NCBI GenBank assembly: GCA_964507605.1
Contig: CAZDQA010000001.1
Location: forward strand, 1 to 40,060
Reading direction: 5' to 3'
DNA length: 40,060 bases
From: an uncultured Pseudomonadales bacterium
GTDB taxonomy: Bacteria > Patescibacteriota > Microgenomatia > UBA1400 > CG1-02-47-37
This document shows, one piece after another, positions 1-40,060 of this stretch (within the stretch, counting starts at the first letter, position 1; every line of letters starts with the position of its first letter). Under the pieces are notes generated by a model. That model had not been told where the DNA came from. It worked only from the letters and a program-made list of their open reading frames with translations, and did not search any database. A program made the translations under genes and the position numbers.

Positions 1-40
1 CCTAAAGTGCTAACTTCCTCTAGCCAGCTGTGATAACTTT

Positions 41-49
41 TGCTAGAAT
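41..49 (+). promoter_or_regulatory. Extended -10 promoter (TGcTAGAAT) for rpsO with leaderless spacing
   Basis: TG at 41-42 and TAGAAT at 44-49. The rpsO ATG is at 56, leaving a 6-nt gap and no room for a Shine-Dalgarno. Confidence 0.5.
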
Positions 50-55
50 ACCCCC

Positions 56-325
56 ATGGTTTTAAAAACAGATAAAAAACAAACAATTATCAAAAAGTTC
101 GCCATCCAGAAAGATGACACCGGTTCGCCTGAGGTTCAGGTAGCTCTTTTAACCGAGCGGATTAACGACCTCACCGGACACTTAAAAGCGCATGTCAAAG
201 ACAATCATTCCCGCCGCGGACTGCTCGCCATGGTTTCCAAACGCCGCCGCCTATTAAACTATCTGAACCACAAAGATAAAAAACGCTATCAAACCATTAT
301 TACTAAATTAAAACTAAAAAAATAA
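56..325 (+). CDS. rpsO: 30S ribosomal protein S15
   Basis: 89 aa. S15 hallmarks are present: [48 protein letters not shown]. It lies immediately upstream of pnp, as is usual. Confidence 0.95.
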
Positions 326-328
326 GAA

Positions 329-2479
329 ATGGGTATTAAAAGCAAAACCGTTGTTATCAATGGTCAAACTATCACTTTGGAAATCGGCCGTTATGCTGAA
401 CAAGCCACTGCCGCTGTTTTGGCTAAAGCCGGGGATACCGTCGTCCTGGTTACTGTCGTTTCCGGTAAAGAAATTCCGGCCCTGGGCTATTTTCCTTTAA
501 CCGTGGAATATCAGGAAAAACTGTTTGCTTCCGGGATTATTAAAGGTTCCCGCTGGGTAAAGCGCGAAGGCCGGCCCACCGACGAAGCGATTTTAAAAGC
601 CCGGTTGATCGATCGTTCCATTCGCCCCCTGTTTCCCGAAGGCTATATGAAAGAAGTTCAGGTTATTGCCACCGTTTTATCTTATGACTCGACGACCGAT
701 CCGGAAATCTTAAGTTTAATCGCCGCTTCGGCGGCTTTAAGCCTGTCTTCCATTCCCTGGAATGGCCCGCTCGGAGCGGTTCGCCTGAAAAGCGCCAAAC
801 TGGATTTGGTTGTTTCCGGTTCTGCCGAAGCGATTGTCATGGTGGAGGCCGGCGCCCACGAAGCCAGCGAAGCGGAAGTTTTGCAAGCCATGTCCCAAGG
901 CCACGACGAGATTAAAAAAGTTATTAAAGTCATCGAAGAATTAGTTAAAGAAGCCGGTCAAAAGAAAGAAGAGTTTGTTGAAGAAAAAATCAACGTGGAT
1001 ATTAAAAAACAGATTTTAGCTAAAACTAAATCTTCAATTGACGATTTGATTGCCAGATTAAAAACTGCCACTCATGAAAAAGCCATGGATTTGTCAGAGA
1101 TTCAGGCCGCGGCCAAAGAAGAATTACCGGAACTTGATCCGAAAATTATTAACCTCGTCACCGAAGACTACTTAAAAACAACTTTGCGGCATACTGTTTT
1201 TGCCAAGAAAATTCGGCCTGATGGCCGTAAGCCCGATGAAATTCGGCCAATTACCTGTGAGGTTAGCGTTTTACCCCGCACTCACGGCTCGGCCATGTTT
1301 AAGCGTGGTGCCACTCAGGCAGTGACCGTCACCACCTTAGGTTCGCCCAGTTTGGAGCAGTTAATTGAAGATTTAGAGGGTGAGACTTCCAAGCGCTACA
1401 TTCATCACTACGAATTCCCTCCTTTTTCGGTCGGCGAAGCCGGCCGGATCGGTTATCCTTCCCGCCGGGAAATCGGCCACGGCGCTCTGGCTGAACGGGC
1501 GCTGGAACCCATGATTCCTGATGAAAACCTTTTTCCTTATACTATCCGCGTGGTTTCGGAAATTATGTCTTCTAATGGCTCTACTTCCATGGCCTCGGTT
1601 TGCGGCTCAACTTTATCCTTAATGGACGCCGGCGTGCCTTTAATTAAGCCGGTGGCCGGTATTGCCATGGGGCTCATGGTTGATGGTAAAGATTATGTGG
1701 TTTTAACCGATATTCAGGGTGCGGAAGATCATTTGGGCGATATGGACTTTAAGGTTGCCGGCACGGTTGACGGTATTACCGCTCTGCAGATGGATATTAA
1801 GATTGCCGGCGTGACTCAAGAAATTTTGGCAAAAGCCCTGGATAAGGCCAAGGTTGCTCGCTTGTCGATTATGGAAAAAATGCAGGCCGCGCTTGCCCAG
1901 CCCCGCACCCAGGTTTCCCAATATGCTCCTAAAATTAAAACTCTTAATATTCCGGTCGATAAAATCGGGGATTTAATCGGTCCCGGCGGCCGGATAATTA
2001 AAAAGATTATCAAAGACAGCGGCTGTGAAGTCGATGTTGATGATGACGGCCGCGTCGTCGTTACCGGGACTGACCAGGCCAAGCTGGCAGAAGCCTTAAA
2101 GCAAATTGACGGTTTGACCCGCGAATTTAAACCAGGCGAAGAGTTTGACGGAAAAGTCGTCCGGGTGGAAGCCTACGGCGCTTTTGTGGAGTTGATGCCC
2201 GGCCGCGACGGTTTAGTCCATGTTTCCCGTCTCTCTACCAGCTATGTGGCTGACCCGAATACAATTGTTCACTTGGGCGATACGCTTCATGTCCGCGTGC
2301 GCGAGATCGACGACCAGGGCCGGGTTAGTTTAACTACTTTAACTCCGGAACAGGAACAGCAGGCGGCCCAAAACCGTCCGTCTCGCCCCGGTGGTTTCTC
2401 CCCTCGCCCCGGTGGTTTTAATGGTCGTCCTCCTTTCCGTCGCCCCGGCGGCGGTCAGCGCTACTCCGGCAGAAGATAA
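329..2479 (+). CDS. pnp: Polyribonucleotide nucleotidyltransferase (PNPase) with a Pro/Gly/Arg-rich C-terminal tail
   Basis: 716 aa with two RNase PH domains (HGSAMFKRGATQ; GSTSMASVCGSTLSLMDAGVP; DHLGDMDFKVAGT), a KH domain (IGPGGRIIKKI) and an S1 domain (GKVVRVEAYGAFVEL). rpsO-pnp synteny supports the call. Confidence 0.95.
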   Translation: MGIKSKTVVINGQTITLEIGRYAEQATAAVLAKAGDTVVLVTVVSGKEIPALGYFPLTVEYQEKLFASGIIKGSRWVKREGRPTDEAILKARLIDRSIRPLFPEGYMKEVQVIATVLSYDSTTDPEILSLIAASAALSLSSIPWNGPLGAVRLKSAKLDLVVSGSAEAIVMVEAGAHEASEAEVLQAMSQGHDEIKKVIKVIEELVKEAGQKKEEFVEEKINVDIKKQILAKTKSSIDDLIARLKTATHEKAMDLSEIQAAAKEELPELDPKIINLVTEDYLKTTLRHTVFAKKIRPDGRKPDEIRPITCEVSVLPRTHGSAMFKRGATQAVTVTTLGSPSLEQLIEDLEGETSKRYIHHYEFPPFSVGEAGRIGYPSRREIGHGALAERALEPMIPDENLFPYTIRVVSEIMSSNGSTSMASVCGSTLSLMDAGVPLIKPVAGIAMGLMVDGKDYVVLTDIQGAEDHLGDMDFKVAGTVDGITALQMDIKIAGVTQEILAKALDKAKVARLSIMEKMQAALAQPRTQVSQYAPKIKTLNIPVDKIGDLIGPGGRIIKKIIKDSGCEVDVDDDGRVVVTGTDQAKLAEALKQIDGLTREFKPGEEFDGKVVRVEAYGAFVELMPGRDGLVHVSRLSTSYVADPNTIVHLGDTLHVRVREIDDQGRVSLTTLTPEQEQQAAQNRPSRPGGFSPRPGGFNGRPPFRRPGGGQRYSGRR

Positions 2480-2542
2480 AATTACCCCTTACACTCCCGC
2501 AGTGTGATAATCTTCAGGGTTATAGTATAATCAGCCGATTCT

Positions 2543-3616
2543 ATGAGTAAACAGGAAGAAAAACGGCGATTGGAGTTTTCGGACATTGCCTCCGAACTTC
2601 ATGCAGAAATTCTGAAAAACCCTTATCAATTTTTAGGGCTTCCGGACAATGCTGATTTTGCAGAGGTAAGAGGAACATATCTTGCCAAAGCCAGGCTTTA
2701 TCATCCGGATATGGTTAGCCCTGGTTTTGATATAAAAACGCTGGCTCGGCGGTATAGTCCGGAGGAGATTGAGACTGTTCTCCATTGCCAGCCGGACCCT
2801 CACTCAGAAGAACCTACGGAGAACTTAGAGGCGGCGATACTAGAAATAGAACAGACTACCAAGGTAGATTTGAAAGAAAGAGAGCGAATTTTGGAAGCTA
2901 TCCGGGGAGCGGCTCACGAAAAGATGGTACAGTTAAATACGGCGTTTGAAGCCATCAAGGTACGGATCGGTCAACGCCAATGGAAGACTTTTGCCGGTTA
3001 TGACTCCCGGACTGTTGTTGAAGACGAAGGCTTTTCGTATCAGCAAGTTTTTCTTGAAGGAGCAGCAGAACTGAACATCTTTCAGCAGAAGTTAGGAGCC
3101 TATTGGATACCTGGTGCCTACCTATCTTTTGACTGGGGACTGCCGATAGACCATGAGCATCAAACCTGGCGTGAGTCGGATTATCGATATGATATTGCGG
3201 TTAAACATCTCTTTGTCCACCAAGAACTTCAGGAAGAACGACAACAGATAACCCCGGTCCTTCTCCAACCTTTTTTTAAAATGTTTAAATTAAAAGCGGT
3301 TCAACAACAACAATTTACCAGCCTTCTTTTAGAGCAGAGATTTTCTAGTGACTATATTCGGGAGCTTCTGGGATTTCCTGACTGTAAAGACGTAAAGCAG
3401 GATTCTGCTGCCTGGTTTCGCACCCGAGACCTTGCATGGCAGGTGAATCAAATGCAGGCATTATCATGGTTTCATGATTCGTGGGATCCGCGCATTGACA
3501 TGAGATATGAAGGTGGGAAGCTTATTCTCAAAGATTTTACAGAAACAATATTGAGTGAAACAGATGTCATGCTGTTATCGACTCTCGCTTATGGCCCCAT
3601 GCTTTCTAACGGATAA
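2543..3616 (+). CDS. J-domain (DnaJ-like) protein; the remainder is unrecognised
   Basis: 357 aa. The N-terminus has NPYQFLGLPDNADFAEVRGTYLAKARLYHPD with the HPD tripeptide. There is no Gly/Phe or zinc-finger region as in canonical DnaJ. Confidence 0.6.
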   Translation: MSKQEEKRRLEFSDIASELHAEILKNPYQFLGLPDNADFAEVRGTYLAKARLYHPDMVSPGFDIKTLARRYSPEEIETVLHCQPDPHSEEPTENLEAAILEIEQTTKVDLKERERILEAIRGAAHEKMVQLNTAFEAIKVRIGQRQWKTFAGYDSRTVVEDEGFSYQQVFLEGAAELNIFQQKLGAYWIPGAYLSFDWGLPIDHEHQTWRESDYRYDIAVKHLFVHQELQEERQQITPVLLQPFFKMFKLKAVQQQQFTSLLLEQRFSSDYIRELLGFPDCKDVKQDSAAWFRTRDLAWQVNQMQALSWFHDSWDPRIDMRYEGGKLILKDFTETILSETDVMLLSTLAYGPMLSNG

Positions 3617-3670
3617 CAAGCATCTGAATTTTACAGTTGTTATAGTTGTTGTGCGGAAACTGGCGCGAGA

Positions 3671-3696
3671 ACCTGCAAGGAACATCCTTGTAGGCC
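3671..3696. repeat. REP-like hairpin copy H1
   Basis: a-CCTGCAAGG-aacat-CCTTGTAGG-cc. The stem is 9 bp with one G:T at stem position 4. It lies between the J-domain gene and the ICMT-like gene. Confidence 0.7.
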
Positions 3697-3716
3697 TGCA
3701 AAACCGTTCCAAATAG

Positions 3717-3725
3717 TGCTAGAAT
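3717..3725 (+). promoter_or_regulatory. Extended -10 promoter (TGcTAGAAT), leaderless spacing
   Basis: TAGAAT at 3720-3725 and ATG at 3733, a 7-nt gap. Confidence 0.5.
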
Positions 3726-3732
3726 TACATTA

Positions 3733-4200
3733 ATGAAATTAAGGACTGTTTTACTGGCTTTATTATTCGGCACTTGTATTTGGATAATTTTCCCTTACTT
3801 GGTGATTAAACTGAATCAGTTTTTAGGCTTGCCCTCGTGGCATTTTTGGCCCTTGCAGATCCTCGGTTGGATTTTAATAATCTGCGGCATCACGGTTTTT
3901 GCCCATTTAACCTTACTATTTAAAGTATTTGGCGAAGGAACGCCCGTGCCCACCGAGCCGCCCCAGAAATTTGTCCTTGAAAGCCTGTATCACCGCAGCC
4001 GCAATCCGATGTATTTGTGCTATTTTATTATTATCTTGGGCGAATGGCTGGTTTTTGGCAGCATTCTATTAATTGTCTATTTAGCTCTGTTTTGGTTGAA
4101 AGTAAACTTGTTTGTTGTTTTTTGGGAGGAGCCGGGTTTAAGAAAACGCTTTGGCAAAGAATATGCTGATTATTGTCACAAAATCCCGCGCTGGTTTTGA
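3733..4200 (+). CDS. ICMT/PEMT-family membrane methyltransferase
   Basis: 155 aa and multi-TM. It carries the family motif RSRNPMYLCYFIIILGEW followed by a C-terminal F/W-rich segment. Confidence 0.65.
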   Translation: MKLRTVLLALLFGTCIWIIFPYLVIKLNQFLGLPSWHFWPLQILGWILIICGITVFAHLTLLFKVFGEGTPVPTEPPQKFVLESLYHRSRNPMYLCYFIIILGEWLVFGSILLIVYLALFWLKVNLFVVFWEEPGLRKRFGKEYADYCHKIPRWF

Positions 4201-4205
4201 TATTA

Positions 4206-4230
4206 ACCTTCAGGGATCAACCCTGTAGGC
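4206..4230. repeat. REP-like hairpin copy H2
   Basis: a-CCTTCAGGG-atcaa-CCCTGTAGG-c, starting 6 nt after the ICMT-like stop codon. Confidence 0.7.
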
Positions 4231-4252
4231 GTGCAGAAACTATCTTAAATCG

Positions 4253-4261
4253 TGTTAGAAT
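4253..4261 (+). promoter_or_regulatory. Extended -10 promoter (TGtTAGAAT), leaderless spacing
   Basis: TAGAAT at 4256-4261 and ATG at 4270, an 8-nt gap. Confidence 0.5.
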
Positions 4262-4269
4262 ATAAATCA

Positions 4270-4629
4270 ATGAAATCTAAACCAAAAATTTCTATTTGCG
4301 GCCTGAATTGTAATGTTTGTCCAGCCTTTTTAGCTTATAAAAACAACGATCAGGATTTAAGAGTCAAAACCGCTAAAACTTGGGCCAAAGAATTCCATGA
4401 CCCAAGCATTAAACCAGAACATGTCAGCTGCCTTGGTTGTCTGTCTCTAAAACAACCTATCTATAAACATTGTTTGGAGTGTGGCGTGAGGTTATGCGGC
4501 TTAACTAAAGAAGTTAAAAACTGCGGCCACTGCGCCGCTTATAACACTTGTCCTAAAATTGCCAGCCTTCACCAATATATTCCCGAAGCCAAGCAAGTTT
4601 GTGACATGATTAAAAAATTAACCAAATGA
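4270..4629 (+). CDS. Cys-rich DUF3795-like protein
   Basis: Cys spacing CGLNCNVCPAF...CLGC...CLEC...CGHC..C is typical of DUF3795. I prefer the ATG at 4270 over the GTG at 4252 in the ORF track because of the promoter position. Confidence 0.55.
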   Translation: MKSKPKISICGLNCNVCPAFLAYKNNDQDLRVKTAKTWAKEFHDPSIKPEHVSCLGCLSLKQPIYKHCLECGVRLCGLTKEVKNCGHCAAYNTCPKIASLHQYIPEAKQVCDMIKKLTK

Positions 4630-5102
4630 AAATAAATATTCGCCGGGCTGATAAATCAGACGCAATCTTACTCCAGGATTTAAACCGTAAAATTATGGTT
4701 AACAATGTTCAATACGACCCTCGTTTCAATCCAAATTGGGAACAAACAGATTACGGCCGAAGTTTTTTTGAAGATCGATGCACGCAGCCGAATTGGTATA
4801 CCATTATTGCCGAAGCAGACGGGAAACCAATTGGTTATTTAAACGGATCAATTGATAATTTTGGCTATCGTTATCCTCAACTTCAGAAAGTCGCCGTAAT
4901 CGAAAACGTGGGAGTGATTCCGGAATACCAAAATAAAGGCATTGGTAAATTATTAATGGAAGATTTTAAAAAGTGGGCTAAAGAAAATAAAGCAATCCAA
5001 ATTCAACTAACCAGTTTTTCTAAAAATACCCAGGCCTTAGATTGGTATAAAAAATTAGGCTTTGAGCCGTCAGATATTATTTTACAAAAAGATATTAAGT
5101 AA
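4626..5102 (+). CDS. GNAT-family N-acetyltransferase
   Basis: 158 aa. The acetyl-CoA binding motif is VIPEYQNKGIGKLLM. Its start overlaps the previous stop (ATGA), indicating translational coupling. Confidence 0.8.
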   Translation: MKINIRRADKSDAILLQDLNRKIMVNNVQYDPRFNPNWEQTDYGRSFFEDRCTQPNWYTIIAEADGKPIGYLNGSIDNFGYRYPQLQKVAVIENVGVIPEYQNKGIGKLLMEDFKKWAKENKAIQIQLTSFSKNTQALDWYKKLGFEPSDIILQKDIK

Positions 5103-5127
5103 CCTACAGGATCCGACCCTGTAGGTT
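5101..5127. repeat. REP-like hairpin copy H3, between and overlapping convergent genes
   Basis: AACCTACAGG-atccgac-CCTGTAGGTT, a perfect 10-bp stem. It contains the last two bases of the GNAT TAA stop and encodes the last 8 codons plus the stop of the minus-strand kinase. Confidence 0.75.
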
Positions 5128-5850
5128 GATTATTGCCGCGCCGAGGGCGGTAGCGTATTCGGCCTGAGCAGGGAAAACAGGGGAGAGTTTAAACAAAGCG
5201 CAGACTTGGCGTAAATATTTTTGCATCAGCCGTTTGGTACTGACCCTGCCGGTAAAAATTAGGTTTTTTTCTTCAGTTTTTTGGGCGGCTAAACAAGCCA
5301 CCATGCCGATTGTTTCGGCCACCATGCCGATTAAACTTTGGGCCAGATCTTCCTTTCTAGTGGAGTTTATCTTGCCGAAATTGGCCGCCGTGGCTTCCGG
5401 CGGCAATAAACCAATCCCTTTGCCCAAAATATCGCCCACGGTTAAATCCACTTTAGTTTTATTACCTTTTCCTGCCAGCTTAAAGATTTCCTCCGCCTTT
5501 TTAGTTTTCAATAGCAGTTTACCTAAACCCTGAATTGTCCCGCCGCCCACCCCGGTTCCGCCCAAATGAATTGTTGGTTGATTTTTTCTGGCCCAAACAA
5601 CGGCTGTGCCCGTACCGCAGCTGACCACCACCGCTGATTTTAATCCTGCCAGGAACAAACCGCCTTTGCCTAAACACTCCAGTTCATTTTTCTCCCGTGT
5701 CGTCGTCATCGGGGTATTGCTAACCAGTTGTTTCAACCAGTTCTTAGTCAGCTTTACTTTTTCCACTGACCAGGTTTTTAATATTTTTTTACCGTCAAAC
5801 AGCACCGCGTCGACATAACTGGCCCCAAAATCAATTCCTAAAGTTTTCAT
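5104..5850 (-). CDS. coaW: Type II pantothenate kinase (CoaW-like, ASKHA fold)
   Basis: 248 aa with MKTLGIDFGAS, GGTGVGGGTIQGLGKLLL and PPEATAANFG. From memory these match the conserved blocks of staphylococcal-type PanK. The C-terminal INLQGRIL* is read from the hairpin repeat. Confidence 0.7.
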   Translation of the reverse strand: MKTLGIDFGASYVDAVLFDGKKILKTWSVEKVKLTKNWLKQLVSNTPMTTTREKNELECLGKGGLFLAGLKSAVVVSCGTGTAVVWARKNQPTIHLGGTGVGGGTIQGLGKLLLKTKKAEEIFKLAGKGNKTKVDLTVGDILGKGIGLLPPEATAANFGKINSTRKEDLAQSLIGMVAETIGMVACLAAQKTEEKNLIFTGRVSTKRLMQKYLRQVCALFKLSPVFPAQAEYATALGAAIINLQGRIL

Positions 5851-5856
5851 AATTTA

Positions 5857-5906
5857 ATTATAACTCCCTATTGACAAATAAATTACATATTCTATTATAC
5901 GAATAT
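5857..5906. promoter_or_regulatory. Divergent leaderless promoters (coaW / arsR-like) plus a 6-8-6 inverted-repeat candidate operator
   Basis: Plus strand: TTGACA 5871-5876, 16-nt spacer, TATTAT 5893-5898, ATG at 5905. Minus strand: TATAAT (complement of 5857-5862), 6-nt gap, ATG at 5850. The inverted repeat ATATTC(5887-5892)-N8-GAATAT(5901-5906) overlaps the + strand -10 and start. Confidence 0.55.
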
Positions 5907-6330
5907 GTATTTAGAAGTATTTAATAAACATGCTAAGTTGCTGCAAGCCTTAGCCCACCCTAAACGGTTGGAGATTTTAAACTTGTTAGCCCAAAAAAGT
6001 CTGACCGTGACCGAGATTTATTCCATGCTCGATCTGCCCCAGGCCAACATCAGTCAGCACTTAATTAAACTGCGTCAAGCCGGCGTGGTGGCCACTAAAC
6101 GCCTTGGCAAAGAAATTTATTACCGCTTGGCGTACAAGAAAATTAACCAATTTCTGCCCCAACATTTTAATTTATTAAAACTAACCCCCCTGGTTCATGA
6201 TCCGGTTTGCCAAATGCAGTTATCCCCTAAAACCGCAGTTTTAAAAAAGTCATATAATGGTCAGCAGTATTATTTCTGCGCCTCCGGTTGTTTAAAAAAG
6301 TTTACCACCCAGCCGCAAAAATATGTCTAA
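5905..6330 (+). CDS. ArsR/SmtB-family metalloregulator fused to a C-terminal YHS/TRASH metal-binding domain
   Basis: The winged helix-turn-helix region reads ALAHPKRLEILNLL...VTEIYSMLDLPQANISQHLIKLRQAGVV. The C-terminus DPVCQMQL...YYFCASGCLKKF is a YHS/TRASH signature. Confidence 0.8.
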   Translation: MYLEVFNKHAKLLQALAHPKRLEILNLLAQKSLTVTEIYSMLDLPQANISQHLIKLRQAGVVATKRLGKEIYYRLAYKKINQFLPQHFNLLKLTPLVHDPVCQMQLSPKTAVLKKSYNGQQYYFCASGCLKKFTTQPQKYV

Positions 6331-8449
6331 ATCCATCACTGCCAGCTTTAATATTACCGGCATGCACTGCTCCAGCTGTGCCAATCTTTTAACCAAGGCA
6401 ATCTCCAAAGTTCCCGGAGTTCTTTCTGCTCAGGTGACCTATACTACCGAAAAAGCTACGATCAATTACGATCCTGACAAAATCAACTGGCAAGAGCTTA
6501 AAACAACCGTCAGCTCGTTGGGCAGTTACCAAATTATTTTGCCAAACGAACCTTCAGTTGCCCACGCTCACCACCCCCAAAAAACCTTAAAAACCAAAGT
6601 TATCATTAGCGCCATTCTTACTCTCATTATCTTTGCCAATGAAATGCTCATGCTTGATTTTCTTCCGCGCCAACTCATTTTTATCCTCACCACCTTGGTT
6701 ATGTTTTATGCCGGCAGAGAGTTTTTCACCAATGCCTGGGCGGCTCTTAAAAAACTGACTGCCAATATGGATACTTTGATTGCCATGGGTACCGGCGCCG
6801 CCTATATCTACTCCACTGCCGTTATTTTTTCCCCGCAGCCCGTCTACTTTGACACTGCCGCCATGATTATTACTTTAATTCTTTTAGGCCGTTATCTTGA
6901 AGCCAAAGCCAAAGGCAAAGCTTCTGAGGCAATTAAAAAACTTCTTAATCTTCAGGTTAAAAAAGCTATTTTGTTTAAAAACGGTCAAGAAACAGAAGTC
7001 GATATTAATTTAGTGAAAAAAGGCGATCAGTTATTAGTTAAACCCGGGGCCAAAATCCCGGTCGACGCCATCATTATTAAAGGCCAATCCTATCTTGATG
7101 AATCTTTGGTTACCGGCGAGTCAGTCCCTGTCTTAAAAAAACCCGGCGACAAAGTTATCGGCAGTACCATTAACAAAAAAGGCCTGTTGATTATTCAGGC
7201 CACTGGCGTCGGCGAAGACACTTTGCTGGCCAACATTGTTAAGCTGGTTAACCAAGCCCAAAGCTCCAAAGCCCCGATTCAAAAGTTGGCCGATAAAGTC
7301 TCGGCAATTTTTGTCCCCACTGTGATTCTTTTATCCTTCCTGGCTTTTTTAGTTTGGCACTTTGTTTTTGGCTTAGCTTTTAGCCCGGCCCTGGCGATTG
7401 CCATTACTGTTTTAATTGTTTCCTGCCCCTGCGCTTTAGGTTTGGCCACCCCGATTTCCATTATGGTCGGCACCGGCCGGGGGGCCCAAAACGGCATCTT
7501 AATTAAAAATGCCGAAAAACTGCAAATTGCCGGTCGTTTACAAGCGATTGTTTTTGACAAAACCGGCACCTTAACTAAAGGTTCTTTTGCGGTCACCGAG
7601 ATTATTCCAACTAAAACTTCTGTTCCTCCCTCAAAAATTTTGCAACTTGCTGCTAGCCTTGAACAAGGCTCAGATCACCCGATTGCTGAAGCGATCGTTA
7701 AAAAGGCTAAAAACCAAAACCTTAAACTCTATCATCCCACCAACTTTCAAAATATCGAAGGTAAGGGGGTAAAAGGCACAATTAACCATCAAAAACTTCT
7801 TCTTGGTTACTGGGGTTTAATGAATCAGAAAAACACCAAGCCTTTTGGCCCCACCAATAAAACTATTACTTTTCTAAGTGTTGACGATCAAATTATTGGC
7901 GCTTTAGCCCTAGAAGATGAACCCAAAAAGATTGCCCGCTCCGTTATCGCCAAACTGCAACAGCTCGGGTTGGCAGTCTGGATGATCAGCGGCGACAATC
8001 AAACAGTGGCCGAAAATATTGGTAAGCGCCTGGGGATTAAACATATCTTGGCCAGTGTCCTGCCCAAAGATAAAGTTAATAAAGTCAAACAACTACAAAA
8101 ACAATATTCCTTGGTCGCTATGGTTGGCGATGGAATCAACGACGCTCCGGCTTTAGCCCAGGCCAATGTCGGTATTGCCATGGCCACCGGTACTGATGTG
8201 GCCATTGAAGCCGGCGACATTACTTTACTTCGCGGCGATTTGCAGTTGATTAATCAAACCATTGCTTTATCCCGGGTCACCATGACTAATATTAAGCAGA
8301 ATTTATTCTGGGCTTTTGGTTATAATTCATTATTAATTCCCGTGGCGATGGCCGGTTTAATTAACCCGATCTTTGCCAGCGCCGCCATGGCCCTGTCTTC
8401 TTTATCCGTCGTCTTAAATGCTTTAAGACTAAAAAAAATTAAACTATGA
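6323..8449 (+). CDS. copA: Copper-translocating P1B-type ATPase
   Basis: 708 aa with an N-terminal HMA domain (GMHCSSCA), TGES, the CPC motif (SCPCALGLATP), DKTGTLT and GDGINDAPAL. Confidence 0.92.
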   Translation: MSKSITASFNITGMHCSSCANLLTKAISKVPGVLSAQVTYTTEKATINYDPDKINWQELKTTVSSLGSYQIILPNEPSVAHAHHPQKTLKTKVIISAILTLIIFANEMLMLDFLPRQLIFILTTLVMFYAGREFFTNAWAALKKLTANMDTLIAMGTGAAYIYSTAVIFSPQPVYFDTAAMIITLILLGRYLEAKAKGKASEAIKKLLNLQVKKAILFKNGQETEVDINLVKKGDQLLVKPGAKIPVDAIIIKGQSYLDESLVTGESVPVLKKPGDKVIGSTINKKGLLIIQATGVGEDTLLANIVKLVNQAQSSKAPIQKLADKVSAIFVPTVILLSFLAFLVWHFVFGLAFSPALAIAITVLIVSCPCALGLATPISIMVGTGRGAQNGILIKNAEKLQIAGRLQAIVFDKTGTLTKGSFAVTEIIPTKTSVPPSKILQLAASLEQGSDHPIAEAIVKKAKNQNLKLYHPTNFQNIEGKGVKGTINHQKLLLGYWGLMNQKNTKPFGPTNKTITFLSVDDQIIGALALEDEPKKIARSVIAKLQQLGLAVWMISGDNQTVAENIGKRLGIKHILASVLPKDKVNKVKQLQKQYSLVAMVGDGINDAPALAQANVGIAMATGTDVAIEAGDITLLRGDLQLINQTIALSRVTMTNIKQNLFWAFGYNSLLIPVAMAGLINPIFASAAMALSSLSVVLNALRLKKIKL

Positions 8450-9426
8450 ACTTACTGGCTATTTTCTTTACCGGCCTAACTACCGGCGGCATCTCCTGTT
8501 TAGCCGTCCAGGGCGGGTTATTGGTGAGTTTAATTGCCAGTTCCAAACTAAAAAATCTTGCCGTCTTAATGTTTTTATTAAGCAAAGCCATTACCTATGC
8601 AATTTTAGGTTTCTTATTAGGTTTATTTGGTTCTAAAATCAGTTTAAATCCGATCATTGCCGCTGTTTTTCAGGTTTTTACCGTCTTGTTTATGTTCGCT
8701 ACTGCCATGAATTTATTAAATGTTCACCCTATTTTTAGATATTTGACGATTACCCCGCCCCGGTTTGTCCGGCGCTTATTAAAAAACAGCGGTAAAAGCG
8801 AAGCTATGTTCACTCCTTTAATCTTAGGCGCTTTGACAGTCTTGATTCCCTGCGGCGTCACCCAGGCAATGGAGGTGTTGGCGATCAACAGTGCTAACCC
8901 GGTCCAGGGAGCCTTAATTATGTTGTTTTTTGTTTTGGGCACTGCCCCCCTGTTTGTTTTATTCGGTGTATCTGCCGCCAGGTTTTCCGAAGCCTGGCAA
9001 GTCCAGTTTAGCCGGGTGGCCAGCGCTTTACTGATTATCTTTTCTTTATATGTGTTTAATTCCAGCTTGATTTTATTTAATTCACCAATTACTTTGACTA
9101 CCTTAACACGGCCGGTGCGCTGGTTTTTTTCCGCCGAGCGGTTTGAATCTAACCCGGCCAATAACCAAGTTACTATTAACATTAATAACTCCGGTTACAG
9201 CCCGAAATATTTTCAGGTCAAAGTCAACCAGCCGGTCAAATTAACCCTTATTAGTCACAATGTCCGCTCCTGCGCCCTGGCTTTTGTCTTTAAATCATTT
9301 AATATTCGGGCAATCTTAAAGCCCACCGATGAACAAACCTTTACCTTTACCCCCACCAAAATCGGTAGTTATACCTACTCTTGTTCCATGGGGATGTATA
9401 GTGGAACAATGGAGGTAATCCAATGA
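8446..9426 (+). CDS. Polytopic membrane protein (DsbD_2/TauE-like) fused to a C-terminal cupredoxin-like domain
   Basis: 326 aa. The N-terminus is multi-TM with GGISCLAVQGG and IPCGVTQAM. The C-terminal ~90 aa form a beta-rich domain ending YTYSCSMGMYSGTMEV, a Cys/Met ligand pattern. The gene is translationally coupled to copA and copZ. Confidence 0.55.
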   Translation: MNLLAIFFTGLTTGGISCLAVQGGLLVSLIASSKLKNLAVLMFLLSKAITYAILGFLLGLFGSKISLNPIIAAVFQVFTVLFMFATAMNLLNVHPIFRYLTITPPRFVRRLLKNSGKSEAMFTPLILGALTVLIPCGVTQAMEVLAINSANPVQGALIMLFFVLGTAPLFVLFGVSAARFSEAWQVQFSRVASALLIIFSLYVFNSSLILFNSPITLTTLTRPVRWFFSAERFESNPANNQVTININNSGYSPKYFQVKVNQPVKLTLISHNVRSCALAFVFKSFNIRAILKPTDEQTFTFTPTKIGSYTYSCSMGMYSGTMEVIQ

Positions 9427-9635
9427 AACAAACAATAATTTTTTCTCTTTCCGGCCTGCACTGTATTAGTTGTGCTCTAAATATTGATAATAGCCTGGAA
9501 GACTTGCCCGATGTTTTTAAAGTTCAAACCAATTATCCCAAAAGCCAAACTAAAGTTGAGTTTGATCCGCAAAAAATTACCCCGGTTAAACTGATTAAAA
9601 CCATTAAGTCCCTTGGTTATAATGTGTTAGAATGA
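9423..9635 (+). CDS. copZ: Heavy-metal-associated (HMA) copper chaperone
   Basis: 70 aa with GLHCISCA, an MxCxxC-type motif. A ferredoxin-like fold is expected at this length. Confidence 0.8.
   Translation: MKQTIIFSLSGLHCISCALNIDNSLEDLPDVFKVQTNYPKSQTKVEFDPQKITPVKLIKTIKSLGYNVLE
9625..9633 (+). promoter_or_regulatory. Extended -10 promoter (TGtTAGAAT) inside the copZ 3' end, leaderless spacing for the next gene
   Basis: TAGAAT at 9628-9633 and ATG at 9640, a 6-nt gap. Confidence 0.4.
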
Positions 9636-9639
9636 ACTC

Positions 9640-10602
9640 ATGGAACAAAAACTGCCTGTAGATTTACAGAAAAAAATTGAGGAAATGAAAGCCTATACCA
9701 AGCCTGAGCAAATGACTCAGTATCTTAATTTAATTAGCGCTTTGCCTTGGGACCAATTAAGCGATGATTGCCTGGACTTAAATAAAGCCAAGGAAATTAT
9801 GGATAAGCACCACTATGGCATGAAAGAAGTTAAAGATAAAATTTTAGAATATTTATCAGTCATGACCTTAACCCGCGGCAAAGAAGAAGCCACCAGAGCG
9901 CCCATGCTTTGTTTAGTCGGTTTAGTCGGCACCGGTAAAACTACTTTTGGCCAATCTTTGGCCGAAGCTTTGAACCGTCAATTTGTCCGGATTCCTTTCG
10001 GCGGTCTGGGCTCTGCTCTTGATCTACGCGGCCAGTCCCGGCTGCACCCCGACGCTGAGCCTGGGTTAATTATTAAAGCCCTGAGGCGGGCCAAAACAAG
10101 AAATCCGGTTTTACTGCTGGACGAGATCGACCGGGTCACCGACGCCTCCCGGGCAGATATTATGGGTGTTTTAGTCGAGCTGTTAGACCCGGAACAAAAT
10201 TCGCAGTTTACCGATCATTATCTTGACTACCCTTTTAACCTATCCGATGTTCTGTTTGTCGCCACCGCCAACAATACCCGGAATATTGCTACCGCGGTTT
10301 TAGACCGTTTGGAAGTGATTCAAATGCCCTCCTATACTGATGAAGAAAAAACCTCTATTGCCAAAGATTATATTTTGCCCCGGGTTTTAAACGAGTCCGG
10401 CTTATCCGCTGATAACTTAACCATTGACGATGATGTCTGGACTAATATCGTCCGGCCTTTAGGTTTTGATGCCGGTTTAAGAACCTTAGAAAGAACGATT
10501 GAAGGCATCTGTCATCAGCTGGCCCGCTCCATTGTTGAAGATAAAGCCAAACACTTTCACTTAACCAAAGCCAATATTAAAAATTATTTACCCAGTTATT
10601 AA
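9640..10602 (+). CDS. Stand-alone Lon-type AAA+ ATPase module (no N-domain, no protease domain)
   Basis: 320 aa. It is collinear with the Lon ATPase core: LPW..LDLNKAKEIMDKHHYGMKEVKDKILEYLSV, Walker A GLVGTGKTT, Walker B LLLDEIDR, LLDPEQNSQFTDHYLDYPFNLSDVLFVATAN, LDRLEVIQMPSYT and GLRTLERTIEGICHQLA. The ORF stops where the Lon S-K protease domain would begin. Confidence 0.8.
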   Translation: MEQKLPVDLQKKIEEMKAYTKPEQMTQYLNLISALPWDQLSDDCLDLNKAKEIMDKHHYGMKEVKDKILEYLSVMTLTRGKEEATRAPMLCLVGLVGTGKTTFGQSLAEALNRQFVRIPFGGLGSALDLRGQSRLHPDAEPGLIIKALRRAKTRNPVLLLDEIDRVTDASRADIMGVLVELLDPEQNSQFTDHYLDYPFNLSDVLFVATANNTRNIATAVLDRLEVIQMPSYTDEEKTSIAKDYILPRVLNESGLSADNLTIDDDVWTNIVRPLGFDAGLRTLERTIEGICHQLARSIVEDKAKHFHLTKANIKNYLPSY

Positions 10603-10604
10603 AA

Positions 10605-10617
10605 TATAACCGTTATA
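10605..10617. promoter_or_regulatory. Perfect 13-bp palindrome TATAAC-C-GTTATA upstream of rnj
   Basis: Read directly from the sequence. It sits in a 41-bp AT-rich intergenic region. TATAAA at 10632-10637 lies 6 nt before the ATG at 10644. Confidence 0.4.
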
Positions 10618-10643
10618 ACGATTATAAAAATTATAAACATTAT

Positions 10644-11981
10644 ATGAATTTGCGAATAGTCCCATTAGGCGGCGGCCCGGGCGAAGTCACCAACAATATG
10701 TATCTTTATGAATATGGCAACGATGCCCTGATCGTTGACTGCGGCATCGGCTTTCCCGAAGACAAGGCCTCTGACGAAATTATCATTCCGGATATTTCTT
10801 ACTTAAAACATAAGTCTTTAAAAATCCACGGCCTTTTATTAACCCACGGCCACGATGACCATCATGCCGCCTTGCCCCACATCTTGCCCCAACTCGGTTA
10901 TCTTCCTCTCTATGGTTCCCGTTTAACCGCCGGCTTTGCCCAGGACCGCTTGGCCGACTTTGATTTTAACCAGAAAATCAATGTGCTTAATGAAAATGAT
11001 CAATTGCACCTGGGCCCTTTTACCATTGATCCGATTCACGTCACCCACTCGGTTCCGGACACCTTTCATTATGTCATCAAAACTCCGCTTGGAGCGATTT
11101 ATCATGGCAGTGATTTTAAGTTTGACTTAACCCCTTTAGATAACTGGCCGCCTAACTTTAAGAAAATGGTTAATCTTGGCAAAAACGGCATCTTATGCTT
11201 ATTATCAGACTGTTTAAGAAGTGAACGCCCGGGCTTTACTCCTTCGGAAACCACCTTAAGCCAGGCTTTGGAGCGGGAGATTGCTCATTGTCCCGGCCGG
11301 CTGATCTTTACCACCATGTCCTCCCAAATTCACCGGATTCAGCAGGCCATTGATATTGCCGCTAGCCACGGCCGCCAAATCTGCTTTGTCGGCCGGTCCA
11401 TGGAAAGAAATGTTTTAACCGCCCAGCGTTTAGGCTTTCTTAAATTTTCCCGCAAAAATGTAATTAATTCCAAAAGACTGAAAAGTTTTCCCGATCGGAA
11501 ACTTTGTTTGATTGTGGCCGGCAGCCAAGGCCAGGAATCATCTTCTTTAACCCGCTACGCCAGCGGTTATCATAAACTGCTGAAAATTAAACCTAACGAC
11601 AAAGTGGTTTACTCCACCGACATTATTCCCGGTAATGAGCAGGCAGTTTATCGGGTGATTGATGATTTAGCCAAAGCCGGTGTCCAGGTAGCTTACCAGG
11701 ATACAGACGACGATCTTCATGTTTCCGGCCATGCTTCTGCCGGCGAGCTCCAGCTATTAATCCACCTGATTTCTCCTCACTATCTTTATCCAATTGGCGG
11801 TACTTTCCGGCACATGAGCCGCTATTTCCAGTTAGCTGAGGAGTTAGGCTACCGCCGGGAACAAATGATTGCTCCCCAAACCGGTCAGGTTGTCGAGTTT
11901 GCTAGCTCCGGCCACTTCCGCCTGGCAGAAACCTTAAAGCTCGAACCCCTCCTTATTAATCAGAATGAATTAAAAAAGTAA
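10644..11981 (+). CDS. rnj: Ribonuclease J (metallo-beta-lactamase/beta-CASP), short form
   Basis: 445 aa with the HGHDDHH motif, beta-CASP region motifs and HVSGHAS near the C-terminus. It ends about 100 aa earlier than typical ~555-aa bacterial RNase J. Confidence 0.85.
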   Translation: MNLRIVPLGGGPGEVTNNMYLYEYGNDALIVDCGIGFPEDKASDEIIIPDISYLKHKSLKIHGLLLTHGHDDHHAALPHILPQLGYLPLYGSRLTAGFAQDRLADFDFNQKINVLNENDQLHLGPFTIDPIHVTHSVPDTFHYVIKTPLGAIYHGSDFKFDLTPLDNWPPNFKKMVNLGKNGILCLLSDCLRSERPGFTPSETTLSQALEREIAHCPGRLIFTTMSSQIHRIQQAIDIAASHGRQICFVGRSMERNVLTAQRLGFLKFSRKNVINSKRLKSFPDRKLCLIVAGSQGQESSSLTRYASGYHKLLKIKPNDKVVYSTDIIPGNEQAVYRVIDDLAKAGVQVAYQDTDDDLHVSGHASAGELQLLIHLISPHYLYPIGGTFRHMSRYFQLAEELGYRREQMIAPQTGQVVEFASSGHFRLAETLKLEPLLINQNELKK

Positions 11982-11987
11982 ATTAAT

Positions 11988-14093
11988 ATGTCCAGACACC
12001 GCTCCAACAAAGGCAAACGCAAACAGCCCTTTAGGCTGAAACTGCCCCGGGAAACTATCTACACCTTGGCCTCTACCGGCTTAATTCTTTTTGGCGGCTT
12101 GATCATGGTTTCTTTTTCCCGCCAAAGCCGCTTTTTAGAGCTGATTTTTAATTATTTCTCCGCCCTTTTCGGCTGGGGGACCCTGCTTTTACCCTTCCTG
12201 TTTTTAACTGCCGGTTTAATGTTAACCCGGTTAAAATGGCGGATTACCAAACCCAATGTTTTTGTTGGTTCTGTTATTCTTTTGATTACCAGCATCAGCT
12301 TAACTCAAGCCGGCACGATTGGTCAGCAAATTTGGAGCAGTTTAACCGGTTTAATTTACCGCTCCGGCGCTCTTTTGGTCCTTATCTCCGGAATTTTTAT
12401 CAGTTTTGTCGTCATCTTTGAAACCAGCTTGGAGGACATTTTATTAGCCTCACAAACAATTTTTAGAAAAATTAAACAAACATTCCAATCTCTTAAAAAC
12501 CGGCCCAAGCCTTTATTTGAACCAAAACCGCGCGGCTTTACTGTTAAAGGTTTGACCGAAGAAAAAACCCCTCCCTTGCGGCCTAAACTAACACCTAAAC
12601 CAATGATTGCCAATCCGATTATTGCCAACCAGCCCGGCGACCAGCAGACCATGTGGCACTATCCGCCCTTATCCATTCTGCCTGACTTTTCCGGCGCCAA
12701 GGCCGACCGGGGCGACGTTAAAGAATCTGCCGGTATTATTGAACGGACCTTGGAGAGTTTTGGCATTAAAGCCAAGGTGGTGGAAGTCAATTACGGTCCG
12801 GCCGTCACCCAGTATGCGATTGAGATCGCTAAAGGCACCAAGCTCTCGAAAATTACCAGCTTGCAAAACGATCTCGCTTTAGCTTTAGCTGCCCCGCAAG
12901 GCCAAATCCGGATTGAAGCCCCGATTCCCGGCCGCAACCTGGTCGGTTTGGAAGTGCCTAACCGTTCTCTGGAAATCGTCTCTTTAAAAGAGACCTTGTC
13001 TAAAAAAGCCATGAAAGAAACCAAAAGCCGGCTGGCTTTTCCTCTGGGTTTGGATGTTTCCGGCGAAGTCGTCATTGCCGATATTGATAAAATGCCTCAT
13101 GTTTTGATTGCAGGCGCTACCGGTTCAGGGAAATCTGTCTGCATTAACTCGATTATTACCTCGATTCTGTTCCGCGCCAGCCCTCAGGAAGTTAAGTTTA
13201 TTTTAGTTGATCCAAAGCGGGTGGAGCTGACTTTTTACAACGACATTCCTCACCTTTTGACTCCGGTGATTGTTGAACCGGAAAAAGTTGTCTCTGCCTT
13301 AAAATGGGCGATTTCCGAAATGGAAAGACGGTATAAACTGTTTGCCGAAGTCGGGGTGCGCAACATTGCCGGCTACAACGAACTCTCCGGTTTTCAGGCC
13401 ATTCCTTATATTATCATTATTATTGATGAGCTGGCCGATATTATTTTTTATGCCCCCTCAGAAGTTGAAGACAGCATTACCCGCTTGGCCCAAATGGCCC
13501 GGGCTACAGGCATTCATCTGGTTTTGGCCACTCAACGGCCTTCGGTTGACGTTTTAACCGGTTTAATTAAAGCTAACATTAACTGCCGCCTTTCTTTTAA
13601 TGTTAATTCCATGGTTGATTCCCGGGTGATCATTGACTCGCCCGGGGCGGAAAAACTTTTAGGCCGCGGCGATATGCTCTATATTCCTCCCGACCAAGCC
13701 AAACCCACCCGGATTCAGGGCGCTTTTATCTCGGAAAAAGACACCAAAAACTTAATTGATTTTATAAAAAAATCCGCGATTAAAGTGGAATACACTGAAG
13801 AAGTTACTTCTAAATATAAAGCGAAAATGCCCAATCGTCCGGGCACTACTAGCGATGAAAACATTGACGAACTTTTTGAAGAAGCCGCCCGGGTAATTTG
13901 CCAGTATGACCGGGCTTCGGCTTCACTTCTTCAGCGCCGGCTGTCGATCGGCTATGCCCGGGCCGCCCGGATTTTAGACCAACTGGAACAATCCGGGGCC
14001 GTTGGTCAGTCAGAGGGCGCCAAAGCCCGGGAGGTTTTAATCTCCAATGCCGACAGTTTTTTAAACGAGTATTTCCATGAAAACACTCGGTGA
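11988..14093 (+). CDS. ftsK: DNA translocase FtsK/SpoIIIE
   Basis: 701 aa with N-terminal TM helices, a Pro-rich linker, Walker A GATGSGKS, IIIIIDELAD and a gamma winged-helix domain (ASASLLQRRLSIGYARAARILDQLE). Confidence 0.93.
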   Translation: MSRHRSNKGKRKQPFRLKLPRETIYTLASTGLILFGGLIMVSFSRQSRFLELIFNYFSALFGWGTLLLPFLFLTAGLMLTRLKWRITKPNVFVGSVILLITSISLTQAGTIGQQIWSSLTGLIYRSGALLVLISGIFISFVVIFETSLEDILLASQTIFRKIKQTFQSLKNRPKPLFEPKPRGFTVKGLTEEKTPPLRPKLTPKPMIANPIIANQPGDQQTMWHYPPLSILPDFSGAKADRGDVKESAGIIERTLESFGIKAKVVEVNYGPAVTQYAIEIAKGTKLSKITSLQNDLALALAAPQGQIRIEAPIPGRNLVGLEVPNRSLEIVSLKETLSKKAMKETKSRLAFPLGLDVSGEVVIADIDKMPHVLIAGATGSGKSVCINSIITSILFRASPQEVKFILVDPKRVELTFYNDIPHLLTPVIVEPEKVVSALKWAISEMERRYKLFAEVGVRNIAGYNELSGFQAIPYIIIIIDELADIIFYAPSEVEDSITRLAQMARATGIHLVLATQRPSVDVLTGLIKANINCRLSFNVNSMVDSRVIIDSPGAEKLLGRGDMLYIPPDQAKPTRIQGAFISEKDTKNLIDFIKKSAIKVEYTEEVTSKYKAKMPNRPGTTSDENIDELFEEAARVICQYDRASASLLQRRLSIGYARAARILDQLEQSGAVGQSEGAKAREVLISNADSFLNEYFHENTR

Positions 14094-14709
14094 AATTCTT
14101 AAAAGCGCTCGTGTCAGCCGCAAATTAACCCTAACTCAACTTAGCCGTTTAACTAAAATTTCCGTTAAAACTTTATGCGCTTTAGAAAAAAATCAATTTG
14201 CTAAATTGCCTTCATCAACTTATATTCAAGGTTTTATTAAAAATTATGCTCAAACTGTGCGGCTTGATCCTATTAAAACATTAGCTGTTTTTAAACGCGA
14301 TTACGATCGCCACCAGTCCAAAAAAATTCTTCCCCAGGGCTTAACTCAGCCTCTTAATCAACCGTTTTTCGCCACCACCACCGGCCGTAACCTTCTGGCA
14401 GCCGGTATTATTCTGTTAATTTTAGCTGGTTACTTAATTTTCACTTTATTAAAACTTTACCAACCGCCGTCATTAATTATCACTCAGCCTCAGGAAGCTC
14501 AAGAATTAACCGCGCCGGTTTTAATCAAAGGCAAAACCGACCGCGACGCCACTCTGACTTTAAATAATAAAACTGTCAACCTGGAACCGGACGGCCGCTT
14601 TACCACGATCTACAGTACTCAATCCGGCACCCTGCAGCTTAACTTTAAAGCTACTTCCCGGCGGGGAAAATCCCGGGAGCTTGTCCGCCATGTTATCATT
14701 GTTCAATGA
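14077..14709 (+). CDS. rodZ: RodZ-like helix-turn-helix membrane protein
   Basis: 210 aa with an N-terminal XRE-type helix-turn-helix (LGEILKSARVSRKLTLTQLSRLTKISVKTLCALE), a single TM helix and a C-terminal beta domain. Confidence 0.6.
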   Translation: MKTLGEILKSARVSRKLTLTQLSRLTKISVKTLCALEKNQFAKLPSSTYIQGFIKNYAQTVRLDPIKTLAVFKRDYDRHQSKKILPQGLTQPLNQPFFATTTGRNLLAAGIILLILAGYLIFTLLKLYQPPSLIITQPQEAQELTAPVLIKGKTDRDATLTLNNKTVNLEPDGRFTTIYSTQSGTLQLNFKATSRRGKSRELVRHVIIVQ

Positions 14710-15500
14710 AAATCAAACGCATTTTACTTACCGGCGATGATGGCTATAATTCGATTGGCACCCGTTTGCTGGTCCATTTCTTAAAAAATAAATATGATTT
14801 GAATATTGTGGCCACCAAAGTTCAGCAAAGCGGCGTCGGCGGCAAGCTCAATATTAAAGAGGGCGGTCAATGGGGCAAAGTTCAGGTTGACGGCGTTCCC
14901 GCGCTTTGGGTCAGCGGCACTCCCGGCGATGCTATGGAGCTGGCCAATACTTACTTTAAAAAATCTTTTGACTTGGTCCTTTCCGGTATTAACTTGGGTC
15001 CTAATATTGTTGGCGATCTGGCTTCCGGCACTTTCACCGCCGCTGTCCGGGCAATCAAACTGCGGCTGGCCCCCAAAGCCATTGCTTTTTCCTGGGTCGC
15101 GCCCGGCTCTTTTTGGTACCGCGATCATCAGGGGAACGAAGACTTGGCCACTTATAGCACCTATCCCGGTGAAGCCGCTTACAAACTGATTAACCTAGCC
15201 ATTATCAATAATTTTTGGGACAACTATTTGTTGAACATTAACTTTCCCGACCAGCCGACCAAAGAAGCTAAGTTTACCCGCTTTGCCTACTACTTCGGCG
15301 ACTTTTTTAATCCCTTAAAAATTGACAAAGTTAATCAAAAATATTCTTACCCCAAAGGCTTTCAGCCGGAGCTGCAAGGTTTTGTTAACACTGACGCTGA
15401 TGCTTTAAGAAGCAATTATATTTCCATTACTCCCTGCAAGCCGGACTTATTAAACGATCAAAGCTTTCAGGCCCTCAAAGGCAAAATAATTACTTTATAG
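14706..15500 (+). CDS. surE: 5'/3'-nucleotidase SurE
   Basis: 264 aa with an ILLTGDDGYNS N-terminus and a SGINLGPN motif. Confidence 0.85.
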   Translation: MKIKRILLTGDDGYNSIGTRLLVHFLKNKYDLNIVATKVQQSGVGGKLNIKEGGQWGKVQVDGVPALWVSGTPGDAMELANTYFKKSFDLVLSGINLGPNIVGDLASGTFTAAVRAIKLRLAPKAIAFSWVAPGSFWYRDHQGNEDLATYSTYPGEAAYKLINLAIINNFWDNYLLNINFPDQPTKEAKFTRFAYYFGDFFNPLKIDKVNQKYSYPKGFQPELQGFVNTDADALRSNYISITPCKPDLLNDQSFQALKGKIITL

Positions 15501-15506
15501 TTTTTG

Positions 15507-15515
15507 TGTTATACT
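15507..15515 (+). promoter_or_regulatory. Extended -10 promoter (TGtTATACT), leaderless spacing
   Basis: TATACT at 15510-15515 and ATG at 15524, an 8-nt gap. Confidence 0.4.
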
Positions 15516-15523
15516 TTTAATAT

Positions 15524-15811
15524 ATGTTAACTTTATCCCAAGTCATACTGGTTATTGTCGTTACCATTCTCTCTATTTTATTGATTATTTTTTCCATCTA
15601 TATTTTCCGGATCCTGGATGAATTGAAAAAGACTTTGCAAAAAACTAACTCCATGATGGATGACATGAAACGGATTACCAAATCTGTGGCTGACCCGATC
15701 GAGCACGTCTCTGAATTTATCTCCGGTCTTAAAAAAGGCGCTAAATTGGTAGAGCTGGCCGGGGAATTAGTCTCCAAAAAAGAATCTCATGACCGAAGAA
15801 GAAAAGAATAA
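15524..15811 (+). CDS. DUF948/YtxG-like small membrane-anchored protein
   Basis: 95 aa with an N-terminal TM helix followed by a coiled-coil. It is paired with a YtxH-like gene, as in Firmicutes ytxGH. Confidence 0.5.
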   Translation: MLTLSQVILVIVVTILSILLIIFSIYIFRILDELKKTLQKTNSMMDDMKRITKSVADPIEHVSEFISGLKKGAKLVELAGELVSKKESHDRRRKE

Positions 15812-16085
15812 CTCATTCCGCTATGCCGCCGGCTTGCTGTTAGGGTTAACTACTGCTGTTGCCGCCGCCTTTTTGTATAAAACCGAGTCCGGTAAAAAAG
15901 TCAACAAAATCCTTAAAACTTATTACCGGGAAGCCAAGGAACATTTTAACGAACTGGTTAAAGATTTCTCCCGTTCCGAGAAAGTTGACCAGGTCGTTAC
16001 CAAAGAAGTCAAGAAGATACGGAAAAAAATTAACCTCATCAAAAAAAACGTCTTCTCCAAATCCGGCAAGCCTCTGGTAAGATAA
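15789..16085 (+). CDS. YtxH-domain protein
   Basis: 98 aa. AAGLLLGLTTAVAAAFLYKTESGKK followed by charged helices is typical of the YtxH family. Confidence 0.55.
   Translation: MTEEEKNNSFRYAAGLLLGLTTAVAAAFLYKTESGKKVNKILKTYYREAKEHFNELVKDFSRSEKVDQVVTKEVKKIRKKINLIKKNVFSKSGKPLVR
16075..16083 (+). promoter_or_regulatory. Extended -10 promoter (TGgTAAGAT), leaderless spacing for alaS
   Basis: TAAGAT at 16078-16083 and ATG at 16090, a 6-nt gap. It lies inside the 3' end of the YtxH-like gene. Confidence 0.4.
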
Positions 16086-16089
16086 GATC

Positions 16090-17805
16090 ATGGACTCCAA
16101 TCAGATTCGTTCTGCTTATTTAAAGTTTTTTAAGGATAAAGGCCACGTGATTATTCCGCCGGCACCTTTGGTGCCGCCGGATGATCCGACAACTTTATTT
16201 ACTTCTTCCGGCATGCAGCAACTCATGCCGTACTTAAAAGGCGAGCCGCACCCGATGGGGAAAAGATTAGTTGATTGTCAACCCTGTTTTCGCGCCGAAG
16301 ACATTGATGAGGTCGGTGACAACCGCCACACCACTTTTTTTGAAATGCTCGGCAACTGGAGCTTAGGGGATTACTTTAAAGCTGAACAATTGAATTGGTT
16401 TTGGGAGTTTCTGCTTAAAGTTTTAAAGCTGGATAAAGATAGGCTTTATGTGACAGTTTTTGAGGGCGGTAGCGGCGTTCCCAAAGACGAAGAATCTTAC
16501 GCTATCTGGAGAAAACTTGGCTTACCTGAGTCGCACATTTTTTATTACCCGGCCCAAAAAAACTGGTGGTCGCGCTCCGGCACGCCTGATAAAATGCCCG
16601 CGGGAGAAATCGGCGGCCCCGATAGTGAAGTTTTTTATGAATTTACTGAAGTAAAACACCGCCAAAAATTCGGTCCCAAATGTCATCCTAATTGTGATTG
16701 TGGTCGTTTCATGGAAATCGGCAACTCCGTGTTTATGCAATACGAAAAACAGGCCGACGGTTCTTTTAAACCCCTGCCTAAACAGAATGTCGACTTCGGC
16801 GGCGGCTTAGAGCGTTTAGCGGCTGCCTGTCAAAACACGCCGGATATTTTTAAAATTGATATTTTCCAACCCTTGATGCAGGCGATTAACACCAAATCCT
16901 TGGCTGACAGTCGCTTAATTGCCGATCATTTGCGGGCCGCCTCGGCCATGCTTAACGAAGGGATTTTACCGTCCAATAAAAAACAAGGCTATGTTTTACG
17001 CCGCTTAATCCGCCGCGCCGCGATTAAATTAAATGACCCGCAAACTTTAACTAATTATCTTGGTTTACTGACAACCGGAGAAGAAGCCCGGATAATTTTG
17101 AGCGACGAAATTAATAAATTCTCCCACAGTCTGAAAGAGGGTGTAAAAATCTTAAATAAAGCCAAAATTATTGATGAAGCTCTGGCTTTTAATTTATTTC
17201 AGTCTTATGGCTTGCCGCTGGAAGTAATTGAGAGTGTGGCAAAGGTAAAATTAAACAAAGATAAATTCAACGGTTTATTGGAAAAACATAGTCAAAAATC
17301 ACGGACTGCTTCGGCCGGCATGTTTAAAGCCGGCTTGGCCGATCATTCCGAAACCGTGACAAAACTGCATACAGCCACGCACCTACTCCATGCGGCCTTG
17401 CGGCAAGTTTTAGGTAATCATGTCCGGCAGGAAGGCAGTAATATTACCAGTGAACGCTTGCGCTTTGATTTTTCCCACCCGCAAGCTTTGACCCCGGCCG
17501 AGATTAGTAAAGTTGAAACTTTAATTAATCAAAAAATTAAAGAGAATTTAATGGTAAAAAAAACCATTATGGATAAAAATTCTGCTTTAGAAAGCGGAGC
17601 CCTGGCTTTTTTTAAGGAAACCTATCCTGACAAAGTCTCGGTTTACACCATTGGCAATTTTTCTAAAGAACTTTGCTCCGGTCCTCATGTTGACTCGACA
17701 GGGGGAATAGGCAGTGTTAAGATAATTAAGCAAGAGTCAATCGGTGCTGGTAAGCGCCGACTTTATGCTGTTTTTAATCATGGAACTAAAAAACCTGCTC
17801 ACTAA
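16090..17805 (+). CDS. alaS: Alanine--tRNA ligase, minimal 571-aa form
   Basis: IRSAYLKFFKDKGHVIIPPAPLVP, FTSSGMQQ, FEMLGNWSLGDYFK and VDFGGGLERLA mark the class II core. HTATHLLHAALRQVLG and CSGPHV are editing-domain Zn motifs. There is no C-Ala domain and the middle region is shortened. Confidence 0.9.
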   Translation: MDSNQIRSAYLKFFKDKGHVIIPPAPLVPPDDPTTLFTSSGMQQLMPYLKGEPHPMGKRLVDCQPCFRAEDIDEVGDNRHTTFFEMLGNWSLGDYFKAEQLNWFWEFLLKVLKLDKDRLYVTVFEGGSGVPKDEESYAIWRKLGLPESHIFYYPAQKNWWSRSGTPDKMPAGEIGGPDSEVFYEFTEVKHRQKFGPKCHPNCDCGRFMEIGNSVFMQYEKQADGSFKPLPKQNVDFGGGLERLAAACQNTPDIFKIDIFQPLMQAINTKSLADSRLIADHLRAASAMLNEGILPSNKKQGYVLRRLIRRAAIKLNDPQTLTNYLGLLTTGEEARIILSDEINKFSHSLKEGVKILNKAKIIDEALAFNLFQSYGLPLEVIESVAKVKLNKDKFNGLLEKHSQKSRTASAGMFKAGLADHSETVTKLHTATHLLHAALRQVLGNHVRQEGSNITSERLRFDFSHPQALTPAEISKVETLINQKIKENLMVKKTIMDKNSALESGALAFFKETYPDKVSVYTIGNFSKELCSGPHVDSTGGIGSVKIIKQESIGAGKRRLYAVFNHGTKKPAH

Positions 17806-19882
17806 GCTTAAACACAAAGAGGAAAATCATCAGGAATATTTTTTTGCGGTCGAAATCACTGAAGAAATAATTAAAACCGCCATCTGGACGGTCACTGACG
17901 GACAAACTCAGGTAGTTAAAATTGGTCAGTCCCAAACCTGGGACGGACAAACTCAGGAAAAATTAGTCAGCGCCATTGATCAATCGATTTCTGCTATTTC
18001 TGCCAATATTTCTCCGGAACCTTCCGGGGTGATTTTTGGTTTACCGGAAGCCTGGATGGATTCAGACAACATTATTCCCGATAAAAAAACCTTCCTTAAA
18101 GCCGTTTGCCAGGAATTAGAGCTTAAACCCTTGGGTTTTGTTATTTCCAACACGGCCGTCATTCAATACTTAAAGATCGATGAAGGCACCCCACCCAGCG
18201 CCATCTTTTTACAGCTTAGCTCCACAGAAATAAATTTATCTTTAGTTAAGTTGGGCAAGTTGATTGGTACCCAATTGGTTGGCCGCTCCGGGGACTTAGG
18301 CCAGGATGTTGAAGAAGGCTTATCCCGTTTTGATAAGATCGACACCTTGCCCTCCCGGATGATTCTTTATGACGGCCACACTGATTTTGAGGAAGATAAA
18401 CAACAGTTGACGTCCTATGATTGGGAAGAAAAACTTCCCTTTATTCATGTTCCCAAAGTCGAAGCCTTACCGCCTGATGCCTCAATTAAAGCGATTTGTT
18501 TAGCCGGAGGCAGTGAAGTTGCTAAGTCTTTAGGCTTTGATATTAAAACTCCGGTTGCCGCTCTTTCCGCTTCAGATTTAGGTTTTGTTTCCGGTGATGT
18601 TGCCCAACAATCAAAACCAGCACCGCCTCCAGAACCAAAGCCAGAACCACCACCAAAGCTAAATCCGCCAACTGGCGGACCAAATCTAATTCAATTAATT
18701 AAAGAAAAACTTTCCCGTCTTAAATTCCCGTCTGCCCCTAAAGCGATTATTTGGATTGCGGCCGGCTTTCTTGGTTTATTAATTTTTGTTTTTAGCGCTT
18801 ATTGGTACTTGCCTAAAGCGCAAATTACTCTTTATTTTGAACCCAAAACCATCGAAACCAATTTAACTTTAACCATTGATCCTCAAGTCTCCACCCTGGA
18901 CCCGATTAAAGCCATTCTGCCCGGAGAATCAGTGGATATTTCCGTTGAAGGCAGCCAATCTATTCCCACCACCGGAACAGCCTTAATCGGCGACCCGGCC
19001 ACCGGCAACATTACAATTTATAATAAAACTGCCCAAACAAAATCTTTTCCCAAAGGGACAATCTTAATCGGTCCTAATAATTTAACCTTTTCTCTGGATG
19101 AAGATACTACTGCTACTTCCAGCTCGTCTCGTGAAGAAGGAGAAAATACGATTATTACTCCGGGTAAAGCCGACGCCTCCATTACTGCTCAAAACATTGG
19201 CGCTGATAGTAATTTATCTGCTGATACCCGCCTATCTTTTAAACAGTTTTCTGAAGATGATTATTATGCCAAAACCTCCGGGCTTTCCGGCGGCACCAGC
19301 CAGGAAGTTAAGGCCGTCAGCCAAGCCGACCAAGACAAATTATTAGCCGCTGCCACGACTGAATTAATCAATAAAGCGCAAACCGAGCTGCAAAACCGCC
19401 TGGGTGGCGACAAAGCTCTAGTTACCGTGGAAGATCAGGAAAAATTTATTTCTAAAAAGTTTAACCACAGTGTTAATGAACAAGCGGATACCTTAGTCCT
19501 TGAGTCCAAACTAGAATACACCGCCTTAAGTTACAGTCAAAAAGACTTACAACTTTTACTTAACGAGGCGGTCAAGGAAAAAATTCCTGAGAACTTTCAG
19601 GTCAGTGATTCCAGCGAGACCGAGCTGGAACCGGCTCAGCTTAACAAAGATAAAACCGCTACTATTCAGGCTGCGTTTAAAGCCAACCTTTTGCCCAAAC
19701 TCGACCTTGAGGCAATTAAAAAACAGCTTAAAGGTCATTATCCCTCGGCTATTCAAGATTACTTAACTTCTTTGCCCAGCTTTTTAAGCGCTGATATTAT
19801 TATTAAGCCCAACCTGCCCTCCGGCTTAAAAACTTTACCCCATGTTACCAAAAACATTCTTTTGGAAGTGAAGACAAAATAA
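17780..19882 (+). CDS. Hypothetical bitopic membrane protein with an N-terminal actin-fold (FtsA/PilM-like) region, Pro-rich linker, TM helix and large extracytoplasmic domain
   Basis: I prefer the ATG at 17780 (MELKNLL...). The N-terminal ~260 aa resemble FtsA/PilM-type ASKHA proteins only loosely. The linker is KPAPPPEPKPEPPPKLNPP and the TM helix is IIWIAAGFLGLLIFVFSAYWYL. The C-terminal beta-rich domain is possibly baseplate-J-like. Confidence 0.6.
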   Translation: MELKNLLTKLKHKEENHQEYFFAVEITEEIIKTAIWTVTDGQTQVVKIGQSQTWDGQTQEKLVSAIDQSISAISANISPEPSGVIFGLPEAWMDSDNIIPDKKTFLKAVCQELELKPLGFVISNTAVIQYLKIDEGTPPSAIFLQLSSTEINLSLVKLGKLIGTQLVGRSGDLGQDVEEGLSRFDKIDTLPSRMILYDGHTDFEEDKQQLTSYDWEEKLPFIHVPKVEALPPDASIKAICLAGGSEVAKSLGFDIKTPVAALSASDLGFVSGDVAQQSKPAPPPEPKPEPPPKLNPPTGGPNLIQLIKEKLSRLKFPSAPKAIIWIAAGFLGLLIFVFSAYWYLPKAQITLYFEPKTIETNLTLTIDPQVSTLDPIKAILPGESVDISVEGSQSIPTTGTALIGDPATGNITIYNKTAQTKSFPKGTILIGPNNLTFSLDEDTTATSSSSREEGENTIITPGKADASITAQNIGADSNLSADTRLSFKQFSEDDYYAKTSGLSGGTSQEVKAVSQADQDKLLAAATTELINKAQTELQNRLGGDKALVTVEDQEKFISKKFNHSVNEQADTLVLESKLEYTALSYSQKDLQLLLNEAVKEKIPENFQVSDSSETELEPAQLNKDKTATIQAAFKANLLPKLDLEAIKKQLKGHYPSAIQDYLTSLPSFLSADIIIKPNLPSGLKTLPHVTKNILLEVKTK

Positions 19883-19885
19883 ACT

Positions 19886-20671
19886 ATGGCTTATATTTAT
19901 TTAAAACAGCCTCCGGCTGATCCGGCTCATCTTTATCGCCGTTTGCAGTTGGTTTCGGCCTGGTCAAAATTGAAAGCGCTTTTGCCGACGATTATGATTG
20001 TTGTTGGCGCCAGTCTGATTATTGCGGTTGGCTATCCGATCATTTCTTATGAATTAACCATCGGCCAGCGTTCTCGGCGCCAGTCAATTCTCAAGCCGGT
20101 TCCGGATACCTCTTTGGCTGAAAACAAAGGCATTCTTAGCCCCATTAATCCTCAAAACCCTCAAGTGTTAGCCCAAACTCCGGCGGAACAGGATTATTCT
20201 CAAGTTTCCGCCTGGTTTAATTTTTCCAAACCCCAGACTTTTTTAAATCCCTCCAACATTACTCATTACACTGTCAGCATTCCTCGACTAAGGATTTCCG
20301 ATGCTTTAGTCACTATTGGCGGCGATAATCTGGGCAATAGTTTAATTCAATATGGTGGTACCGCCAACCCCGGCGAGATCGGCAGTCCGGTCATCTTTGG
20401 CCACTCCATCTTACCCCAATTTTATAATCCACAATCCTACCGTTCGATTTTTTCTTTACTGCCCACCCTTCGGCCAGGCGATGAAATTTTAGTTAATTTT
20501 GACGGGATTCTGTATAAATATGCGGTTTATGACTATTTTGAAGTTGCTCCCGGCGAAATTGATATTTTAGAACAGCATTATAGCCGCAAAGAATTGACAT
20601 TAGTTACCTGTGTGCCTCCCGGGACCTATTTGCGCCGCGGCATTGTTAAAGCCAAACTGGTGGAAATATAA
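19886..20671 (+). CDS. Sortase-family transpeptidase
   Basis: 261 aa with an N-terminal TM anchor, catalytic His (VIFGHS), Cys (LTLVTCVPPG) and a downstream Arg (YLRRG). Confidence 0.8.
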   Translation: MAYIYLKQPPADPAHLYRRLQLVSAWSKLKALLPTIMIVVGASLIIAVGYPIISYELTIGQRSRRQSILKPVPDTSLAENKGILSPINPQNPQVLAQTPAEQDYSQVSAWFNFSKPQTFLNPSNITHYTVSIPRLRISDALVTIGGDNLGNSLIQYGGTANPGEIGSPVIFGHSILPQFYNPQSYRSIFSLLPTLRPGDEILVNFDGILYKYAVYDYFEVAPGEIDILEQHYSRKELTLVTCVPPGTYLRRGIVKAKLVEI

Positions 20672-20674
20672 TTT

Positions 20675-21058
20675 ATGCGCTACCTGGGTATTGATTTTGG
20701 TTTAAAACATTTAGGGTTGGCAATTGCCGACGGGCCTTTGGCTGAGCCTTTCGGCGAGAAAAAATATTCCCAACAAGAGAAGCTCTTTAATTATTTAAAC
20801 AGCGTTATTATTCAACAGCAGATTAATAAAATTGTCATCGGTTTGCCGGAAGGAAAGTTGGCTGAATCGGTTAAAAATTTTGCCAAAAAGTTAACTGAAT
20901 TAAGCGGCCGGGAAGTAGTTTTTCAGGATGAAACTTTATCCACGAAAGAAGCCAAAGCTAAGTTAATTGCTGCTCACGCTCCCCAAAAAAAACGCCGCTT
21001 TGACCATAGCGCCGCCGCCGCCTTGATTTTACAGGATTACCTTGATAGGATTAATTAA
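20675..21058 (+). CDS. ruvX: Holliday-junction resolvase-like / pre-16S rRNA nuclease YqgF
   Basis: 127 aa with MRYLGIDFGLKHLGLAIAD, IVIGLP, DETLST and the C-terminal AAAALILQDYL. Confidence 0.88.
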   Translation: MRYLGIDFGLKHLGLAIADGPLAEPFGEKKYSQQEKLFNYLNSVIIQQQINKIVIGLPEGKLAESVKNFAKKLTELSGREVVFQDETLSTKEAKAKLIAAHAPQKKRRFDHSAAAALILQDYLDRIN

Positions 21059-21076
21059 TAAAGGAGGGAAGTAAAA

Positions 21077-21277
21077 ATGTTTAAAAATGTTATTGCTCCG
21101 GTTCAGGCTTGGCTTTTATCCCGCGGCCAGTGTGTTGGCTGTGGTATGCCTTTAAATAAGGGTAAAGTCAGTTCCATTAAACCGGGACAGGAAAAAATCA
21201 CCTGCAAGTGCGGCCGCATCTTTGTTAAAGATACTAACACCAGTAAATTCCGTCGGGCTTTGTTTGAAGAAGTCTAA
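21077..21277 (+). CDS. Small zinc-ribbon protein (hypothetical)
   Basis: 66 aa with CVGC...CKC. A strong Shine-Dalgarno (AAGGAGGGAAG) lies 7-8 nt upstream. Confidence 0.55.
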   Translation: MFKNVIAPVQAWLLSRGQCVGCGMPLNKGKVSSIKPGQEKITCKCGRIFVKDTNTSKFRRALFEEV

Positions 21278-21280
21278 ATC

Positions 21281-22210
21281 ATGTTGAAAAAACTTTTTTT
21301 CTTGGGCTTTTTTAGCCTGACTGTCTTTATTGTTGGTGTTTATTTATTTTGGCAATGGGCCATTAAGCCGGTTGATCCGCAGAATCAAACTCCTCAAGTT
21401 TTTGTTGTTCCCCAGGGCCAATCAGCCAAAATTATCGGTAAGCGGTTGAAGGCAGAAGGTTTGATTAAGAATCAATTGGCTTTTAATCTTTTGGTTGATC
21501 AGCAGAATTTAAGTAATCAGCTCCAAGCCGGGGATTTTCGTTTATCTCCCTCAATGGATTTAAAAACTATGATTGACTCTTTGACTCACGGCAGCTTGGA
21601 CTACTGGATTACTTTTCCTGAAGGCCTAAGGGTGGAAGAATATGCCGAAAGGTTAGCTGCCAAATCTGATCTTGACCCGCAGGTTTTTATTTTAACCGCT
21701 AAACCCTTTGAAGGCCGGCTTTTCCCTGATACTTACTTAATTCCCCAAACTGCCTCAGCCGAAGATATTGTTATTCTTTTGACCGACACTTTTACTCAGA
21801 AAAGTCCCACGCAAGACAAAGACTTAATTATTTTAGCCTCTTTAATTGAACGTGAAGCTAAACATAGTCAGGATCGCCCTTTGGTCTCCAGCGTTTTGCA
21901 TAATCGGTTAAAAATCAACATGGCTTTACAAATCGATGCCACCGTGCAGTATATCGTCGGCAAGCCTGACAATTGGTGGAAAAAAGGCTTAACGAAACAA
22001 GATTTAGCCATTAATTCTCCTTACAATACCTATCTGCATCCTGGTTTGCCGCCTCAGCCAATCGCTAACCCCGGTTTGGCTGCTTTGCAGGCCGCCGTTA
22101 CTCCAGCCGCAACAAACTATTTGTATTATGTCTCCGACTCTTCCGGTTATAACCACTATGCCGAAGATCTATCCGGGCACCAGGCCAACATTACTCAATA
22201 TCTTCAATAA
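21281..22210 (+). CDS. mltG: Endolytic murein transglycosylase MltG (YceG-like)
   Basis: 309 aa with an N-terminal TM helix, LASLIEREA (catalytic Glu region), LQIDATVQY and SPYNTYLHPGLPPQPIANPG. Confidence 0.88.
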   Translation: MLKKLFFLGFFSLTVFIVGVYLFWQWAIKPVDPQNQTPQVFVVPQGQSAKIIGKRLKAEGLIKNQLAFNLLVDQQNLSNQLQAGDFRLSPSMDLKTMIDSLTHGSLDYWITFPEGLRVEEYAERLAAKSDLDPQVFILTAKPFEGRLFPDTYLIPQTASAEDIVILLTDTFTQKSPTQDKDLIILASLIEREAKHSQDRPLVSSVLHNRLKINMALQIDATVQYIVGKPDNWWKKGLTKQDLAINSPYNTYLHPGLPPQPIANPGLAALQAAVTPAATNYLYYVSDSSGYNHYAEDLSGHQANITQYLQ

Positions 22211-22218
22211 TTTCCCCC

Positions 22219-22246
22219 TTGACAAGATTGGCCAATCTGGTATATT
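22219..22246 (+). promoter_or_regulatory. Sigma-70-type promoter for rpoBC (TTGACA-N16-TATATT with TGn extension)
   Basis: TTGACA at 22219-22224, TG at 22238-22239 and TATATT at 22241-22246. It begins 9 nt after the mltG stop codon. Confidence 0.6.
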
Positions 22247-22366
22247 ACTTTTACCTTAGCCTGTTAGCGTGCAGGCTGGTCTTTGTTCGTCAATTTCCAA
22301 GTTACGCCTTAAATTAAAGTGTCTTATTCAACCTTTATCATTGACAAATAATTGCTAATTATCAAC

Positions 22367-22391
22367 AAAACGGGATTTATGCCCGTTTTTT
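22367..22391 (+). terminator. Terminator-like hairpin plus T-run in the rpoB leader (candidate attenuator)
   Basis: AAAACGGG-atttatg-CCCGTTTT followed by TTGTGTTTATTTT. It ends ~18 nt before the rpoB ATG at 22409. Confidence 0.45.
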
Positions 22392-22408
22392 GTGTTTATT
22401 TTACAAAA

Positions 22409-25400
22409 ATGATTAAAACCAACTCTCGCATTTTTTGGAAAACCCCGCCTACAAATTTACCCCAACTAAATCTTTTAGATGTTCAAAAAGATTCTTATCA
22501 ATGGTTTTTAGGTCAAGGCATTAAAGAAGCTCTGGAAAGTATTTCCCCGATTTTCGACTTTACCGGAAAAAATTGGCAGTTAGAGTTTGGCGAACATTCA
22601 ATTGGTCAATCTAAATACTCAGCGAGTCAAGCTTTAAAAAAAGGCTTAACTTATGAAATTCCTTTAAAAGTTAAAGCTCAATTAACCAACCTGCAAACCG
22701 GTGAAGTGATTAAACAAGAAGTCTTTATGGGGGATATTCCCCAGATGACTGACGTCGGCACTTTTATTATTAATGGGATTGAAAGATCTGTGGTTAATCA
22801 ACTGGTTCGCTCTCCTGGAGTTTTCTTTTCCGGCACAGTTGATTTGTCTACAGGCCGCAATCTTTATCAAGCCGAGTTACGCCCTTTGCGTGGTTCCTGG
22901 CTGGAAATTAATGTTTCTCGTTACAATACCATTTCAGTTAAAATCGACAGGCATCGTAAACTTCCCGCCACCACCTTTTTGCGGGCCATTCGGCCTTTTG
23001 AAGACGAAGAACTTTTGAAAATTTTTAATGAAGTTGACACTGATCAAAAACATCCATATATTCTTTCAACCTTAGAAAAAGATCCCACCAAAACTCATGA
23101 AGAAGCCTTAATCGAAATTTATCAGAAAATGAGACCGGGAGAGCCAGCTGTTTTAGAAAATGCTAAAGAGCTTTTACATCGGATGTTTTTTGATCCCAAG
23201 CGCTATGATTTGGGTAACGTTGGTCGCTACAAAACTAATCGCCGCTTAAAACTCAACCTTGATTTAAATACTCGAGTTTTAACCTCTGATGATATTATTA
23301 CCTCCATAAAATACTTAATTGCCCTGCAAAATGGTCAAGGTCGGGTTGATGACATTGACAGTTTGTCTAATCGTCGGGTTCGTCGGGTCGGGGAACTAGT
23401 GGCCACCAGCGCTTTTAGAGTTGGCCTGCTTCGCTTAGAGCGTTCTATAAGGGAAAAAATGAGCTTAGCCAAGGCTGACGTCGAAGTCACTCCCAGCACC
23501 TTAGTCAATCCTCGACCGGTGATTGCTTCAGTCTCTGACTTTTTTAGACGCAATCGTCTCTCCACAATTTTAGATCAAACTAATCCTTTAGCTGAAATTG
23601 ACAACCTTCGTCGCTTGTCGGTTATGGGTCCGGGAGGGGTCACTCGTGAACGCGCTTCTTTTTCCATGCGTGATATTAATTCCAGTCAATATGGCCGTAT
23701 TTGTCCTGTCAGATCTCCGGAGGGTCCAAACATTGGTCTCGTTACCTATCTCGCTCTTTACGCTCGGGTTAATCAGTTTGGGTTCTTAGAAACTCCTTAT
23801 AGAAAAGTTGTTAAAGAAACGAAAAATAACAAAACCAAAATGCGCGTTACTGACGAAATTGTTTATTTAGCTTCCGATGAAGAAGAAAACCACTATATTA
23901 CTCATGCAGAAATCCAAGTGGACAAGCAGGGCTATATTGTTAAAGATTGGGTTCCAGCTCGATATCAAACAGAATTTATTGAAATTTCAGCCAGCCAAAT
24001 TGAATATATTGACGTCGTGCCTCGGCAAGTTGTTGGCACTTCTGCCTCTTTGATTCCTTTTATCGCCCATGACGAAGCCAATAGGGCCCTTATGGGTACG
24101 CACATGCAATGTCAAGCGGTCCCTTTAGTCAATCCAGAATCTCCGATTGTTGGTACAAGCATGGAGATAGAGGTTGTCTCAGCCATGAAGCGTACTGTTC
24201 AAGCCTTGATTTCCGGCACTGTTATCTATGTTGATAGCCAAAGAATTTCTATTAAAACCAACGCCCAAGATGTAAAAAAACTTAAAGATTTAAAACCCTC
24301 CCTTCAGGAAACCATTACCATTGAAGGCAGCAATATTCATTATCAAGTGGTTAAATTTAGTCGCACCACCCAATCAACTTGTTATTCTCAAAAACCATTG
24401 GTTGCAGTCGGCGATAAGGTCAAGGTCGGTGACTTGATTATTGATGGTCCTGCCTGTGATCATGGTGAATTAGCCTTAGGTCAAAATCTTACCATTGCTT
24501 ATATGAGCTATGAAGGTTTAGGTTATGAAGATGCGGTTATTATCTCCGACCGTTTAGTTAAAGAAGATATTTTAACCTCAGTGATGATTAATGAATATGA
24601 AGCCAAGGTGATGGATACTAAACTTGGACCGGAAGAACTTACCAGAGATATTCCCAATGTTGGAGAAACAGAACTTTCTAATTTAGGCGATGACGGCATT
24701 GTCGTGATTGGTAGCCAAGTGGAACCTAATGATATTCTGGTTGGCAAAATTGCTCCTAAGGGTGAAACTGAATTAACCGCTGAAGAACGACTCTTAAGAG
24801 CTATTTTCGGTGAAAAAGCCAGGGAGGTTAGAGATACCAGTTTACGCGTACCTCATGGAGAAGGCGGTACGGTTATTGAAGTTAAAGTTTTTGACCGCGA
24901 CAAAGGCGATGAATTAGACCCTGGTGTAATAAAGAAAGTTATTGTTCAGGTTGCTCAAATGCGCAAAATTGTTGTTGGCGATAAACTAGCCGGCCGTCAT
25001 GGCAATAAAGGCGTTATTAGTAAAATTGTTCCTGTGGCGGACATGCCTTATTTTGATGATGGCACCCCGGTCGATATTATTATTTCCCCCTTATCAGTCT
25101 TAGCCAGAATGAATTTAGGTCAACTTCTGGAAGCTCAACTAGGCTGGGCAGGTAAAAAATTAGGCAAAAAATTTGCCTTGCCTGTTTTTGAACCTGTTGA
25201 CGAAACTCTCATTATTGATCAACTCAAAAAAGCTCAATTGCCTATTTCCGGCAAAACTCAGCTCTATGATGGTCGCACCGGTCAGCCGTTTACTTCAGAA
25301 ACAGCTGTTGGCGTTGCCTATTTCTTAAAACTTATTCACATGGTTGAGGACAAAACTCATGCCCGCTCCACTGGTCCCTATTCTTTAGTCACCCAGCAAC

Positions 25401-25678
25401 CCTTAGGCGGTAAAGCCCAAATGGGCGGTCAAAGATTAGGAGAAATGGAAGTTTGGGCCCTTGAAGCTCATCGGGCCGCTCACACCTTGCAAGAAATGCT
25501 AACGATTAAATCTGACGATGTGGTTGGCCGGGCCAAAGCCTTTGAAGCGATTGTTAAAAGTCTGGATATTCCTGAAGCCACTGTCCCCGAATCTTTCCGG
25601 GTTTTAGTTAAAGAACTTCAGAGCCTCAGTCTTAATATTATTCCCGGCGGCATTACCGAAGAGGAATTAGATGACTAA
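22409..25678 (+). CDS. rpoB: DNA-directed RNA polymerase subunit beta
   Basis: [13 protein letters not shown], the RRxRxVGEL region, SQLSQF-equivalent blocks, [12 protein letters not shown] and [16 protein letters not shown] prefer the ATG at 22409 (MIKTNSR...) over the TTG-extended ORF at 22352. Confidence 0.95.
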
Positions 25679-28600
25679 ACTAACCGACTTTTCCACCCTA
25701 CAAATAAAACTCGCCTCGCCCGAGGTGATCAAAAGTTGGTCTCACGGCGAAATTCTCAAACCGGAAACCATTAACTACCGGACCCTCAAACCGGAAAAAG
25801 ACGGTTTATTCTGCGAGCGCATTTTTGGTCCTACCAAAGATTGGGAATGCTACTGCGGTAAATATAAGCGCATCCGCTACCGCGGCATTATCTGTGACAA
25901 ATGCGGCGTTGAAGTTACTCAAAGCCGCGTCCGCCGCGAACGCATGGGCCATATTAACCTGGCTTGCCCGGTGGCCCACATCTGGTTTTTCAAAGGCGCT
26001 CCCTCCCATTTATCTTTAATTTTAAATATTTCTCCCCGTAACTTAGCCGGCGTTATTTATTTTGCCAAATATTTAGTGATTGATATTGACAAAGATCTCA
26101 AAAAATCTACCTTTGCCAACCTTGATCGGCAATTTACTGACAAAATTAAAGAGCTCGATAATCAGTTGAAATTGGATATCAAAGCCGCCGAAACTGCCCA
26201 AACCCAAACCGTTAAAGATATTAAAGCCAAAATCAAAACCAAAGAGCAGGCCGAGATGGCTATCAACGAAGCCAGCCTTAAAACCAAGCGCGCCATTGCC
26301 TCTTTTAGAGAAATTCTGGTCAATGAAAAAGAAACCGCCAAGGAAATTTTCGCCACAGTCAAAGATTTAGTTAAACGCATTTATCCTCACACTGTTCTAA
26401 GCGAAGAAGAATACTTAAAACTGCTCGATTATAATGCCGGCGACTTTACGACCGTGGGCATGGGCGCCGAGGCCATTTTAGAATTAATTAAAAAAATTGA
26501 TTTTGACAAATTAACCGTCCAATATCGTCTGGACGTTCAGAATTATTCCGGTCAACGCCAAATTAAAGCCATTAAATGTTTGCGCATCTTAGAAAGTTTC
26601 CATAAAGTCGGCATCGATCCGGCCTGGATGATCACCACGGTTCTGCCGGTTATTCCTCCGGATTTACGGCCCATGGTCCAGCTCTCCGGCGGCCACTTTG
26701 CCTCCTCGGACATCAACGATCTTTACCGCCGGGTGATCAACCGCAACAACCGCCTTAAACACTTAATGAACTTAGGCGCCCCGGAAATAATTTTAAGAAA
26801 TGAAAAACGCATGCTCCAGGAAGCCGTCGACACTTTAATTGACAGCTCTCAAGCCCGGGCCACTCGCCGCCGGGGAGTTAAAGAACTCCGTTCTTTGGCG
26901 GATATGCTCCGCGGCAAGCAGGGCCGTTTCCGCCAGAACCTGCTCGGCAAACGCGTGGACTATTCCGGCCGTTCCGTTATTGTTGTTGGCCCTGAACTTA
27001 ACTTAAATCAAGCCGGCATTCCCAAGCAAATGGCTTTGGAAATCTTCAAACCCTATGTTTTAAGAGAGTTGATCAATCGGGGATTAGCCCCCAATGTCAA
27101 GTCCGCTAAAAACGTCCTCGACCGCCGCCCGCCGGAAGTTTTCGATATTTTAGAAGATGTTATTAAAGATCACCCGATTTTATTAAACCGCGCCCCCACC
27201 TTGCATAAACTGGGCATCCAGGCCTTTTATCCTGTTTTAGTGGAAGGTAATGCCATTCACCTTCACCCCTGTGTTTGCGCCGGTTATAATGCTGACTTCG
27301 ATGGCGATCAAATGGCCGTTCACGTCCCTTTATCCAAAGAGGCCCAGAAGGAATCGATTGAGTTCATGATGCCCAAAAATAACCTTTTAAAGCCGGCCGA
27401 TGGTTCGCCGGTCACCTTGCCTAACAAAGAAATGGCTTTGGGAATTTACTACTTTACCTCGGTTAATGACCATCTGTCAGCCGATACCACCATTTTTTCT
27501 TCTGAACAGGAAGCTGTTCTGGCCTATCAATCCCAAGCGATTAGCCCCCGCCAACCAATCAAAGTCAGAATCGACAAAGTCATTATCGACACTACGGTTG
27601 GCCGGATTTTATTTAACCAAGCCTTGCCGGCCAGTCTTCGTTTTATCAATCATCCGGTTAAGGCTTCCGACATTAAAACTTTAATTAAAAAAGCCATTGC
27701 CGTTTGTACCCCTGATGAAACCGTCAAGTTAATTGATGATCTGAAAAATTTTGGCTTTAATGCCGTCACTCTTTCCGGTCTGTCTGTTTCCGTTTCTGAC
27801 TGCCGGATTGTTCCGGAAAAAAACAAGATGATTGAAGCCGCCAACAAAAAAGCCGCTTTAATTGAAGAAAATTACAAAAACGGTTTGATTACCCGGGAAG
27901 AAAAGCGCCGCTTGAGCAACCAGCTCTGGATGGAAACTACCGATACGATTGCCGATAAAACCTGGAATAATTTCGACTCAGAAAATTCCGTCAAACTGAT
28001 CATTGATTCCGGCGGCACCCGCGCTTCCAAAGACCAGGTCAAACAGTTGGCCGCCATGCGCGGTTTAGTCATTGATCCTTTGGGTAAAATCGTCGAGTTG
28101 CCGACCAAATCCAACTTCCGGGAAGGTTTATCTATCTTTGAATATGTCACTTCTTCCCGCGGCTCCCGGAAAGGCTTAACCGACTCGGCTATCAAAACCG
28201 CCGACGCCGGCTACTTAACCCGCCGTTTAGTTGATGTTGCCCACGATATGATTATCCGCCTGGAAGATTGTCATACCAAAGACGGCTTAACTATTAAAAA
28301 TAACGGCAAGCGCAGCCAACATTTTGCCACCAGGATCACCAGTCGCTACTTAGCCAAAGATGTTCTTAACCCAAAAACCAAAAAAGTAATTGCCAAGAGA
28401 AATACTTTAGTTGAAGAAGATACGGCCGAGGCCATTGTCAAAGCCAAGGTTGAATCAGTTGTGGTTCGCTCTCCTTTAAGCTGCCAGGCAAAATACGGCA
28501 TCTGTGGCAAGTGTTATGGTTGGGACTTTTCCACCAAAAAAGAAGTTACTATCGGCGCCCCGGTCGGCGTTGTCGCCGCTCAATCAATCGGCGAACCAGG

Positions 28601-29336
28601 CACCCAATTAACCATGCGGGTCAAGCACTTCGGCGGCATTGTTATTTCCGACGTCACCCAAGGTCTGCCCCGCGTCGAAGAACTTTTTGAAATTAGAAAT
28701 CCTAAAATCATTGCTCCTTTAGCCGAAGCCGCCGGTAAAGTTAGCCTTAAAGACACCCCCCGCGGTTATGAAATTACTGTTGCCGATAAAACCTACCTCA
28801 TCCCTTTAACTTCCACTTTAAGGGTTAAAAATCACCAATTGGTCGGCGCCGGCGAACAGTTAGCCTCCGGTTCAGTCAGCATCAAAGATCTTTTAAAAAC
28901 CCGGGGCATGCGGGCTTCCCAGGAATATTTAATTGAAGAAATCCAGGCCGTTTATGAATCCCAGGGTATTCCCATTCACGACAAGCATTTCGAAGTCATT
29001 GTCCGCAAGATGTCTGATAAAGTCCAGGTGGAAACTGTCGGCGATACCGAGCTGTTAATCGGCGAATTTGTCGAAAAAACCAGATTAGAAGAAGAAAACA
29101 GCTTGGCCAAAACCAAAAAAGGCTTAGCGGCCACTGTCCGGGAAGTTATTTTAGGCGTCACCCGCTCTTCTTTGCACACCGAATCTTGGCTTTCCGCCGC
29201 TTCCTTCCAAAATACCTCCAGTGTTTTGACTAACGCCGCCGCCCGAGGTAAAATCGACAAGCTCTTAGGTCTTAAGGAAAATGTGATTATCGGCCGGCTG
29301 ATTCCTACCAGCGAAGAAAGAGCGAGACACGAATAA
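25671..29336 (+). CDS. rpoC: DNA-directed RNA polymerase subunit beta'
   Basis: 1221 aa with a Zn finger ([23 protein letters not shown]), [12 protein letters not shown] and the trigger loop/bridge helix regions. It overlaps the rpoB stop by 8 nt. Confidence 0.95.
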
Positions 29337-29338
29337 AT

Positions 29339-29851
29339 ATGCCTACCATTAATCAGCTTATCAAAAAAAAGCGCCGTCATAAACCTAATAAAATTAAAGC
29401 GACCGCCTTAAGAAAAACTTTTAATTTTAAAATTAGGCGCATGAAGGCGACCATCAACCCGCAAAAACGCGGGGTTTGTCTGTTGGTCAAAACCATGACT
29501 CCCAAAAAACCCAACTCCGCTTTAAGAAAAGTTGCCCGGGTCCGCTTGTCCAACAAGCAGGAAGTCACCGCTTACATTCCGGGCATCGGCCATGAATTGG
29601 CCGAACACTCGATTGTTTTAGTCCGGGCCGGCCGTGTTCCGGACCTGCCGGGTGTTAAATACCACATTATCAGAGGTAAATACGATACCGCCGGTGTTGT
29701 TAATCGTAAATCCTCCCGATCCAAATACGGCACCAAAAAATCAGGTGCCACTACCAGTACTGCCGCGGTCACTGCCGGAGCTAAACCTGCTCCGACGACC
29801 GTCGGAGTCGCTCCCGCCCCAGCCGCCAAACCAGCCACCACCGCCAAATAA
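29339..29851 (+). CDS. rpsL: 30S ribosomal protein S12 with a small N-terminal insertion and an Ala/Pro/Thr-rich C-terminal tail
   Basis: [41 protein letters not shown] and [14 protein letters not shown]. At 170 aa it is longer than the usual ~125-140 aa. Confidence 0.93.
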
Positions 29852-29854
29852 TAT

Positions 29855-30334
29855 ATGTCCAGATCAGGAAAAATCACCAAAATCACCATTGCCCCCGACC
29901 CGATTTATAACAGCCGTTTAGTGGCCAAAATCATCAATGTGGTCATGAAAGCCGGTAAAAAATCAATTGCCCAAAAACAAGTCTATCAAGCCTTGGATAT
30001 TTTAAAAGAAAAAACCAAAGCCGATCCCTTAAATACCCTGCGCCAGGCCTTAGATAATGTTAAACCTTCCATGGAAGTCCGCTCCCGCCGCATCGGCGGC
30101 GCCGCTTACCAGGTGCCTTCTCCCGTCAGGGGAGACCGCAAAGAATCATTGTCCATTCGCTGGGTGATTAATGCCGCCCGGGCCCGGTCTAATCGGGAAT
30201 TTCATCGTTTTTCCGAAAAGTTAGCCGCCGAACTTTTCGATGCCTTAAATAATCAGGGCGGCGCAATCGAAAAGAAAAACCAGATGACAAAAATGGCCGA
30301 AGCCAATAAAGCTTTCAGTCACTTTAGATGGTAG
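29855..30334 (+). CDS. rpsG: 30S ribosomal protein S7
   Basis: 159 aa with DPIYNSRLVAKIIN, GKKSIAQK, MEVRSRRIGGAAYQVP and ANKAFSHFRW. Confidence 0.95.
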   Translation: MSRSGKITKITIAPDPIYNSRLVAKIINVVMKAGKKSIAQKQVYQALDILKEKTKADPLNTLRQALDNVKPSMEVRSRRIGGAAYQVPSPVRGDRKESLSIRWVINAARARSNREFHRFSEKLAAELFDALNNQGGAIEKKNQMTKMAEANKAFSHFRW

Positions 30335-30367
30335 TATTGTGGCTTCTTTTATAGTGGTTATGATTTT

Positions 30368-30382
30368 TATAACAGTTATAAT
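30368..30382 (+). promoter_or_regulatory. Perfect 13-bp palindrome TATAAC-A-GTTATA overlapping a TATAAT -10 element, leaderless spacing
   Basis: Palindrome at 30368-30380, TATAAT at 30377-30382 and ATG at 30391, an 8-nt gap. Confidence 0.45.
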
Positions 30383-30390
30383 CGTTATTA

Positions 30391-30894
30391 ATGATTCTCC
30401 AATCCAAACCCTTTAAAATCTTCACCCTTGTTTTAGCCGTCACCTTTTACCTCTTGGCTTTTGTCGTTGCCTTTAAACCGGAGCCGTTTTTGCGCTTTGG
30501 CTACTGGGGGATTTTTGCTTTTAACTTAATTGGACCGGGCACTTTTTTAATTCCTGTTGCCAGCCGTCACTTTCTGGTGCTTGGCGTCGCTTTAGCCACC
30601 AGTCTGGGTATGGCTATTAATGACTCGGTGTCCTGGCTGGCCGGTAAAAACGGGGACATTGTTTTTCCTCGTGGCCGGCGGGTCGCCCGCATCGAAGCCG
30701 CGATTAAAAAATACGGCCCCTTTGCTCTGTTCTTTTGGGCGATTATCCCTTTTCCCTATGACTTTATTGCCGTTATTGCCGGCTATCTCAAACTTCCCTT
30801 TAAGCGCTTTTTAATCCCCACCTTTCTCGGCCGGCTAATAAGATTTCTCTTAATGGGCTTCGGCATCGTCGCCATCTGGGGCAAAGTTATCTGA
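30391..30894 (+). CDS. Small polytopic membrane protein, VTT/DedA (YqaA-like) family candidate
   Basis: 167 aa with ~5 TM segments. The pattern GPGTFLIP...NDSVSWLAGK...FALFFWAIIPFPYDFIAVIAGYL resembles the DedA/YqaA re-entrant motif region. The family call is tentative. Confidence 0.5.
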   Translation: MILQSKPFKIFTLVLAVTFYLLAFVVAFKPEPFLRFGYWGIFAFNLIGPGTFLIPVASRHFLVLGVALATSLGMAINDSVSWLAGKNGDIVFPRGRRVARIEAAIKKYGPFALFFWAIIPFPYDFIAVIAGYLKLPFKRFLIPTFLGRLIRFLLMGFGIVAIWGKVI

Positions 30895-30962
30895 TTTTTT
30901 CTTCTTTATAACGATTTATAACTTTTATGATTTTTATAATTTTTATGTTTTAAACTTTTTTG

Positions 30963-30971
30963 TGCTAAACT
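30963..30971 (+). promoter_or_regulatory. Extended -10 promoter (TGcTAAACT), leaderless spacing
   Basis: TAAACT at 30966-30971 and ATG at 30978, a 6-nt gap. Confidence 0.4.
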
Positions 30972-30977
30972 TAAATC

Positions 30978-31706
30978 ATGGAACCAATCCCGCCAACGGC
31001 GATTCCTCCCCAGCCTCCCATTCCTCCCGTCCCGCCCCCACCGTCGGTTCCGCCCGTTATGCCCCCACCCCCTCCCAAGAAAAAATCCTTTGCCTGGCTA
31101 ATTATCTTGATAATCTTTTTACTTCTTGCCTCCACCGGCGTTTTGGCCTATCAGTACTATCAGCTTAAAACTCAAATAGCCGCCCCTACCCCCAATCCGT
31201 CTCTCACTCCTTCTCCAACTTTAAACCAAGTTATCTCACCAGAACTAACAGCTGAACAAGATGCAACCCTTGACACAACTGCCAACTGGAAAACATATAA
31301 TAATACCTTTTATTCTTTTCGGATAGATTACCCGGTTAGGTTTGAGATTGTTGAAAAAACCAAACGCGAAGATTACTATGACACACTCGCCACATTAACA
31401 TCATCATTCAAAGAATCGATTACCCTCAAAGCAATACATGATATTGATATCTATGAAAAAAATGGGCCAGAAATGGTGGCAGAGCGGGAAGTAATGGACA
31501 GCGGGTTTATATATAATATTACTACCACTAAAATCGGTGATTATTTTGCGGCCATCACTACTTTTGACAACAACCCCGATAAAAAATCTCCTACCATCAC
31601 TATTGCCCACCCCAGTAAGAATCTTTTTATAGTTATTGACATTAACACCGACCTTTCTCGAGTCGAGTTTGACCAAATCCTCGCCACCTTTAAATTCACC
31701 AACTAA
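30978..31706 (+). CDS. Hypothetical surface protein with a Pro-rich cytoplasmic N-terminus, TM anchor and extracytoplasmic domain
   Basis: 242 aa. MEPIPPTAIPPQPPIPPVPPPP...KKKSFAWLIILIIFLLL, then a W-x-TY...YP domain ending FDQILATFKFTN. It is a paralog of the next gene. Confidence 0.7.
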   Translation: MEPIPPTAIPPQPPIPPVPPPPSVPPVMPPPPPKKKSFAWLIILIIFLLLASTGVLAYQYYQLKTQIAAPTPNPSLTPSPTLNQVISPELTAEQDATLDTTANWKTYNNTFYSFRIDYPVRFEIVEKTKREDYYDTLATLTSSFKESITLKAIHDIDIYEKNGPEMVAEREVMDSGFIYNITTTKIGDYFAAITTFDNNPDKKSPTITIAHPSKNLFIVIDINTDLSRVEFDQILATFKFTN

Positions 31707-31709
31707 TTT

Positions 31710-32840
31710 ATGGACAACCCACCTATTCAACCACCAATTCCTCCCACCCCCCTCGTCTCGCCGGAGCCCCCCCAGAAAAAATCCCTTGCCTGGCTGATTA
31801 TTCCTCTGCTGATCTTTCTTTTAGCCTTCGGCGGCTACTTTGTTATCCAAATTAATAAATTCAAACAACAACTTAACCAGCCGACGTCTACTGCTGCCCC
31901 CAGCCCGGTTGTTGTTTTACCCTCGCTTTCACCCGATCTCACTGCCGATTGGCAAACCTACACCAATCAAAAACAGAGCTACTCTCTTAAATATCCGACT
32001 TCCTGGCAGATTAACGAAACCGGCGCCACGGTCGACATTAACAATAAACTTACCCTTGCTAAAGATAACTACATTATTACCATTTATGCCAACATTCAGG
32101 GCATTGGGGGAACGGCCAAACAAGTTCCCTCCATCCCGATTACTGTCGCCGGTTTAAATTTATTCAAAAGAGACATCGGTGACAATCTTTATGAAAACAC
32201 CGGCTCTTTTGAAATCAGCGCCAGCGACTCCAGCCCGACCTTTAAGTATCAAGACAAAACTTACGAAATTTATCTCACTTACCCGTTAGCGGAAAAGGGG
32301 ACCCAAGCCTATTTAGCCAACCTGCAAACTTTCGACCTCATCCTCTCCACCTTTAAATTTGTCGATAGTATCGAGCCAGAATCATCTCCATCAACGCCAT
32401 TAGCAAAAATCCCGACGATATCCACCGACAACTGGAAGAGTGCCAGTAATAACGGAGTTCAATTTAAAATTCCCCCGGAAGCTACTTGCAATGATAATCA
32501 AGCTTGCACCTTAATATCTTGGACTTCTGAATATCAGGGAAATACGCTTTATCACAATATTCGCGTTGAGGTAAAAGATTATCTTGGAGGCTCAAGGAGA
32601 GAACAATTTTATCAAAACACTAAACCGGAATGTCATGATATTTATCAAGAAGCCAGTTTTGGCCCGGTTATAGCCCTGCAAATTGCCATTGACGGCGGTT
32701 GGTGCCAAGGTGGTGGTGGAGGCATTGTCACGGTTATTGGCAACAAATTAGTTATTGTCCACAATCTTTTTTATAACCTGGAAACAAAAGTTATCGATCG
32801 TTGGGACGTTCGGGATACGCTTGTATCAACTTTAAATTAA
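31710..32840 (+). CDS. Hypothetical surface protein, a paralog of 30978..31706 with an extra C-terminal Cys-containing domain
   Basis: 376 aa. MDNPPIQPPIPPTP...KKSLAWLIIPLLIFLL, DWQTYTNQKQSYSLKYP and FDLILSTFKFVD. Confidence 0.7.
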   Translation: MDNPPIQPPIPPTPLVSPEPPQKKSLAWLIIPLLIFLLAFGGYFVIQINKFKQQLNQPTSTAAPSPVVVLPSLSPDLTADWQTYTNQKQSYSLKYPTSWQINETGATVDINNKLTLAKDNYIITIYANIQGIGGTAKQVPSIPITVAGLNLFKRDIGDNLYENTGSFEISASDSSPTFKYQDKTYEIYLTYPLAEKGTQAYLANLQTFDLILSTFKFVDSIEPESSPSTPLAKIPTISTDNWKSASNNGVQFKIPPEATCNDNQACTLISWTSEYQGNTLYHNIRVEVKDYLGGSRREQFYQNTKPECHDIYQEASFGPVIALQIAIDGGWCQGGGGGIVTVIGNKLVIVHNLFYNLETKVIDRWDVRDTLVSTLN

Positions 32841-32842
32841 CC

Positions 32843-32989
32843 ATGGACCAACCAATCCCTTCCACCCCCTTTGTCTCGCCGAAGCCTACGGCGAAGGCGG
32901 AGCCGGTTTTTACCCAAACCCCGGTCGCGCCGGAACCGCCTAAAAAATCCTCCAAATGGTTGATTAACCTGCAGGGTCCGACCCTGTAG
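32843..32989 (+). pseudogene. 5' fragment of a third Pro-rich anchored paralog, cut off at hairpin H4
   Basis: MDQPIPSTPFVSPKP...PPKKSSKWLI matches the N-terminus of both neighbours up to the first residues of the TM helix. It then reads NLQGPTL* out of the hairpin repeat. Confidence 0.65.
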
Positions 32990-32992
32990 GCC
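32967..32992. repeat. REP-like hairpin copy H4
   Basis: a-CCTGCAGGG-tccga-CCCTGTAGG-cc followed by TTATTTTT. It abuts the stop codon of minus-strand gene 32993..33475. Confidence 0.75.
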
Positions 32993-33475
32993 TTATTTTT
33001 CCTGACACTCTATTCTTGCTTCAACAGTAAATTTACTATCCACCCTCAGGAATATATCTGCCGGCGTACCTAATTCTTCAAAGATGATTAACGCCTCTTT
33101 TTCAAATCCTAAACCCTCGTCTGGGATAACCATTACTCCCGGCGCTGCCTGTATTGGTGAACCACGTCGAATCAAACATATTTCATCTTCACCTTTTCTC
33201 ATAAAAACTTCTGCTCTGCCACAGCTGACAACTGCGACTGTGGGTTTTCCGCTTGCAATCTTTTTATATTTAGCAGGATTAGGGTAAATAAAAACGCCTT
33301 CGTCTTGTCTGTTTGGATCGCCGGGGGCGGTTAAAAATTCCCCTTCTTGTGTTGGTTTCCAAATTGGCTGCCTAAGTTTATCGGTGATTTCTATTGATTG
33401 CCAGGCTGGTCTTCGTTCTCCCTCAACCCCTCTTTGTCCTGCCGCTTCTCTTATTGAAACTTGAATAGATACCAT
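32993..33475 (-). CDS. Hypothetical protein (cassette gene 1)
   Basis: 160-aa ORF preceded by the shared promoter/stem-loop module. It shares short motifs (PIWKP; GRAEVF..KG) with the 142-aa cassette protein. I recognise no family. Confidence 0.6.
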   Translation of the reverse strand: MVSIQVSIREAAGQRGVEGERRPAWQSIEITDKLRQPIWKPTQEGEFLTAPGDPNRQDEGVFIYPNPAKYKKIASGKPTVAVVSCGRAEVFMRKGEDEICLIRRGSPIQAAPGVMVIPDEGLGFEKEALIIFEELGTPADIFLRVDSKFTVEARIECQEK

Positions 33476-33492
33476 AAATTTTTTACTAAAAA

Positions 33493-33528
33493 TCTCTGCT
33501 TCGGGCAGAGATAATTAAAATTATAACA
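33493..33528 (-). promoter_or_regulatory. Shared module copy a: extended -10 promoter plus 19-nt stem-loop
   Basis: On the coding strand: TGtTATAAT (complement of 33520-33528), 8 nt, then TCTCTGCCCGAAGCAGAGA (33511-33493), 17 A/T-rich nt and the ATG at 33475. Confidence 0.55.
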
Positions 33529-33546
33529 TTTCCCTGACAAAATACT

Positions 33547-33572
33547 ACCTACAAGGTCCAACCTTGCAGGCC
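33547..33572. repeat. REP-like hairpin copy H5
   Basis: a-CCTACAAGG-tccaa-CCTTGCAGG-cc followed by TTTTATTTTTT. It ends 2 nt before the stop of minus-strand gene 33575..33784. Confidence 0.75.
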
Positions 33573-33574
33573 TT

Positions 33575-33784
33575 TTATTTTTTCTTCTCCGGTTGGTGGA
33601 TAAAAAACATTCTTTCCGTGTCAATTTCCGGAATCACCACTGCCAAAGGGTTATTGTCTGCCCCCCCCACAACCTGAGCTTTTAACTCTTTAATTGCCAC
33701 ATAAGGTTCATCATCTTCATGATTGCTGTAATTAATCATTGTTCCCGGCTTAATCGTGATTGTTTTTATTTCTGGTTGGGTCAT
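33575..33784 (-). CDS. Hypothetical small protein
   Basis: 69-aa ORF. On the coding strand TAAAAT lies 5 nt before the ATG, which is leaderless-type spacing. No stem-loop module and no recognisable family. Confidence 0.4.
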   Translation of the reverse strand: MTQPEIKTITIKPGTMINYSNHEDDEPYVAIKELKAQVVGGADNNPLAVVIPEIDTERMFFIHQPEKKK

Positions 33785-33810
33785 AAGCTATTTTACTCTA
33801 TTTTTCCCGC

Positions 33811-33839
33811 TTGCTTTTCCCAAAGAGAGAGAGTAATAT
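33811..33839 (+). promoter_or_regulatory. Promoter of small ORF copy 1 (TTGCTT-N17-TAATAT) with (AG)5 in the spacer
   Basis: TTGCTT at 33811-33816, (AG)5 at 33824-33833, TAATAT at 33834-33839 and ATG at 33848, an 8-nt gap. Confidence 0.5.
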
Positions 33840-33847
33840 TCTGGTCA

Positions 33848-34072
33848 ATGGGATTAGAAATAGGAATACAACAAGCAAAGATGGGCGCCGTTGGTGATGA
33901 GTTTAAAACAGCCACTCCGCCCCCGCCATTAGCTCCAAGAGAGTTAACACCTGCGCAAATTGTTGCCGGTCCTGATATTGGTCAAATGCAAGATTTAGCC
34001 GGCCAAATCGGCCAGTTAGCTCAGGCCCCCCAAAAAGTTGAAGCCCCTGCAACCCCCACTCCAGCTCAATAA
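33848..34072 (+). CDS. Small Pro/Gln/Ala-rich protein, family copy 1
   Basis: 74 aa: MGLEIGIQQAKMGAVGDEFKTATPPPPLAPRELTPAQIVAGPDIGQMQDLAGQIGQLAQAPQKVEAPATPTPAQ. The same frame stays open in the diverged third copy. Confidence 0.5.
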   Translation: MGLEIGIQQAKMGAVGDEFKTATPPPPLAPRELTPAQIVAGPDIGQMQDLAGQIGQLAQAPQKVEAPATPTPAQ

Positions 34073-34108
34073 TTTCCTTAAACTTTTTCCTAGAGAGATT
34101 TATCATGA

Positions 34109-34134
34109 TCCTTCAAGGTCCGTCCCTGAAGGCC
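34109..34134. repeat. REP-like hairpin copy H6 (also a plausible intrinsic terminator for the + small ORF)
   Basis: t-CCTTCAAGG-tccgt-CCCTGAAGG-cc followed by TTATTTTATT. It lies between convergent genes. Confidence 0.75.
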
Positions 34135-34139
34135 TTATT

Positions 34140-34568
34140 TTATTCGCTGAAAGCGCCCACAATTTTGATTTCTTTTACCGGTTGGCCGTCAACTTTTATA
34201 GTTAATCCCATAGTGGCGCCGGAATGGAAAAATATTTCTGCTCTGCCTCCTTTAGCGCTGGCGCGGTCGTTCACGATGGTGACTGGGCCAATGGTTTCTG
34301 GTTCATCTATAGTAATTAATCCCTTTTCTCCCCAAAACACTTCAGCCCCCCCACTGCTGTTGATGCCAATGCCTCCGAATGGTTTAGTATTAAAATTAAA
34401 ATAAACCCCGTCATACTTATTGCCGTTTTCCGGCTTCCAAAGGGGAATGTCTGTATTATAAAATCCATGGGGGAATTTAGGATGTTCTGTCCAGCCTTCA
34501 TTTGGTCTTGGTTCACGCTCCTGGCTTGAAATGGGATCTCTGGTAAAAATCTGTAAATCCAAATTCAT
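34140..34568 (-). CDS. Hypothetical protein (cassette gene 2, copy 1)
   Basis: 142 aa from the ATG at 34568 (MNLDLQIF...). The TTG-extended 152-aa version in the ORF track would translate the stem-loop itself. It has an internal motif repeat GGAEVFWGEKG / GGRAEIFFHSG. No recognisable family. Confidence 0.6.
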   Translation of the reverse strand: MNLDLQIFTRDPISSQEREPRPNEGWTEHPKFPHGFYNTDIPLWKPENGNKYDGVYFNFNTKPFGGIGINSSGGAEVFWGEKGLITIDEPETIGPVTIVNDRASAKGGRAEIFFHSGATMGLTIKVDGQPVKEIKIVGAFSE

Positions 34569-34576
34569 ATAAAAAA

Positions 34577-34630
34577 TCTCTGCTTCGGGCAGAGACAAAT
34601 GTAATATACCTTAGTCTCGACAAATGTCAA
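34577..34630 (-). promoter_or_regulatory. Shared module copy b: TTGACA-N16-TATATT promoter plus 19-nt stem-loop
   Basis: On the coding strand: TTGACA (complement of 34625-34630), TATATT (34603-34608), 7 nt, then TCTCTGCCCGAAGCAGAGA (34595-34577), 8 nt and the ATG. Confidence 0.6.
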
Positions 34631-34640
34631 GGTTTTGTGA

Positions 34641-34666
34641 ACCTTCAGGGTTGATCCCTGTAGGCC
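34641..34666. repeat. REP-like hairpin copy H7
   Basis: a-CCTTCAGGG-ttgat-CCCTGTAGG-cc. It sits between the back-to-back minus and plus promoters. Confidence 0.75.
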
Positions 34667-34697
34667 TTGCTTTTCCCAGAGAGAGAGAGAGTAATAT
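34667..34697 (+). promoter_or_regulatory. Promoter of small ORF copy 2 (TTGCTT-N19-TAATAT) with (AG)7 in the spacer
   Basis: TTGCTT at 34667-34672, (AG)7 at 34678-34691, TAATAT at 34692-34697 and ATG at 34706. Confidence 0.45.
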
Positions 34698-34705
34698 TCT
34701 GGTCA

Positions 34706-34930
34706 ATGAGATTAGAAATCGGCATACAACAAGCAAAGCTGGGCGCCGTTGGTGATGAGTTTAAAACAGCCACTCCGCCCCCGCCGTTAGCTCCAAGAGA
34801 GTTAACACCTGCGCAAATTGTTGCCGGTCCTGATATTGGTCAAATGCAAGATTTAGCCGGCCAAATCGGCCAGTTAGCTCAGGCCCCCCAAAAAGTTGAA
34901 GCCCCTGCAACCCCCACTCCAGCTCAATAA
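34706..34930 (+). CDS. Small Pro/Gln/Ala-rich protein, family copy 2
   Basis: 74 aa. It differs from copy 1 only at residues 2 and 12 (MRLEIGIQQAKL...). Confidence 0.5.
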   Translation: MRLEIGIQQAKLGAVGDEFKTATPPPPLAPRELTPAQIVAGPDIGQMQDLAGQIGQLAQAPQKVEAPATPTPAQ

Positions 34931-34966
34931 TTTCCTTAAACTTTTTCCTAGAGAGATTTATCATGA

Positions 34967-34992
34967 TCCTTCAAGGTCCGTCCCTGAAGGCC
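34967..34992. repeat. REP-like hairpin copy H8 (identical to H6)
   Basis: Lies within the 858-bp duplicate. Confidence 0.75.
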
Positions 34993-34997
34993 TTATT

Positions 34998-35426
34998 TTA
35001 TTCGCTGAAAGCGCCCACAATTTTGATTTCTTTTACCGGTTGGCCGTCAACTTTTATAGTTAATCCCATAGTGGCGCCGGAATGGAAAAATATTTCTGCT
35101 CTGCCTCCTTTAGCGCTGGCGCGGTCGTTCACGATGGTGACTGGGCCAATGGTTTCTGGTTCATCTATAGTAATTAATCCCTTTTCTCCCCAAAACACTT
35201 CAGCCCCCCCACTGCTGTTGATGCCAATGCCTCCGAATGGTTTAGTATTAAAATTAAAATAAACCCCGTCATACTTATTGCCGTTTTCCGGCTTCCAAAG
35301 GGGAATGTCTGTATTATAAAATCCATGGGGGAATTTAGGATGTTCTGTCCAGCCTTCATTTGGTCTTGGTTCACGCTCCTGGCTTGAAATGGGATCTCTG
35401 GTAAAAATCTGTAAATCCAAATTCAT
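34998..35426 (-). CDS. Hypothetical protein (cassette gene 2, copy 2; identical to 34140..34568)
   Basis: Identical translation in the ORF track. Confidence 0.6.
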   Translation of the reverse strand: MNLDLQIFTRDPISSQEREPRPNEGWTEHPKFPHGFYNTDIPLWKPENGNKYDGVYFNFNTKPFGGIGINSSGGAEVFWGEKGLITIDEPETIGPVTIVNDRASAKGGRAEIFFHSGATMGLTIKVDGQPVKEIKIVGAFSE

Positions 35427-35434
35427 ATAAAAAA

Positions 35435-35488
35435 TCTCTGCTTCGGGCAGAGACAAATGTAATATACCTTAGTCTCGACAAATGTCAA
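35435..35488 (-). promoter_or_regulatory. Shared module copy c (identical to copy b)
   Basis: Lies within the 858-bp duplicate. Confidence 0.6.
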
Positions 35489-35498
35489 GGTTTTGTGA

Positions 35499-35524
35499 AC
35501 CTTCAGGGTTGATCCCTGTAGGCC
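35499..35524. repeat. REP-like hairpin copy H9 (identical to H7)
   Basis: Lies within the 858-bp duplicate. Confidence 0.75.
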
Positions 35525-35555
35525 TTGCTTTTCCCAGAGAGAGAGAGAGTAATAT
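35525..35555 (+). promoter_or_regulatory. Promoter of small ORF copy 3 (identical to copy 2)
   Basis: TTGCTT, (AG)7 and TAATAT, with the ATG at 35564. Confidence 0.45.
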
Positions 35556-35563
35556 TCTGGTCA

Positions 35564-35791
35564 ATGAGATTAGAAATCGGCATACAACAAGCAAAGCTGG
35601 GCGCCGTTGGTGATGAGTTCAAAACAGACACCCCGCCGCCGCCCTTACTTCCAAGAGAACCGTTAACCCCTGGGCAAATAGTTGCCGGCCCCGACATTAA
35701 CCAAATGCAAGAAGCGGTTGGTTATGCGGGGTGGTTACGTCAGACCCTTAAAAAAGTTAAAGCCGCTCTAACCCCTACTCCAACTCAATAA
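35564..35791 (+). CDS. Small Pro-rich protein, diverged family copy 3
   Basis: 75 aa: MRLEIGIQQAKLGAVGDEFKTDTPPPPLLPREPLTPGQIVAGPDINQMQEAVGYAGWLRQTLKKVKAALTPTPTQ. The N-terminal 21 aa, the IVAGPDI block and the TPTPxQ end are conserved while the middle is replaced. Confidence 0.5.
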   Translation: MRLEIGIQQAKLGAVGDEFKTDTPPPPLLPREPLTPGQIVAGPDINQMQEAVGYAGWLRQTLKKVKAALTPTPTQ

Positions 35792-35859
35792 TTTTCCTAA
35801 ACTTCCTAAGTTACCTAGTTTTCTTCTTTATAACCGTATCGCTATTTTTCTCCTTTTAA

Positions 35860-36438
35860 TTATACCTCGGGGTTTAAAAGATAAGGTCCATCAACAATTT
35901 CTATCATCATTTGATTTAAAGGGTACATTAGGTCTTCCCAAACCCGCATTCCTCGTAGCACTGGCATTCCTGTTTGTGGATTTGTTGGCGGATCCAAAAA
36001 CAGCACGATCTCTCCTTCTTCGGAAGGCGTGAGTCTTTCTGTCCGTGAAAATCTCCATTTACCATCTTCCAGGCAAGCTTCAACGAAAAAACCACCTGGG
36101 TCTGTGGACGCGCCAATCAGTCTCTGTGAATCTTTTGTTATCGTTACTAAAGGTTTGTCAGCTTCATTTTTTATGACGACTTCGAGATTGCCGTCTCTTT
36201 CCCTATACTGCAATCGATTAACGTTGGCCATTAAAGCGCTCTGATCATCGCTCTCCTGAACCAAGGCCATTATTGGTAACAAGCCGCCTTCTTGGGTACC
36301 AAAGGCTAATTGGATCAAGCGATCGGGGAACACCAACCCTTTATTAGAAAGTTCCTCAATTAGCATGGCTACTCCCGGCATTATCCGGTCCAGCTGCATC
36401 GGTCTCGGCTGTTTATCAATAGAGGATTCTGGTAGCAT
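35860..36438 (-). CDS. Hypothetical protein (cassette gene 3)
   Basis: 192-aa ORF preceded by the shared promoter/stem-loop module. No recognisable family. Confidence 0.6.
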   Translation of the reverse strand: MLPESSIDKQPRPMQLDRIMPGVAMLIEELSNKGLVFPDRLIQLAFGTQEGGLLPIMALVQESDDQSALMANVNRLQYRERDGNLEVVIKNEADKPLVTITKDSQRLIGASTDPGGFFVEACLEDGKWRFSRTERLTPSEEGEIVLFLDPPTNPQTGMPVLRGMRVWEDLMYPLNQMMIEIVDGPYLLNPEV

Positions 36439-36465
36439 AATCTCGTTTTATTTTTTTACTAAAAA

Positions 36466-36519
36466 TCTCTGCTTCGGGCAGAGACAATGTTAATATATCC
36501 TCTTCTCGACAAATGTCAA
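36466..36519 (-). promoter_or_regulatory. Shared module copy d: TTGACA-N16-TATATT promoter plus 19-nt stem-loop
   Basis: On the coding strand: TTGACA (complement of 36514-36519), TATATT (36492-36497), 7 nt, then TCTCTGCCCGAAGCAGAGA (36484-36466), 27 nt and the ATG at 36438. Confidence 0.6.
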
Positions 36520-36534
36520 GTTTTTGTATATAAT
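36506..36534 (+). promoter_or_regulatory. Candidate fusA-tuf promoter (TCGACA-N17-TATAAT), interdigitated with minus-strand module d
   Basis: TCGACA at 36506-36511 and TATAAT at 36529-36534. The -35 region overlaps the -35 of the opposing promoter. Confidence 0.45.
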
Positions 36535-36571
36535 CCGCTTACTATTAATTAACTCTATTTCTCTTAAAGCC

Positions 36572-36598
36572 ATCGCTTCCTCAAGAGAAGCGATTTTT
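36572..36598 (+). terminator. Terminator-like hairpin plus T-run 10 nt upstream of the fusA start
   Basis: ATCGCTTC-ctcaaga-GAAGCGAT followed by TTTTAT. Confidence 0.45.
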
Positions 36599-36608
36599 AT
36601 TGCCATCT

Positions 36609-38747
36609 ATGGCTGAACAATCCGCCACTGCCAAAAAGCGCCACGTGCCTCTGGATAAAATCCGGAATATCGGCATTATTGCCCATATTGATGCCGGCAA
36701 AACTACTACCACCGAGCGGATTCTTTTCTATACCGGAAAAACCTACAAACTTGGTGATATTGACGAAGGCACCACCCAGATGGACTGGATGGCCCAGGAG
36801 CGCGAGCGGGGCATTACCATTGTCTCTGCCGCCACCACTGCTTTCTGGACGCAAATTCTTCCCGGCGCCGTTCCCCATGAAGAATACCGCATTAACATTA
36901 TCGACACTCCCGGCCATGTGGACTTTACCGCCGAAGTCGAACGCTCCCTCCGCGTTTTAGACGGGGGGATTACTGTTTTAGATGCCGAAGAAGGCGTCCA
37001 GTCCCAATCAGAAACCGTCTGGCACCAGGCCGATAAATACAATGTTCCCCGTCTTTGTTTTGTTAATAAAATGGACAAGCTTGGGGCTGATTTTTTAGCC
37101 ACGGTTCAGGATATTAAAGACCGCCTCGGCGCCAATCCGGCCATTATGGCCCTGCCGATCGGGGTAGAGTCTTCGTTTAAGGGGATAGTTTTGCTCTTAG
37201 ATCAAAAAGCGATGATTTGGCATTCAGATGAAACCGGTGCTGAATATGACATTACCGATATTCCCCAAGACATGGCCGATCAGGTTAAAGAATACCGGGC
37301 CAAATTAATCGAACAAATTTCCGAGCATGACGACGCTTTGTTAAACAAATATTTAAACGGCGAAGAACCGACCGTGACGGAGCTAAAAACCGTTTTAAGA
37401 AAAGCCGTCATTGCCTACAAACTGGTGCCGATTTTTTGCGGTTCGTCTTTAAGAAACAAAGGCGTTCAGCCCTTGCTTGATGCCGTGGTTGAGTATCTGC
37501 CCAGCCCGGTCGATCTGAAAGAAGTCAAAGGCACCCACCCCAAAACTAATGCCGAAGAACTCCGCCTCTGCAACAATGAAGCCCCTTTCTGCGGTCTGGC
37601 TTTCAAAATTCAATCCGACCCGCACGTCGGCCGCTTAATCTATGTCCGCATTTACTCCGGCACCCTTAAATCCGGCAGCTATGTTTACAACTCTACCAAA
37701 GATAAAAAAGAACGTGTCGGCCGCCTGCTGTTAATGCATGCCAACGACCGCGAAGAAATTCCCGAAGCCTTTTCCGGGGAAATCGTCGCCCTGGTCGGTT
37801 TAAAAGACACCACCACCGGCAATACTTTAACTGATGATAGCCACCCGATTATTTTGGAAGGGATTACTTTTACCGAACCGGTCATCTCGTTGGCCATTGA
37901 GCCCAAAACCAAAGCCGACCAGGAAAAAATGGGTTTTGCCTTAAAGCGGCTTTCTGAAGAAGATCCTACTTTTACAATTAAATCCGATCCGGAAACCGGC
38001 CAAACCATTATTTCCGGCATGGGCGAACTGCACTTGGAAATTTTGGTCGACCGGATGAAGCGGGAATTTAAAGTCGAAGCCAACACCGGCCAACCCCAGG
38101 TTGCTTACAAAGAAACTATCAAAAAAATCGCCGAAGCCGAAGGTAAATACATTCGCCAATCCGGCGGCCGCGGCCAGTACGGCCACTGTTTCTTAAGGAT
38201 TGAGCCCAAAAGCCGCGGTGAGGGTTTTGAATTTGTTTCCGAAATCACCGGCGGCACCATTCCCCGGGAGTTTATTCCTCCGATCGGCAAGGGCGCCAAA
38301 GAAGCCGCGGAAAACGGCGTGATTGCCGGCTTTCCTTTAGTCGATGTCAAAGTGGCGGTTTACGACGGTTCTTTCCATGATGTTGACTCTTCGGAAATTG
38401 CCTTCAAAATTGCCGGTTCTATCGCTTTCCAGTCAGCGGTCAAACAGGCTGACCCGATTCTTTTGGAGCCGATCATGAAACTCGAAGTTTCTTCCCCCGA
38501 AGAATTTATGGGTGAGATTATCGGCGATCTGTCCAAAAAACGGGCCCGCATCTTAGGCACTAACAAGCGCGGCCGGATATTAATCATCAATGCCGAAGCC
38601 CCCTTGGCAGAAATGCCCCAATATGCTACTATTCTCCGTTCCATGACTCAAGGCCGGGCCAGCTTTTACATGGAGCCGTCCCACTACGAGGAAGTGCCCA
38701 ATAACATTGCCCAAAAAATTATTGCTAAATCTGCCAAAAACAGTTAA
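36609..38747 (+). CDS. fusA: Elongation factor G
   Basis: [51 protein letters not shown] and NKMD, plus the domain IV/V blocks. I prefer the ATG at 36609 over the TTG at 36600. Confidence 0.95.
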
Positions 38748-38778
38748 AATATATCAATTAAATTATTAAGGAGGCTCT

Positions 38779-39957
38779 ATGGCCACTTTTCAACGCACTA
38801 AACCGCATGTAAATGTCGGCACCATTGGTCACGTCGATCACGGTAAGACCACTTTATCTGCGGCTATTACCCAATATTTAGCCAAGAAAAACCTGGCTAC
38901 TGCCATGAAGTTTGAGGATATTGATAAATCCCCCGAAGAAAAGGAGCGGGGCATTACTATCTCGATTAGTCATTTAGAGTACGAGACCGAAAAACGCCAC
39001 TATGCGCATATTGACTGTCCCGGACACAAGGACTATATCAAGAACATGATTACCGGCGCGGCCCAAATGGACGGCGCTATTTTAGTGGTTGCCGCCACCG
39101 ATGGCCCTATGCCCCAAACCCGCGAACACATCTTGCTGGCCCGCCAGGTTAATGTGCCGGCCTTGGTGGTTTTCTTAAACAAATGCGACGCTGTCGATGA
39201 TAAAGAAATGATCGATTTAGTCGAAGAGGAAATTCGCGAACTGCTAACCAAGTATGAATTTCCCGGTAAAGACATTCCCATTATTCGCGGCAGTGCCCTC
39301 AAAGCCCTGGAAGGGGATGCTGAAGCCGAAAAATCCATCGCCGCCTTGGTAAAAGCGCTGGATGAATCTATTCCCGAGCCCAAACGGCCGCTGGACCAGC
39401 CGTTTTTAATGGCCGTCGAAGACGTCTTCTCGATCAAAGGCCGCGGCACGGTCGCTACCGGCCGGATTGACCGGGGTAAGATTAAAGTCGGTGAAGAAGT
39501 CGAAATTGTCGGCTTAAAACAGTCTAAAAAATCCGTGGTTACCGGCGTCGAGATGTTCCGGAAACAGCTCGATGAAGGCCTGGCCGGCGATAATGTTGGC
39601 ATTCTCTTAAGAGGGATTGAAAAAGACGACATTGAACGCGGTCAGGTTTTAGCCAAGCCGGGTTCAGTTACCGCCCACACGGAGTTTGAAGCCCAGGTTT
39701 ATATCTTGAGCAAAGAAGAAGGTGGTCGTCACACTCCTTTTTTCACTGGTTACAAACCCCAGTTTTACATCCGGACCACTGATGTGACCGGCGATGTTTC
39801 CCTCGAAAAAGGGGTGGAAATGGTTATGCCTGGCGATAATGCCAAGATGACTGTCAAACTCATTCAGCCGGTTGCCTTAGAAGAAGGCTTGCGGTTTGCT
39901 ATCCGCGAGGGTGGCTTAACTGTTGGGGCTGGAGCGATTACTAAAATCCTTGCCTAA
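38779..39957 (+). CDS. tuf: Elongation factor Tu
   Basis: 392 aa with [18 protein letters not shown] and NKCD. A strong Shine-Dalgarno (AAGGAGG) lies 5 nt upstream. Confidence 0.97.
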
Positions 39958-39985
39958 AAAATTATTAATTAGTTTATAAAATATA

Positions 39986-40025
39986 GTGTCACTGTGTCAC
40001 TGTGGCACTGTGTCACTGTGTCACT
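39986..40025. repeat. 8-bp tandem repeat (GTGTCACT)x5, with one T>G variant
   Basis: Units at 39986, 39994, 40002 (GTGGCACT), 40010 and 40018. The repeat ends 10 nt before the rpsJ ATG. Confidence 0.9.
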
Positions 40026-40035
40026 TTCTTTATTT

Positions 40036-40060
40036 ATGCCAAAAGGCCGCATACGCATCA
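40036..40060 (+). CDS. rpsJ: 30S ribosomal protein S10, 5' end only (runs off the window)
   Basis: MPKGRIRI matches the usual S10 N-terminus (xxxKIRIKL type), and the position after tuf is canonical. Only 8 codons are visible. Confidence 0.55.

Follow-up and report, generated by a model that had tools for sequence, protein, structure and literature searches.

REP-like hairpins at the borders of variable gene segments in a Microgenomates genome and their likely partnership with a Y1/HUH transposase

Nine copies of a short palindrome lie in the window (the whole 40,060-nt stretch of DNA analysed here), where they fall at the junctions of segments inserted, truncated or exchanged relative to related genomes. 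We think it likely that they are non-autonomous REP-like hairpins served by a cognate RAYT-like Y1/HUH transposase of single-stranded DNA whose gene lies elsewhere in the genome, and that the DNA they flank acts as a cassette. The family is probably restricted to one CPR/Patescibacteria clade, namely Microgenomates (Beckwithbacteria, Collierbacteria and relatives).

A repeated palindrome confined to two accessory regions

The palindrome, CCTNCARGG-N5-CCYTGNAGG, is 23 nt long. Scanning the window for CCTNCANGG-N5-CCNTGNAGG with up to two mismatches returned nine matches, starting at 3672, 4207, 5103, 32968, 33548, 34110, 34642, 34968 and 35500 (H1 to H9), against 0.07 expected by chance (100 shuffles, with a maximum of one match in any shuffle). 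The sequence-only reading had reported a nine-copy family, which this count confirms; its coordinates sit 1 nt earlier than ours since it included the flanking A. A relaxed scan allowing up to three mismatches and loops of 3-9 nt yielded neither a tenth copy nor an isolated half-site anywhere in the 40 kb. H8 and H9 fall within an 858-bp tandem duplication, as copies of H6 and H7, so the independent copies number seven rather than nine.

All nine copies lie outside ORF interiors, at gene borders, and within two accessory regions. The core stretch of ~27 kb between these regions contains none, including at least seven intergenic gaps that lack a copy, just as the sequence-only reading had it. 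Its description of that stretch as housekeeping genes is right about the absence of hairpins but overlooks a variable copper-resistance cluster and the Fumble gene. This segment (5.1-9.6 kb) also varies between relatives, and its right border has no hairpin.

Eight of the nine copies are flanked by AA...CC. The earlier claim of a strict same-strand orientation was overstated: the search pattern reads the same on both strands, which makes a + strand match for every copy uninformative, and orientation can be read only from the flanks and the loops, which flip between copies (ATCAA in H2 versus TTGAT in H7). Hairpins are listed below without a strand.

A transposase gene carries the same hairpin in related genomes

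The window encodes no transposase, in keeping with the earlier remark that it lacks a RAYT-type gene. In the related locus L070, however, the hairpin both flanks and sits in frame inside a gene that matches Pfam Y1_Tnp (42.5 bits, cut-off 23) and directly follows rpsG. The encoded protein belongs to a family with 7447 homologues in Patescibacteria; it is ~220 aa long, with the motifs YHxYNRG, NHFH (HUH) and YIHRNP and a C-terminal extension of ~70 aa. Its AlphaFold model has as best PDB match 4er8, the E. coli RAYT bound to a REP (E 2e-4, TM 0.61), which outranks the IS608 and ISDra2 TnpA structures. Against the NCBIfam model REP_Tyr_transpos (NF047646) it scores 35-41 bits, below the curated cut-off of 80.

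In 80 homologous loci, the transposase gene module contains 1.6 copies of the 23-mer per kb, versus 0.027 per kb outside it (over 658 kb of related contigs); the density in the window is 0.22 per kb. The 23-mer has four fixed places, and relatives provide at least 22 independent metagenomic loci in which all four are occupied: ~-38 nt upstream, in frame at +149 and +453, and +5 to +19 after the stop codon. The gene lies in conserved synteny, apparently as a single copy, and different CPR families share the conserved 23-mer. Where the transposase has diverged to 44-62% identity, the corresponding module positions hold other palindromes, and the peptide encoded by the in-gene palindrome changes along with it. 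Hairpin and transposase lineage change together. The closely related MAG CAZYUF has both partners: contig 1 encodes the transposase, and on contig 2 cassettes bounded by hairpins lie upstream of fusA, in a stretch 86% identical to the window. Taken together, these findings back the earlier suggestion of a REP/MITE-like mobile palindrome, in that a RAYT-like Y1 transposase of related CPR genomes has the 23-mer as its cognate hairpin.

No conserved cleavage or target motif was found flanking the hairpins. The canonical REP 5' GT[AG]G is absent from the stem foot, where the flanks are not conserved, and GTAG is seen nowhere but in the 3' arm of those copies that have T at position 4'. Further copies in relatives are dispersed or clustered.

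Hairpins coincide with the junctions of variable segments

In the left accessory region, H1 (CCTGCAAGG-AACAT-CCTTGTAGG, 3672..3694; RNA folding energy -14.9/-12.3 kcal/mol) separates a relocated 357-aa gene from a PEMT/ICMT-like gene. In relatives L211 and L213, PEMT directly follows PNPase and this site has no hairpin. H2 (CCTTCAGGG-ATCAA-CCCTGTAGG, 4207..4229) starts 6 nt past the PEMT stop codon, and H3 (CCTACAGGA-TCCGA-CCCTGTAGG, 5103..5125) adjoins the GNAT stop codon and contains that of Fumble. Together they bound a + strand segment (4201..5125) made up of H2, a promoter, DUF3795, GNAT and H3, which the window and L213 have and which L212 lacks at a PEMT/Fumble junction that is otherwise collinear. 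Alignment to this empty site reveals an exact indel whose ends lie 0-6 nt from the hairpins on both sides, with L212 homology resuming 0-1 nt past H3. At the H2 site, the hairpins of the window and L213 differ at about one base in three, whereas the adjoining promoter sequence is nearly identical.

The right accessory region is a variable cassette array (32968..36527) that lies in the str operon, follows rpsG (29855-30334) and precedes fusA (36600-38747); its genes have their own promoters and no Pfam match. Its left border is H4 (CCTGCAGGG-TCCGA-CCCTGTAGG, 32968..32990), which is followed by a T-run. Protein and DNA alignments identify the DNA just before it (32843..32967, + strand) as what remains, ~41 codons from the start, of a gene paralogous to those for the secreted proteins at 30978-31706 and 31710-32840, cut 1-2 nt before H4. 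H5 (CCTACAAGG-TCCAA-CCTTGCAGG, 33548..33570) separates the promoter of a 160-aa gene from the stop codon of a 69-aa ORF, H6 (CCTTCAAGG-TCCGT-CCCTGAAGG, 34110..34132) lies between convergent genes, and H7 (CCTTCAGGG-TTGAT-CCCTGTAGG, 34642..34664) between divergent promoters. The unit of the 858-bp duplication begins immediately after H7 and supplies H8 (34968..34990) and H9 (35500..35522).

The contents of the rpsG-fusA gap differ in L070/L124, L051 and L204-L209, and a close relative has different cassettes between the same hairpins; homology between the window and L051 begins just past the hairpin of the latter. The filled and empty sites, the gene truncated at H4 and the swapped cassettes all support the earlier proposal of a cassette-boundary site.

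It is possible, but in our view doubtful, that the palindromes are REP-type hairpins without any role in gene movement, inserted or kept only where they are tolerated, that is, in short intergenic gaps within DNA that was already variable and non-operonic. If insertion is tolerated only in variable gaps, coincidence with cassette borders would follow by default. Consistent with such passive retention, the hairpins have a general preference for intergenic DNA, since 28 of 49 copies outside the transposase module lie outside long ORFs even though long ORFs cover 89% of bases, and L144, L141 and L123 contain BIME-like hairpin clusters without genes between them. Some variable junctions also lack hairpins, among them the right border of the copper/Fumble segment and those between B3 and gene C and between gene C and fusA, and the variable rpsG-fusA array of L204-L209 has none at all. 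What passive retention explains less readily is the position of the H2..H3 indel, which ends within 0-6 nt of a hairpin on either side, the interruption by H4 of a coding sequence rather than a pre-existing gap, and the core intergenic gaps that were left unoccupied.

Transcription termination as a probable secondary effect

Several copies probably also terminate transcription, and the sequence-only reading was correct that some are followed by a T-run (H4, H5, H6 and H8, on the + strand) while others lie between back-to-back promoters (H7 and H9). We nevertheless consider it improbable that the hairpins are merely intrinsic, partly bidirectional terminators or stabilisers of mRNA 3' ends. The stems would be stable as RNA (-9 to -17 kcal/mol), H4 on the + strand and H5 on the - strand pass a simple terminator scan, and convergent genes flank H3, H6 and H8, but H1, H2, H3, H7 and H9 do not resemble an intrinsic terminator, in which a GC-rich stem downstream of a transcription unit runs straight into a U-run: H1 and H2 have no T-run, and H7 and H9 are placed between divergent promoters. 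Terminator-like sites overall were not above shuffles. A 23-nt sequence kept across CPR families, and present twice in frame within a conserved gene without T-runs, is likewise hard to reconcile with termination as its sole function. According to the sequence-only reading, a motif spread after most genes would be just a preferred terminator; instead, no housekeeping gene is followed by a hairpin, the core 27 kb has none, and the 658 kb of related contigs carry only 0.027 per kb. As a secondary effect, the T-run copies (H4-H6 and H8) probably serve as terminators or 3'-end stabilisers of the units that flank them.

Signs of selection on the stem

Among 93 unique copies from the window and its relatives, stem position 7 is Watson-Crick paired in 71, compared with 50.7 under shuffling. 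The compensatory covariation previously claimed for this position is thus real but partial, the remaining copies having A.C or G.T. Position 4, described earlier as tolerating a mismatch, does so frequently (A/A or T/T), yet it too is Watson-Crick in 48 of 93 copies versus 27.6 expected. The excess at these two free positions was reached by 0 of 10,000 shuffles, and on the 38 distinct stems it gives p=0.005 and 0.025, values to be read in light of the shared phylogeny of the copies, which are not independent of each other. Compensatory changes also occur at positions 6 and 9, and together these patterns point to selection on an intrastrand stem.

The same evidence makes it very unlikely that the palindrome is a double-stranded operator or insulator site for a dimeric DNA-binding protein that reads a half-site, CCTWCARGG, on each arm. 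Such a site would account for the frequent A/A or T/T at position 4, where W is satisfied on each arm without pairing, and for the promoters abutted or overlapped by H1, H2, H7, H9 and the hairpin that precedes the transposase gene. It would not account for the Watson-Crick excess and compensatory changes, nor for the lack of isolated half-sites in 40 kb; moreover, the partner gene is predicted to encode an enzyme that acts on single-stranded DNA, and the solved structure nearest to its model is hairpin-bound.

Comparison with known systems

We class the palindromes as a kind already known, in variant form: the REP/RAYT (TnpA_REP) systems or REPtrons, exemplified by E. coli yafM and the REPINs of Pseudomonas (Nunvar 2010 PMC2817692; Bertels and Rainey 2011 PMC3116915; Quentin 2018 PMC6006769). 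In the literature searched, we found no mention of REPs in CPR. Like REPs, the window hairpins are short, GC-rich, imperfect and intergenic. The Y1/HUH gene of relatives likewise resembles a RAYT in being flanked on both sides by its own palindromes (at least 22 loci), in pairing each lineage with its own palindrome, in its conserved and apparently single-copy setting, in the predicted fold closest to 4er8, and in the Y---NP motif that is the class 2 signature. Several features depart from REP/RAYT systems: the 5' GT[AG]G foot is missing, a stem of just 9 bp carries a loop of 5 nt, copies in the window stand singly with genes between them and do not form REPIN doublets, hairpin density is low away from the transposase gene, and the transposase falls below the NCBIfam cut-off. 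For comparison, REPs reach tens to hundreds of copies per genome.

By motif rather than phylogeny, the best-matching subclass is TnpA-Y1 2.1, defined by NH[YF]H, FQ, Y[IV]HLNP, a length of ~238 aa and a C-terminal extension, and reported without associated REPs, although some members have terminal inverted repeats (Quentin 2018 PMC6006769). The CPR protein has NHFH, FQG and YIHRNP, and a similar length and C-terminal extension, but its gene sits in a clear REPtron-like arrangement. It also recalls subclass 2.4 of Cyanobacteria and Bacteroidetes, in which REPs are inserted in frame inside tnpA_REP: here too the in-gene copies are non-disrupting and fall in surface loops. What sets the CPR gene apart is a pair of fixed sites, the first before HuH and the second after Y, which the whole family retains and whose sequence invariably agrees with that of the flanking hairpins.

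IS200/IS605 elements and their non-autonomous derivatives (PATEs) share with this system a Y1/HUH enzyme and segments with a hairpin at each end and, by analogy, subterminal hairpins that may be recognised on single-stranded DNA. Unlike those elements, the hairpin-bounded segments contain no tnpA or tnpB, adjacent segments in the window share one hairpin, left and right hairpins have the same sequence instead of being distinct, and no target or cleavage tetranucleotide was found.

The likeness to integron arrays lies in small accessory genes set between palindromes that fold as single strands, and in a fixed chromosomal site that gathers different cassettes in different strains. That the hairpins are attC-like sites of an integron-type system with a tyrosine recombinase is nonetheless the least credible reading, despite the imperfect palindromes that set off the small units of the array, a PIN-MazE toxin-antitoxin pair in the homologous array of a relative, and a conserved, attachment-site-like hairpin beside the fusA promoter in L070 and L051: no IntI or other integrase turned up in the window (Pfam scans or gene calls, main ORFs) or beside hairpins at the loci examined, the flanks have no R/L boxes and do not match RYYYAAC...GTTRRRY, the element is a simple 23-nt hairpin where attC spans 57-141 nt and has extrahelical bases, the cassettes have their own promoters and both orientations, and the consistent partner of the hairpin is a Y1/HUH gene.

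A model for cassette mobilisation

We favour the view that the hairpins are REP-like partners of the Y1/HUH transposase. Where replication forks or transcription bubbles expose single-stranded DNA, the palindrome would fold into a 9-bp stem that tolerates a mismatch at position 4. The Y1 enzyme may then bind the hairpin in trans and cut and rejoin the adjacent DNA, an activity that would spread or replace hairpins and turn them into preferred break-and-join points. DNA lying between two such points would therefore behave as a cassette. On this view, the transposase would mobilise the hairpin-bounded cassettes.

A hairpin family at gene borders in two accessory regions

Searching the whole window for CCTNCANGG-N5-CCNTGNAGG with up to two mismatches returned nine 23-nt palindromes, starting at 3672, 4207 and 5103 (H1 to H3, region 1) and at 32968, 33548, 34110, 34642, 34968 and 35500 (H4 to H9, region 2), against an expectation of 0.07 in dinucleotide-preserving shuffles. 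The hairpin feature is real, and the nine-copy family proposed in the sequence-only reading holds as a count of sites; the independent copies number seven, because a tandem duplication of 858 bp produced H8 from H6 and H9 from H7 (33810-35523, in units of 856 and 858 bp; a third unit, partial and diverged, follows at 35524-35810). No copy falls in the interior of an ORF, and eight of the nine share the flanks AA...CC. A looser scan of the 40 kb (three mismatches, loops of 3-9 nt, single half-sites) added neither a copy nor an isolated half-site, which bears out the earlier statement that the stretch between the two accessory regions is free of them. Rfam at gathering thresholds gave no match anywhere in the window. 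The stems are stable on either strand, at between -9 and -17 kcal/mol when folded as RNA and between -5 and -9 when folded as DNA; neither strand was consistently favoured across the window copies. The '+' label of the matches says nothing about orientation because the search pattern is its own reverse complement, and loops can flip on identical stems (ATCAA in H2, TTGAT in H7).

Region 1 opens with S15 and PNPase (329-2479) and continues with a 357-aa gene, H1, a PEMT/ICMT-like gene, H2, DUF3795 and GNAT genes, and H3. Beyond H3 lie Fumble (minus strand), a copper-resistance cluster (ArsR-type regulator, P-type ATPase, DsbD/cupredoxin, HMA) and then AAA/Lon-lid, RNase J, FtsK and others. Region 2 falls within the str operon: S12 (from 29339) and S7 (from 29855) are followed by a VTT-domain protein, two paralogous secreted proteins and an array of 3.6 kb of genes without a Pfam match, with H4 to H9 at gene borders, before EF-G (from 36600) and EF-Tu (from 38779). 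The duplicated unit of the array comprises a small proline-rich ORF on the plus strand and a 142-aa gene on the minus strand; repeat units begin directly after a hairpin (H7, H9), and the first unit has none on its left. The other main ORFs are housekeeping genes (AlaRS, sortase, RuvX, YceG, RpoB, RpoC), and none of the main ORFs examined encodes an integrase or transposase, as the first reading had held. Exact-protein look-ups found no identical record for the proteins at 329-2479, 32993-33475 and 35860-36438, and other such look-ups gave only identical short contigs, with no strain variants of the array.

Several other features were seen in passing. Paralogous proline-rich, single-pass membrane or secreted proteins follow rpsG in several species (window 30978-31706, 31710-32840 and 32843-32967; 3645-4574 in the Beckwithbacteria locus L070). 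A second hairpin family in the array, (A/G)TCTCTGCCCGAAGCAGAGAT plus a T-run, occurs on the minus strand at 33492-33512, 34576-34596, 35434-35454 and 36465-36485, directly 3' of strong promoters, and each copy is closely followed by the start codon of one of four cassette genes on that strand. Three of these promoters read TTGACA-16-TATATT and the fourth (33540-33511) is a weaker TTGTCA-18-AATTAT; the family looks like a 5' leader stem-loop of unrelated genes that serves as an mRNA stabiliser or attenuator. Between the fusA promoter and fusA start, a stem-loop ATCGCTTC..GAAGCGAT with a T-run (36572-36594), conserved in three species (the window, L051 and L070), is an attenuator-like EF-G leader. 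Finally, many genes carry an extended -10, TG(C/T)TAGAAT, 6-8 nt before the ATG and lack a Shine-Dalgarno sequence (window 3716-3735 and 4253-4272; 9985-10003 and 11606-11622 in the related locus L211), which suggests that leaderless mRNAs are common in this lineage.

Pairing within the stem

Covariation was assessed on 93 unique copies, whose lack of phylogenetic independence makes the statistics only indicative. Stem position 7 is Watson-Crick in 71 of the 93 (50.7 under shuffling), the remainder being A.C or G.T, and position 4 in 48 (27.6 under shuffling), with A/A or T/T in 32; none of 10000 shuffles reached the observed counts at either position. Collapsing the sample to 38 distinct stems left p=0.005 at position 4 and p=0.025 at position 7. 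Positions 6 (CCTACGAGG...CCTCGTAGG) and 9 (GGA...TCC in L213) show compensatory changes too. The covariation first noticed at position 7 therefore stands as a Watson-Crick excess but not as a strict rule. The counts fit an intrastrand stem in which a mismatch is tolerated, as it is in other Y1 substrates.

A Y1/HUH transposase gene that carries the same hairpin

Relatives of the window hold a cognate Y1 gene. In L070, five hairpin copies lie within 1.8 kb of the rpsG-fusA interval: one directly 3' of rpsG, then a minus-strand ORF matching Pfam Y1_Tnp (IS200-like HUH, 8.5e-11) with two hairpins in frame inside it and another just upstream of its start, then a homologue of the window's secreted protein, and a further hairpin beside the fusA promoter. 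The Y1 protein has 7447 homologues at E <=1e-10, the best of them all from Patescibacteria and one labelled RayT by JGI, and conserves the motifs YHxYNRG, NHFH (HUH) and YLSKYIHRNP; it reaches only 35-41 bits against the NCBIfam REP_Tyr_transpos cut-off of 80. Its AlphaFold model (pLDDT 75.7, pTM 0.77) is closest in fold to PDB entry 4er8, the E. coli REP-associated tyrosine transposase with a REP hairpin (E 2e-4, TM 0.61), ahead of the IS608, ISDra2 and IS200 transposases. A profile search of PDB sequences reached no better than E ~0.4, to ISDra2 TnpA.

Across 80 homologous loci from metagenomes (729 kb), the 23-mer occurs at 1.6 per kb within the module, that is, the gene +/-100 nt, versus 0.027 per kb outside. 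In at least 22 independent loci it recurs at four set positions: near -38 relative to the ATG, at +149, at +453, and 5-19 nt beyond the stop codon. All four copies within a module have the same loop or its reverse complement, and loops vary between loci (TCCAA/TTGGA, TCCGT/ACGGA, ACAGT/ACTGT, AGACT/AGTCT, ATCAA/TTGAT, TCCGA/TCGGA and others); all window loops fall within this repertoire. The four module copies follow no fixed pattern of orientation, and no conserved cleavage or target motif was found flanking the copies.

Y1 homologues at 44-62% identity that lack the 23-mer carry other palindromes at the same places, for example ACTTCAGGTA-gag-TACCTGAAGT from L136-L141, ACTTTAAGGGA-gac-TCCCTTAAAGT, ACCTAGGGG-tccgt-CCCCTAGGT and TAGCTTCGCAAG-gccaggc-CTTGCGAAGCTA. 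The peptide encoded at the first internal site shifts accordingly (NLQGQSLQV, KLQVEYLKL, YFKGVSLKV, NPRGPSPRL), so the conserved entity is a DNA palindrome that tracks the enzyme lineage. Both peptides that the hairpins encode map to loops modelled with low confidence (residues 53-65 and 153-165). Cognate hairpins sit in frame at both internal sites in loci L124-L173 (e.g., 2149 and 2453 in L125). Because these in-frame copies change together with the flanking ones, and share their loop or its reverse complement, the evidence points to concerted evolution or self-targeting of the module copies. A palindrome that tracks its enzyme lineage is what marks out REP-RAYT pairs (Quentin et al. 2018, PMC6006769), and the REP-like reading of the window hairpins gains support from both the flanked Y1 gene and this co-variation.

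Enzyme and dispersed hairpins also co-occur in a sister genome. The MAG GCA_964650605.1 encodes one such transposase, P0013 (contig CAZYUF010000001.1), and holds two loci with dispersed hairpins, L016 and L051, the latter matching the window at 86% identity where fusA begins. The order CofD-Y1-GlmS-MurA-MurB-MurC is kept in all ten placements of P0013 among the matches listed, which is the single-copy, domesticated-like behaviour described for RAYTs (PMC5581495).

Hairpins at rearrangement junctions

Hairpins coincide with junctions at which related genomes differ, in line with the earlier proposal of a cassette-boundary site. PEMT homologues in relatives allow filled and empty sites to be compared. 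In L212, the 3' end of Fumble lies 3 nt after the PEMT stop with neither hairpin nor DUF3795-GNAT. Exactly at this site, the window and L213 carry ATTAA-H2-promoter-DUF3795-GNAT-H3, and homology to L212 resumes 0-1 nt past H3 (alignment A6). A long target duplication, which the PEMT/Fumble overlap in L212 had seemed to imply, was dropped after this alignment. At the H2 position, the window and L213 have hairpins that differ in about one third of their bases beside nearly identical promoter sequence, and this divergence suggests that the hairpin was replaced rather than having drifted. Upstream, the PEMT promoter directly follows PNPase in L211 and L213; the window has the 357-aa gene, H1 and ~21 nt inserted between them, and the L211 counterpart of that gene lies 3' of PEMT.

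The rpsG-fusA gap likewise varies in content. In the window, a paralogue of the adjacent secreted proteins is represented at 32843-32967 by its first ~41 codons, with homology ending 1-2 nt before H4. L070 and L124 have the Y1 module and one secreted protein, and L051 has three hairpins that separate two units of unrelated small genes, the last hairpin abutting the fusA promoter, with homology to the window beginning directly after it. The 142-aa cassette protein has only four homologues, and these led to a further relative: in L204-L209 the gap contains PIN-MazE and paralogues of that protein, and the CCTNCARGG hairpin is absent. The L204 array, with its PIN-MazE toxin-antitoxin pair, has at gene borders two copies of a different, 46-nt palindrome, AAACCTATG..GACGCTGTAGCGTTG..TAGGTTT (10439-10484 and 12263-12308).

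Some variable junctions have no hairpin, which contradicts a strict rule that every one should. The copper/Fumble segment (5104-9640) is missing from the collinear stretch of L211 (10517-12589) and has no hairpin at its right border; in the window there is none between B3 and gene C, two units near the fusA end of the array, or between gene C and fusA. Since L211 lacks Fumble and the copper cluster, part of the 27 kb described as housekeeping is accessory too.

A possible cassette system and its alternatives

In the most likely mechanism, the palindrome would fold on single-stranded DNA and the Y1 enzyme would act on it in trans; cutting and rejoining beside hairpins would spread or replace them and make them points at which DNA is broken and joined, so that the DNA between two hairpins would behave as a cassette. 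Hairpin-to-hairpin DNA might then be excised and re-inserted at another hairpin, such as the conserved one by the fusA promoter, building strain-specific arrays inside the str operon, and the same reaction could keep the four module hairpins identical. We offer only as a tentative, on balance improbable, proposal that a domesticated RAYT-like HUH enzyme and the 23-nt hairpin make up a cassette system in this CPR clade, analogous to integrons and chemically unrelated to them. Alternatively, hairpins may simply build up where they are tolerated, with no movement of cassettes by the enzyme.

At most, termination is a secondary role for which certain copies were co-opted, a use also known from E. 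coli REPs. H4 (plus strand) and H5 (minus strand) pass a simple terminator scan and T-runs are present at H6 and H8, but no other copy passes and terminator-like sites overall do not exceed shuffles. Moreover, H7 and H9 lie between divergent promoters, H1 and H2 are directly followed by TGnTAGAAT-type promoters 6-8 nt before an ATG, and the hairpin stands twice inside the conserved coding sequence of the transposase gene. Its distribution also argues against an ordinary terminator stem. When a stricter pattern was run against GTDB, each species being represented by a single genome, high-GC chance matches dominated and only low-GC matches were informative; the low-GC matches listed were nearly all from CPR/Microgenomates (Beckwithbacteria, Collierbacteria, 'Microgenomates group', Patescibacteria and unnamed bins), so the 23-mer is conserved across several candidate families. 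Roughly 40% of non-module copies in other CPR loci (L040, L073, L126, L123 and others) lie inside long ORFs, a figure that rests on such ORFs rather than real gene calls; ordinary genes may therefore receive in-frame insertions, which have been reported for REPs elsewhere. One locus, L144, has a BIME-like cluster (15560-15790) of three hairpins with three different loops within 160 nt, bracketed by another inverted-repeat family, TTCCACCT..AGGTGGAA. A phage origin of the hairpin was rejected, the 37 single matches in IMG/VR being consistent with chance.

Relation to known systems and implications

The closest known kind of element is the REP/RAYT REPtron, which likewise pairs a Y1 gene with a cognate palindrome that tracks the enzyme lineage. 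The CPR system differs in lacking the GT[AG]G foot, in its short 9-bp stem, in a Y1 protein below the NCBIfam cut-off, in the gene-sized spacing of hairpins in arrays, and in its host. Among TnpA-Y1 enzymes, subclass 2.1 has the motifs closest to the CPR protein and was reported without REPs. In subclass 2.4 the in-frame insertions are variable and lie between HuH and Y (PMC6006769), unlike the two fixed in-frame copies here. The likeness to integrons is in the gene-cassette arrays, not in the enzyme chemistry.

The small genomes of CPR/Patescibacteria are generally portrayed as containing little mobile DNA. Our data point to a lineage-wide REP/RAYT-type system in this group, and we found no paper describing one in the literature searched: among the matches listed for REP with CPR, Patescibacteria or Microgenomates, none contained the REP term, and RAYT with Patescibacteria gave unrelated subjects only. 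The hairpins provide a concrete marker of sites of gene gain and loss, including a hotspot in the rpsL-rpsG-fusA-tuf operon. Dozens of transposase variants come naturally paired with their hairpin variants, the hairpin even being encoded within the gene of the enzyme, and they form a ready data set for how Y1/HUH enzymes read single-stranded DNA hairpins, and the long-open question of what RAYTs do with REPs is directly testable in this system. If the hairpins do delimit mobile cassettes, they would represent a second, independent way of building gene-cassette arrays.

Follow-up and report, generated by a model that had tools for sequence, protein, structure and literature searches.

The 6.27-kb block that separates rpsG from fusA in the analysed DNA (a 40,060-nt stretch, hereafter the window) is not a one-off insertion. 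It is partly inherited and partly fast-changing, and it lies at a junction that is broken in more than half of the related species. We consider it probable that the locus comprises two transcription units with an old islet between them, whose contents turn over by recombination between short repeats.

Gene content of the block

Upstream of the block, the genes are tightly packed, with an 8-nt overlap between rpoB and rpoC and gaps of 2 nt (rpoC/rpsL) and 3 nt (rpsL/rpsG). The 6274 nt between rpsG and fusA are the largest such spacing among 54 related loci with fusA downstream. As originally predicted, the block lies between flanks now confirmed by Pfam (Table 1) and contains a VTT/DedA gene, two Pro-rich membrane-anchored paralogs with a truncated third, and an opposite-strand array, none of which has a known link to translation. 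These gene types held, whereas the predicted count of 11 ORFs (one a fragment) did not, as 12 were found when the three conserved small plus-strand s87 ORFs and the doubtful m69 were included. The AT-rich spacer after rpsG has no counterpart in relatives L001 and L084, and its TATAAT, 8 nt before the VTT start codon, could be a leaderless-type promoter.

The paralogs p242 and p376 are related at a BLASTP E-value of 4e-12. The translation of the truncated third paralog ends PPKKSSKWLI-NLQGPTL-stop, its final residues being encoded by a REP-like hairpin. Further downstream, the 858-bp tandem duplication falls wholly inside the block, as foreseen. Copies 1 and 2 differ at 5 positions, all in the first 105 nt, and are identical over about 750 nt. 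The s87 frame is intact in all three copies (one 3-nt indel, 13 synonymous versus 18 non-synonymous codon differences), and its product is 45% identical (E 7e-6) to that of a 69-aa ORF beside the m152 homolog of L084. The middle copy, s87-2, is a hybrid, with a 5′ part identical to s87-3 and a 3′ part matching s87-1 except at base 34786; the duplication looks like the product of unequal crossover.

On the opposite strand, m160 aligns over its full length as a divergent member of the m152 family, and protein P0023 connects the two subfamilies. Tandem pairs of m160 homologs (57.5-62% identity) occur in L095, upstream of fusA and pointing away from it, and on the 1.5-kb contig L096, which does not include fusA. 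Searches with m152 matched only 15 clusters among 1.84 billion representatives, one of them spurious. Its AlphaFold 2 model (pLDDT 85.8) gave no Foldseek match below E 0.07, and m152/m160 form an orphan beta-sandwich family. The protein m192 showed no similarity to m152, and a search of 5.8 billion proteins yielded a single homolog for it, P0006, whose 757-nt contig offers no useful context. The ORF m69 had no family matches and is never called as a gene in the collection.

Table 1 Features of the rpsG-fusA locus (positions in the window)
Feature	Position	Strand	Remark
rpoB	22352-25678		Pfam-confirmed
rpoC	25671-29336		Pfam-confirmed
rpsL	29339-29851		Pfam-confirmed
rpsG (S7)	29855-30334	+	Pfam Ribosomal_S7 E 3e-56; last translation gene before block
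AT-rich spacer, TTATAA/TATAAT-like repeats	30335-30390	+	Repeat family D8; from sequence and upstream survey
VTT/DedA-family membrane protein	30391-30894	+	Pfam VTT_dom 45.2 bits (cut-off 33.9)
p242	30978-31706	+	Pro-rich N-terminus, one TM segment, weakly PsbP-like domain; paralog of p376
p376	31710-32840	+	Anchored, Pro-rich N-terminus, one TM segment; conserved in closest relatives
Truncated third paralog	32843-32989	+	N-terminus alone remains; ends inside REP-like hairpin
REP-like palindrome + T-run	32968-32994		Likely terminator of + strand unit
m160	32993-33475	-	Divergent member of m152 orphan family
m160 leader hairpin (33492-33511) + degenerate promoter	33492-33540	-
m69	33575-33784	-	Doubtful 69-aa ORF
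Other in-block hairpin copies	33548-33574, 34110-34136, 34642-34668, 34968-34994, 35500-35526
Hairpin copies outside block	3672-3698, 4207-4233
858-bp repeat, copy 1	33824-34681
858-bp repeat, copy 2	34682-35539
858-bp repeat, partial copy 3	35540-35804		265 nt, 80-91% identical
s87-1	33848-34072	+	Small Pro/Gln-rich protein, 74 aa
s87-2, s87-3	34706-34930, 35564-35791	+
m152-1	34140-34568	-	Orphan all-beta protein
m152, second copy	34998-35426	-	Identical to m152-1
Promoter-leader module	34576-34630	-	TTGACA-16-TATATT, hairpin TCTCTGC-CCGAA-GCAGAGA, U-run, ATG
Further promoter-leader modules	35434-35488, 36465-36519	-
m192	35860-36438	-	Orphan protein under same promoter-leader module
Predicted fusA promoter	36506-36534	+	TCGACA-17-TATAAT; 11/12 consensus positions
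fusA leader hairpin + U-run	36572-36599	+	Ends 10 nt before ATG
fusA (EF-G)	36609-38747	+	Pfam; alternative start 36600; first gene of fusA-tuf-rpsJ unit
tuf	38779-39957		Pfam-confirmed

The same locus in relatives and across the class

Comparison of the rpsG-fusA gap among relatives revealed inherited ends and a variable middle. The VTT gene forms the island's conserved left end and comes directly after rpsG in five further lineages (L001, L014, L084, L090 and L104; 76-90% identity). In L001 the VTT start codon and the rpsG stop codon share 1 nt, the gap measures 4 nt in L084-L089 and L099, and the gene also follows rpsG in L090-L093. Members of the m152/m160 family were likewise found in five lineages, four of which carry both families on one contig. 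In L084, L090, L095 and L104 they sit within the gap on the opposite strand to fusA, and in L100, a short contig without fusA, they occur together with VTT. Single contigs cover the whole gap in L084 (75 kb) and L090 (rpoC to fusA in 3.9 kb). The p376 family is represented in L014 (75% identity), L001 (63%) and the gaps of L017 and L051, and in several lineages, with S7 identities as low as 68%, all three families keep their positions. Relatives thus share the genes at both ends of the block, contrary to the original prediction of an accessory insertion in this genome.

The middle differs even between close relatives. In L014, 89.6% identity extends as far as 30886; HicB/HicA then stand where p242 is found here, and the alignment picks up again at 31736. 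Similarly, L095 is 89.7% identical from tuf to 36461, within the leader hairpin, beyond which it has another cassette pair. MazE-PIN genes occupy the L084 and L104 gaps, and each of HicAB, MazE-PIN, p242 and m192 occurs in some lineages only, including relatives about 90% identical in DNA. The close relative L001 is without the m152 family, and two distant family members are not beside fusA: that of L101 lies near tRNA-Ile, tRNA-Cys and a weak integrase-like N-terminus, and that of L106 has a different neighbour. The family is therefore not confined to this locus.

Across 80 Microgenomates species, rpoC-rpsL (79/79) and rpsL-rpsG (79/80) were adjacent in nearly every case and fusA-tuf in 35 of 45. 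The rpsG-fusA junction, scorable in 69 loci, was intact in 31, held 0.3-6 kb of inserted DNA in 23, and had no fusA within at least 9 kb in 15. On an rpoC tree of 72 taxa, this distribution calls for a minimum of 16 independent state changes. Gap contents were mostly unrelated to one another (GH1, PMT, M29 peptidase, P-type ATPase), and an Amesbacteria-type clade carries rpsD-rpoA-rplQ after rpsG. Since a split is common in the class, the block is nothing exceptional within its lineage. Multigene insertions between concatenated translation operons are known from Gammaproteobacteria (Brandis et al. 2019, PMC6735719), where lineage-specific inserts also split conserved clusters with gene order otherwise kept. 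In contrast, the break described here falls inside a normally single operon and recurs across a whole class.

Predicted promoters, leaders and short repeats

The proposal that fusA has its own promoter is supported by conservation of the predicted -10 box and of a hairpin/U-run leader in six lineages. The leader hairpin (-14.4 kcal/mol, z -2.7) has equivalents of different sequence in L084, L090 and L104, and the -35 box shares a palindrome (CTYGAC-N4-GTCRAG) with the predicted m192 promoter on the opposite strand. The array on that strand also appears to have promoters of its own, as anticipated: three TTGACA-16-TATATT sites each match 11/12 consensus positions. Promoter and 5′ hairpin form a module of roughly 70 nt that is repeated four times, and the four occurrences of this hairpin type are all inside the block. 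The module is kept at the nucleotide level in L084, L090, L095, L096 and L104. A peptide corresponding to read-through of the leader hairpin, U-run and ATG (SLPEAEIFIM) was found in P0012-P0016, proteins 41-48% identical to m152; promoter and leader have diverged less than the proteins.

The leader hairpin spans 7-9 bp, begins no more than a few nt from the predicted transcription start, and is followed by U5-6 and the start codon, an arrangement resembling 5′-terminal stem-loop stabilisers and leader attenuators (e.g., the ompA 5′ UTR and intrinsic-terminator attenuators). Unlike in those systems, the putative stem draws on a single clean compensatory change, and the leader hairpins had no Rfam match.

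The other repeat is a 27-nt hairpin motif, for which a pattern search returned 8 distinct sites where none was expected by chance. Six are in the block, as originally counted, although the total is not the nine reported. The copy at 32968-33000 was the top terminator-like match and, as a palindrome followed by a T-run, likely terminates the plus-strand unit; together with the 3.5 kb of convergent genes, it makes read-through from rpsG to fusA unlikely. These elements resemble REP/REPIN elements, the partners of RAYT (Y1) transposases (PMC3116915, PMC3337134), in being short (23-27 nt), GC-rich, extragenic palindromes in multiple near-identical copies, conserved between genomes that share only about 80% identity in their core proteins. 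In relative L003, a Y1_Tnp gene in the same gap is surrounded by four near-identical hairpins, two of which fall within the transposase ORF as read. Unlike in REP/REPIN systems, no RAYT or other Y1 transposase was found within the window.

Small cassettes in a row, each headed by the same short repeat and varying among close relatives, also recall integron cassette arrays. An integron was rejected because neither an IntI integrase nor attC or attI sites were found, and each cassette has its own promoter-leader module; rearrangement appears to proceed by ordinary homologous recombination. The description of the block as a recombination-prone spot was upheld by the paralog truncated at a hairpin, the duplication with its hybrid junction, and the segment swaps among relatives of about 90% identity.

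Competing explanations and a proposed two-unit model

Independent same-strain Logan contigs, built from short reads, break exactly at the repeats: L081 stops at 33508, L094 extends from 34740 to 36481, and L097 begins at 36455. The original assembly is therefore the sole source of the cassette order and of the second m152 copy. Neither 33.5-34.7 kb nor the m192-fusA join is bridged by any independent contig, and the near-identity of copies 1 and 2 would also suit an artefact, whether a mis-join or an array mis-ordered or falsely duplicated at the four-copy module or the 858-bp repeat. We nevertheless regard this as improbable. The rpsG-VTT junction recurs at 100% protein identity in three runs, and L081 (99.9% identical in DNA) spans the p376-m160 junction too. 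Base 34786, unique to copy 2, is also present in L094, linked to m152. Moreover, relatives show the same layout from rpsG and VTT to a family gene and fusA on single contigs, and a tandem repeat is more usually collapsed by an assembler than created by it.

A recent horizontal insertion, with the block or its right half as a mobile island in an intact str operon, seems highly improbable. It would fit the scarcity of outside homologs for m192 and m69, the lack of m160, m69, s87, m152 and m192 in all 80 related gaps, and the distant family member next to two tRNA genes and a weak integrase-like ORF. Tetranucleotide distance is also slightly raised over the block (0.19-0.21 versus 0.10-0.16), which is ambiguous because the block was left out of the reference and has internal repeats. 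Conversely, no integrase, transposase, tRNA or flanking direct repeat was found in the block, its GC content is native (0.436 versus 0.445 elsewhere), and a search of viral contigs found neither homologs nor the leader motif. The conserved positions of the VTT, p376 and m152/m160 families likewise argue against a recent arrival.

It is also conceivable, if rather doubtful, that m152/m160 genes are kept beside fusA because they are co-regulated with it through a shared back-to-back promoter and palindrome, and that they act on translation or growth-rate control. In L090, L095 and L104 the family gene and fusA are immediate divergent neighbours whose start codons lie about 90-170 nt apart; the -35 palindrome can serve both strands; and both genes have a hairpin/U-run leader, unlike most genes in the window. 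The conservation of promoter and leader over protein points the same way. However, m192 separates the family from fusA here, as does a 208-aa gene in L084, L001 and the distant members depart from the pattern, and neither sequence nor fold relates the proteins to a known translation factor. Such coupling could coexist with the two-unit reading and, if true, the block would not be "unrelated to translation".

In E. coli and B. subtilis, the classical str operon (rpsL-rpsG-fusA-tufA) is a single transcript (PMC6735719 Fig. 2). The order rpsL, rpsG, fusA, tuf and then the S10 cluster is kept here (L097 carries S10 and the following ribosomal protein genes after tuf). In contrast to the classical operon, rpsG and fusA are set apart by convergent genes, fusA has its own conserved predicted promoter, and rpsL follows rpoC so closely that the proposed first unit is fused to rpoBC.

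Overall, in this Beckwithbacteria-like Microgenomates clade the str operon would consist of two transcription units separated by an old islet. The first would comprise rpoB-rpoC-rpsL-rpsG with the lineage-specific VTT/DedA and Pro-rich anchored proteins and end at the REP-like terminator near 32.97-33.0 kb, and the second would run through fusA-tuf-rpsJ from its own promoter and hairpin leader at 36.5 kb. The islet between them would be vertically inherited, with stable ends formed by VTT on the rpsG side and at least one m152/m160 cassette, transcribed away from fusA, on the other. Its middle (surface-protein paralogs, m192 and s87, and toxin-antitoxin modules in relatives) would turn over by homologous recombination between the REP-like palindromes, which a RAYT-type Y1 transposase probably disseminated, and between the promoter-hairpin modules heading each cassette, while unequal crossover between s87 copies may have produced the duplication that doubled m152.

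Gene content of the rpsG-fusA block

Pfam assignments and coordinates showed that the gene order rpsL-rpsG-fusA-tuf is kept in the window, with a gap of 6274 nt between rpsG and fusA, and that the S10 cluster continues after rpsJ in L097, a short-read contig of the same strain. The genes that the original prediction had named within this gap, namely a VTT/DedA gene, two Pro-rich paralogs with a truncated third and a set of opposite-strand ORFs, were all recovered, and its list had left out three copies of a small plus-strand ORF (s87).

Coordinates of genes and sequence elements in and around the rpsG-fusA block
Feature	Position	Strand	Basis or description
rpoB	22352-25678	+	Pfam
rpoC	25671-29336	+	Pfam
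rpsL	29339-29851	+	Pfam
rpsG	29855-30334	+	Pfam
TTATAA/TTATGA arrays	30348-30388; 30915-30963		AT-rich repeats
VTT/DedA gene	30391-30894	+	Pfam VTT_dom
p242	30978-31706		Pro-rich paralog
p376	31710-32840		Pro-rich paralog
Third p242/p376 paralog	32843-32989	+	N-terminus alone left
Hairpin	32968-33000		Terminator-like
m160	32993-33475	-	Orphan family
m69	33575-33784	-
(GA)n tracts	33822-33833; 34679-34692; 35537-35550		Upstream of each s87 copy
m152 (two copies)	34140-34568; 34998-35426	-	Orphan family
m192	35860-36438	-
fusA promoter candidate	36506-36534		TCGACA-17-TATAAT
fusA	36609-38747	+	Pfam
tuf	38779-39957	+	Pfam
Octamer tandem repeat	39986-40025		(GTGTCACT)x5
rpsJ	ATG 40037

The VTT_dom match scored 45.2 bits against a gathering cut-off of 33.9. 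NCBIfam UptA equivalogs reached only 18-19 bits (cut-offs 250-300), and the gene was therefore given no specific function. The paralogs p242 and p376 (BLASTP E 4e-12) each have a single TM segment and an N-terminus rich in Pro; their PsbP and PsbP_2 matches in Pfam (15.9-16.8 bits) lie below the cut-offs of 23.5-27 and are a hint at most, and a PDB sequence-profile search with p376 gave no match. The opposite strand carries m160, m69, two identical copies of m152, and m192. Nothing credible was found for any of these or for s87 in Pfam, PHROGs, PADLOC or NCBIfam, and no gene record was found for m69. Pfam and PADLOC returned no credible toxin-antitoxin or defence gene in the block (one sub-threshold PADLOC match, p242, 13.8 bits), and scans of the whole window detected neither an Rfam family at gathering thresholds nor a tRNA gene.

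Several further features were observed along this stretch. The two AT-rich arrays bracket the VTT gene; in the relatives L001 and L084, VTT abuts rpsG and the arrays are absent, the VTT start codon of L001 sharing 1 nt with the rpsG stop codon. The rpsL product is 170 aa long, as against 151 aa in L084 and L090; it has a basic insertion at the N-terminus and a C-terminal tail of 34 aa rich in Ala, Pro and Thr. The octamer repeat between the tuf stop codon and the rpsJ start is also present in L097 and in none of the relatives; in front of the S10 operon it could serve in regulation or be prone to slippage.

The locus in relatives and across the class

The nearest genomes are MAGs of the Microgenomates (CPR) that carry the label Candidatus Beckwithbacteria. 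In relatives the VTT, p376 and m152/m160 families occupy the same site as in the window, and the middle segments alone differ. L014, for example, carries hicBA in place of p242, and its alignment with the window stops at 30886 and restarts at 31736; HicAB and MazE-PIN are carried in the rpsG-fusA gap of relatives. The original prediction had reasoned that related genomes with the same genes between rpsG and fusA would mark an ancestral arrangement, which is what was found for both ends of the block and not for its middle.

Layout of the locus in relatives (square brackets, orphan-family genes)
Locus	Gene order or match	Remark
L014	rpsG-VTT-HicB-HicA-p376-like, then contig end	~90% nt identity
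L001	rpsG-VTT-p376-like-methyltransferase-like ORF-fusA
L084-89 and L099	rpsG-VTT-146 aa-...-MazE-PIN-s87-like-[2 m152 homologs, opposite strand]-208 aa-fusA	Contigs up to 75 kb
L090-93	rpsG-VTT-143 aa-s87-like-[m152 homolog]-fusA	Gap ~1.85 kb
L104	rpsG-VTT-HicB-like-239 aa-MazE-PIN-159 aa-[family gene]-fusA
L095	tuf through fusA to window 36461 (leader hairpin), then tandem m160-type gene pair	89.7% identical

Across 80 species-representative loci of the class, with genes counted as adjacent at 300 nt or less, rpoC-rpsL (79/79 loci), rpsL-rpsG (79/80) and fusA-tuf (35/45) were adjacent in most cases, and rpsG-fusA in 31 of the 69 scorable loci. Among the remainder, 23 loci had 0.3-6 kb inserted and 15 lacked fusA over a distance of at least 9 kb; the gap in the window is the largest measured. 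On a neighbour-joining tree of rpoC (72 taxa), a minimum of 16 switches between the adjacent and disrupted states was needed, and thus the rpsG-fusA junction is a recurrent weak point in the Microgenomates class. In an Amesbacteria-type clade (L013, from 10.4 kb, and about 20 further loci), rpsD-rpoA-rplQ...rpsI follow directly after rpsG, so that throughout the clade the str and alpha clusters have lost the fusA-tuf-S10-spc block that lay between them. Outside this clade the inserted genes are mostly unrelated (e.g., GH1 glycosidase, PMT glycosyltransferase, M29 peptidase, P-type ATPase), and 111 gap ORFs were singletons in an all-against-all BLAST. A full-text literature search found no description of an rpsG-fusA break in CPR bacteria. 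Multigene insertions that break concatenated translation operons, falling between operons, are known from Gammaproteobacteria (PMC6735719).

Repeats, promoters and the orphan family

A palindrome of 23-27 nt, CCTKCAGGG-N5-CCCTGNAGG, occurs at eight sites in the 40-kb window (0 expected), six of them within the block. All eight are single sites found in intergenic stretches or at the ends of genes, and as short imperfect palindromes in many near-identical extragenic copies they behave like REP elements. The truncated third paralog ends in a copy of the palindrome, as does the p376-like gene of L001. In L003 (76% rpoC identity) the rpsG-fusA gap (10484-11345) holds four near-identical hairpins and, as its sole ORF, a Y1_Tnp gene of the IS200/RAYT-like type (37.9 bits, cut-off 23), two of the four palindromes falling within that ORF as read. 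No Y1 transposase gene of RAYT type was found in the 40-kb window, which is part of the genome only. From their anatomy and the L003 arrangement, we read the block hairpins as REP-like elements by analogy with those described in PMC3116915 and PMC3337134.

A second repeated element is a module of ~70 nt ahead of both m152 copies and m192, consisting of TTGACA-16-TATATT, a hairpin (TCTCTGC-CCGAA-GCAGAGA, -11 kcal/mol), U5-6 and ATG; m160 has a degenerate form. The same module precedes family members in L084, L090, L095, L096 and L104, and it is read through in frame as the peptide SLPEAEIFIM in homologs P0012-P0016, proteins only 41-48% identical to m152. Structural support for its hairpin is modest, with 91% of cells paired and one clean compensatory pair; a second pair stems from a poorly aligned row, so the covariation is thin. 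Together with s87, m152 and two hairpins, the module forms an 858-bp tandem unit whose copies 1 and 2 differ at only five positions. The 5' end of s87-2 equals s87-3 and its 3' end equals s87-1 except for a unique base at 34786, with the switch point between 34740 and 34760. As judged from these differences, unequal crossover between s87-1 and s87-3 would be expected to yield just such a hybrid, which could in principle instead reflect a wrong assembly path through the repeat. The s87 frame is kept in all three copies, which show a 3-nt indel and synonymous changes, and its product is 45% identical to that of an ORF at the equivalent position in L084; on these grounds s87 is probably coding. 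Each (GA)n tract upstream of s87 lies between TTGCTT and TAATAT hexamers, which are 17 nt apart at copy 1 and 19 nt apart at the other two copies. The tract is length-polymorphic, as L094, an independent assembly of the same strain, has one extra GA unit at copy 3, and it could modulate this putative promoter.

The original prediction held that fusA seems to have acquired its own promoter. The candidate matches 11 of 12 consensus positions and its -10 box aligns in six lineages, among them L001 and L084, where the upstream neighbour differs; a hairpin and U-run, in two sequence versions, directly precede the fusA start codon in all six. A dedicated promoter is therefore supported, and it is old rather than newly gained. 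Its -35 box is part of a palindrome, CTYGAC-N4-GTCRAG, from which the divergent cassette promoter takes its own -35 box as well. The str genes do not form one adjacent unit here, with the 6274-nt gap, a terminator-like hairpin and five opposite-strand ORFs in between, and the conserved fusA promoter argues against a single transcript from upstream of rpsL through fusA. Most window genes have no Shine-Dalgarno sequence and in many a -10-like hexamer stands 6-10 nt ahead of the ATG (e.g., 5849-5898, 3733, 9640 and 30391), such that many look leaderless; the back-to-back pair at 5849-5898 has a palindromic -35 box common to both genes. A genome-wide rule of a hairpin and U-run before start codons was rejected, as terminator-like sites are at chance level in 1-20 kb and most genes look leaderless or have no Shine-Dalgarno sequence.

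The products of m152 and m160 can be aligned from end to end, and homolog P0023 bridges the two subfamilies. Among 1.84 billion representative proteins, a profile search returned only 15 clusters, one of which (P0025, a 940-aa zinc-finger repeat protein) was spurious and rejected as a family member; a metagenome locus search with alignment A1 found only three loci. A family gene lies in the rpsG-fusA gap in six of the eight lineages with usable context (window, L084, L090, L095, L104 and L100). The distant members in the other two lie outside it: L101 (639-1462, 35% identical, m152 family), beside tRNA-Ile, tRNA-Cys and a weak integrase-SAM-like N-terminus, and L106, with an adjoining PIN gene and a different divergent neighbour. 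The leader of L101 is homologous to the module, with a Shine-Dalgarno sequence (AAGGAG) replacing the hairpin. AF2 modeling of m152 from 20 aligned sequences gave a confident all-beta prediction (pLDDT 85.8, pTM 0.81); a model from four sequences (pLDDT 53) was too poor to use. Because Foldseek against PDB and BFVD returned only generic Ig-like/beta-sandwich matches (best E 0.07-0.09, TM at most 0.35), no fold was assigned. PDB sequence-profile searches gave no match for the broad family alignment A2 and two chance-level matches (E about 0.6) for m192. A functional coupling of the family to fusA is conceivable, though doubtful.

Origin of the block and its significance

We consider the block to be probably an ancestral inter-operon islet with a fast-turning interior, a reading based on gene content and synteny. 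An accessory insertion specific to this genome, as originally proposed, is not supported, and a recent mobile-element insertion is highly improbable: Pfam, PHROGs, PADLOC and NCBIfam identified no gene for an integrase, a recombinase or a transposase within the block, the window offers no tRNA site, no repeat pair brackets the block as att sites would, both ends are syntenic in relatives, and GC is native (0.436 in the block, 0.445 elsewhere). Tetranucleotide distance is mildly raised over the block, a measure confounded by its internal repeats. Viral-contig searches with m152, m192 and the leader hairpin found no homologs, and a phage origin was dropped accordingly.

The rpsG-VTT junction was reproduced in three independent short-read assemblies, and same-strain contig L081 equals window 28233-33508 at 99.9%, reproducing the p376-m160 junction too. 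L094 matches 34740-36481 and L097 begins at 36455. These contigs all end exactly at repeated elements, so for the second copy of m152, as for the joins at ~33.5, 34.7 and 36.46 kb, the assembly of the window is the single source. Relatives show the same layout on single contigs, which makes a gross mis-join unlikely; gene order and copy number within the array are provisional, an assembly artefact there being improbable.

Beyond the ancestral islet, a bolder and rather doubtful proposal is that the fusA-proximal array is a dedicated, lineage-specific cassette locus. Its portable module, common to unrelated ORFs (the m152/m160 family and m192) and conserved at the nucleotide level more than the proteins it would drive, would express the cassettes and, via recombination, shuffle and amplify them. 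The cassettes would encode an orphan, predicted beta-sandwich family with no detectable structural relative, and the palindromic -35, a putative operator back-to-back with the fusA promoter, would tie them to the translation-factor operon. If true, regulation and diversification would be combined here in an arrangement not yet described for CPR bacteria. The likeness to an integron is superficial only, since the array has no IntI integrase or attC sites, its repeats being the promoter-leader module and REP-like hairpins.

Overall, the locus belongs among genome-plasticity regions of known kinds, varied anew, and it adds to them an orphan family that is new as well as a leader that is conserved. 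Within one large CPR class, breaks are routine at a junction counted as one of the best conserved in bacteria, and gene-order assumptions in annotation, binning and operon prediction need checking before use on these organisms. The locus is small and tractable, and its sequence shows directly how genes turn over, through hairpins of REP-like type, promoter modules present in several copies, and unequal crossover. The orphan protein family and its conserved 5' leader beside fusA are worth experimental testing.

Follow-up and report, generated by a model that had tools for sequence, protein, structure and literature searches.

The locus examined here raises the question of why four minus-strand genes in a 40,060-nucleotide stretch of DNA (the window), from a member of Candidatus Beckwithbacteria (CPR), should all begin with one and the same promoter and stem-loop. 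The most probable reading of the shared module is a common type of mRNA leader, either a protective 5' stem-loop or an attenuator, which reached four copies through local duplication. No cultured representatives or transcript maps for this CPR lineage were found in the literature searched, and the arguments below are drawn from sequence comparison and folding.

Anatomy of the module

The 19-mer TCTCTGCCCGAAGCAGAGA was found four times, on the minus strand only (33493-33511, 34577-34595, 35435-35453 and 36466-36484), compared with a chance expectation of 0.01 for an exact 19-mer in 40 kb, and no further copies with up to three mismatches were detected in the 40 kb. Three copies are preceded by TTGACA-N16-TATATT, ending 7 nt before the 19-mer, and the fourth by TGTTATAAT, whose end is 8 nt away from it. 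Directly 5' of the 19-mer there is always a purine (G or A), which pairs with the first U 3' of the stem, resulting in an 8-bp stem (-10.7 kcal/mol for the hairpin alone, z-score -5.4). T5-6 follows directly 3' of the 19-mer, then an A/U-rich stretch, and the ATG lies 8, 8, 17 or 27 nt past the 19-mer with no GGAGG. These positions and the promoter geometry confirm the promoter-hairpin-ATG order described in an earlier note on this DNA, which had overlooked the intrinsic-terminator shape of the hairpin, the small plus-strand genes that alternate with the cassettes and the analogous leader of fusA.

The 192-aa gene (35860-36438, minus strand, as are all cassette features) has its promoter at 36492-36519, comprising TTGACA (36514-36519), a 16-nt spacer with TTTGTCGAG and TATATT (36492-36497), an arrangement conserved in 15 of 16 module variants. 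Its hairpin, GUCUCUGC-CCGAA-GCAGAGAU (36465-36485), has an 8-bp stem and a 5-nt loop, with the start predicted at G36485, the U-run at 36461-36465 and a 27-nt A/U-rich leader. The two 142-aa genes, copy 1 (34140-34568) and the identical copy 2 (34998-35426), carry TTGACA-N16-TATATT promoters at 34603-34630 and 35461-35488, respectively, followed by hairpin and U6 at 34571-34596 (hairpin 34576-34596, U6 34571-34576) and at 35429-35454 (hairpin 35434-35454, U6 35429-35434). The module of the 160-aa gene (32993-33475) is a truncated copy, with a REP-like palindrome in place of the -35 box, the extended -10 promoter TGTTATAAT at 33520-33528, and hairpin plus U5 at 33488-33512 (hairpin 33492-33512, closed by an A-U pair).

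Duplication and distribution of the cassettes

The number of independent cassettes is smaller than it appears. Although the earlier note counted three different proteins, the 160-aa protein is a paralogue of the 142-aa one (hhalign probability 98.8%, E 1.3e-16; hmmsearch 7e-18), and only the 192-aa protein is unrelated to them. The 142/160-aa family has an all-beta fold, a predicted beta-sandwich (structure model pLDDT 78.5), and comprises 14 clusters in 5.8 billion, while for the 192-aa protein 1.84 billion representatives contain no more than 5 relatives. Other genomes encode full-length homologues of the minus-strand products, which together with the family model upholds the minus strand as the coding one. 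No matches to the cassette proteins were found in Pfam, PHROG, PADLOC, NCBIfam or PDB, and the immunity, effector or stress roles once suggested for them thus find no support.

Both 142-aa cassettes sit within a perfect tandem duplication (33929-35619), in which 33929-34761 equals 34787-35619 (833 bp, 100% identity, period 858 bp), and which is a single, very recent event; an independent Logan assembly (L033) breaks at the 833-bp repeat. The two cassettes therefore represent one observation, not two, and since the 160-aa and 192-aa modules also have 37 nt in common at 97% identity, the four module copies are not four independent events. Given that the 142-aa and 160-aa genes are paralogous, most of the module sharing is accounted for by genes having been duplicated along with their leaders. 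Alternating with the cassettes are plus-strand copies of a small conserved gene (about 74 aa, MxLEIGIQQAK...DIGQMQ), of which copy 1 (33848-34072) has a leaderless-type start and is convergent with a cassette gene, copy 2 lies at 34706-34930 and copy 3 (35564-35791) is diverged, with a frame-preserving 3-nt indel; homologues were found in five related loci (L014, L021, L025, L039 and L040). A minus-strand 69-aa ORF (33575-33784), with a leaderless-type start and no hairpin, is of uncertain status and has a homologue in none of the related loci.

At least 12 related contigs carry the same module, as a rule in a single copy each, always 5' of a member of the orphan beta-sandwich family and usually back to back with the fusA promoter; one representative Beckwithbacteria MAG holds a single copy. 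The hairpin is absent from relatives without the cassette. The 19-mer search of related genomes that the earlier note had proposed thus indicates an element specific to this gene set rather than a generic UTR element, and judging from these sequences its tie to the orphan family is exclusive. In two lineages a perfect module precedes apparently broken genes (L005/L036, frameshift/deletion; L021, TGG to TAG). The interval between S7 and fusA is a variable island with toxin-antitoxin genes, whose neighbours differ among genomes and which is flanked by S12, a 159-aa ORF (ribosomal protein S7 by position), secreted PsbP-like proteins and EF-G.

Conservation and folding of the stem-loop

The variants L040-L045, which came from protein or EF-G look-ups that made no use of the 19-mer, retain the stem and the U-run while the loop varies. 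L042-L044 have CCUCUGC-UCUAA-GCAGAGG, a compensatory change from U-A to C-G together with a new loop; in L040 a U-A pair has become U.G, which pairs in the sense-strand RNA only; the loop of L045 is CCCAA; and L041 has a stem of 6-7 bp and a 6-nt loop, being 18 nt long instead of 19. Because stem and U-run are kept through compensatory, sense-only wobble and loop-length changes, a hairpin in the sense-strand RNA is favoured over a DNA operator of fixed spacing. Across 16 module variants the stem keeps a constant distance from the -10 box (its purine being the 7th or 8th nt) while the interval itself varies in sequence (column identity 0.60), and the predicted +1 therefore falls on the closing pair, which is G.U in 12 variants and A-U in 4. 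These pairing-preserving changes, the variable loop and a predicted start on the first paired base make a 5' stem-loop acting as RNA, one of two options in the earlier note, the best reading.

Column identity reached 0.96-1.0 in the stem and U-run versus 0.60-0.63 at neighbouring non-functional promoter positions, and 99.2% of cells were paired versus 27-51% in slid controls. The covariation check yielded one compensatory pair (in one lineage) and two wobble-type changes, with the observed score reached by 20 of 500 shuffles. A stable hairpin under selection for pairing is thus suggested, the evidence for such selection being thin because few lineages contribute.

When leader-plus-start segments were folded, every leader was predicted to form the hairpin (-10.5 to -15.2 kcal/mol), and the AUG, 6-30 nt 3' of the stem, was unpaired in most predicted folds; in the 142-aa leader a weak downstream helix starts there. 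An RNA thermometer of the ROSE or fourU type was rejected, given the mostly unpaired AUG and the lack of a Shine-Dalgarno sequence to sequester. Rfam covariance models gave no match at gathering thresholds in the window and none at E <= 1 in 32800-36700. In L025 a second paralogue has kept GCAGAGAUUUUUUAUG without the 5' arm or the promoter, which suggests that the context from U-run to ATG may be useful for translation even where a hairpin or terminator is impossible.

The fusA leader and the competing explanations

A leader of the same architecture stands on the other side of the intergenic region. The divergent fusA promoter (TCGACA-N17-TATAAT, 36506-36534, plus strand) has a -35 box corresponding to the conserved spacer TGTCGA of the cassette promoter read on the opposite strand, which sets the two promoters back to back, and its leader hairpin, AUCGCUUCC-UCAAG-AGAAGCGAU, with a U-run (36572-36608, plus strand), precedes the fusA ATG at 36609. 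Hairpin, U5-7 and ATG were found before fusA in all 10 sources examined (the window and nine loci). With a covariance model of the cassette hairpin, the fusA hairpin and U-run were the next-best match both in the window, where only an echo of a cassette copy on the opposite strand came before them, and in 8 of 16 loci searched (17-22 bits; L034, 14.1 bits, E 0.83). Over about 120 kb, only fusA and the cassette genes were found to have a hairpin and U-run of this shape ahead of an ATG.

Tentatively, we read the module as a promoter and mRNA 5' leader, co-inherited with one lineage-specific gene family and locally duplicated, in which a 5'-terminal protective stem-loop would be joined to a U-rich start region without Shine-Dalgarno sequence. 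A near-consensus sigma-70-type promoter would start transcription at the purine forming the first pair of the 8-bp hairpin, a position predicted from promoter geometry in all 16 variants, and would thus produce a transcript without unpaired 5' nucleotides. The stem-loop would then block 5'-end-dependent decay (RppH-type pyrophosphohydrolase, RNase J or RNase E entry), resulting in an abundant, long-lived mRNA, and the unstructured U/A-rich stretch past the stem could let ribosomes land without a Shine-Dalgarno sequence and start at the ATG 6-30 nt further 3'. Almost no Shine-Dalgarno sequences occur in this genome, where starts are mostly leaderless, and a leadered mRNA would need another start signal and would have an exposed 5' end to protect; the lack of a Shine-Dalgarno sequence does not set the cassettes apart, as had been proposed, since nearly every gene in the window is without one. 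According to a review (PMC3997798, citing Emory et al. 1992), RppH requires at least two unpaired 5' nucleotides and mRNA is stabilised by 5'-terminal stem-loops. As in the E. coli ompA and papA leaders and B. subtilis aprE-type stabilisers, the hairpin would lie at or within one nucleotide of the transcript 5' end and is followed by an unstructured ribosome-binding region, and would be expected to keep out RppH, RNase E or RNase J (PMC3997798); unlike them, the present element has a start that is only predicted, an invariant U5-6, no Shine-Dalgarno sequence and a range of one orphan family in one CPR lineage. That fusA, necessarily well expressed, has a similar leader argues by analogy for protection. 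Nevertheless, several features count against a stabiliser: the stem sequence is conserved beyond what pairing alone requires, in long-leader variants the U-run remains on the hairpin, 11-25 nt before the ATG, perfect modules are kept before broken genes, and an invariant U5-6 after a GC-containing 8-bp stem is a textbook terminator shape that a stabiliser would not need.

Attenuation is a serious, if rather unlikely, rival, in which a promoter-proximal intrinsic terminator would stop a fraction of RNA polymerases (fixed, or factor- or NTP-dependent) at about +27 and throttle a very strong promoter, the fusA hairpin likewise attenuating fusA-tuf-S10-spc. All four copies score as terminator-like (8 pairs, 4 of them G-C, a loop of 5 and a T-rich tail), within the usual form, in which the stem contains G-C pairs and spans 5 bp or more, the loop measures 3-8 nt and a U-tract adjoins the stem on its 3' side; among 16 variants the U5-6 next to the stem never changes, whereas the sequence beyond it varies, as the loop does freely, and both the restriction of the shape to fusA and the cassettes and its persistence before pseudogenes would fit. 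The E. coli S10 leader attenuator is controlled by L4. The module resembles that attenuator and Rho-independent terminators in its stem, loop and immediate U-tract, placed between promoter and ATG, and in having a sister element before fusA-tuf-S10; unlike S10-type attenuators, it begins at the predicted +1 and therefore has no room for an antiterminator or sensing domain, and termination here is putative. Indeed, with the predicted start on the first stem base there is no upstream RNA for an antiterminator, and no alternative pairing of either arm was found in minimum-free-energy or centroid folds. Moreover, a terminator would have no evident need of a fixed spacing between -10 box and stem, canonical hairpin-plus-U sites are not enriched (36 versus 28.7 +/- 5.9 expected in 20 kb) and none lies at gene ends, L025 retains 3' arm, U-run and ATG where a hairpin is impossible, and for the essential fusA gene it would be costly to have a strong terminator abutting the ATG. 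It is quite unlikely, in our estimation, that hairpin, U-tract and AUG form a Beckwithbacteria-specific expression signal common to the fusA-tuf-S10-spc leader and the divergent orphan cassettes, acting as a structural Shine-Dalgarno substitute or as a factor-dependent attenuator; the latter would couple the orphan proteins to the regulation of the translation machinery.

Two explanations at the DNA level fare worse. In the first, which is very unlikely, a dimeric repressor would bind an operator formed by the 7-5-7 palindrome (+2 to +20), perhaps together with the near-palindrome CTTGACA-TT-TGTCGAG that covers both -35 boxes, and would shut off the cassette promoter and possibly fusA. The location of the palindrome over +1 is typical of repressor sites, the stem sequence itself is almost invariant (0.96-0.98), the change in L042 is dyad-symmetric, and TTTGTCGAG is 99% conserved, this last being explained by the overlapping -35 (TCGACA) of the back-to-back promoter. 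However, half-site spacing is 1 bp shorter in L041 and one half-site is altered in L040, with RNA pairing kept and both genes intact, which weakens the operator alternative of the earlier note; the T-run invariably lies towards the gene, although a dyad would not require such asymmetry, no regulator gene is conserved beside the module, and the island proteins have no DNA-binding domain matches. A recombination or mobility site, with the module as a portable 5' junction (attC-like or a mobile-cassette end) for cassette swapping, is more improbable still. It would account for the fact that the leader of the unrelated 192-aa gene is one that elsewhere precedes 160-type genes (TTTTTAGTAAAAAAATAAA in the window, L039 and L046), for the duplication junction inside the L025 hairpin and for the variability of the toxin-antitoxin-bearing island; yet no recombinase gene was called in any module-carrying locus examined, a weak rve integrase match being confined to one relative without the cassette (L038), neither terminal inverted repeats nor target duplications were seen, collections of viruses, phages and plasmids contain no module, its usual single occurrence per contig does not suggest mobility, and ordinary tandem duplication explains the array. 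An integron-type array was rejected, as each gene has its own promoter, the repeat is 5' rather than 3' of the genes, and the flanking genes include no intI.

A protective leader that is a mere stabiliser hairpin inherited by duplication would be ordinary biology. Nevertheless, if the leader reading holds, the module would be among the very few defined cis-regulatory RNA elements in any CPR/Patescibacteria lineage, would exemplify how promoter, start site and leader are laid out in leadered, highly expressed genes of an otherwise leaderless, Shine-Dalgarno-free genome, would mark a fast-evolving orphan protein family adjoining fusA and, together with the fusA leader, would offer a testable case of Shine-Dalgarno-less translation start or transcription attenuation. 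The initiation region of E. coli rpsA also lacks a Shine-Dalgarno sequence and is structured, with three hairpins separated by A/U-rich single strands. Like rpsA, the cassette leaders place a hairpin and then an A/U-rich single-stranded stretch just 5' of the AUG; unlike it, they have one hairpin and no sequence similarity, and ribosome recruitment by this hairpin is putative. Under the quite unlikely reading of a Beckwithbacteria-specific expression signal, the invariant module might additionally supply the homology by which different cassettes, the paralogues as well as the unrelated 192-aa gene, were placed behind it.

Structure and occurrence of the leader module

The four cassette genes of the minus strand encode a 160-aa protein (32993-33475), two copies of a 142-aa protein (34140-34568 and 34998-35426) and a 192-aa protein (35860-36438). 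The 19-mer TCTCTGCCCGAAGCAGAGA occurs exactly four times in the window, always on this strand (33493, 34577, 35435 and 36466), against a chance expectation of 0.01, and a scan of the window found no further copies with up to three mismatches. In three copies the promoter TTGACA-N16-TATATT, with 11 of 12 consensus matches, ends 7 nt before the 19-mer, and the fourth copy lies 8 nt after the extended -10 TGTTATAAT. Every 19-mer is directly preceded by a purine that pairs with the first U after it, giving an 8-bp stem with a 5-nt loop and a predicted folding energy of -10.7 kcal/mol (z = -5.4). T5-6 and then A/U-rich sequence follow the stem, and the ATG is found 8, 8, 17 or 27 nt past the 19-mer. 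The module anatomy proposed in the earlier note, from promoter through hairpin to start codon, was thus correct. Rfam contained no match at gathering thresholds, nor any at E ≤ 1, and a tRNA/tmRNA scan of the window found none; the hairpin is a lineage-restricted element outside the curated RNA families.

The segments 33929-34761 and 34787-35619 are 100% identical, indicating that the two 142-aa cassettes arose by a single tandem duplication of very recent date; the repeat also interrupts an independent Logan assembly. A 37-nt block with 97% identity is common to the 160-aa and 192-aa modules. Given the duplication and the shared block, the independent instances of the module are fewer than four. 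The same module is indeed shared by the different cassette genes, as had been claimed, but its modularity was overstated, since duplication of gene plus leader covers three of the four copies. The missing Shine-Dalgarno, listed in the earlier note as part of the module, is not cassette-specific. This sequence is nearly absent genome-wide and, among the gene starts of the window, only tuf (38779) carries AAGGAGG. Some 15 promoter-proximal genes are predicted to be leaderless, as their ATG follows 6-8 nt after a -10 that is often TGn-extended; operon-internal genes are preceded by A-rich sequence. The peculiarity of the cassettes is therefore having any leader. Pairing of AGAGA with the 16S rRNA 3' tail was considered as a putative pseudo-Shine-Dalgarno; the window holds no 16S rRNA gene.

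Exact scans for the 19-mer retrieved the module from one locus among 185,579 species genomes (L005) and from seven metagenomic contigs (L007, L011, L012, L014, L018, L021 and L023). Some 15 other matches were discarded as chance after reading of their flanks, as they lay in unrelated coding regions (Ruminococcaceae, Anaerolineales, an archaeon). Look-ups made without the 19-mer recovered the module through proteins of the 160-aa/142-aa type (L025-32, L039, L040, L041, L042-44, L045 and L046) and through EF-G relatives (L034 and L036). The layout is the same in every locus: CTTGAC(A/T)TTTGTCGAG, a -10, 7-8 nt, the hairpin, U5-6 and the ATG of a family member. In most loci with enough flank the module stands back-to-back with the fusA promoter, and its conserved spacer motif TGTCGA reads, on the opposite strand, as the fusA -35 TCGACA. 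The hairpin is absent from close relatives lacking the cassette (L035, and L037 and L038 with 94% EF-G identity), and the whole representative MAG assembly behind L005 holds a single module copy. The element is thus tied to the family and normally single-copy, and it is not a generic UTR element, the outcome that the earlier note had named as refuting; the four copies in the window are a local amplification. Searches of phages, plasmids and viral contigs were empty, and a phage or plasmid origin was accordingly dropped.

Nature and possible function of the hairpin

Of nine distinct contigs whose discovery did not depend on the 19-mer, five have the exact sequence and four have variants. In one variant (L042-44, CCTCTGC-TCTAA-GCAGAGG) the U-A pair at the stem base is replaced by a compensatory C-G pair under a new loop; in another (L040, GCGGAGA) U-A becomes U.G, which pairs only as sense-strand RNA; a third (L045) has the loop CCCAA on an unchanged stem; and the last (L041, TCTCTG-CCTAGA-CAGAGA) has one pair fewer and a loop longer by 1 nt, reducing the half-site spacing by 1. 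In a 16-row alignment, 99.2% of pair cells hold standard pairs, compared with 27-51% in slid controls, with one compensatory pair. Column identity reaches 0.96-1.0 in the stem and U-run and 0.93 in the loop, and falls to 0.60-0.63 in the non-functional promoter spacer and discriminator. The closing pair is G.U in some rows and A-U in others, and the T-run lies on the gene side throughout. In combination, these features favour a hairpin acting as sense-strand RNA, making the 5' stem-loop the best supported of the ideas in the earlier note. The covariation it had proposed to look for is thin overall, amounting to that one compensatory pair, and the stem is more conserved in sequence than pairing alone would need. 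An operator bound by a regulator as a DNA dyad would require fixed spacing, against which the variants, the pairing and the side of the T-run all argue, and we regard it as improbable; a recombination site seems more improbable still.

Our leading, though tentative, reading is that the module forms a 5'-terminal protective stem-loop joined to a start region independent of Shine-Dalgarno pairing: the stem-loop at the mRNA 5' end would protect the transcript, and the U/A-rich stretch after it would serve for initiation. The rigid distance between -10 and stem is predicted to put the preferred purine start on the closing pair, leaving zero unpaired 5' nucleotides, and RppH-type enzymes need at least 2 (PMC3997798). 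Two arrangements support this reading. In L025 (5970-6003, plus strand) a second paralogue directly follows the first as TAG-TTA-GCAGAGATTTTTTATG, keeping only the 3' arm of the hairpin and the U-run, with neither promoter nor 5' arm, which resembles the scar left when a tandem duplication has its junction inside the hairpin, or else a retained start context. In addition, hairpin-U5-7-ATG precedes fusA in 10 of 10 sources (the window and nine loci).

The same shape, a hairpin followed by a U-run, is also canonical for an intrinsic terminator, and a promoter-proximal attenuator is a serious, somewhat less likely alternative. Even in long leaders the invariant U-run remains attached to the hairpin, the fusA leader hairpin is the next-best match of a covariance model of the cassette hairpin, and in about 120 kb this shape stands before an ATG only at fusA and the cassettes. 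Moreover, the module has been retained upstream of two cassette genes that appear inactivated, one adjoining fusA with an N-terminal deletion and a frameshift (L005/L023/L036), the other with a TGG to TAG change at a conserved Trp (L021, ~560-960, minus strand); promoter, hairpin and U-run are perfect in both lineages. However, the leader leaves no space for an antiterminator, structure prediction gives no alternative fold, and canonical hairpin-plus-U sites are not enriched elsewhere in the genome. The hairpin may resemble the 5' stabilisers of the ompA/papA/aprE class, a leader attenuator, or both. A small heat-shock protein under an RNA thermometer was rejected, given the lack of an HSP20 match and an AUG that is not sequestered.

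Proteins encoded by the cassettes

Minus-strand coding, as originally assigned, is confirmed by full-length homologues in other genomes and by a family model that predicts an all-beta domain (pLDDT 78.5). The plus-strand ORFs at 34105-34404 and 36029-36244 lack conservation in other genomes and were dismissed as coding sequences, as was a 152-aa ORF call using an in-frame TTG upstream of the hairpin, where other copies have stop codons. Contrary to the first description, which counted three different proteins, those of 160 aa and 142 aa are paralogues, as both hmmsearch (E 7e-18) and hhalign (probability 98.8%, E 1.3e-16) show. They belong to a tiny family, with 14 clusters out of 5.8 billion. 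Pfam, PHROGs, PADLOC and NCBIfam gave nothing meaningful for any island protein. Foldseek against the PDB returned for the family model only weak Ig/filamin-like beta-sandwich matches (TM 0.16-0.33, E > 0.1) and a sequence-profile search of the PDB a single short repeat match, to a lectin, so that no PDB match was convincing by sequence or by fold; the model suggests a generic all-beta sandwich with weak Ig/filamin-like resemblance.

The 192-aa protein is unrelated to this family and nearly orphan, with five relatives in 1.84 billion representatives and a pLDDT of 37.6 in a single-sequence AlphaFold prediction. Its leader type, TTTTTAGTAAAAAAATAAA..., is otherwise found with 160-type genes. 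These have their own module in the window, L039, L040 and L046, and are second in an operon in L018, L034 and L041, preceded by a Shine-Dalgarno or by nothing. The 192-aa gene appears to be a replacement in the slot nearest fusA.

The fusA leader and the surrounding island

EF-G relatives at 78-96% identity led us to judge the organism a member of Candidatus Beckwithbacteria (Microgenomates, Patescibacteria/CPR). The island is embedded in the ancestral str cluster, flanked by rpoB-rpoC-S12-S7 and two secreted PsbP-like proteins on one side and by fusA-tuf on the other. In the conserved fusA leader (36506-36608, plus strand; ATG 36609), a promoter about 60-75 nt upstream is followed by a hairpin of 6-9 bp, by U5-7 and by the ATG, in many cases with no nucleotide between U-run and start codon. 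This leader also lies just upstream of fusA in L034, L035, L037 and L038, and is present in L025 (4778-4850, minus strand) and in L042, L021, L012 and L036. Two stem sequences were found, ATCGCTTC..GAAGCGAT and AAACTGC..GCAGTTT, and the leader is present with or without a cassette. For the fusA-tuf-S10-spc gene string it could act as an attenuator or as a start signal without a Shine-Dalgarno. Two back-to-back promoters are thus each followed by hairpin, U-run and ATG, one leading to a string of translation-factor and ribosomal-protein genes and the other to an orphan family, in a genome almost devoid of Shine-Dalgarno sequences. This mirror arrangement is of greater interest than the modularity of the cassettes.

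Across Beckwithbacteria, a hypervariable island separates rpsG (S7) from fusA. The intervals compared (window 30391-36608; L025 4846-9350; L034 3661-7000; L036 2066-7000; L037 4082-7000; L038 1-1920) contain, depending on the genome, a VTT-domain protein, secreted PsbP-like proteins, HicAB, MazE-PIN, a DUF559 endonuclease, an rve integrase or orphan cassettes. The window contains nine copies of a REP-like palindrome of 23 nt, CCTnCAGGG-N5-CCCTGnAGG, where 0.03 would be expected (3672-3694, 4207-4229, 5103-5125, 32968-32990, 33548-33570, 34110-34132, 34642-34664, 34968-34990 and 35500-35522). The palindrome is intergenic, flanks the cassette units, shows internal covariation and often lacks a following T-run. 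Because it is also present at 3672, 4207 and 5103 and in related genomes (L014, L018, L037, L039 and L046), it lies outside the module; its distribution points to a genome-wide REP-like or terminator element, possibly the standard terminator or insulator in this lineage.

Next to the 160-aa cassette, on the side of the first small plus-strand gene, is a putative 69-aa ORF with a leaderless-type start (33575-33784, minus strand), for which neither the related loci nor the family libraries yielded a homologue. Three copies of the small plus-strand gene, of about 74 aa, alternate convergently with the cassette genes, and it is considered real because it accompanies the cassette in L014, L021, L025, L039 and L040. 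Its promoters are of the leaderless type (TAATAT, 8 nt, ATG). Their -35/-10 spacers contain (AG)5 or (AG)7 repeats (33824-33833, 34678-34691 and 35536-35549), whose copy number shifts the spacer from ~17 to ~19-21 nt and could constitute a phase-variation switch operated by slipped-strand mispairing.

Follow-up and report, generated by a model that had tools for sequence, protein, structure and literature searches.

Gene-switching microsatellites in promoters are textbook biology of a few host-adapted pathogens. A stretch of DNA of 40,060 nucleotides (the window) carries three small open reading frames (ORFs), each behind an (AG)n tract that lies between two promoter-like hexamers. The locus thus raises the question of whether these ORFs are genes, and whether the repeats ahead of them act as a switch. 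A preliminary description of the window had argued for the former and raised the latter as a possibility. We consider it probable that the locus represents a lineage-restricted small protein gene, leaderless and driven by a clade-specific promoter class with a slipping (AG)n tract, whose copies were duplicated at an island of accessory genes.

Coding status and predicted protein

The three ORFs lie on the plus strand at 33848-34072 (copy 1, 74 aa), 34706-34930 (copy 2, 74 aa) and 35564-35791 (copy 3, 75 aa), and are spaced as a direct repeat of 858 nt. In each copy, 8 nt (tctggtca) separate a TAATAT hexamer from the ATG. All three were found as the preliminary description had them, except that its start coordinates were 1 nt low, the ATG codons beginning at 33848, 34706 and 35564.

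This frame is free of stop codons in all eight distinct homologous sequences, and each other frame contains 1-7 stops. Pooled pN/pS is 0.46 in the ORF frame, a synonymous excess; of the five remaining frames, four give 0.89-1.56, and the antisense one gives 0.55, but with 2-5 stops per sequence. Amino-acid conservation spans about 70 residues, with pN/pS of 0.2-0.5. The proposal that the ORFs are coding is therefore borne out: the homologues leave just this frame open, and their substitutions are biased as under purifying selection. Since selection acts at the codon level, the product should be a protein, which argues against the suggestion that the transcript functions as RNA only. On this comparative evidence, we regard the three reading frames as real genes for a small, previously undescribed protein of about 75 aa.

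The predicted protein consists of an N-terminal helix, a proline-rich linker and a C-terminal amphipathic helix, and it carries no signal peptide or lipobox. An AlphaFold2 (AF2) model returned two helices and a linker only, at a pLDDT of 62 (a poor model). Searches of the small proteins against Pfam, NCBIfam, PADLOC and PHROG gave nothing usable, the PDB had no match to the family in a sequence-profile search, and Rfam 15 had 0 matches at the gathering score across the whole window. The protein has no known domain. Several candidate roles were rejected. The conserved head as a double-glycine leader or a RiPP precursor is misfitted by its hydrophobic positions, as judged by eye, and no peptidase or exporter gene lies nearby; an EF-P or polyproline sensor is rejected because the PPPP motif varies among orthologues.

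Host, distribution and genomic position

The best taxonomic pointer is the EF-G encoded in the window, which is 69% identical to that of a Ca. Daviesbacteria metagenome-assembled genome. The host is an uncultivated groundwater bacterium of the Patescibacteria (Candidate Phyla Radiation, CPR), and the small-protein family is tiny and restricted to one clade there. Homologues of 68-77 aa are present in independent metagenomes. Among 1.84 billion representatives, only five related clusters came up in a profile search, and the family is absent among the named representatives. No relative turned up when GTDB genomes were scanned with the family profile, nor when six-frame ORFs near fusA from 80 GTDB genomes were searched by HMM, and a metagenome scan recovered only two contigs, both already known.

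The identities of the flanking genes (S12, S7, VTT, EF-G and EF-Tu) were confirmed. The small ORF lies directly 5' of fusA in the relatives L002, L003 and L021, and near fusA in L001, L022-25 and the window. It is usually the last gene ahead of fusA and thereby borders an island of accessory genes that interrupts the rpsL-rpsG / fusA-tuf (str) cluster.

Relations among the copies

The three copies had been described as sharing a conserved head and tail around a swapped middle, with about 35 aa replaced in copy 3. This picture has to be revised in two respects. Firstly, the diverged stretch covers residues 49-69 (about 21 aa), which align base for base between the copies without an indel and therefore reflect divergence and not a replaced block. 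Between copies 1 and 3, pN/pS is 0.19 in the head and 1.07 in residues 49-69, that is, the non-synonymous divergence of a homologous stretch is accelerated; the net charge of the C-terminal helix is about -3 in copy 1 and +1 in copy 3. Secondly, the assumed polarity is reversed: because all orthologues look like copy 3, this copy is of the ancestral type, and copies 1 and 2 are derived. Copy 1, with its altered C-terminal helix, would be an older paralogue whose helix is now evolving fast, and the extra copies would stem from duplication at the island.

Copy 2 is a mosaic of copies 3 and 1. Over 34572-34761 its sequence is that of copy 3, and over 34740-35539 that of copy 1 except for one base at 34786, so that the junction falls within 34740-34761; its promoter and head are of the copy-3 type and its body of the copy-1 type. 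By these identities, copy 2 is not independent and comes from unequal crossover or mis-assembly: this recent 858-nt unit would have arisen by recombination between the conserved heads, or by an assembler taking the same path.

How many copies are real is thus the point on which a rival explanation survives best. With a probability that we place somewhat below an even chance, there are two real small ORFs, and copy 2 together with the second partner gene was produced by an assembler loop through the 190 nt of identical promoter and head in a mixture of strain variants. The exactness of the mosaic fits such a loop. Public runs support only one 858-nt unit and do not support copy 2 as a separate copy, and no public run has the A variant at 33928 together with the G variant at 34786. 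In the run comparison (X1-X6), which was made on assembled contigs, the depth of the unit matches that of its flanks (16 vs 14-15 in X3; 45.6 vs 49.3 in X1), and the head type past promoter 1 is polymorphic between runs, which gives the required graph path. However, an identical product is expected from unequal crossover between heads, and short-read assemblers usually collapse tandem repeats and do not expand them. The depth of 45.6 vs 30.7 in X1 was considered as proof of a duplication and ruled out by the flank depth of 49.3. The artefact concerns copy number only, and the reading of a lineage-restricted gene duplicated at the island is retained in what follows.

Promoter elements and the predicted leaderless start

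The putative promoters occupy 33811-33839 (copy 1), 34667-34697 (copy 2) and 35525-35555 (copy 3) on the plus strand. That of copy 1 consists of TTGCTT (33811-33816), a 17-nt spacer ending in AA(AG)5 (tract at 33824-33833) and TAATAT (33834-33839). Those of copies 2 and 3 have spacers of 19 nt with (AG)7, the elements being TTGCTT at 34667-34672, the tract at 34678-34691 and TAATAT at 34692-34697 in copy 2, and 35525-35530, 35536-35549 and 35550-35555 in copy 3. The spacer lengths are as first reported. Across the 40 kb of the window, the sequence AGAGAGAG has 10 occurrences, all of them inside these three tracts, vs 0.38 expected.

Compared with the sigma-70 consensus, TTGCTT scores 3/6 and TAATAT 4/6 (7/12 together), a weak match that was missed by a consensus scan; the assignment of TTGCTT as a candidate -35 element rests on the conservation of the promoter across the orthologues and on the 17-nt mode described below, not on consensus strength. 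The arrangement of TAATAT, 8 nt and ATG, with no Shine-Dalgarno core, recurs in distant homologues as well as in nine orthologous sequences, and even L021, where TATAAT stands and the AG tract is missing, keeps the distance from -10 to ATG. A TAnnnT hexamer 5-9 nt 5' of the ATG precedes 13 of the 34 window genes (~40%) vs a background of 8.6%, and two of the 34 have a Shine-Dalgarno core. The locus appeared in none of the RNA runs. The proposed leaderless start is thus plausible, its geometry being conserved and ordinary for this genome, and the small protein gene would be transcribed as a leaderless mRNA. The promoter class would read TTGnTT, a T/C-rich stretch, (AG)n, TAnTAT, 7-9 nt and ATG, the (AG)n run forming the -10-proximal part of the spacer.

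Length changes of the (AG)n tract

The tract of copy 3 is (AG)8 in X1 and X3, and (AG)7 in the window, X2, X4 and X5. Over ~8.6 kb of aligned contig pieces (the AG-tract contig excluded), 2-3 substitutions separate X1 from the window, and the AG gain at 35535 is the only indel of X1. In ~19.5 kb of aligned contig pieces, X3 shows six substitutions, the same AG gain and the loss of one 8-nt repeat unit. Between the relatives L015 and L019, a 1281-nt block contains a single substitution and a length difference of one AG unit. The tract is accordingly hypermutable in these assemblies, as its length differs between otherwise near-identical populations; the run slips by 2 nt at a time and at a pace well above the mutation rate of the DNA around it. 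Contigs break at the tract edge (35540) in X3, X5 and X6, which is suggestive but ambiguous.

A threshold of at least five dinucleotide units has been used for slippage (PMC2651432). Proven cases have at least nine. The relatives have 4-8 units, which is at or just above the threshold of five and below the (TA)9-11 of hif. Such a number of units is short for a high-rate contingency locus.

A promoter class and the meaning of spacer length

The window and its relatives, 162 kb in all, contain 19 distinct tracts of at least four AG units, each abutting the 5' side of a hexamer of the TAnnnT type (TAnnAT in 17 of the 19) and all but one (L003, ~29 nt) with an ATG 7-11 nt 3' of the hexamer. The genes behind the tracts differ and include response-regulator, STAS and 308-aa genes. 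As far as these sequences go, the (AG)n run belongs to a promoter type of many genes in the clade and is not special to the small ORFs. Of the preliminary claim that the spacer microsatellite is a phase-variation device, the hypermutability stands ((AG)7 vs (AG)8); specificity does not, as the same promoter precedes unrelated genes. A tunable or switchable promoter would be a property of the whole class and not of the small ORF gene alone.

Spacers of 13 nt occur twice, 15 nt three times, 17 nt eleven times and 19 nt five times (two window copies counted), and X1 and X3 have 21 nt. The sum of 17 nt is reached by differing mixes of repeat and non-repeat bases, and 17 bp is the general optimum (PMC12641261). 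Because the total is kept near 17 nt across the clade, transcription is most likely reduced in alleles of 13, 15, 19 or 21 nt, an effect on expression that we infer from the distribution of lengths. Intact, selected orthologues with 13- and 15-nt spacers exist (L001 and L012); either their expression is low in this state, or TTGCTT does not work as a -35 element and spacing is less important than assumed.

It is possible, though in our estimate unlikely, that the GA-rich spacer is simply the clade's preferred -10-proximal sequence in housekeeping promoters, rich in G or purines beside the -10 element, and that its length changes are near-neutral slippage noise of no regulatory use. The tract stands before many unrelated genes, some of them housekeeping-like; distant relatives have interrupted, non-slippery versions at the same spacing (CAGAGAAAGAG and AAAGAGAGGAG in L022); TTGCTT is weak as a -35 element, and genes remain intact with 13-15 nt. 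But the strong 17-nt mode, arrived at by different base combinations, indicates that spacing is under selection, and off-17 alleles should therefore show a phenotype. Moreover, the tract accounts for the only indel in ~8.6 kb of X1 and for one of two in ~19.5 kb of X3, so variation is produced and tolerated at a high rate. We therefore continue to favor a slipping tract whose length may bear on expression.

Convergent genes and hairpins

Each small ORF converges on a minus-strand gene, as had been noted. The partners of copies 1 and 2 are identical 142-aa orphans at 34140-34568 (ATG at 34566-34568) and 34998-35426, predicted to be all-beta (AF2 pLDDT 76.5); that of copy 3 is a 192-aa orphan (168 aa from a later start) at 35860-36438. 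The 142-aa gene has its own minus-strand expression module at 34576-34630, with TTGACA-16-TATATT and a hairpin (GTCTCTGCCCGAAGCAGAGAT) plus U-run directly 5' of the ATG (fold z-score -3.2), and the 192-aa gene has the same promoter and 5' hairpin module at 36465-36519. Against viral contigs the module gave 0 matches, hence there is no sign of phage origin. All four minus-strand genes gave nothing usable in Pfam, NCBIfam, PADLOC and PHROG; the model of the 142-aa partner matched nothing in the PDB by Foldseek (E<=0.001) and so offers no functional lead. Homologue clusters number three for the 142-aa partner and one for the 192-aa partner, the sole 192-aa homologue being on a 757-nt contig without context.

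Between ORF and partner 3' end, a plus-strand hairpin (CCTTCAAGG-N5-CCCTGAAGG, then a U-rich run) lies at 34110-34132 after copy 1, and a second copy at 34968-34990 after copy 2. The hairpin that had been placed at the partner's 3' end thus holds for these two copies; downstream of copy 3 there is no stable structure. A member of the same family at 34642-34664 (plus strand) directly precedes the copy-2 promoter, and its 3' tail CCTTGCTTTTCC gives TTGCTT. The family is genome-wide (CCTNCARGG-N5-CCYTGNAGG), with nine intergenic sites in the window.

Convergence at all three copies invites the idea that the plus-strand transcript is mainly an antisense or interfering RNA on the facing gene, or that the small protein is its dedicated modulator, which we judge to be highly improbable. 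One further lineage (L022-25) has the small ORF paired with a 141/142-aa homologue, and in the upstream read-through of P0017 a small-ORF head stands beside a partner-type gene on another contig. Elsewhere, however, the partner is of a 160-aa type (L008, L011), an 82-aa type (L013) or, for copy 3, the 192-aa type, and there is no partner in L002, L003 and L021; the proposed functional linkage of the pairs is thus weakly supported. The partners are rare orphans, and what stays constant is the small ORF. There is no overlap between the transcripts, which the hairpin parts at copies 1 and 2, and selection on codons points to a protein.

The fusA junction

In the window, fusA starts at 36609, and the plus-strand region 36506-36608 ahead of it holds a promoter-like site (TCGACA-17-TATAAT) and a leader hairpin at 36572-36594. 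In the relatives, the small ORF sits directly 5' of this promoter-like and leader region. That it is a translated leader ORF controlling fusA-tuf, where the arrival of a ribosome at a stop codon within the hairpin would decide on hairpin formation and read-through, is the least probable of the explanations: it adjoins fusA in L002, L003 and L021, its stop lies inside or at a hairpin in five orthologues (..LQGPTL*), and its proline-rich stretch could slow ribosomes, but a strong promoter-like site (TCGACA/TAGACA-17-TATAAT, 11/12) stands between ORF and fusA in every case, the hairpins of L002 and L001 have no U-run, ~70 residues are conserved at pN/pS 0.2-0.5, PPPP varies (PPAP or PPVP elsewhere), and opposite-strand genes part all window copies from fusA.

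Comparison with known systems

For a lineage-restricted gene behind a slipping promoter, the nearest parallel is Haemophilus influenzae, where (TA)9-11 lies between the -35 and -10 elements of the divergent fimbrial genes hifA and hifB (van Ham 1993, summarised in PMC2651432). Both systems have a dinucleotide repeat between the two hexamers (the -35 being -35-like in our case), 2-nt slippage steps around a 17-nt optimum, and lengths that differ between near-identical genomes. The present tracts are shorter (4-8 units), serve one direction, and their switching and its expression effect are predicted; the repeat promoter stands, throughout a clade, before many genes that are unrelated and in part housekeeping-like, whereas hif concerns a few surface-structure genes; and the host is an uncultivated CPR bacterium.

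In the variable lipoprotein families of Mycoplasma, homopolymer or trinucleotide tracts lie in a promoter common to all paralogues. Reuse of a repeat-bearing promoter module before several genes, and paralogues in a recombining cluster, are common to both cases; however, neither lipoproteins nor surface antigens are encoded here, and the genes behind the common promoter bear no relation to one another. Leaderless mRNAs are common in Actinobacteria and Deinococcus, and lambda cI is another example. The small ORFs would resemble them in having a -10 hexamer 6-9 nt 5' of the ATG and no Shine-Dalgarno sequence, conserved in orthologues, and differ in that the promoter class has a microsatellite spacer.

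The intergenic hairpin, which recurs nine times, is found on the flanks of the small ORFs and in many cases has a T-run behind it, is like REP-like palindromes or intrinsic terminators. It differs from them in that it encodes the final codons and stop (..LQGPTL*) in several genes and that its 3' tail also supplies TTGCTT to the promoter that follows; no associated transposase was seen. Leader-peptide attenuators share with the small ORF a position just 5' of an essential operon and, in some relatives, a stop codon in a hairpin, but here the ORF has ~75 aa under protein-level selection, a separate promoter precedes fusA, and the arrangement is broken in the window.

Significance for the biology of the CPR

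To our knowledge, almost nothing is known about transcription signals in the CPR, and we know of no description of promoter microsatellites as a general promoter architecture there. The locus provides a concrete, checkable promoter model for a CPR organism (TTGnTT, T/C stretch, (AG)n, TAnTAT, ~8 nt, ATG), in which no site over tens of kilobases changes faster than the repeat. It also adds a new, uncharacterised small protein family, under selection, that marks a recombination-prone island splitting a gene cluster that ranks among the best conserved in bacteria.

A broader proposal is more speculative than any reading favored above, and we rate it as rather unlikely: a Patescibacteria clade may have a whole class of leaderless promoters built on (AG)n, giving genome-wide stochastic tuning of expression in a reduced-genome episymbiont, with the conserved promoter and head serving as a homology anchor for cassette duplication and exchange. 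If this is true, many genes, including that of the small protein at the cassette-shuffling island in the str cluster, carry a slippage-driven expression dial, and contingency-type tuning would extend beyond the pathogens in which such loci are known. If tract length sets expression, metagenomic reads alone could reveal the expression states of uncultivated cells.

Genomic setting and host

The small ORFs lie in an insert of ~6 kb (30391–36540) between rpsG and fusA, which are normally contiguous in bacteria; the gene order assigned with Pfam is rpoB, rpoC, rpsL, rpsG, the insert, fusA and tuf. Besides the small ORFs, the insert carries a VTT/DedA-like gene, two Pro-rich membrane-anchored PsbP-like genes plus a truncated third, and four minus-strand orphan genes. 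The truncated member (32801–32989) of the PsbP-like family (30978–31706, 31710–32840) retains ~50 N-terminal residues (..PPKKSSKWLI), then enters a palindrome and ends, probably marking the insertion site of the minus-strand cassettes. The rpsG–fusA junction is an accessory-gene hotspot in this clade (3846–8348 in the related contig L022), with a cargo of VTT/DedA and PsbP-like membrane proteins and orphan cassettes and, in relatives, MazE/PIN, HicAB and Phd/YefM toxin–antitoxin genes.

The EF-G of the window has at most 69% identity to any GTDB species representative, and its best named match comes from a Candidatus Daviesbacteria MAG, with other Patescibacteria next; the host therefore belongs to an unrepresented CPR lineage. 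The public runs that hold its strain (X1–X6) are aquatic or groundwater metagenomes.

A family of coding small ORFs

Sequence reading and ORF listing place three plus-strand ORFs in direct repeat, spaced 858 nt apart: copy 1 (74 aa, 33848–34072), copy 2 (74 aa, 34706–34930) and copy 3 (75 aa, 35564–35791). Their number and size agree with the preliminary description, which put each start one base too low. A profile of the three copies retrieved six further proteins of 68–76 aa from independent metagenome assemblies, and searching 1.84 billion representatives exhaustively with a profile added four more distant members (58–77 aa), with no other credible match among those representatives. In a codon alignment of eight distinct sequences, with pN/pS pooled per frame, the plus frame is free of stops in 8/8 sequences and every other frame has 1–7 stops per sequence. 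Pooled pN/pS is 0.46 in the plus frame and 0.89–1.56 in four other frames; the antisense frame sharing third positions reaches 0.55, yet has 2–5 stops per sequence. Together, the open frame in homologues and the codon bias uphold the original proposal that the ORFs are coding. Searches of Pfam, NCBIfam, PADLOC, PHROG and PDB gave no match for the protein, and AF2 predicts, with low confidence, a helix (residues 3–17), a Pro-rich linker and a second helix (45–69).

Every orthologue resembles copy 3 (EAVGYAGWLRQALKKVKAA), so copy 3 is ancestral and the other two copies are derived. Residues 49–69, where they diverge, align base for base without indels, and the pN/pS of this stretch against copy 3 is 1.07 (19 non-synonymous and 6 synonymous changes), compared with 0.19 in the conserved N-terminal head and 0.3–0.4 for orthologues over residues 49–69. 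What had been read as a swapped middle is thus divergence, with no module swap. It reflects relaxed or diversifying evolution of the C-terminal amphipathic helix in a paralogue, with loss of W, R and K and gain of P.

Copy number and recombination

Copy 2 matches copy 3 exactly over 34572–34761 (promoter and head) and, bar one base at 34786, copy 1 over 34740–35539. It would be the expected product of unequal crossover between the conserved heads; an assembler that, in a mixture of strains, looped back through the 190 nt in common would give the same copy 2 equally well. The depth of the 858-nt unit matches that of its flanks (16 versus 14–15 in X3; 45.6 versus 49.3 in X1), and the A (33928) and G (34786) variants never occur together in one public strain-holding run. 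We therefore count two copies as secure and treat the third, read in the window, as provisional. The chance that copy 2 is an artefact of assembly is slightly below even, a judgment independent of the other alternatives below.

The head after promoter 1 is polymorphic (only the copy-2/3 type in X3, both types in X1, X5 and X6), which indicates gene conversion between copies. In X1, depth also dips to 30.7 over 33509–33903 (a 69-aa gene and the promoter-1 segment) against flanks of 49.3 and 45.6, which suggests that a single sample contains several structural variants of the island, perhaps with deletions between repeated 5′ hairpin modules.

The (AG)n spacer and its promoter class

Upstream of every copy are CTTGCTTTTCCC, an (AG)n tract, TAATAT and the 8 nt tctggtca. 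With TTGCTT as −35, the spacers are, as first described, 17 nt with AA(AG)5 in copy 1 and 19 nt with (AG)7 in copies 2 and 3. The 40-kb window contains AGAGAGAG 10 times (0.38 expected), every time within the three tracts.

The copy-3 promoter has (AG)8 in the X1 and X3 contigs and (AG)7 in the window, X2, X4 and X5. The X1 pieces aligned to the window (~8.6 kb apart from the tract contig) differ by 2–3 substitutions and the AG indel only, and the X3 pieces (~19.5 kb) by six substitutions, the AG indel and the loss of one 8-nt unit. Within a 1281-nt block of another lineage, the contigs L015 and L019 are distinguished by one AG unit and one substitution, and tracts in relatives have 4–8 units. 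The tract is thus hypermutable. The 8-nt unit belongs to a tandem octamer, (GTGTCACT)5, downstream of tuf (39986–40025; one unit missing at 40006 in the X3 contig), a second length-variable repeat and the sole other indel across the aligned contigs.

In 162 kb of the window and related loci, all 19 distinct tracts of (AG)≥4 have the same orientation and context: TTGnTT, 5–7 T/C-rich bases, (AG)n and a TAnnnT-type hexamer (TAnnAT in 17/19), with ATG 7–11 nt past the hexamer in all but one (L003). The genes behind them encode a response regulator, a STAS protein, a 308-aa protein, other small ORFs and the present one. Hence, the tract originally proposed as a phase-variation spacer of the small ORFs does vary in length between near-identical contigs, but it is not special to them, since it also precedes unrelated genes. 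In the near-identical strains L015 (1362–1745) and L019 (1280–1662), with >99.6% identity to either side, the shared (AG)n promoter is directly followed by different genes (for a 123-aa STAS protein and a 119-aa protein); as the breakpoint is at the promoter, the module also appears to be a recombination boundary.

Spacers are 13 (×2), 15 (×3), 17 (×11) and 19 nt (×5), and 21 nt in the (AG)8 allele. The 17-nt length, the general spacer optimum of sigma-70-type promoters (PMC12641261), is reached variously by 'ttccc'+AA+(AG)5, 'tttcccc'+(AG)5 and 'ttttaac'+(AG)5. That differing mixtures of repeat and non-repeat sequence sum to 17 argues that TTGnTT is a real −35 element and that 17 nt is selected, so that off-17 alleles should be weaker. 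Neutral slippage of a merely preferred GA-rich spacer is, beside this selected length, a less likely explanation. The more distant relative L022 has interrupted GA-rich spacers of the same length, which makes the pure repeat a lineage-specific refinement of a GA-rich spacer. Formally, a repeat in the promoter spacer is the phase-variation arrangement exemplified by (TA)9–11 at hifA/hifB (PMC2651432), and switching is a candidate effect here. Three points qualify the parallel: the tracts here are short, the small-ORF promoter is weak by consensus, and intact small-ORF genes with 13–15-nt spacers exist.

The −10-to-ATG geometry (TAnTAT, 7–9 nt, ATG) is kept in all orthologues, and the distant locus L021 keeps it with TATAAT and without any AG tract. 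Of the window's 34 genes, 13 carry TAnnnT 5–9 nt 5′ of ATG (background 8.6%) and only 2 a Shine–Dalgarno core. Leaderless geometry is thus the norm here and no peculiarity of the small ORFs, whose own transcription start is predicted to be leaderless; a search of RNA runs retrieved none that contains the locus. Upstream of several leaderless genes (30391, 30978, 10644) are 9-nt periodic TTATAA/TTATGA-like runs (30348–30388, 30915–30946, ~10600–10643), possibly a UP-like or regulator-binding array.

Neighbouring genes and partners

Each small ORF converges on a minus-strand gene (3/3 copies), as had been noted: 34140–34568, its identical twin 34998–35426, and 35860–36438 for copy 3. The hairpin said to abut the partner's 3′ end holds for copies 1 and 2 (34110–34132, 34968–34990) but not for copy 3, downstream of which folding of the region gave no stable structure. 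The partners are rare orphans with three and one homologue clusters; the 142-aa partner is predicted to be all-beta, with no match to this fold in PDB.

The pairing recurs once, in L022–L025, where rpoC-rpsL-rpsG-VTT-...-MazE/PIN is followed by the small-ORF homologue, which faces two homologues (141 and 142 aa) of the partner in the window, and the order closes with a 208-aa gene, fusA and tuf; these contigs also carry a second, internally deleted small-ORF copy. Several loci are exceptions: opposite the small ORF is a homologue of the 160-aa gene of the window in L008 and L011 and of its 69-aa gene in L013; in L002, L003 and L021 the small ORF precedes fusA by ~113 nt in the same orientation, with the partner absent; and in L001 three genes separate it from fusA. 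As its neighbours vary, the small ORF is the constant landmark of a variable island, and the functional pairs once suggested are weakly supported by gene order. A plus-strand transcript acting as RNA, or a small protein dedicated to modulating the partner, is improbable, and so is a uORF controlling fusA, which the intervening promoter and selection at the protein level contradict.

Shared hairpins and palindromes

The four unrelated minus-strand orphans share one module (minus strand; 33492–33540, 34576–34630, 35434–35488, 36465–36519), namely TTGACA-16-TATATT and a terminator-like leader hairpin, GTCTCTGCCCGAAGCAGAGAT, with a U-run, ending a few nt 5′ of ATG. It also precedes other genes in three related lineages (L011 1116–1134, L021 332–350, L022 4529–4547). 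Neither Rfam nor IMG/VR contains a match to it, and a role as 5′ stabiliser or shared regulatory RNA element is conceivable. An analogous fusA leader hairpin (ATCGCTTC..GAAGCGAT, 36572–36594), with a U-run just before the start codon, is kept in L001 and L002, and L021 and L022 have a different hairpin. Genes here seem to use a 5′ hairpin and AU-rich stretch in place of a Shine–Dalgarno sequence.

REP-like palindromes (CCTNCARGG-N5-CCYTGNAGG) occur at nine gene boundaries in 40 kb (3672, 4207, 5103, 32968, 33548, 34110, 34642, 34968, 35500). In frame, the palindrome encodes ..LQGPTL*, the C-terminus and stop of small-ORF orthologues and of the truncated ORF 32801–32989, and its 3′ tail (CCTTGCTTTTCC) also serves the promoter that follows as −35 region. 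An imperfect palindrome, CTCGACAAATGTCAAG (36500–36520, 34612–34633, 35470–35491), duplicated with each cassette, contains overlapping −35 boxes of divergent promoters (fusA TCGACA, minus-strand TTGACA) and could also be an operator.

Proposed mechanism and implications

We propose a real small-protein gene, probably transcribed leaderless from a clade-wide promoter class with a slippery (AG)n spacer. Slippage would change the spacing in 2-nt steps around the optimum, so that transcription is probably tuned or switched, and the same may apply to other genes with an (AG)n promoter. The derived copy 1 is at 17 nt, and the ancestral-type copy is at 19 nt in the window and 21 nt in X1 and X3. The copies would arise by recombination in the island, with conserved modules (the small-ORF head, the hairpin family and the minus-strand promoter/5′-hairpin module) as homology anchors.

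A simple sequence repeat (SSR) in a promoter spacer is a known type of mechanism; what is new is that a CPR clade employs it as a general architecture of leaderless promoters, together with a selected, undescribed small-protein family that marks an island inside the str cluster. The small ORF recurs beside fusA, with genes for PsbP-like membrane proteins upstream, and these neighbourhoods may offer two leads to the role of the small protein.
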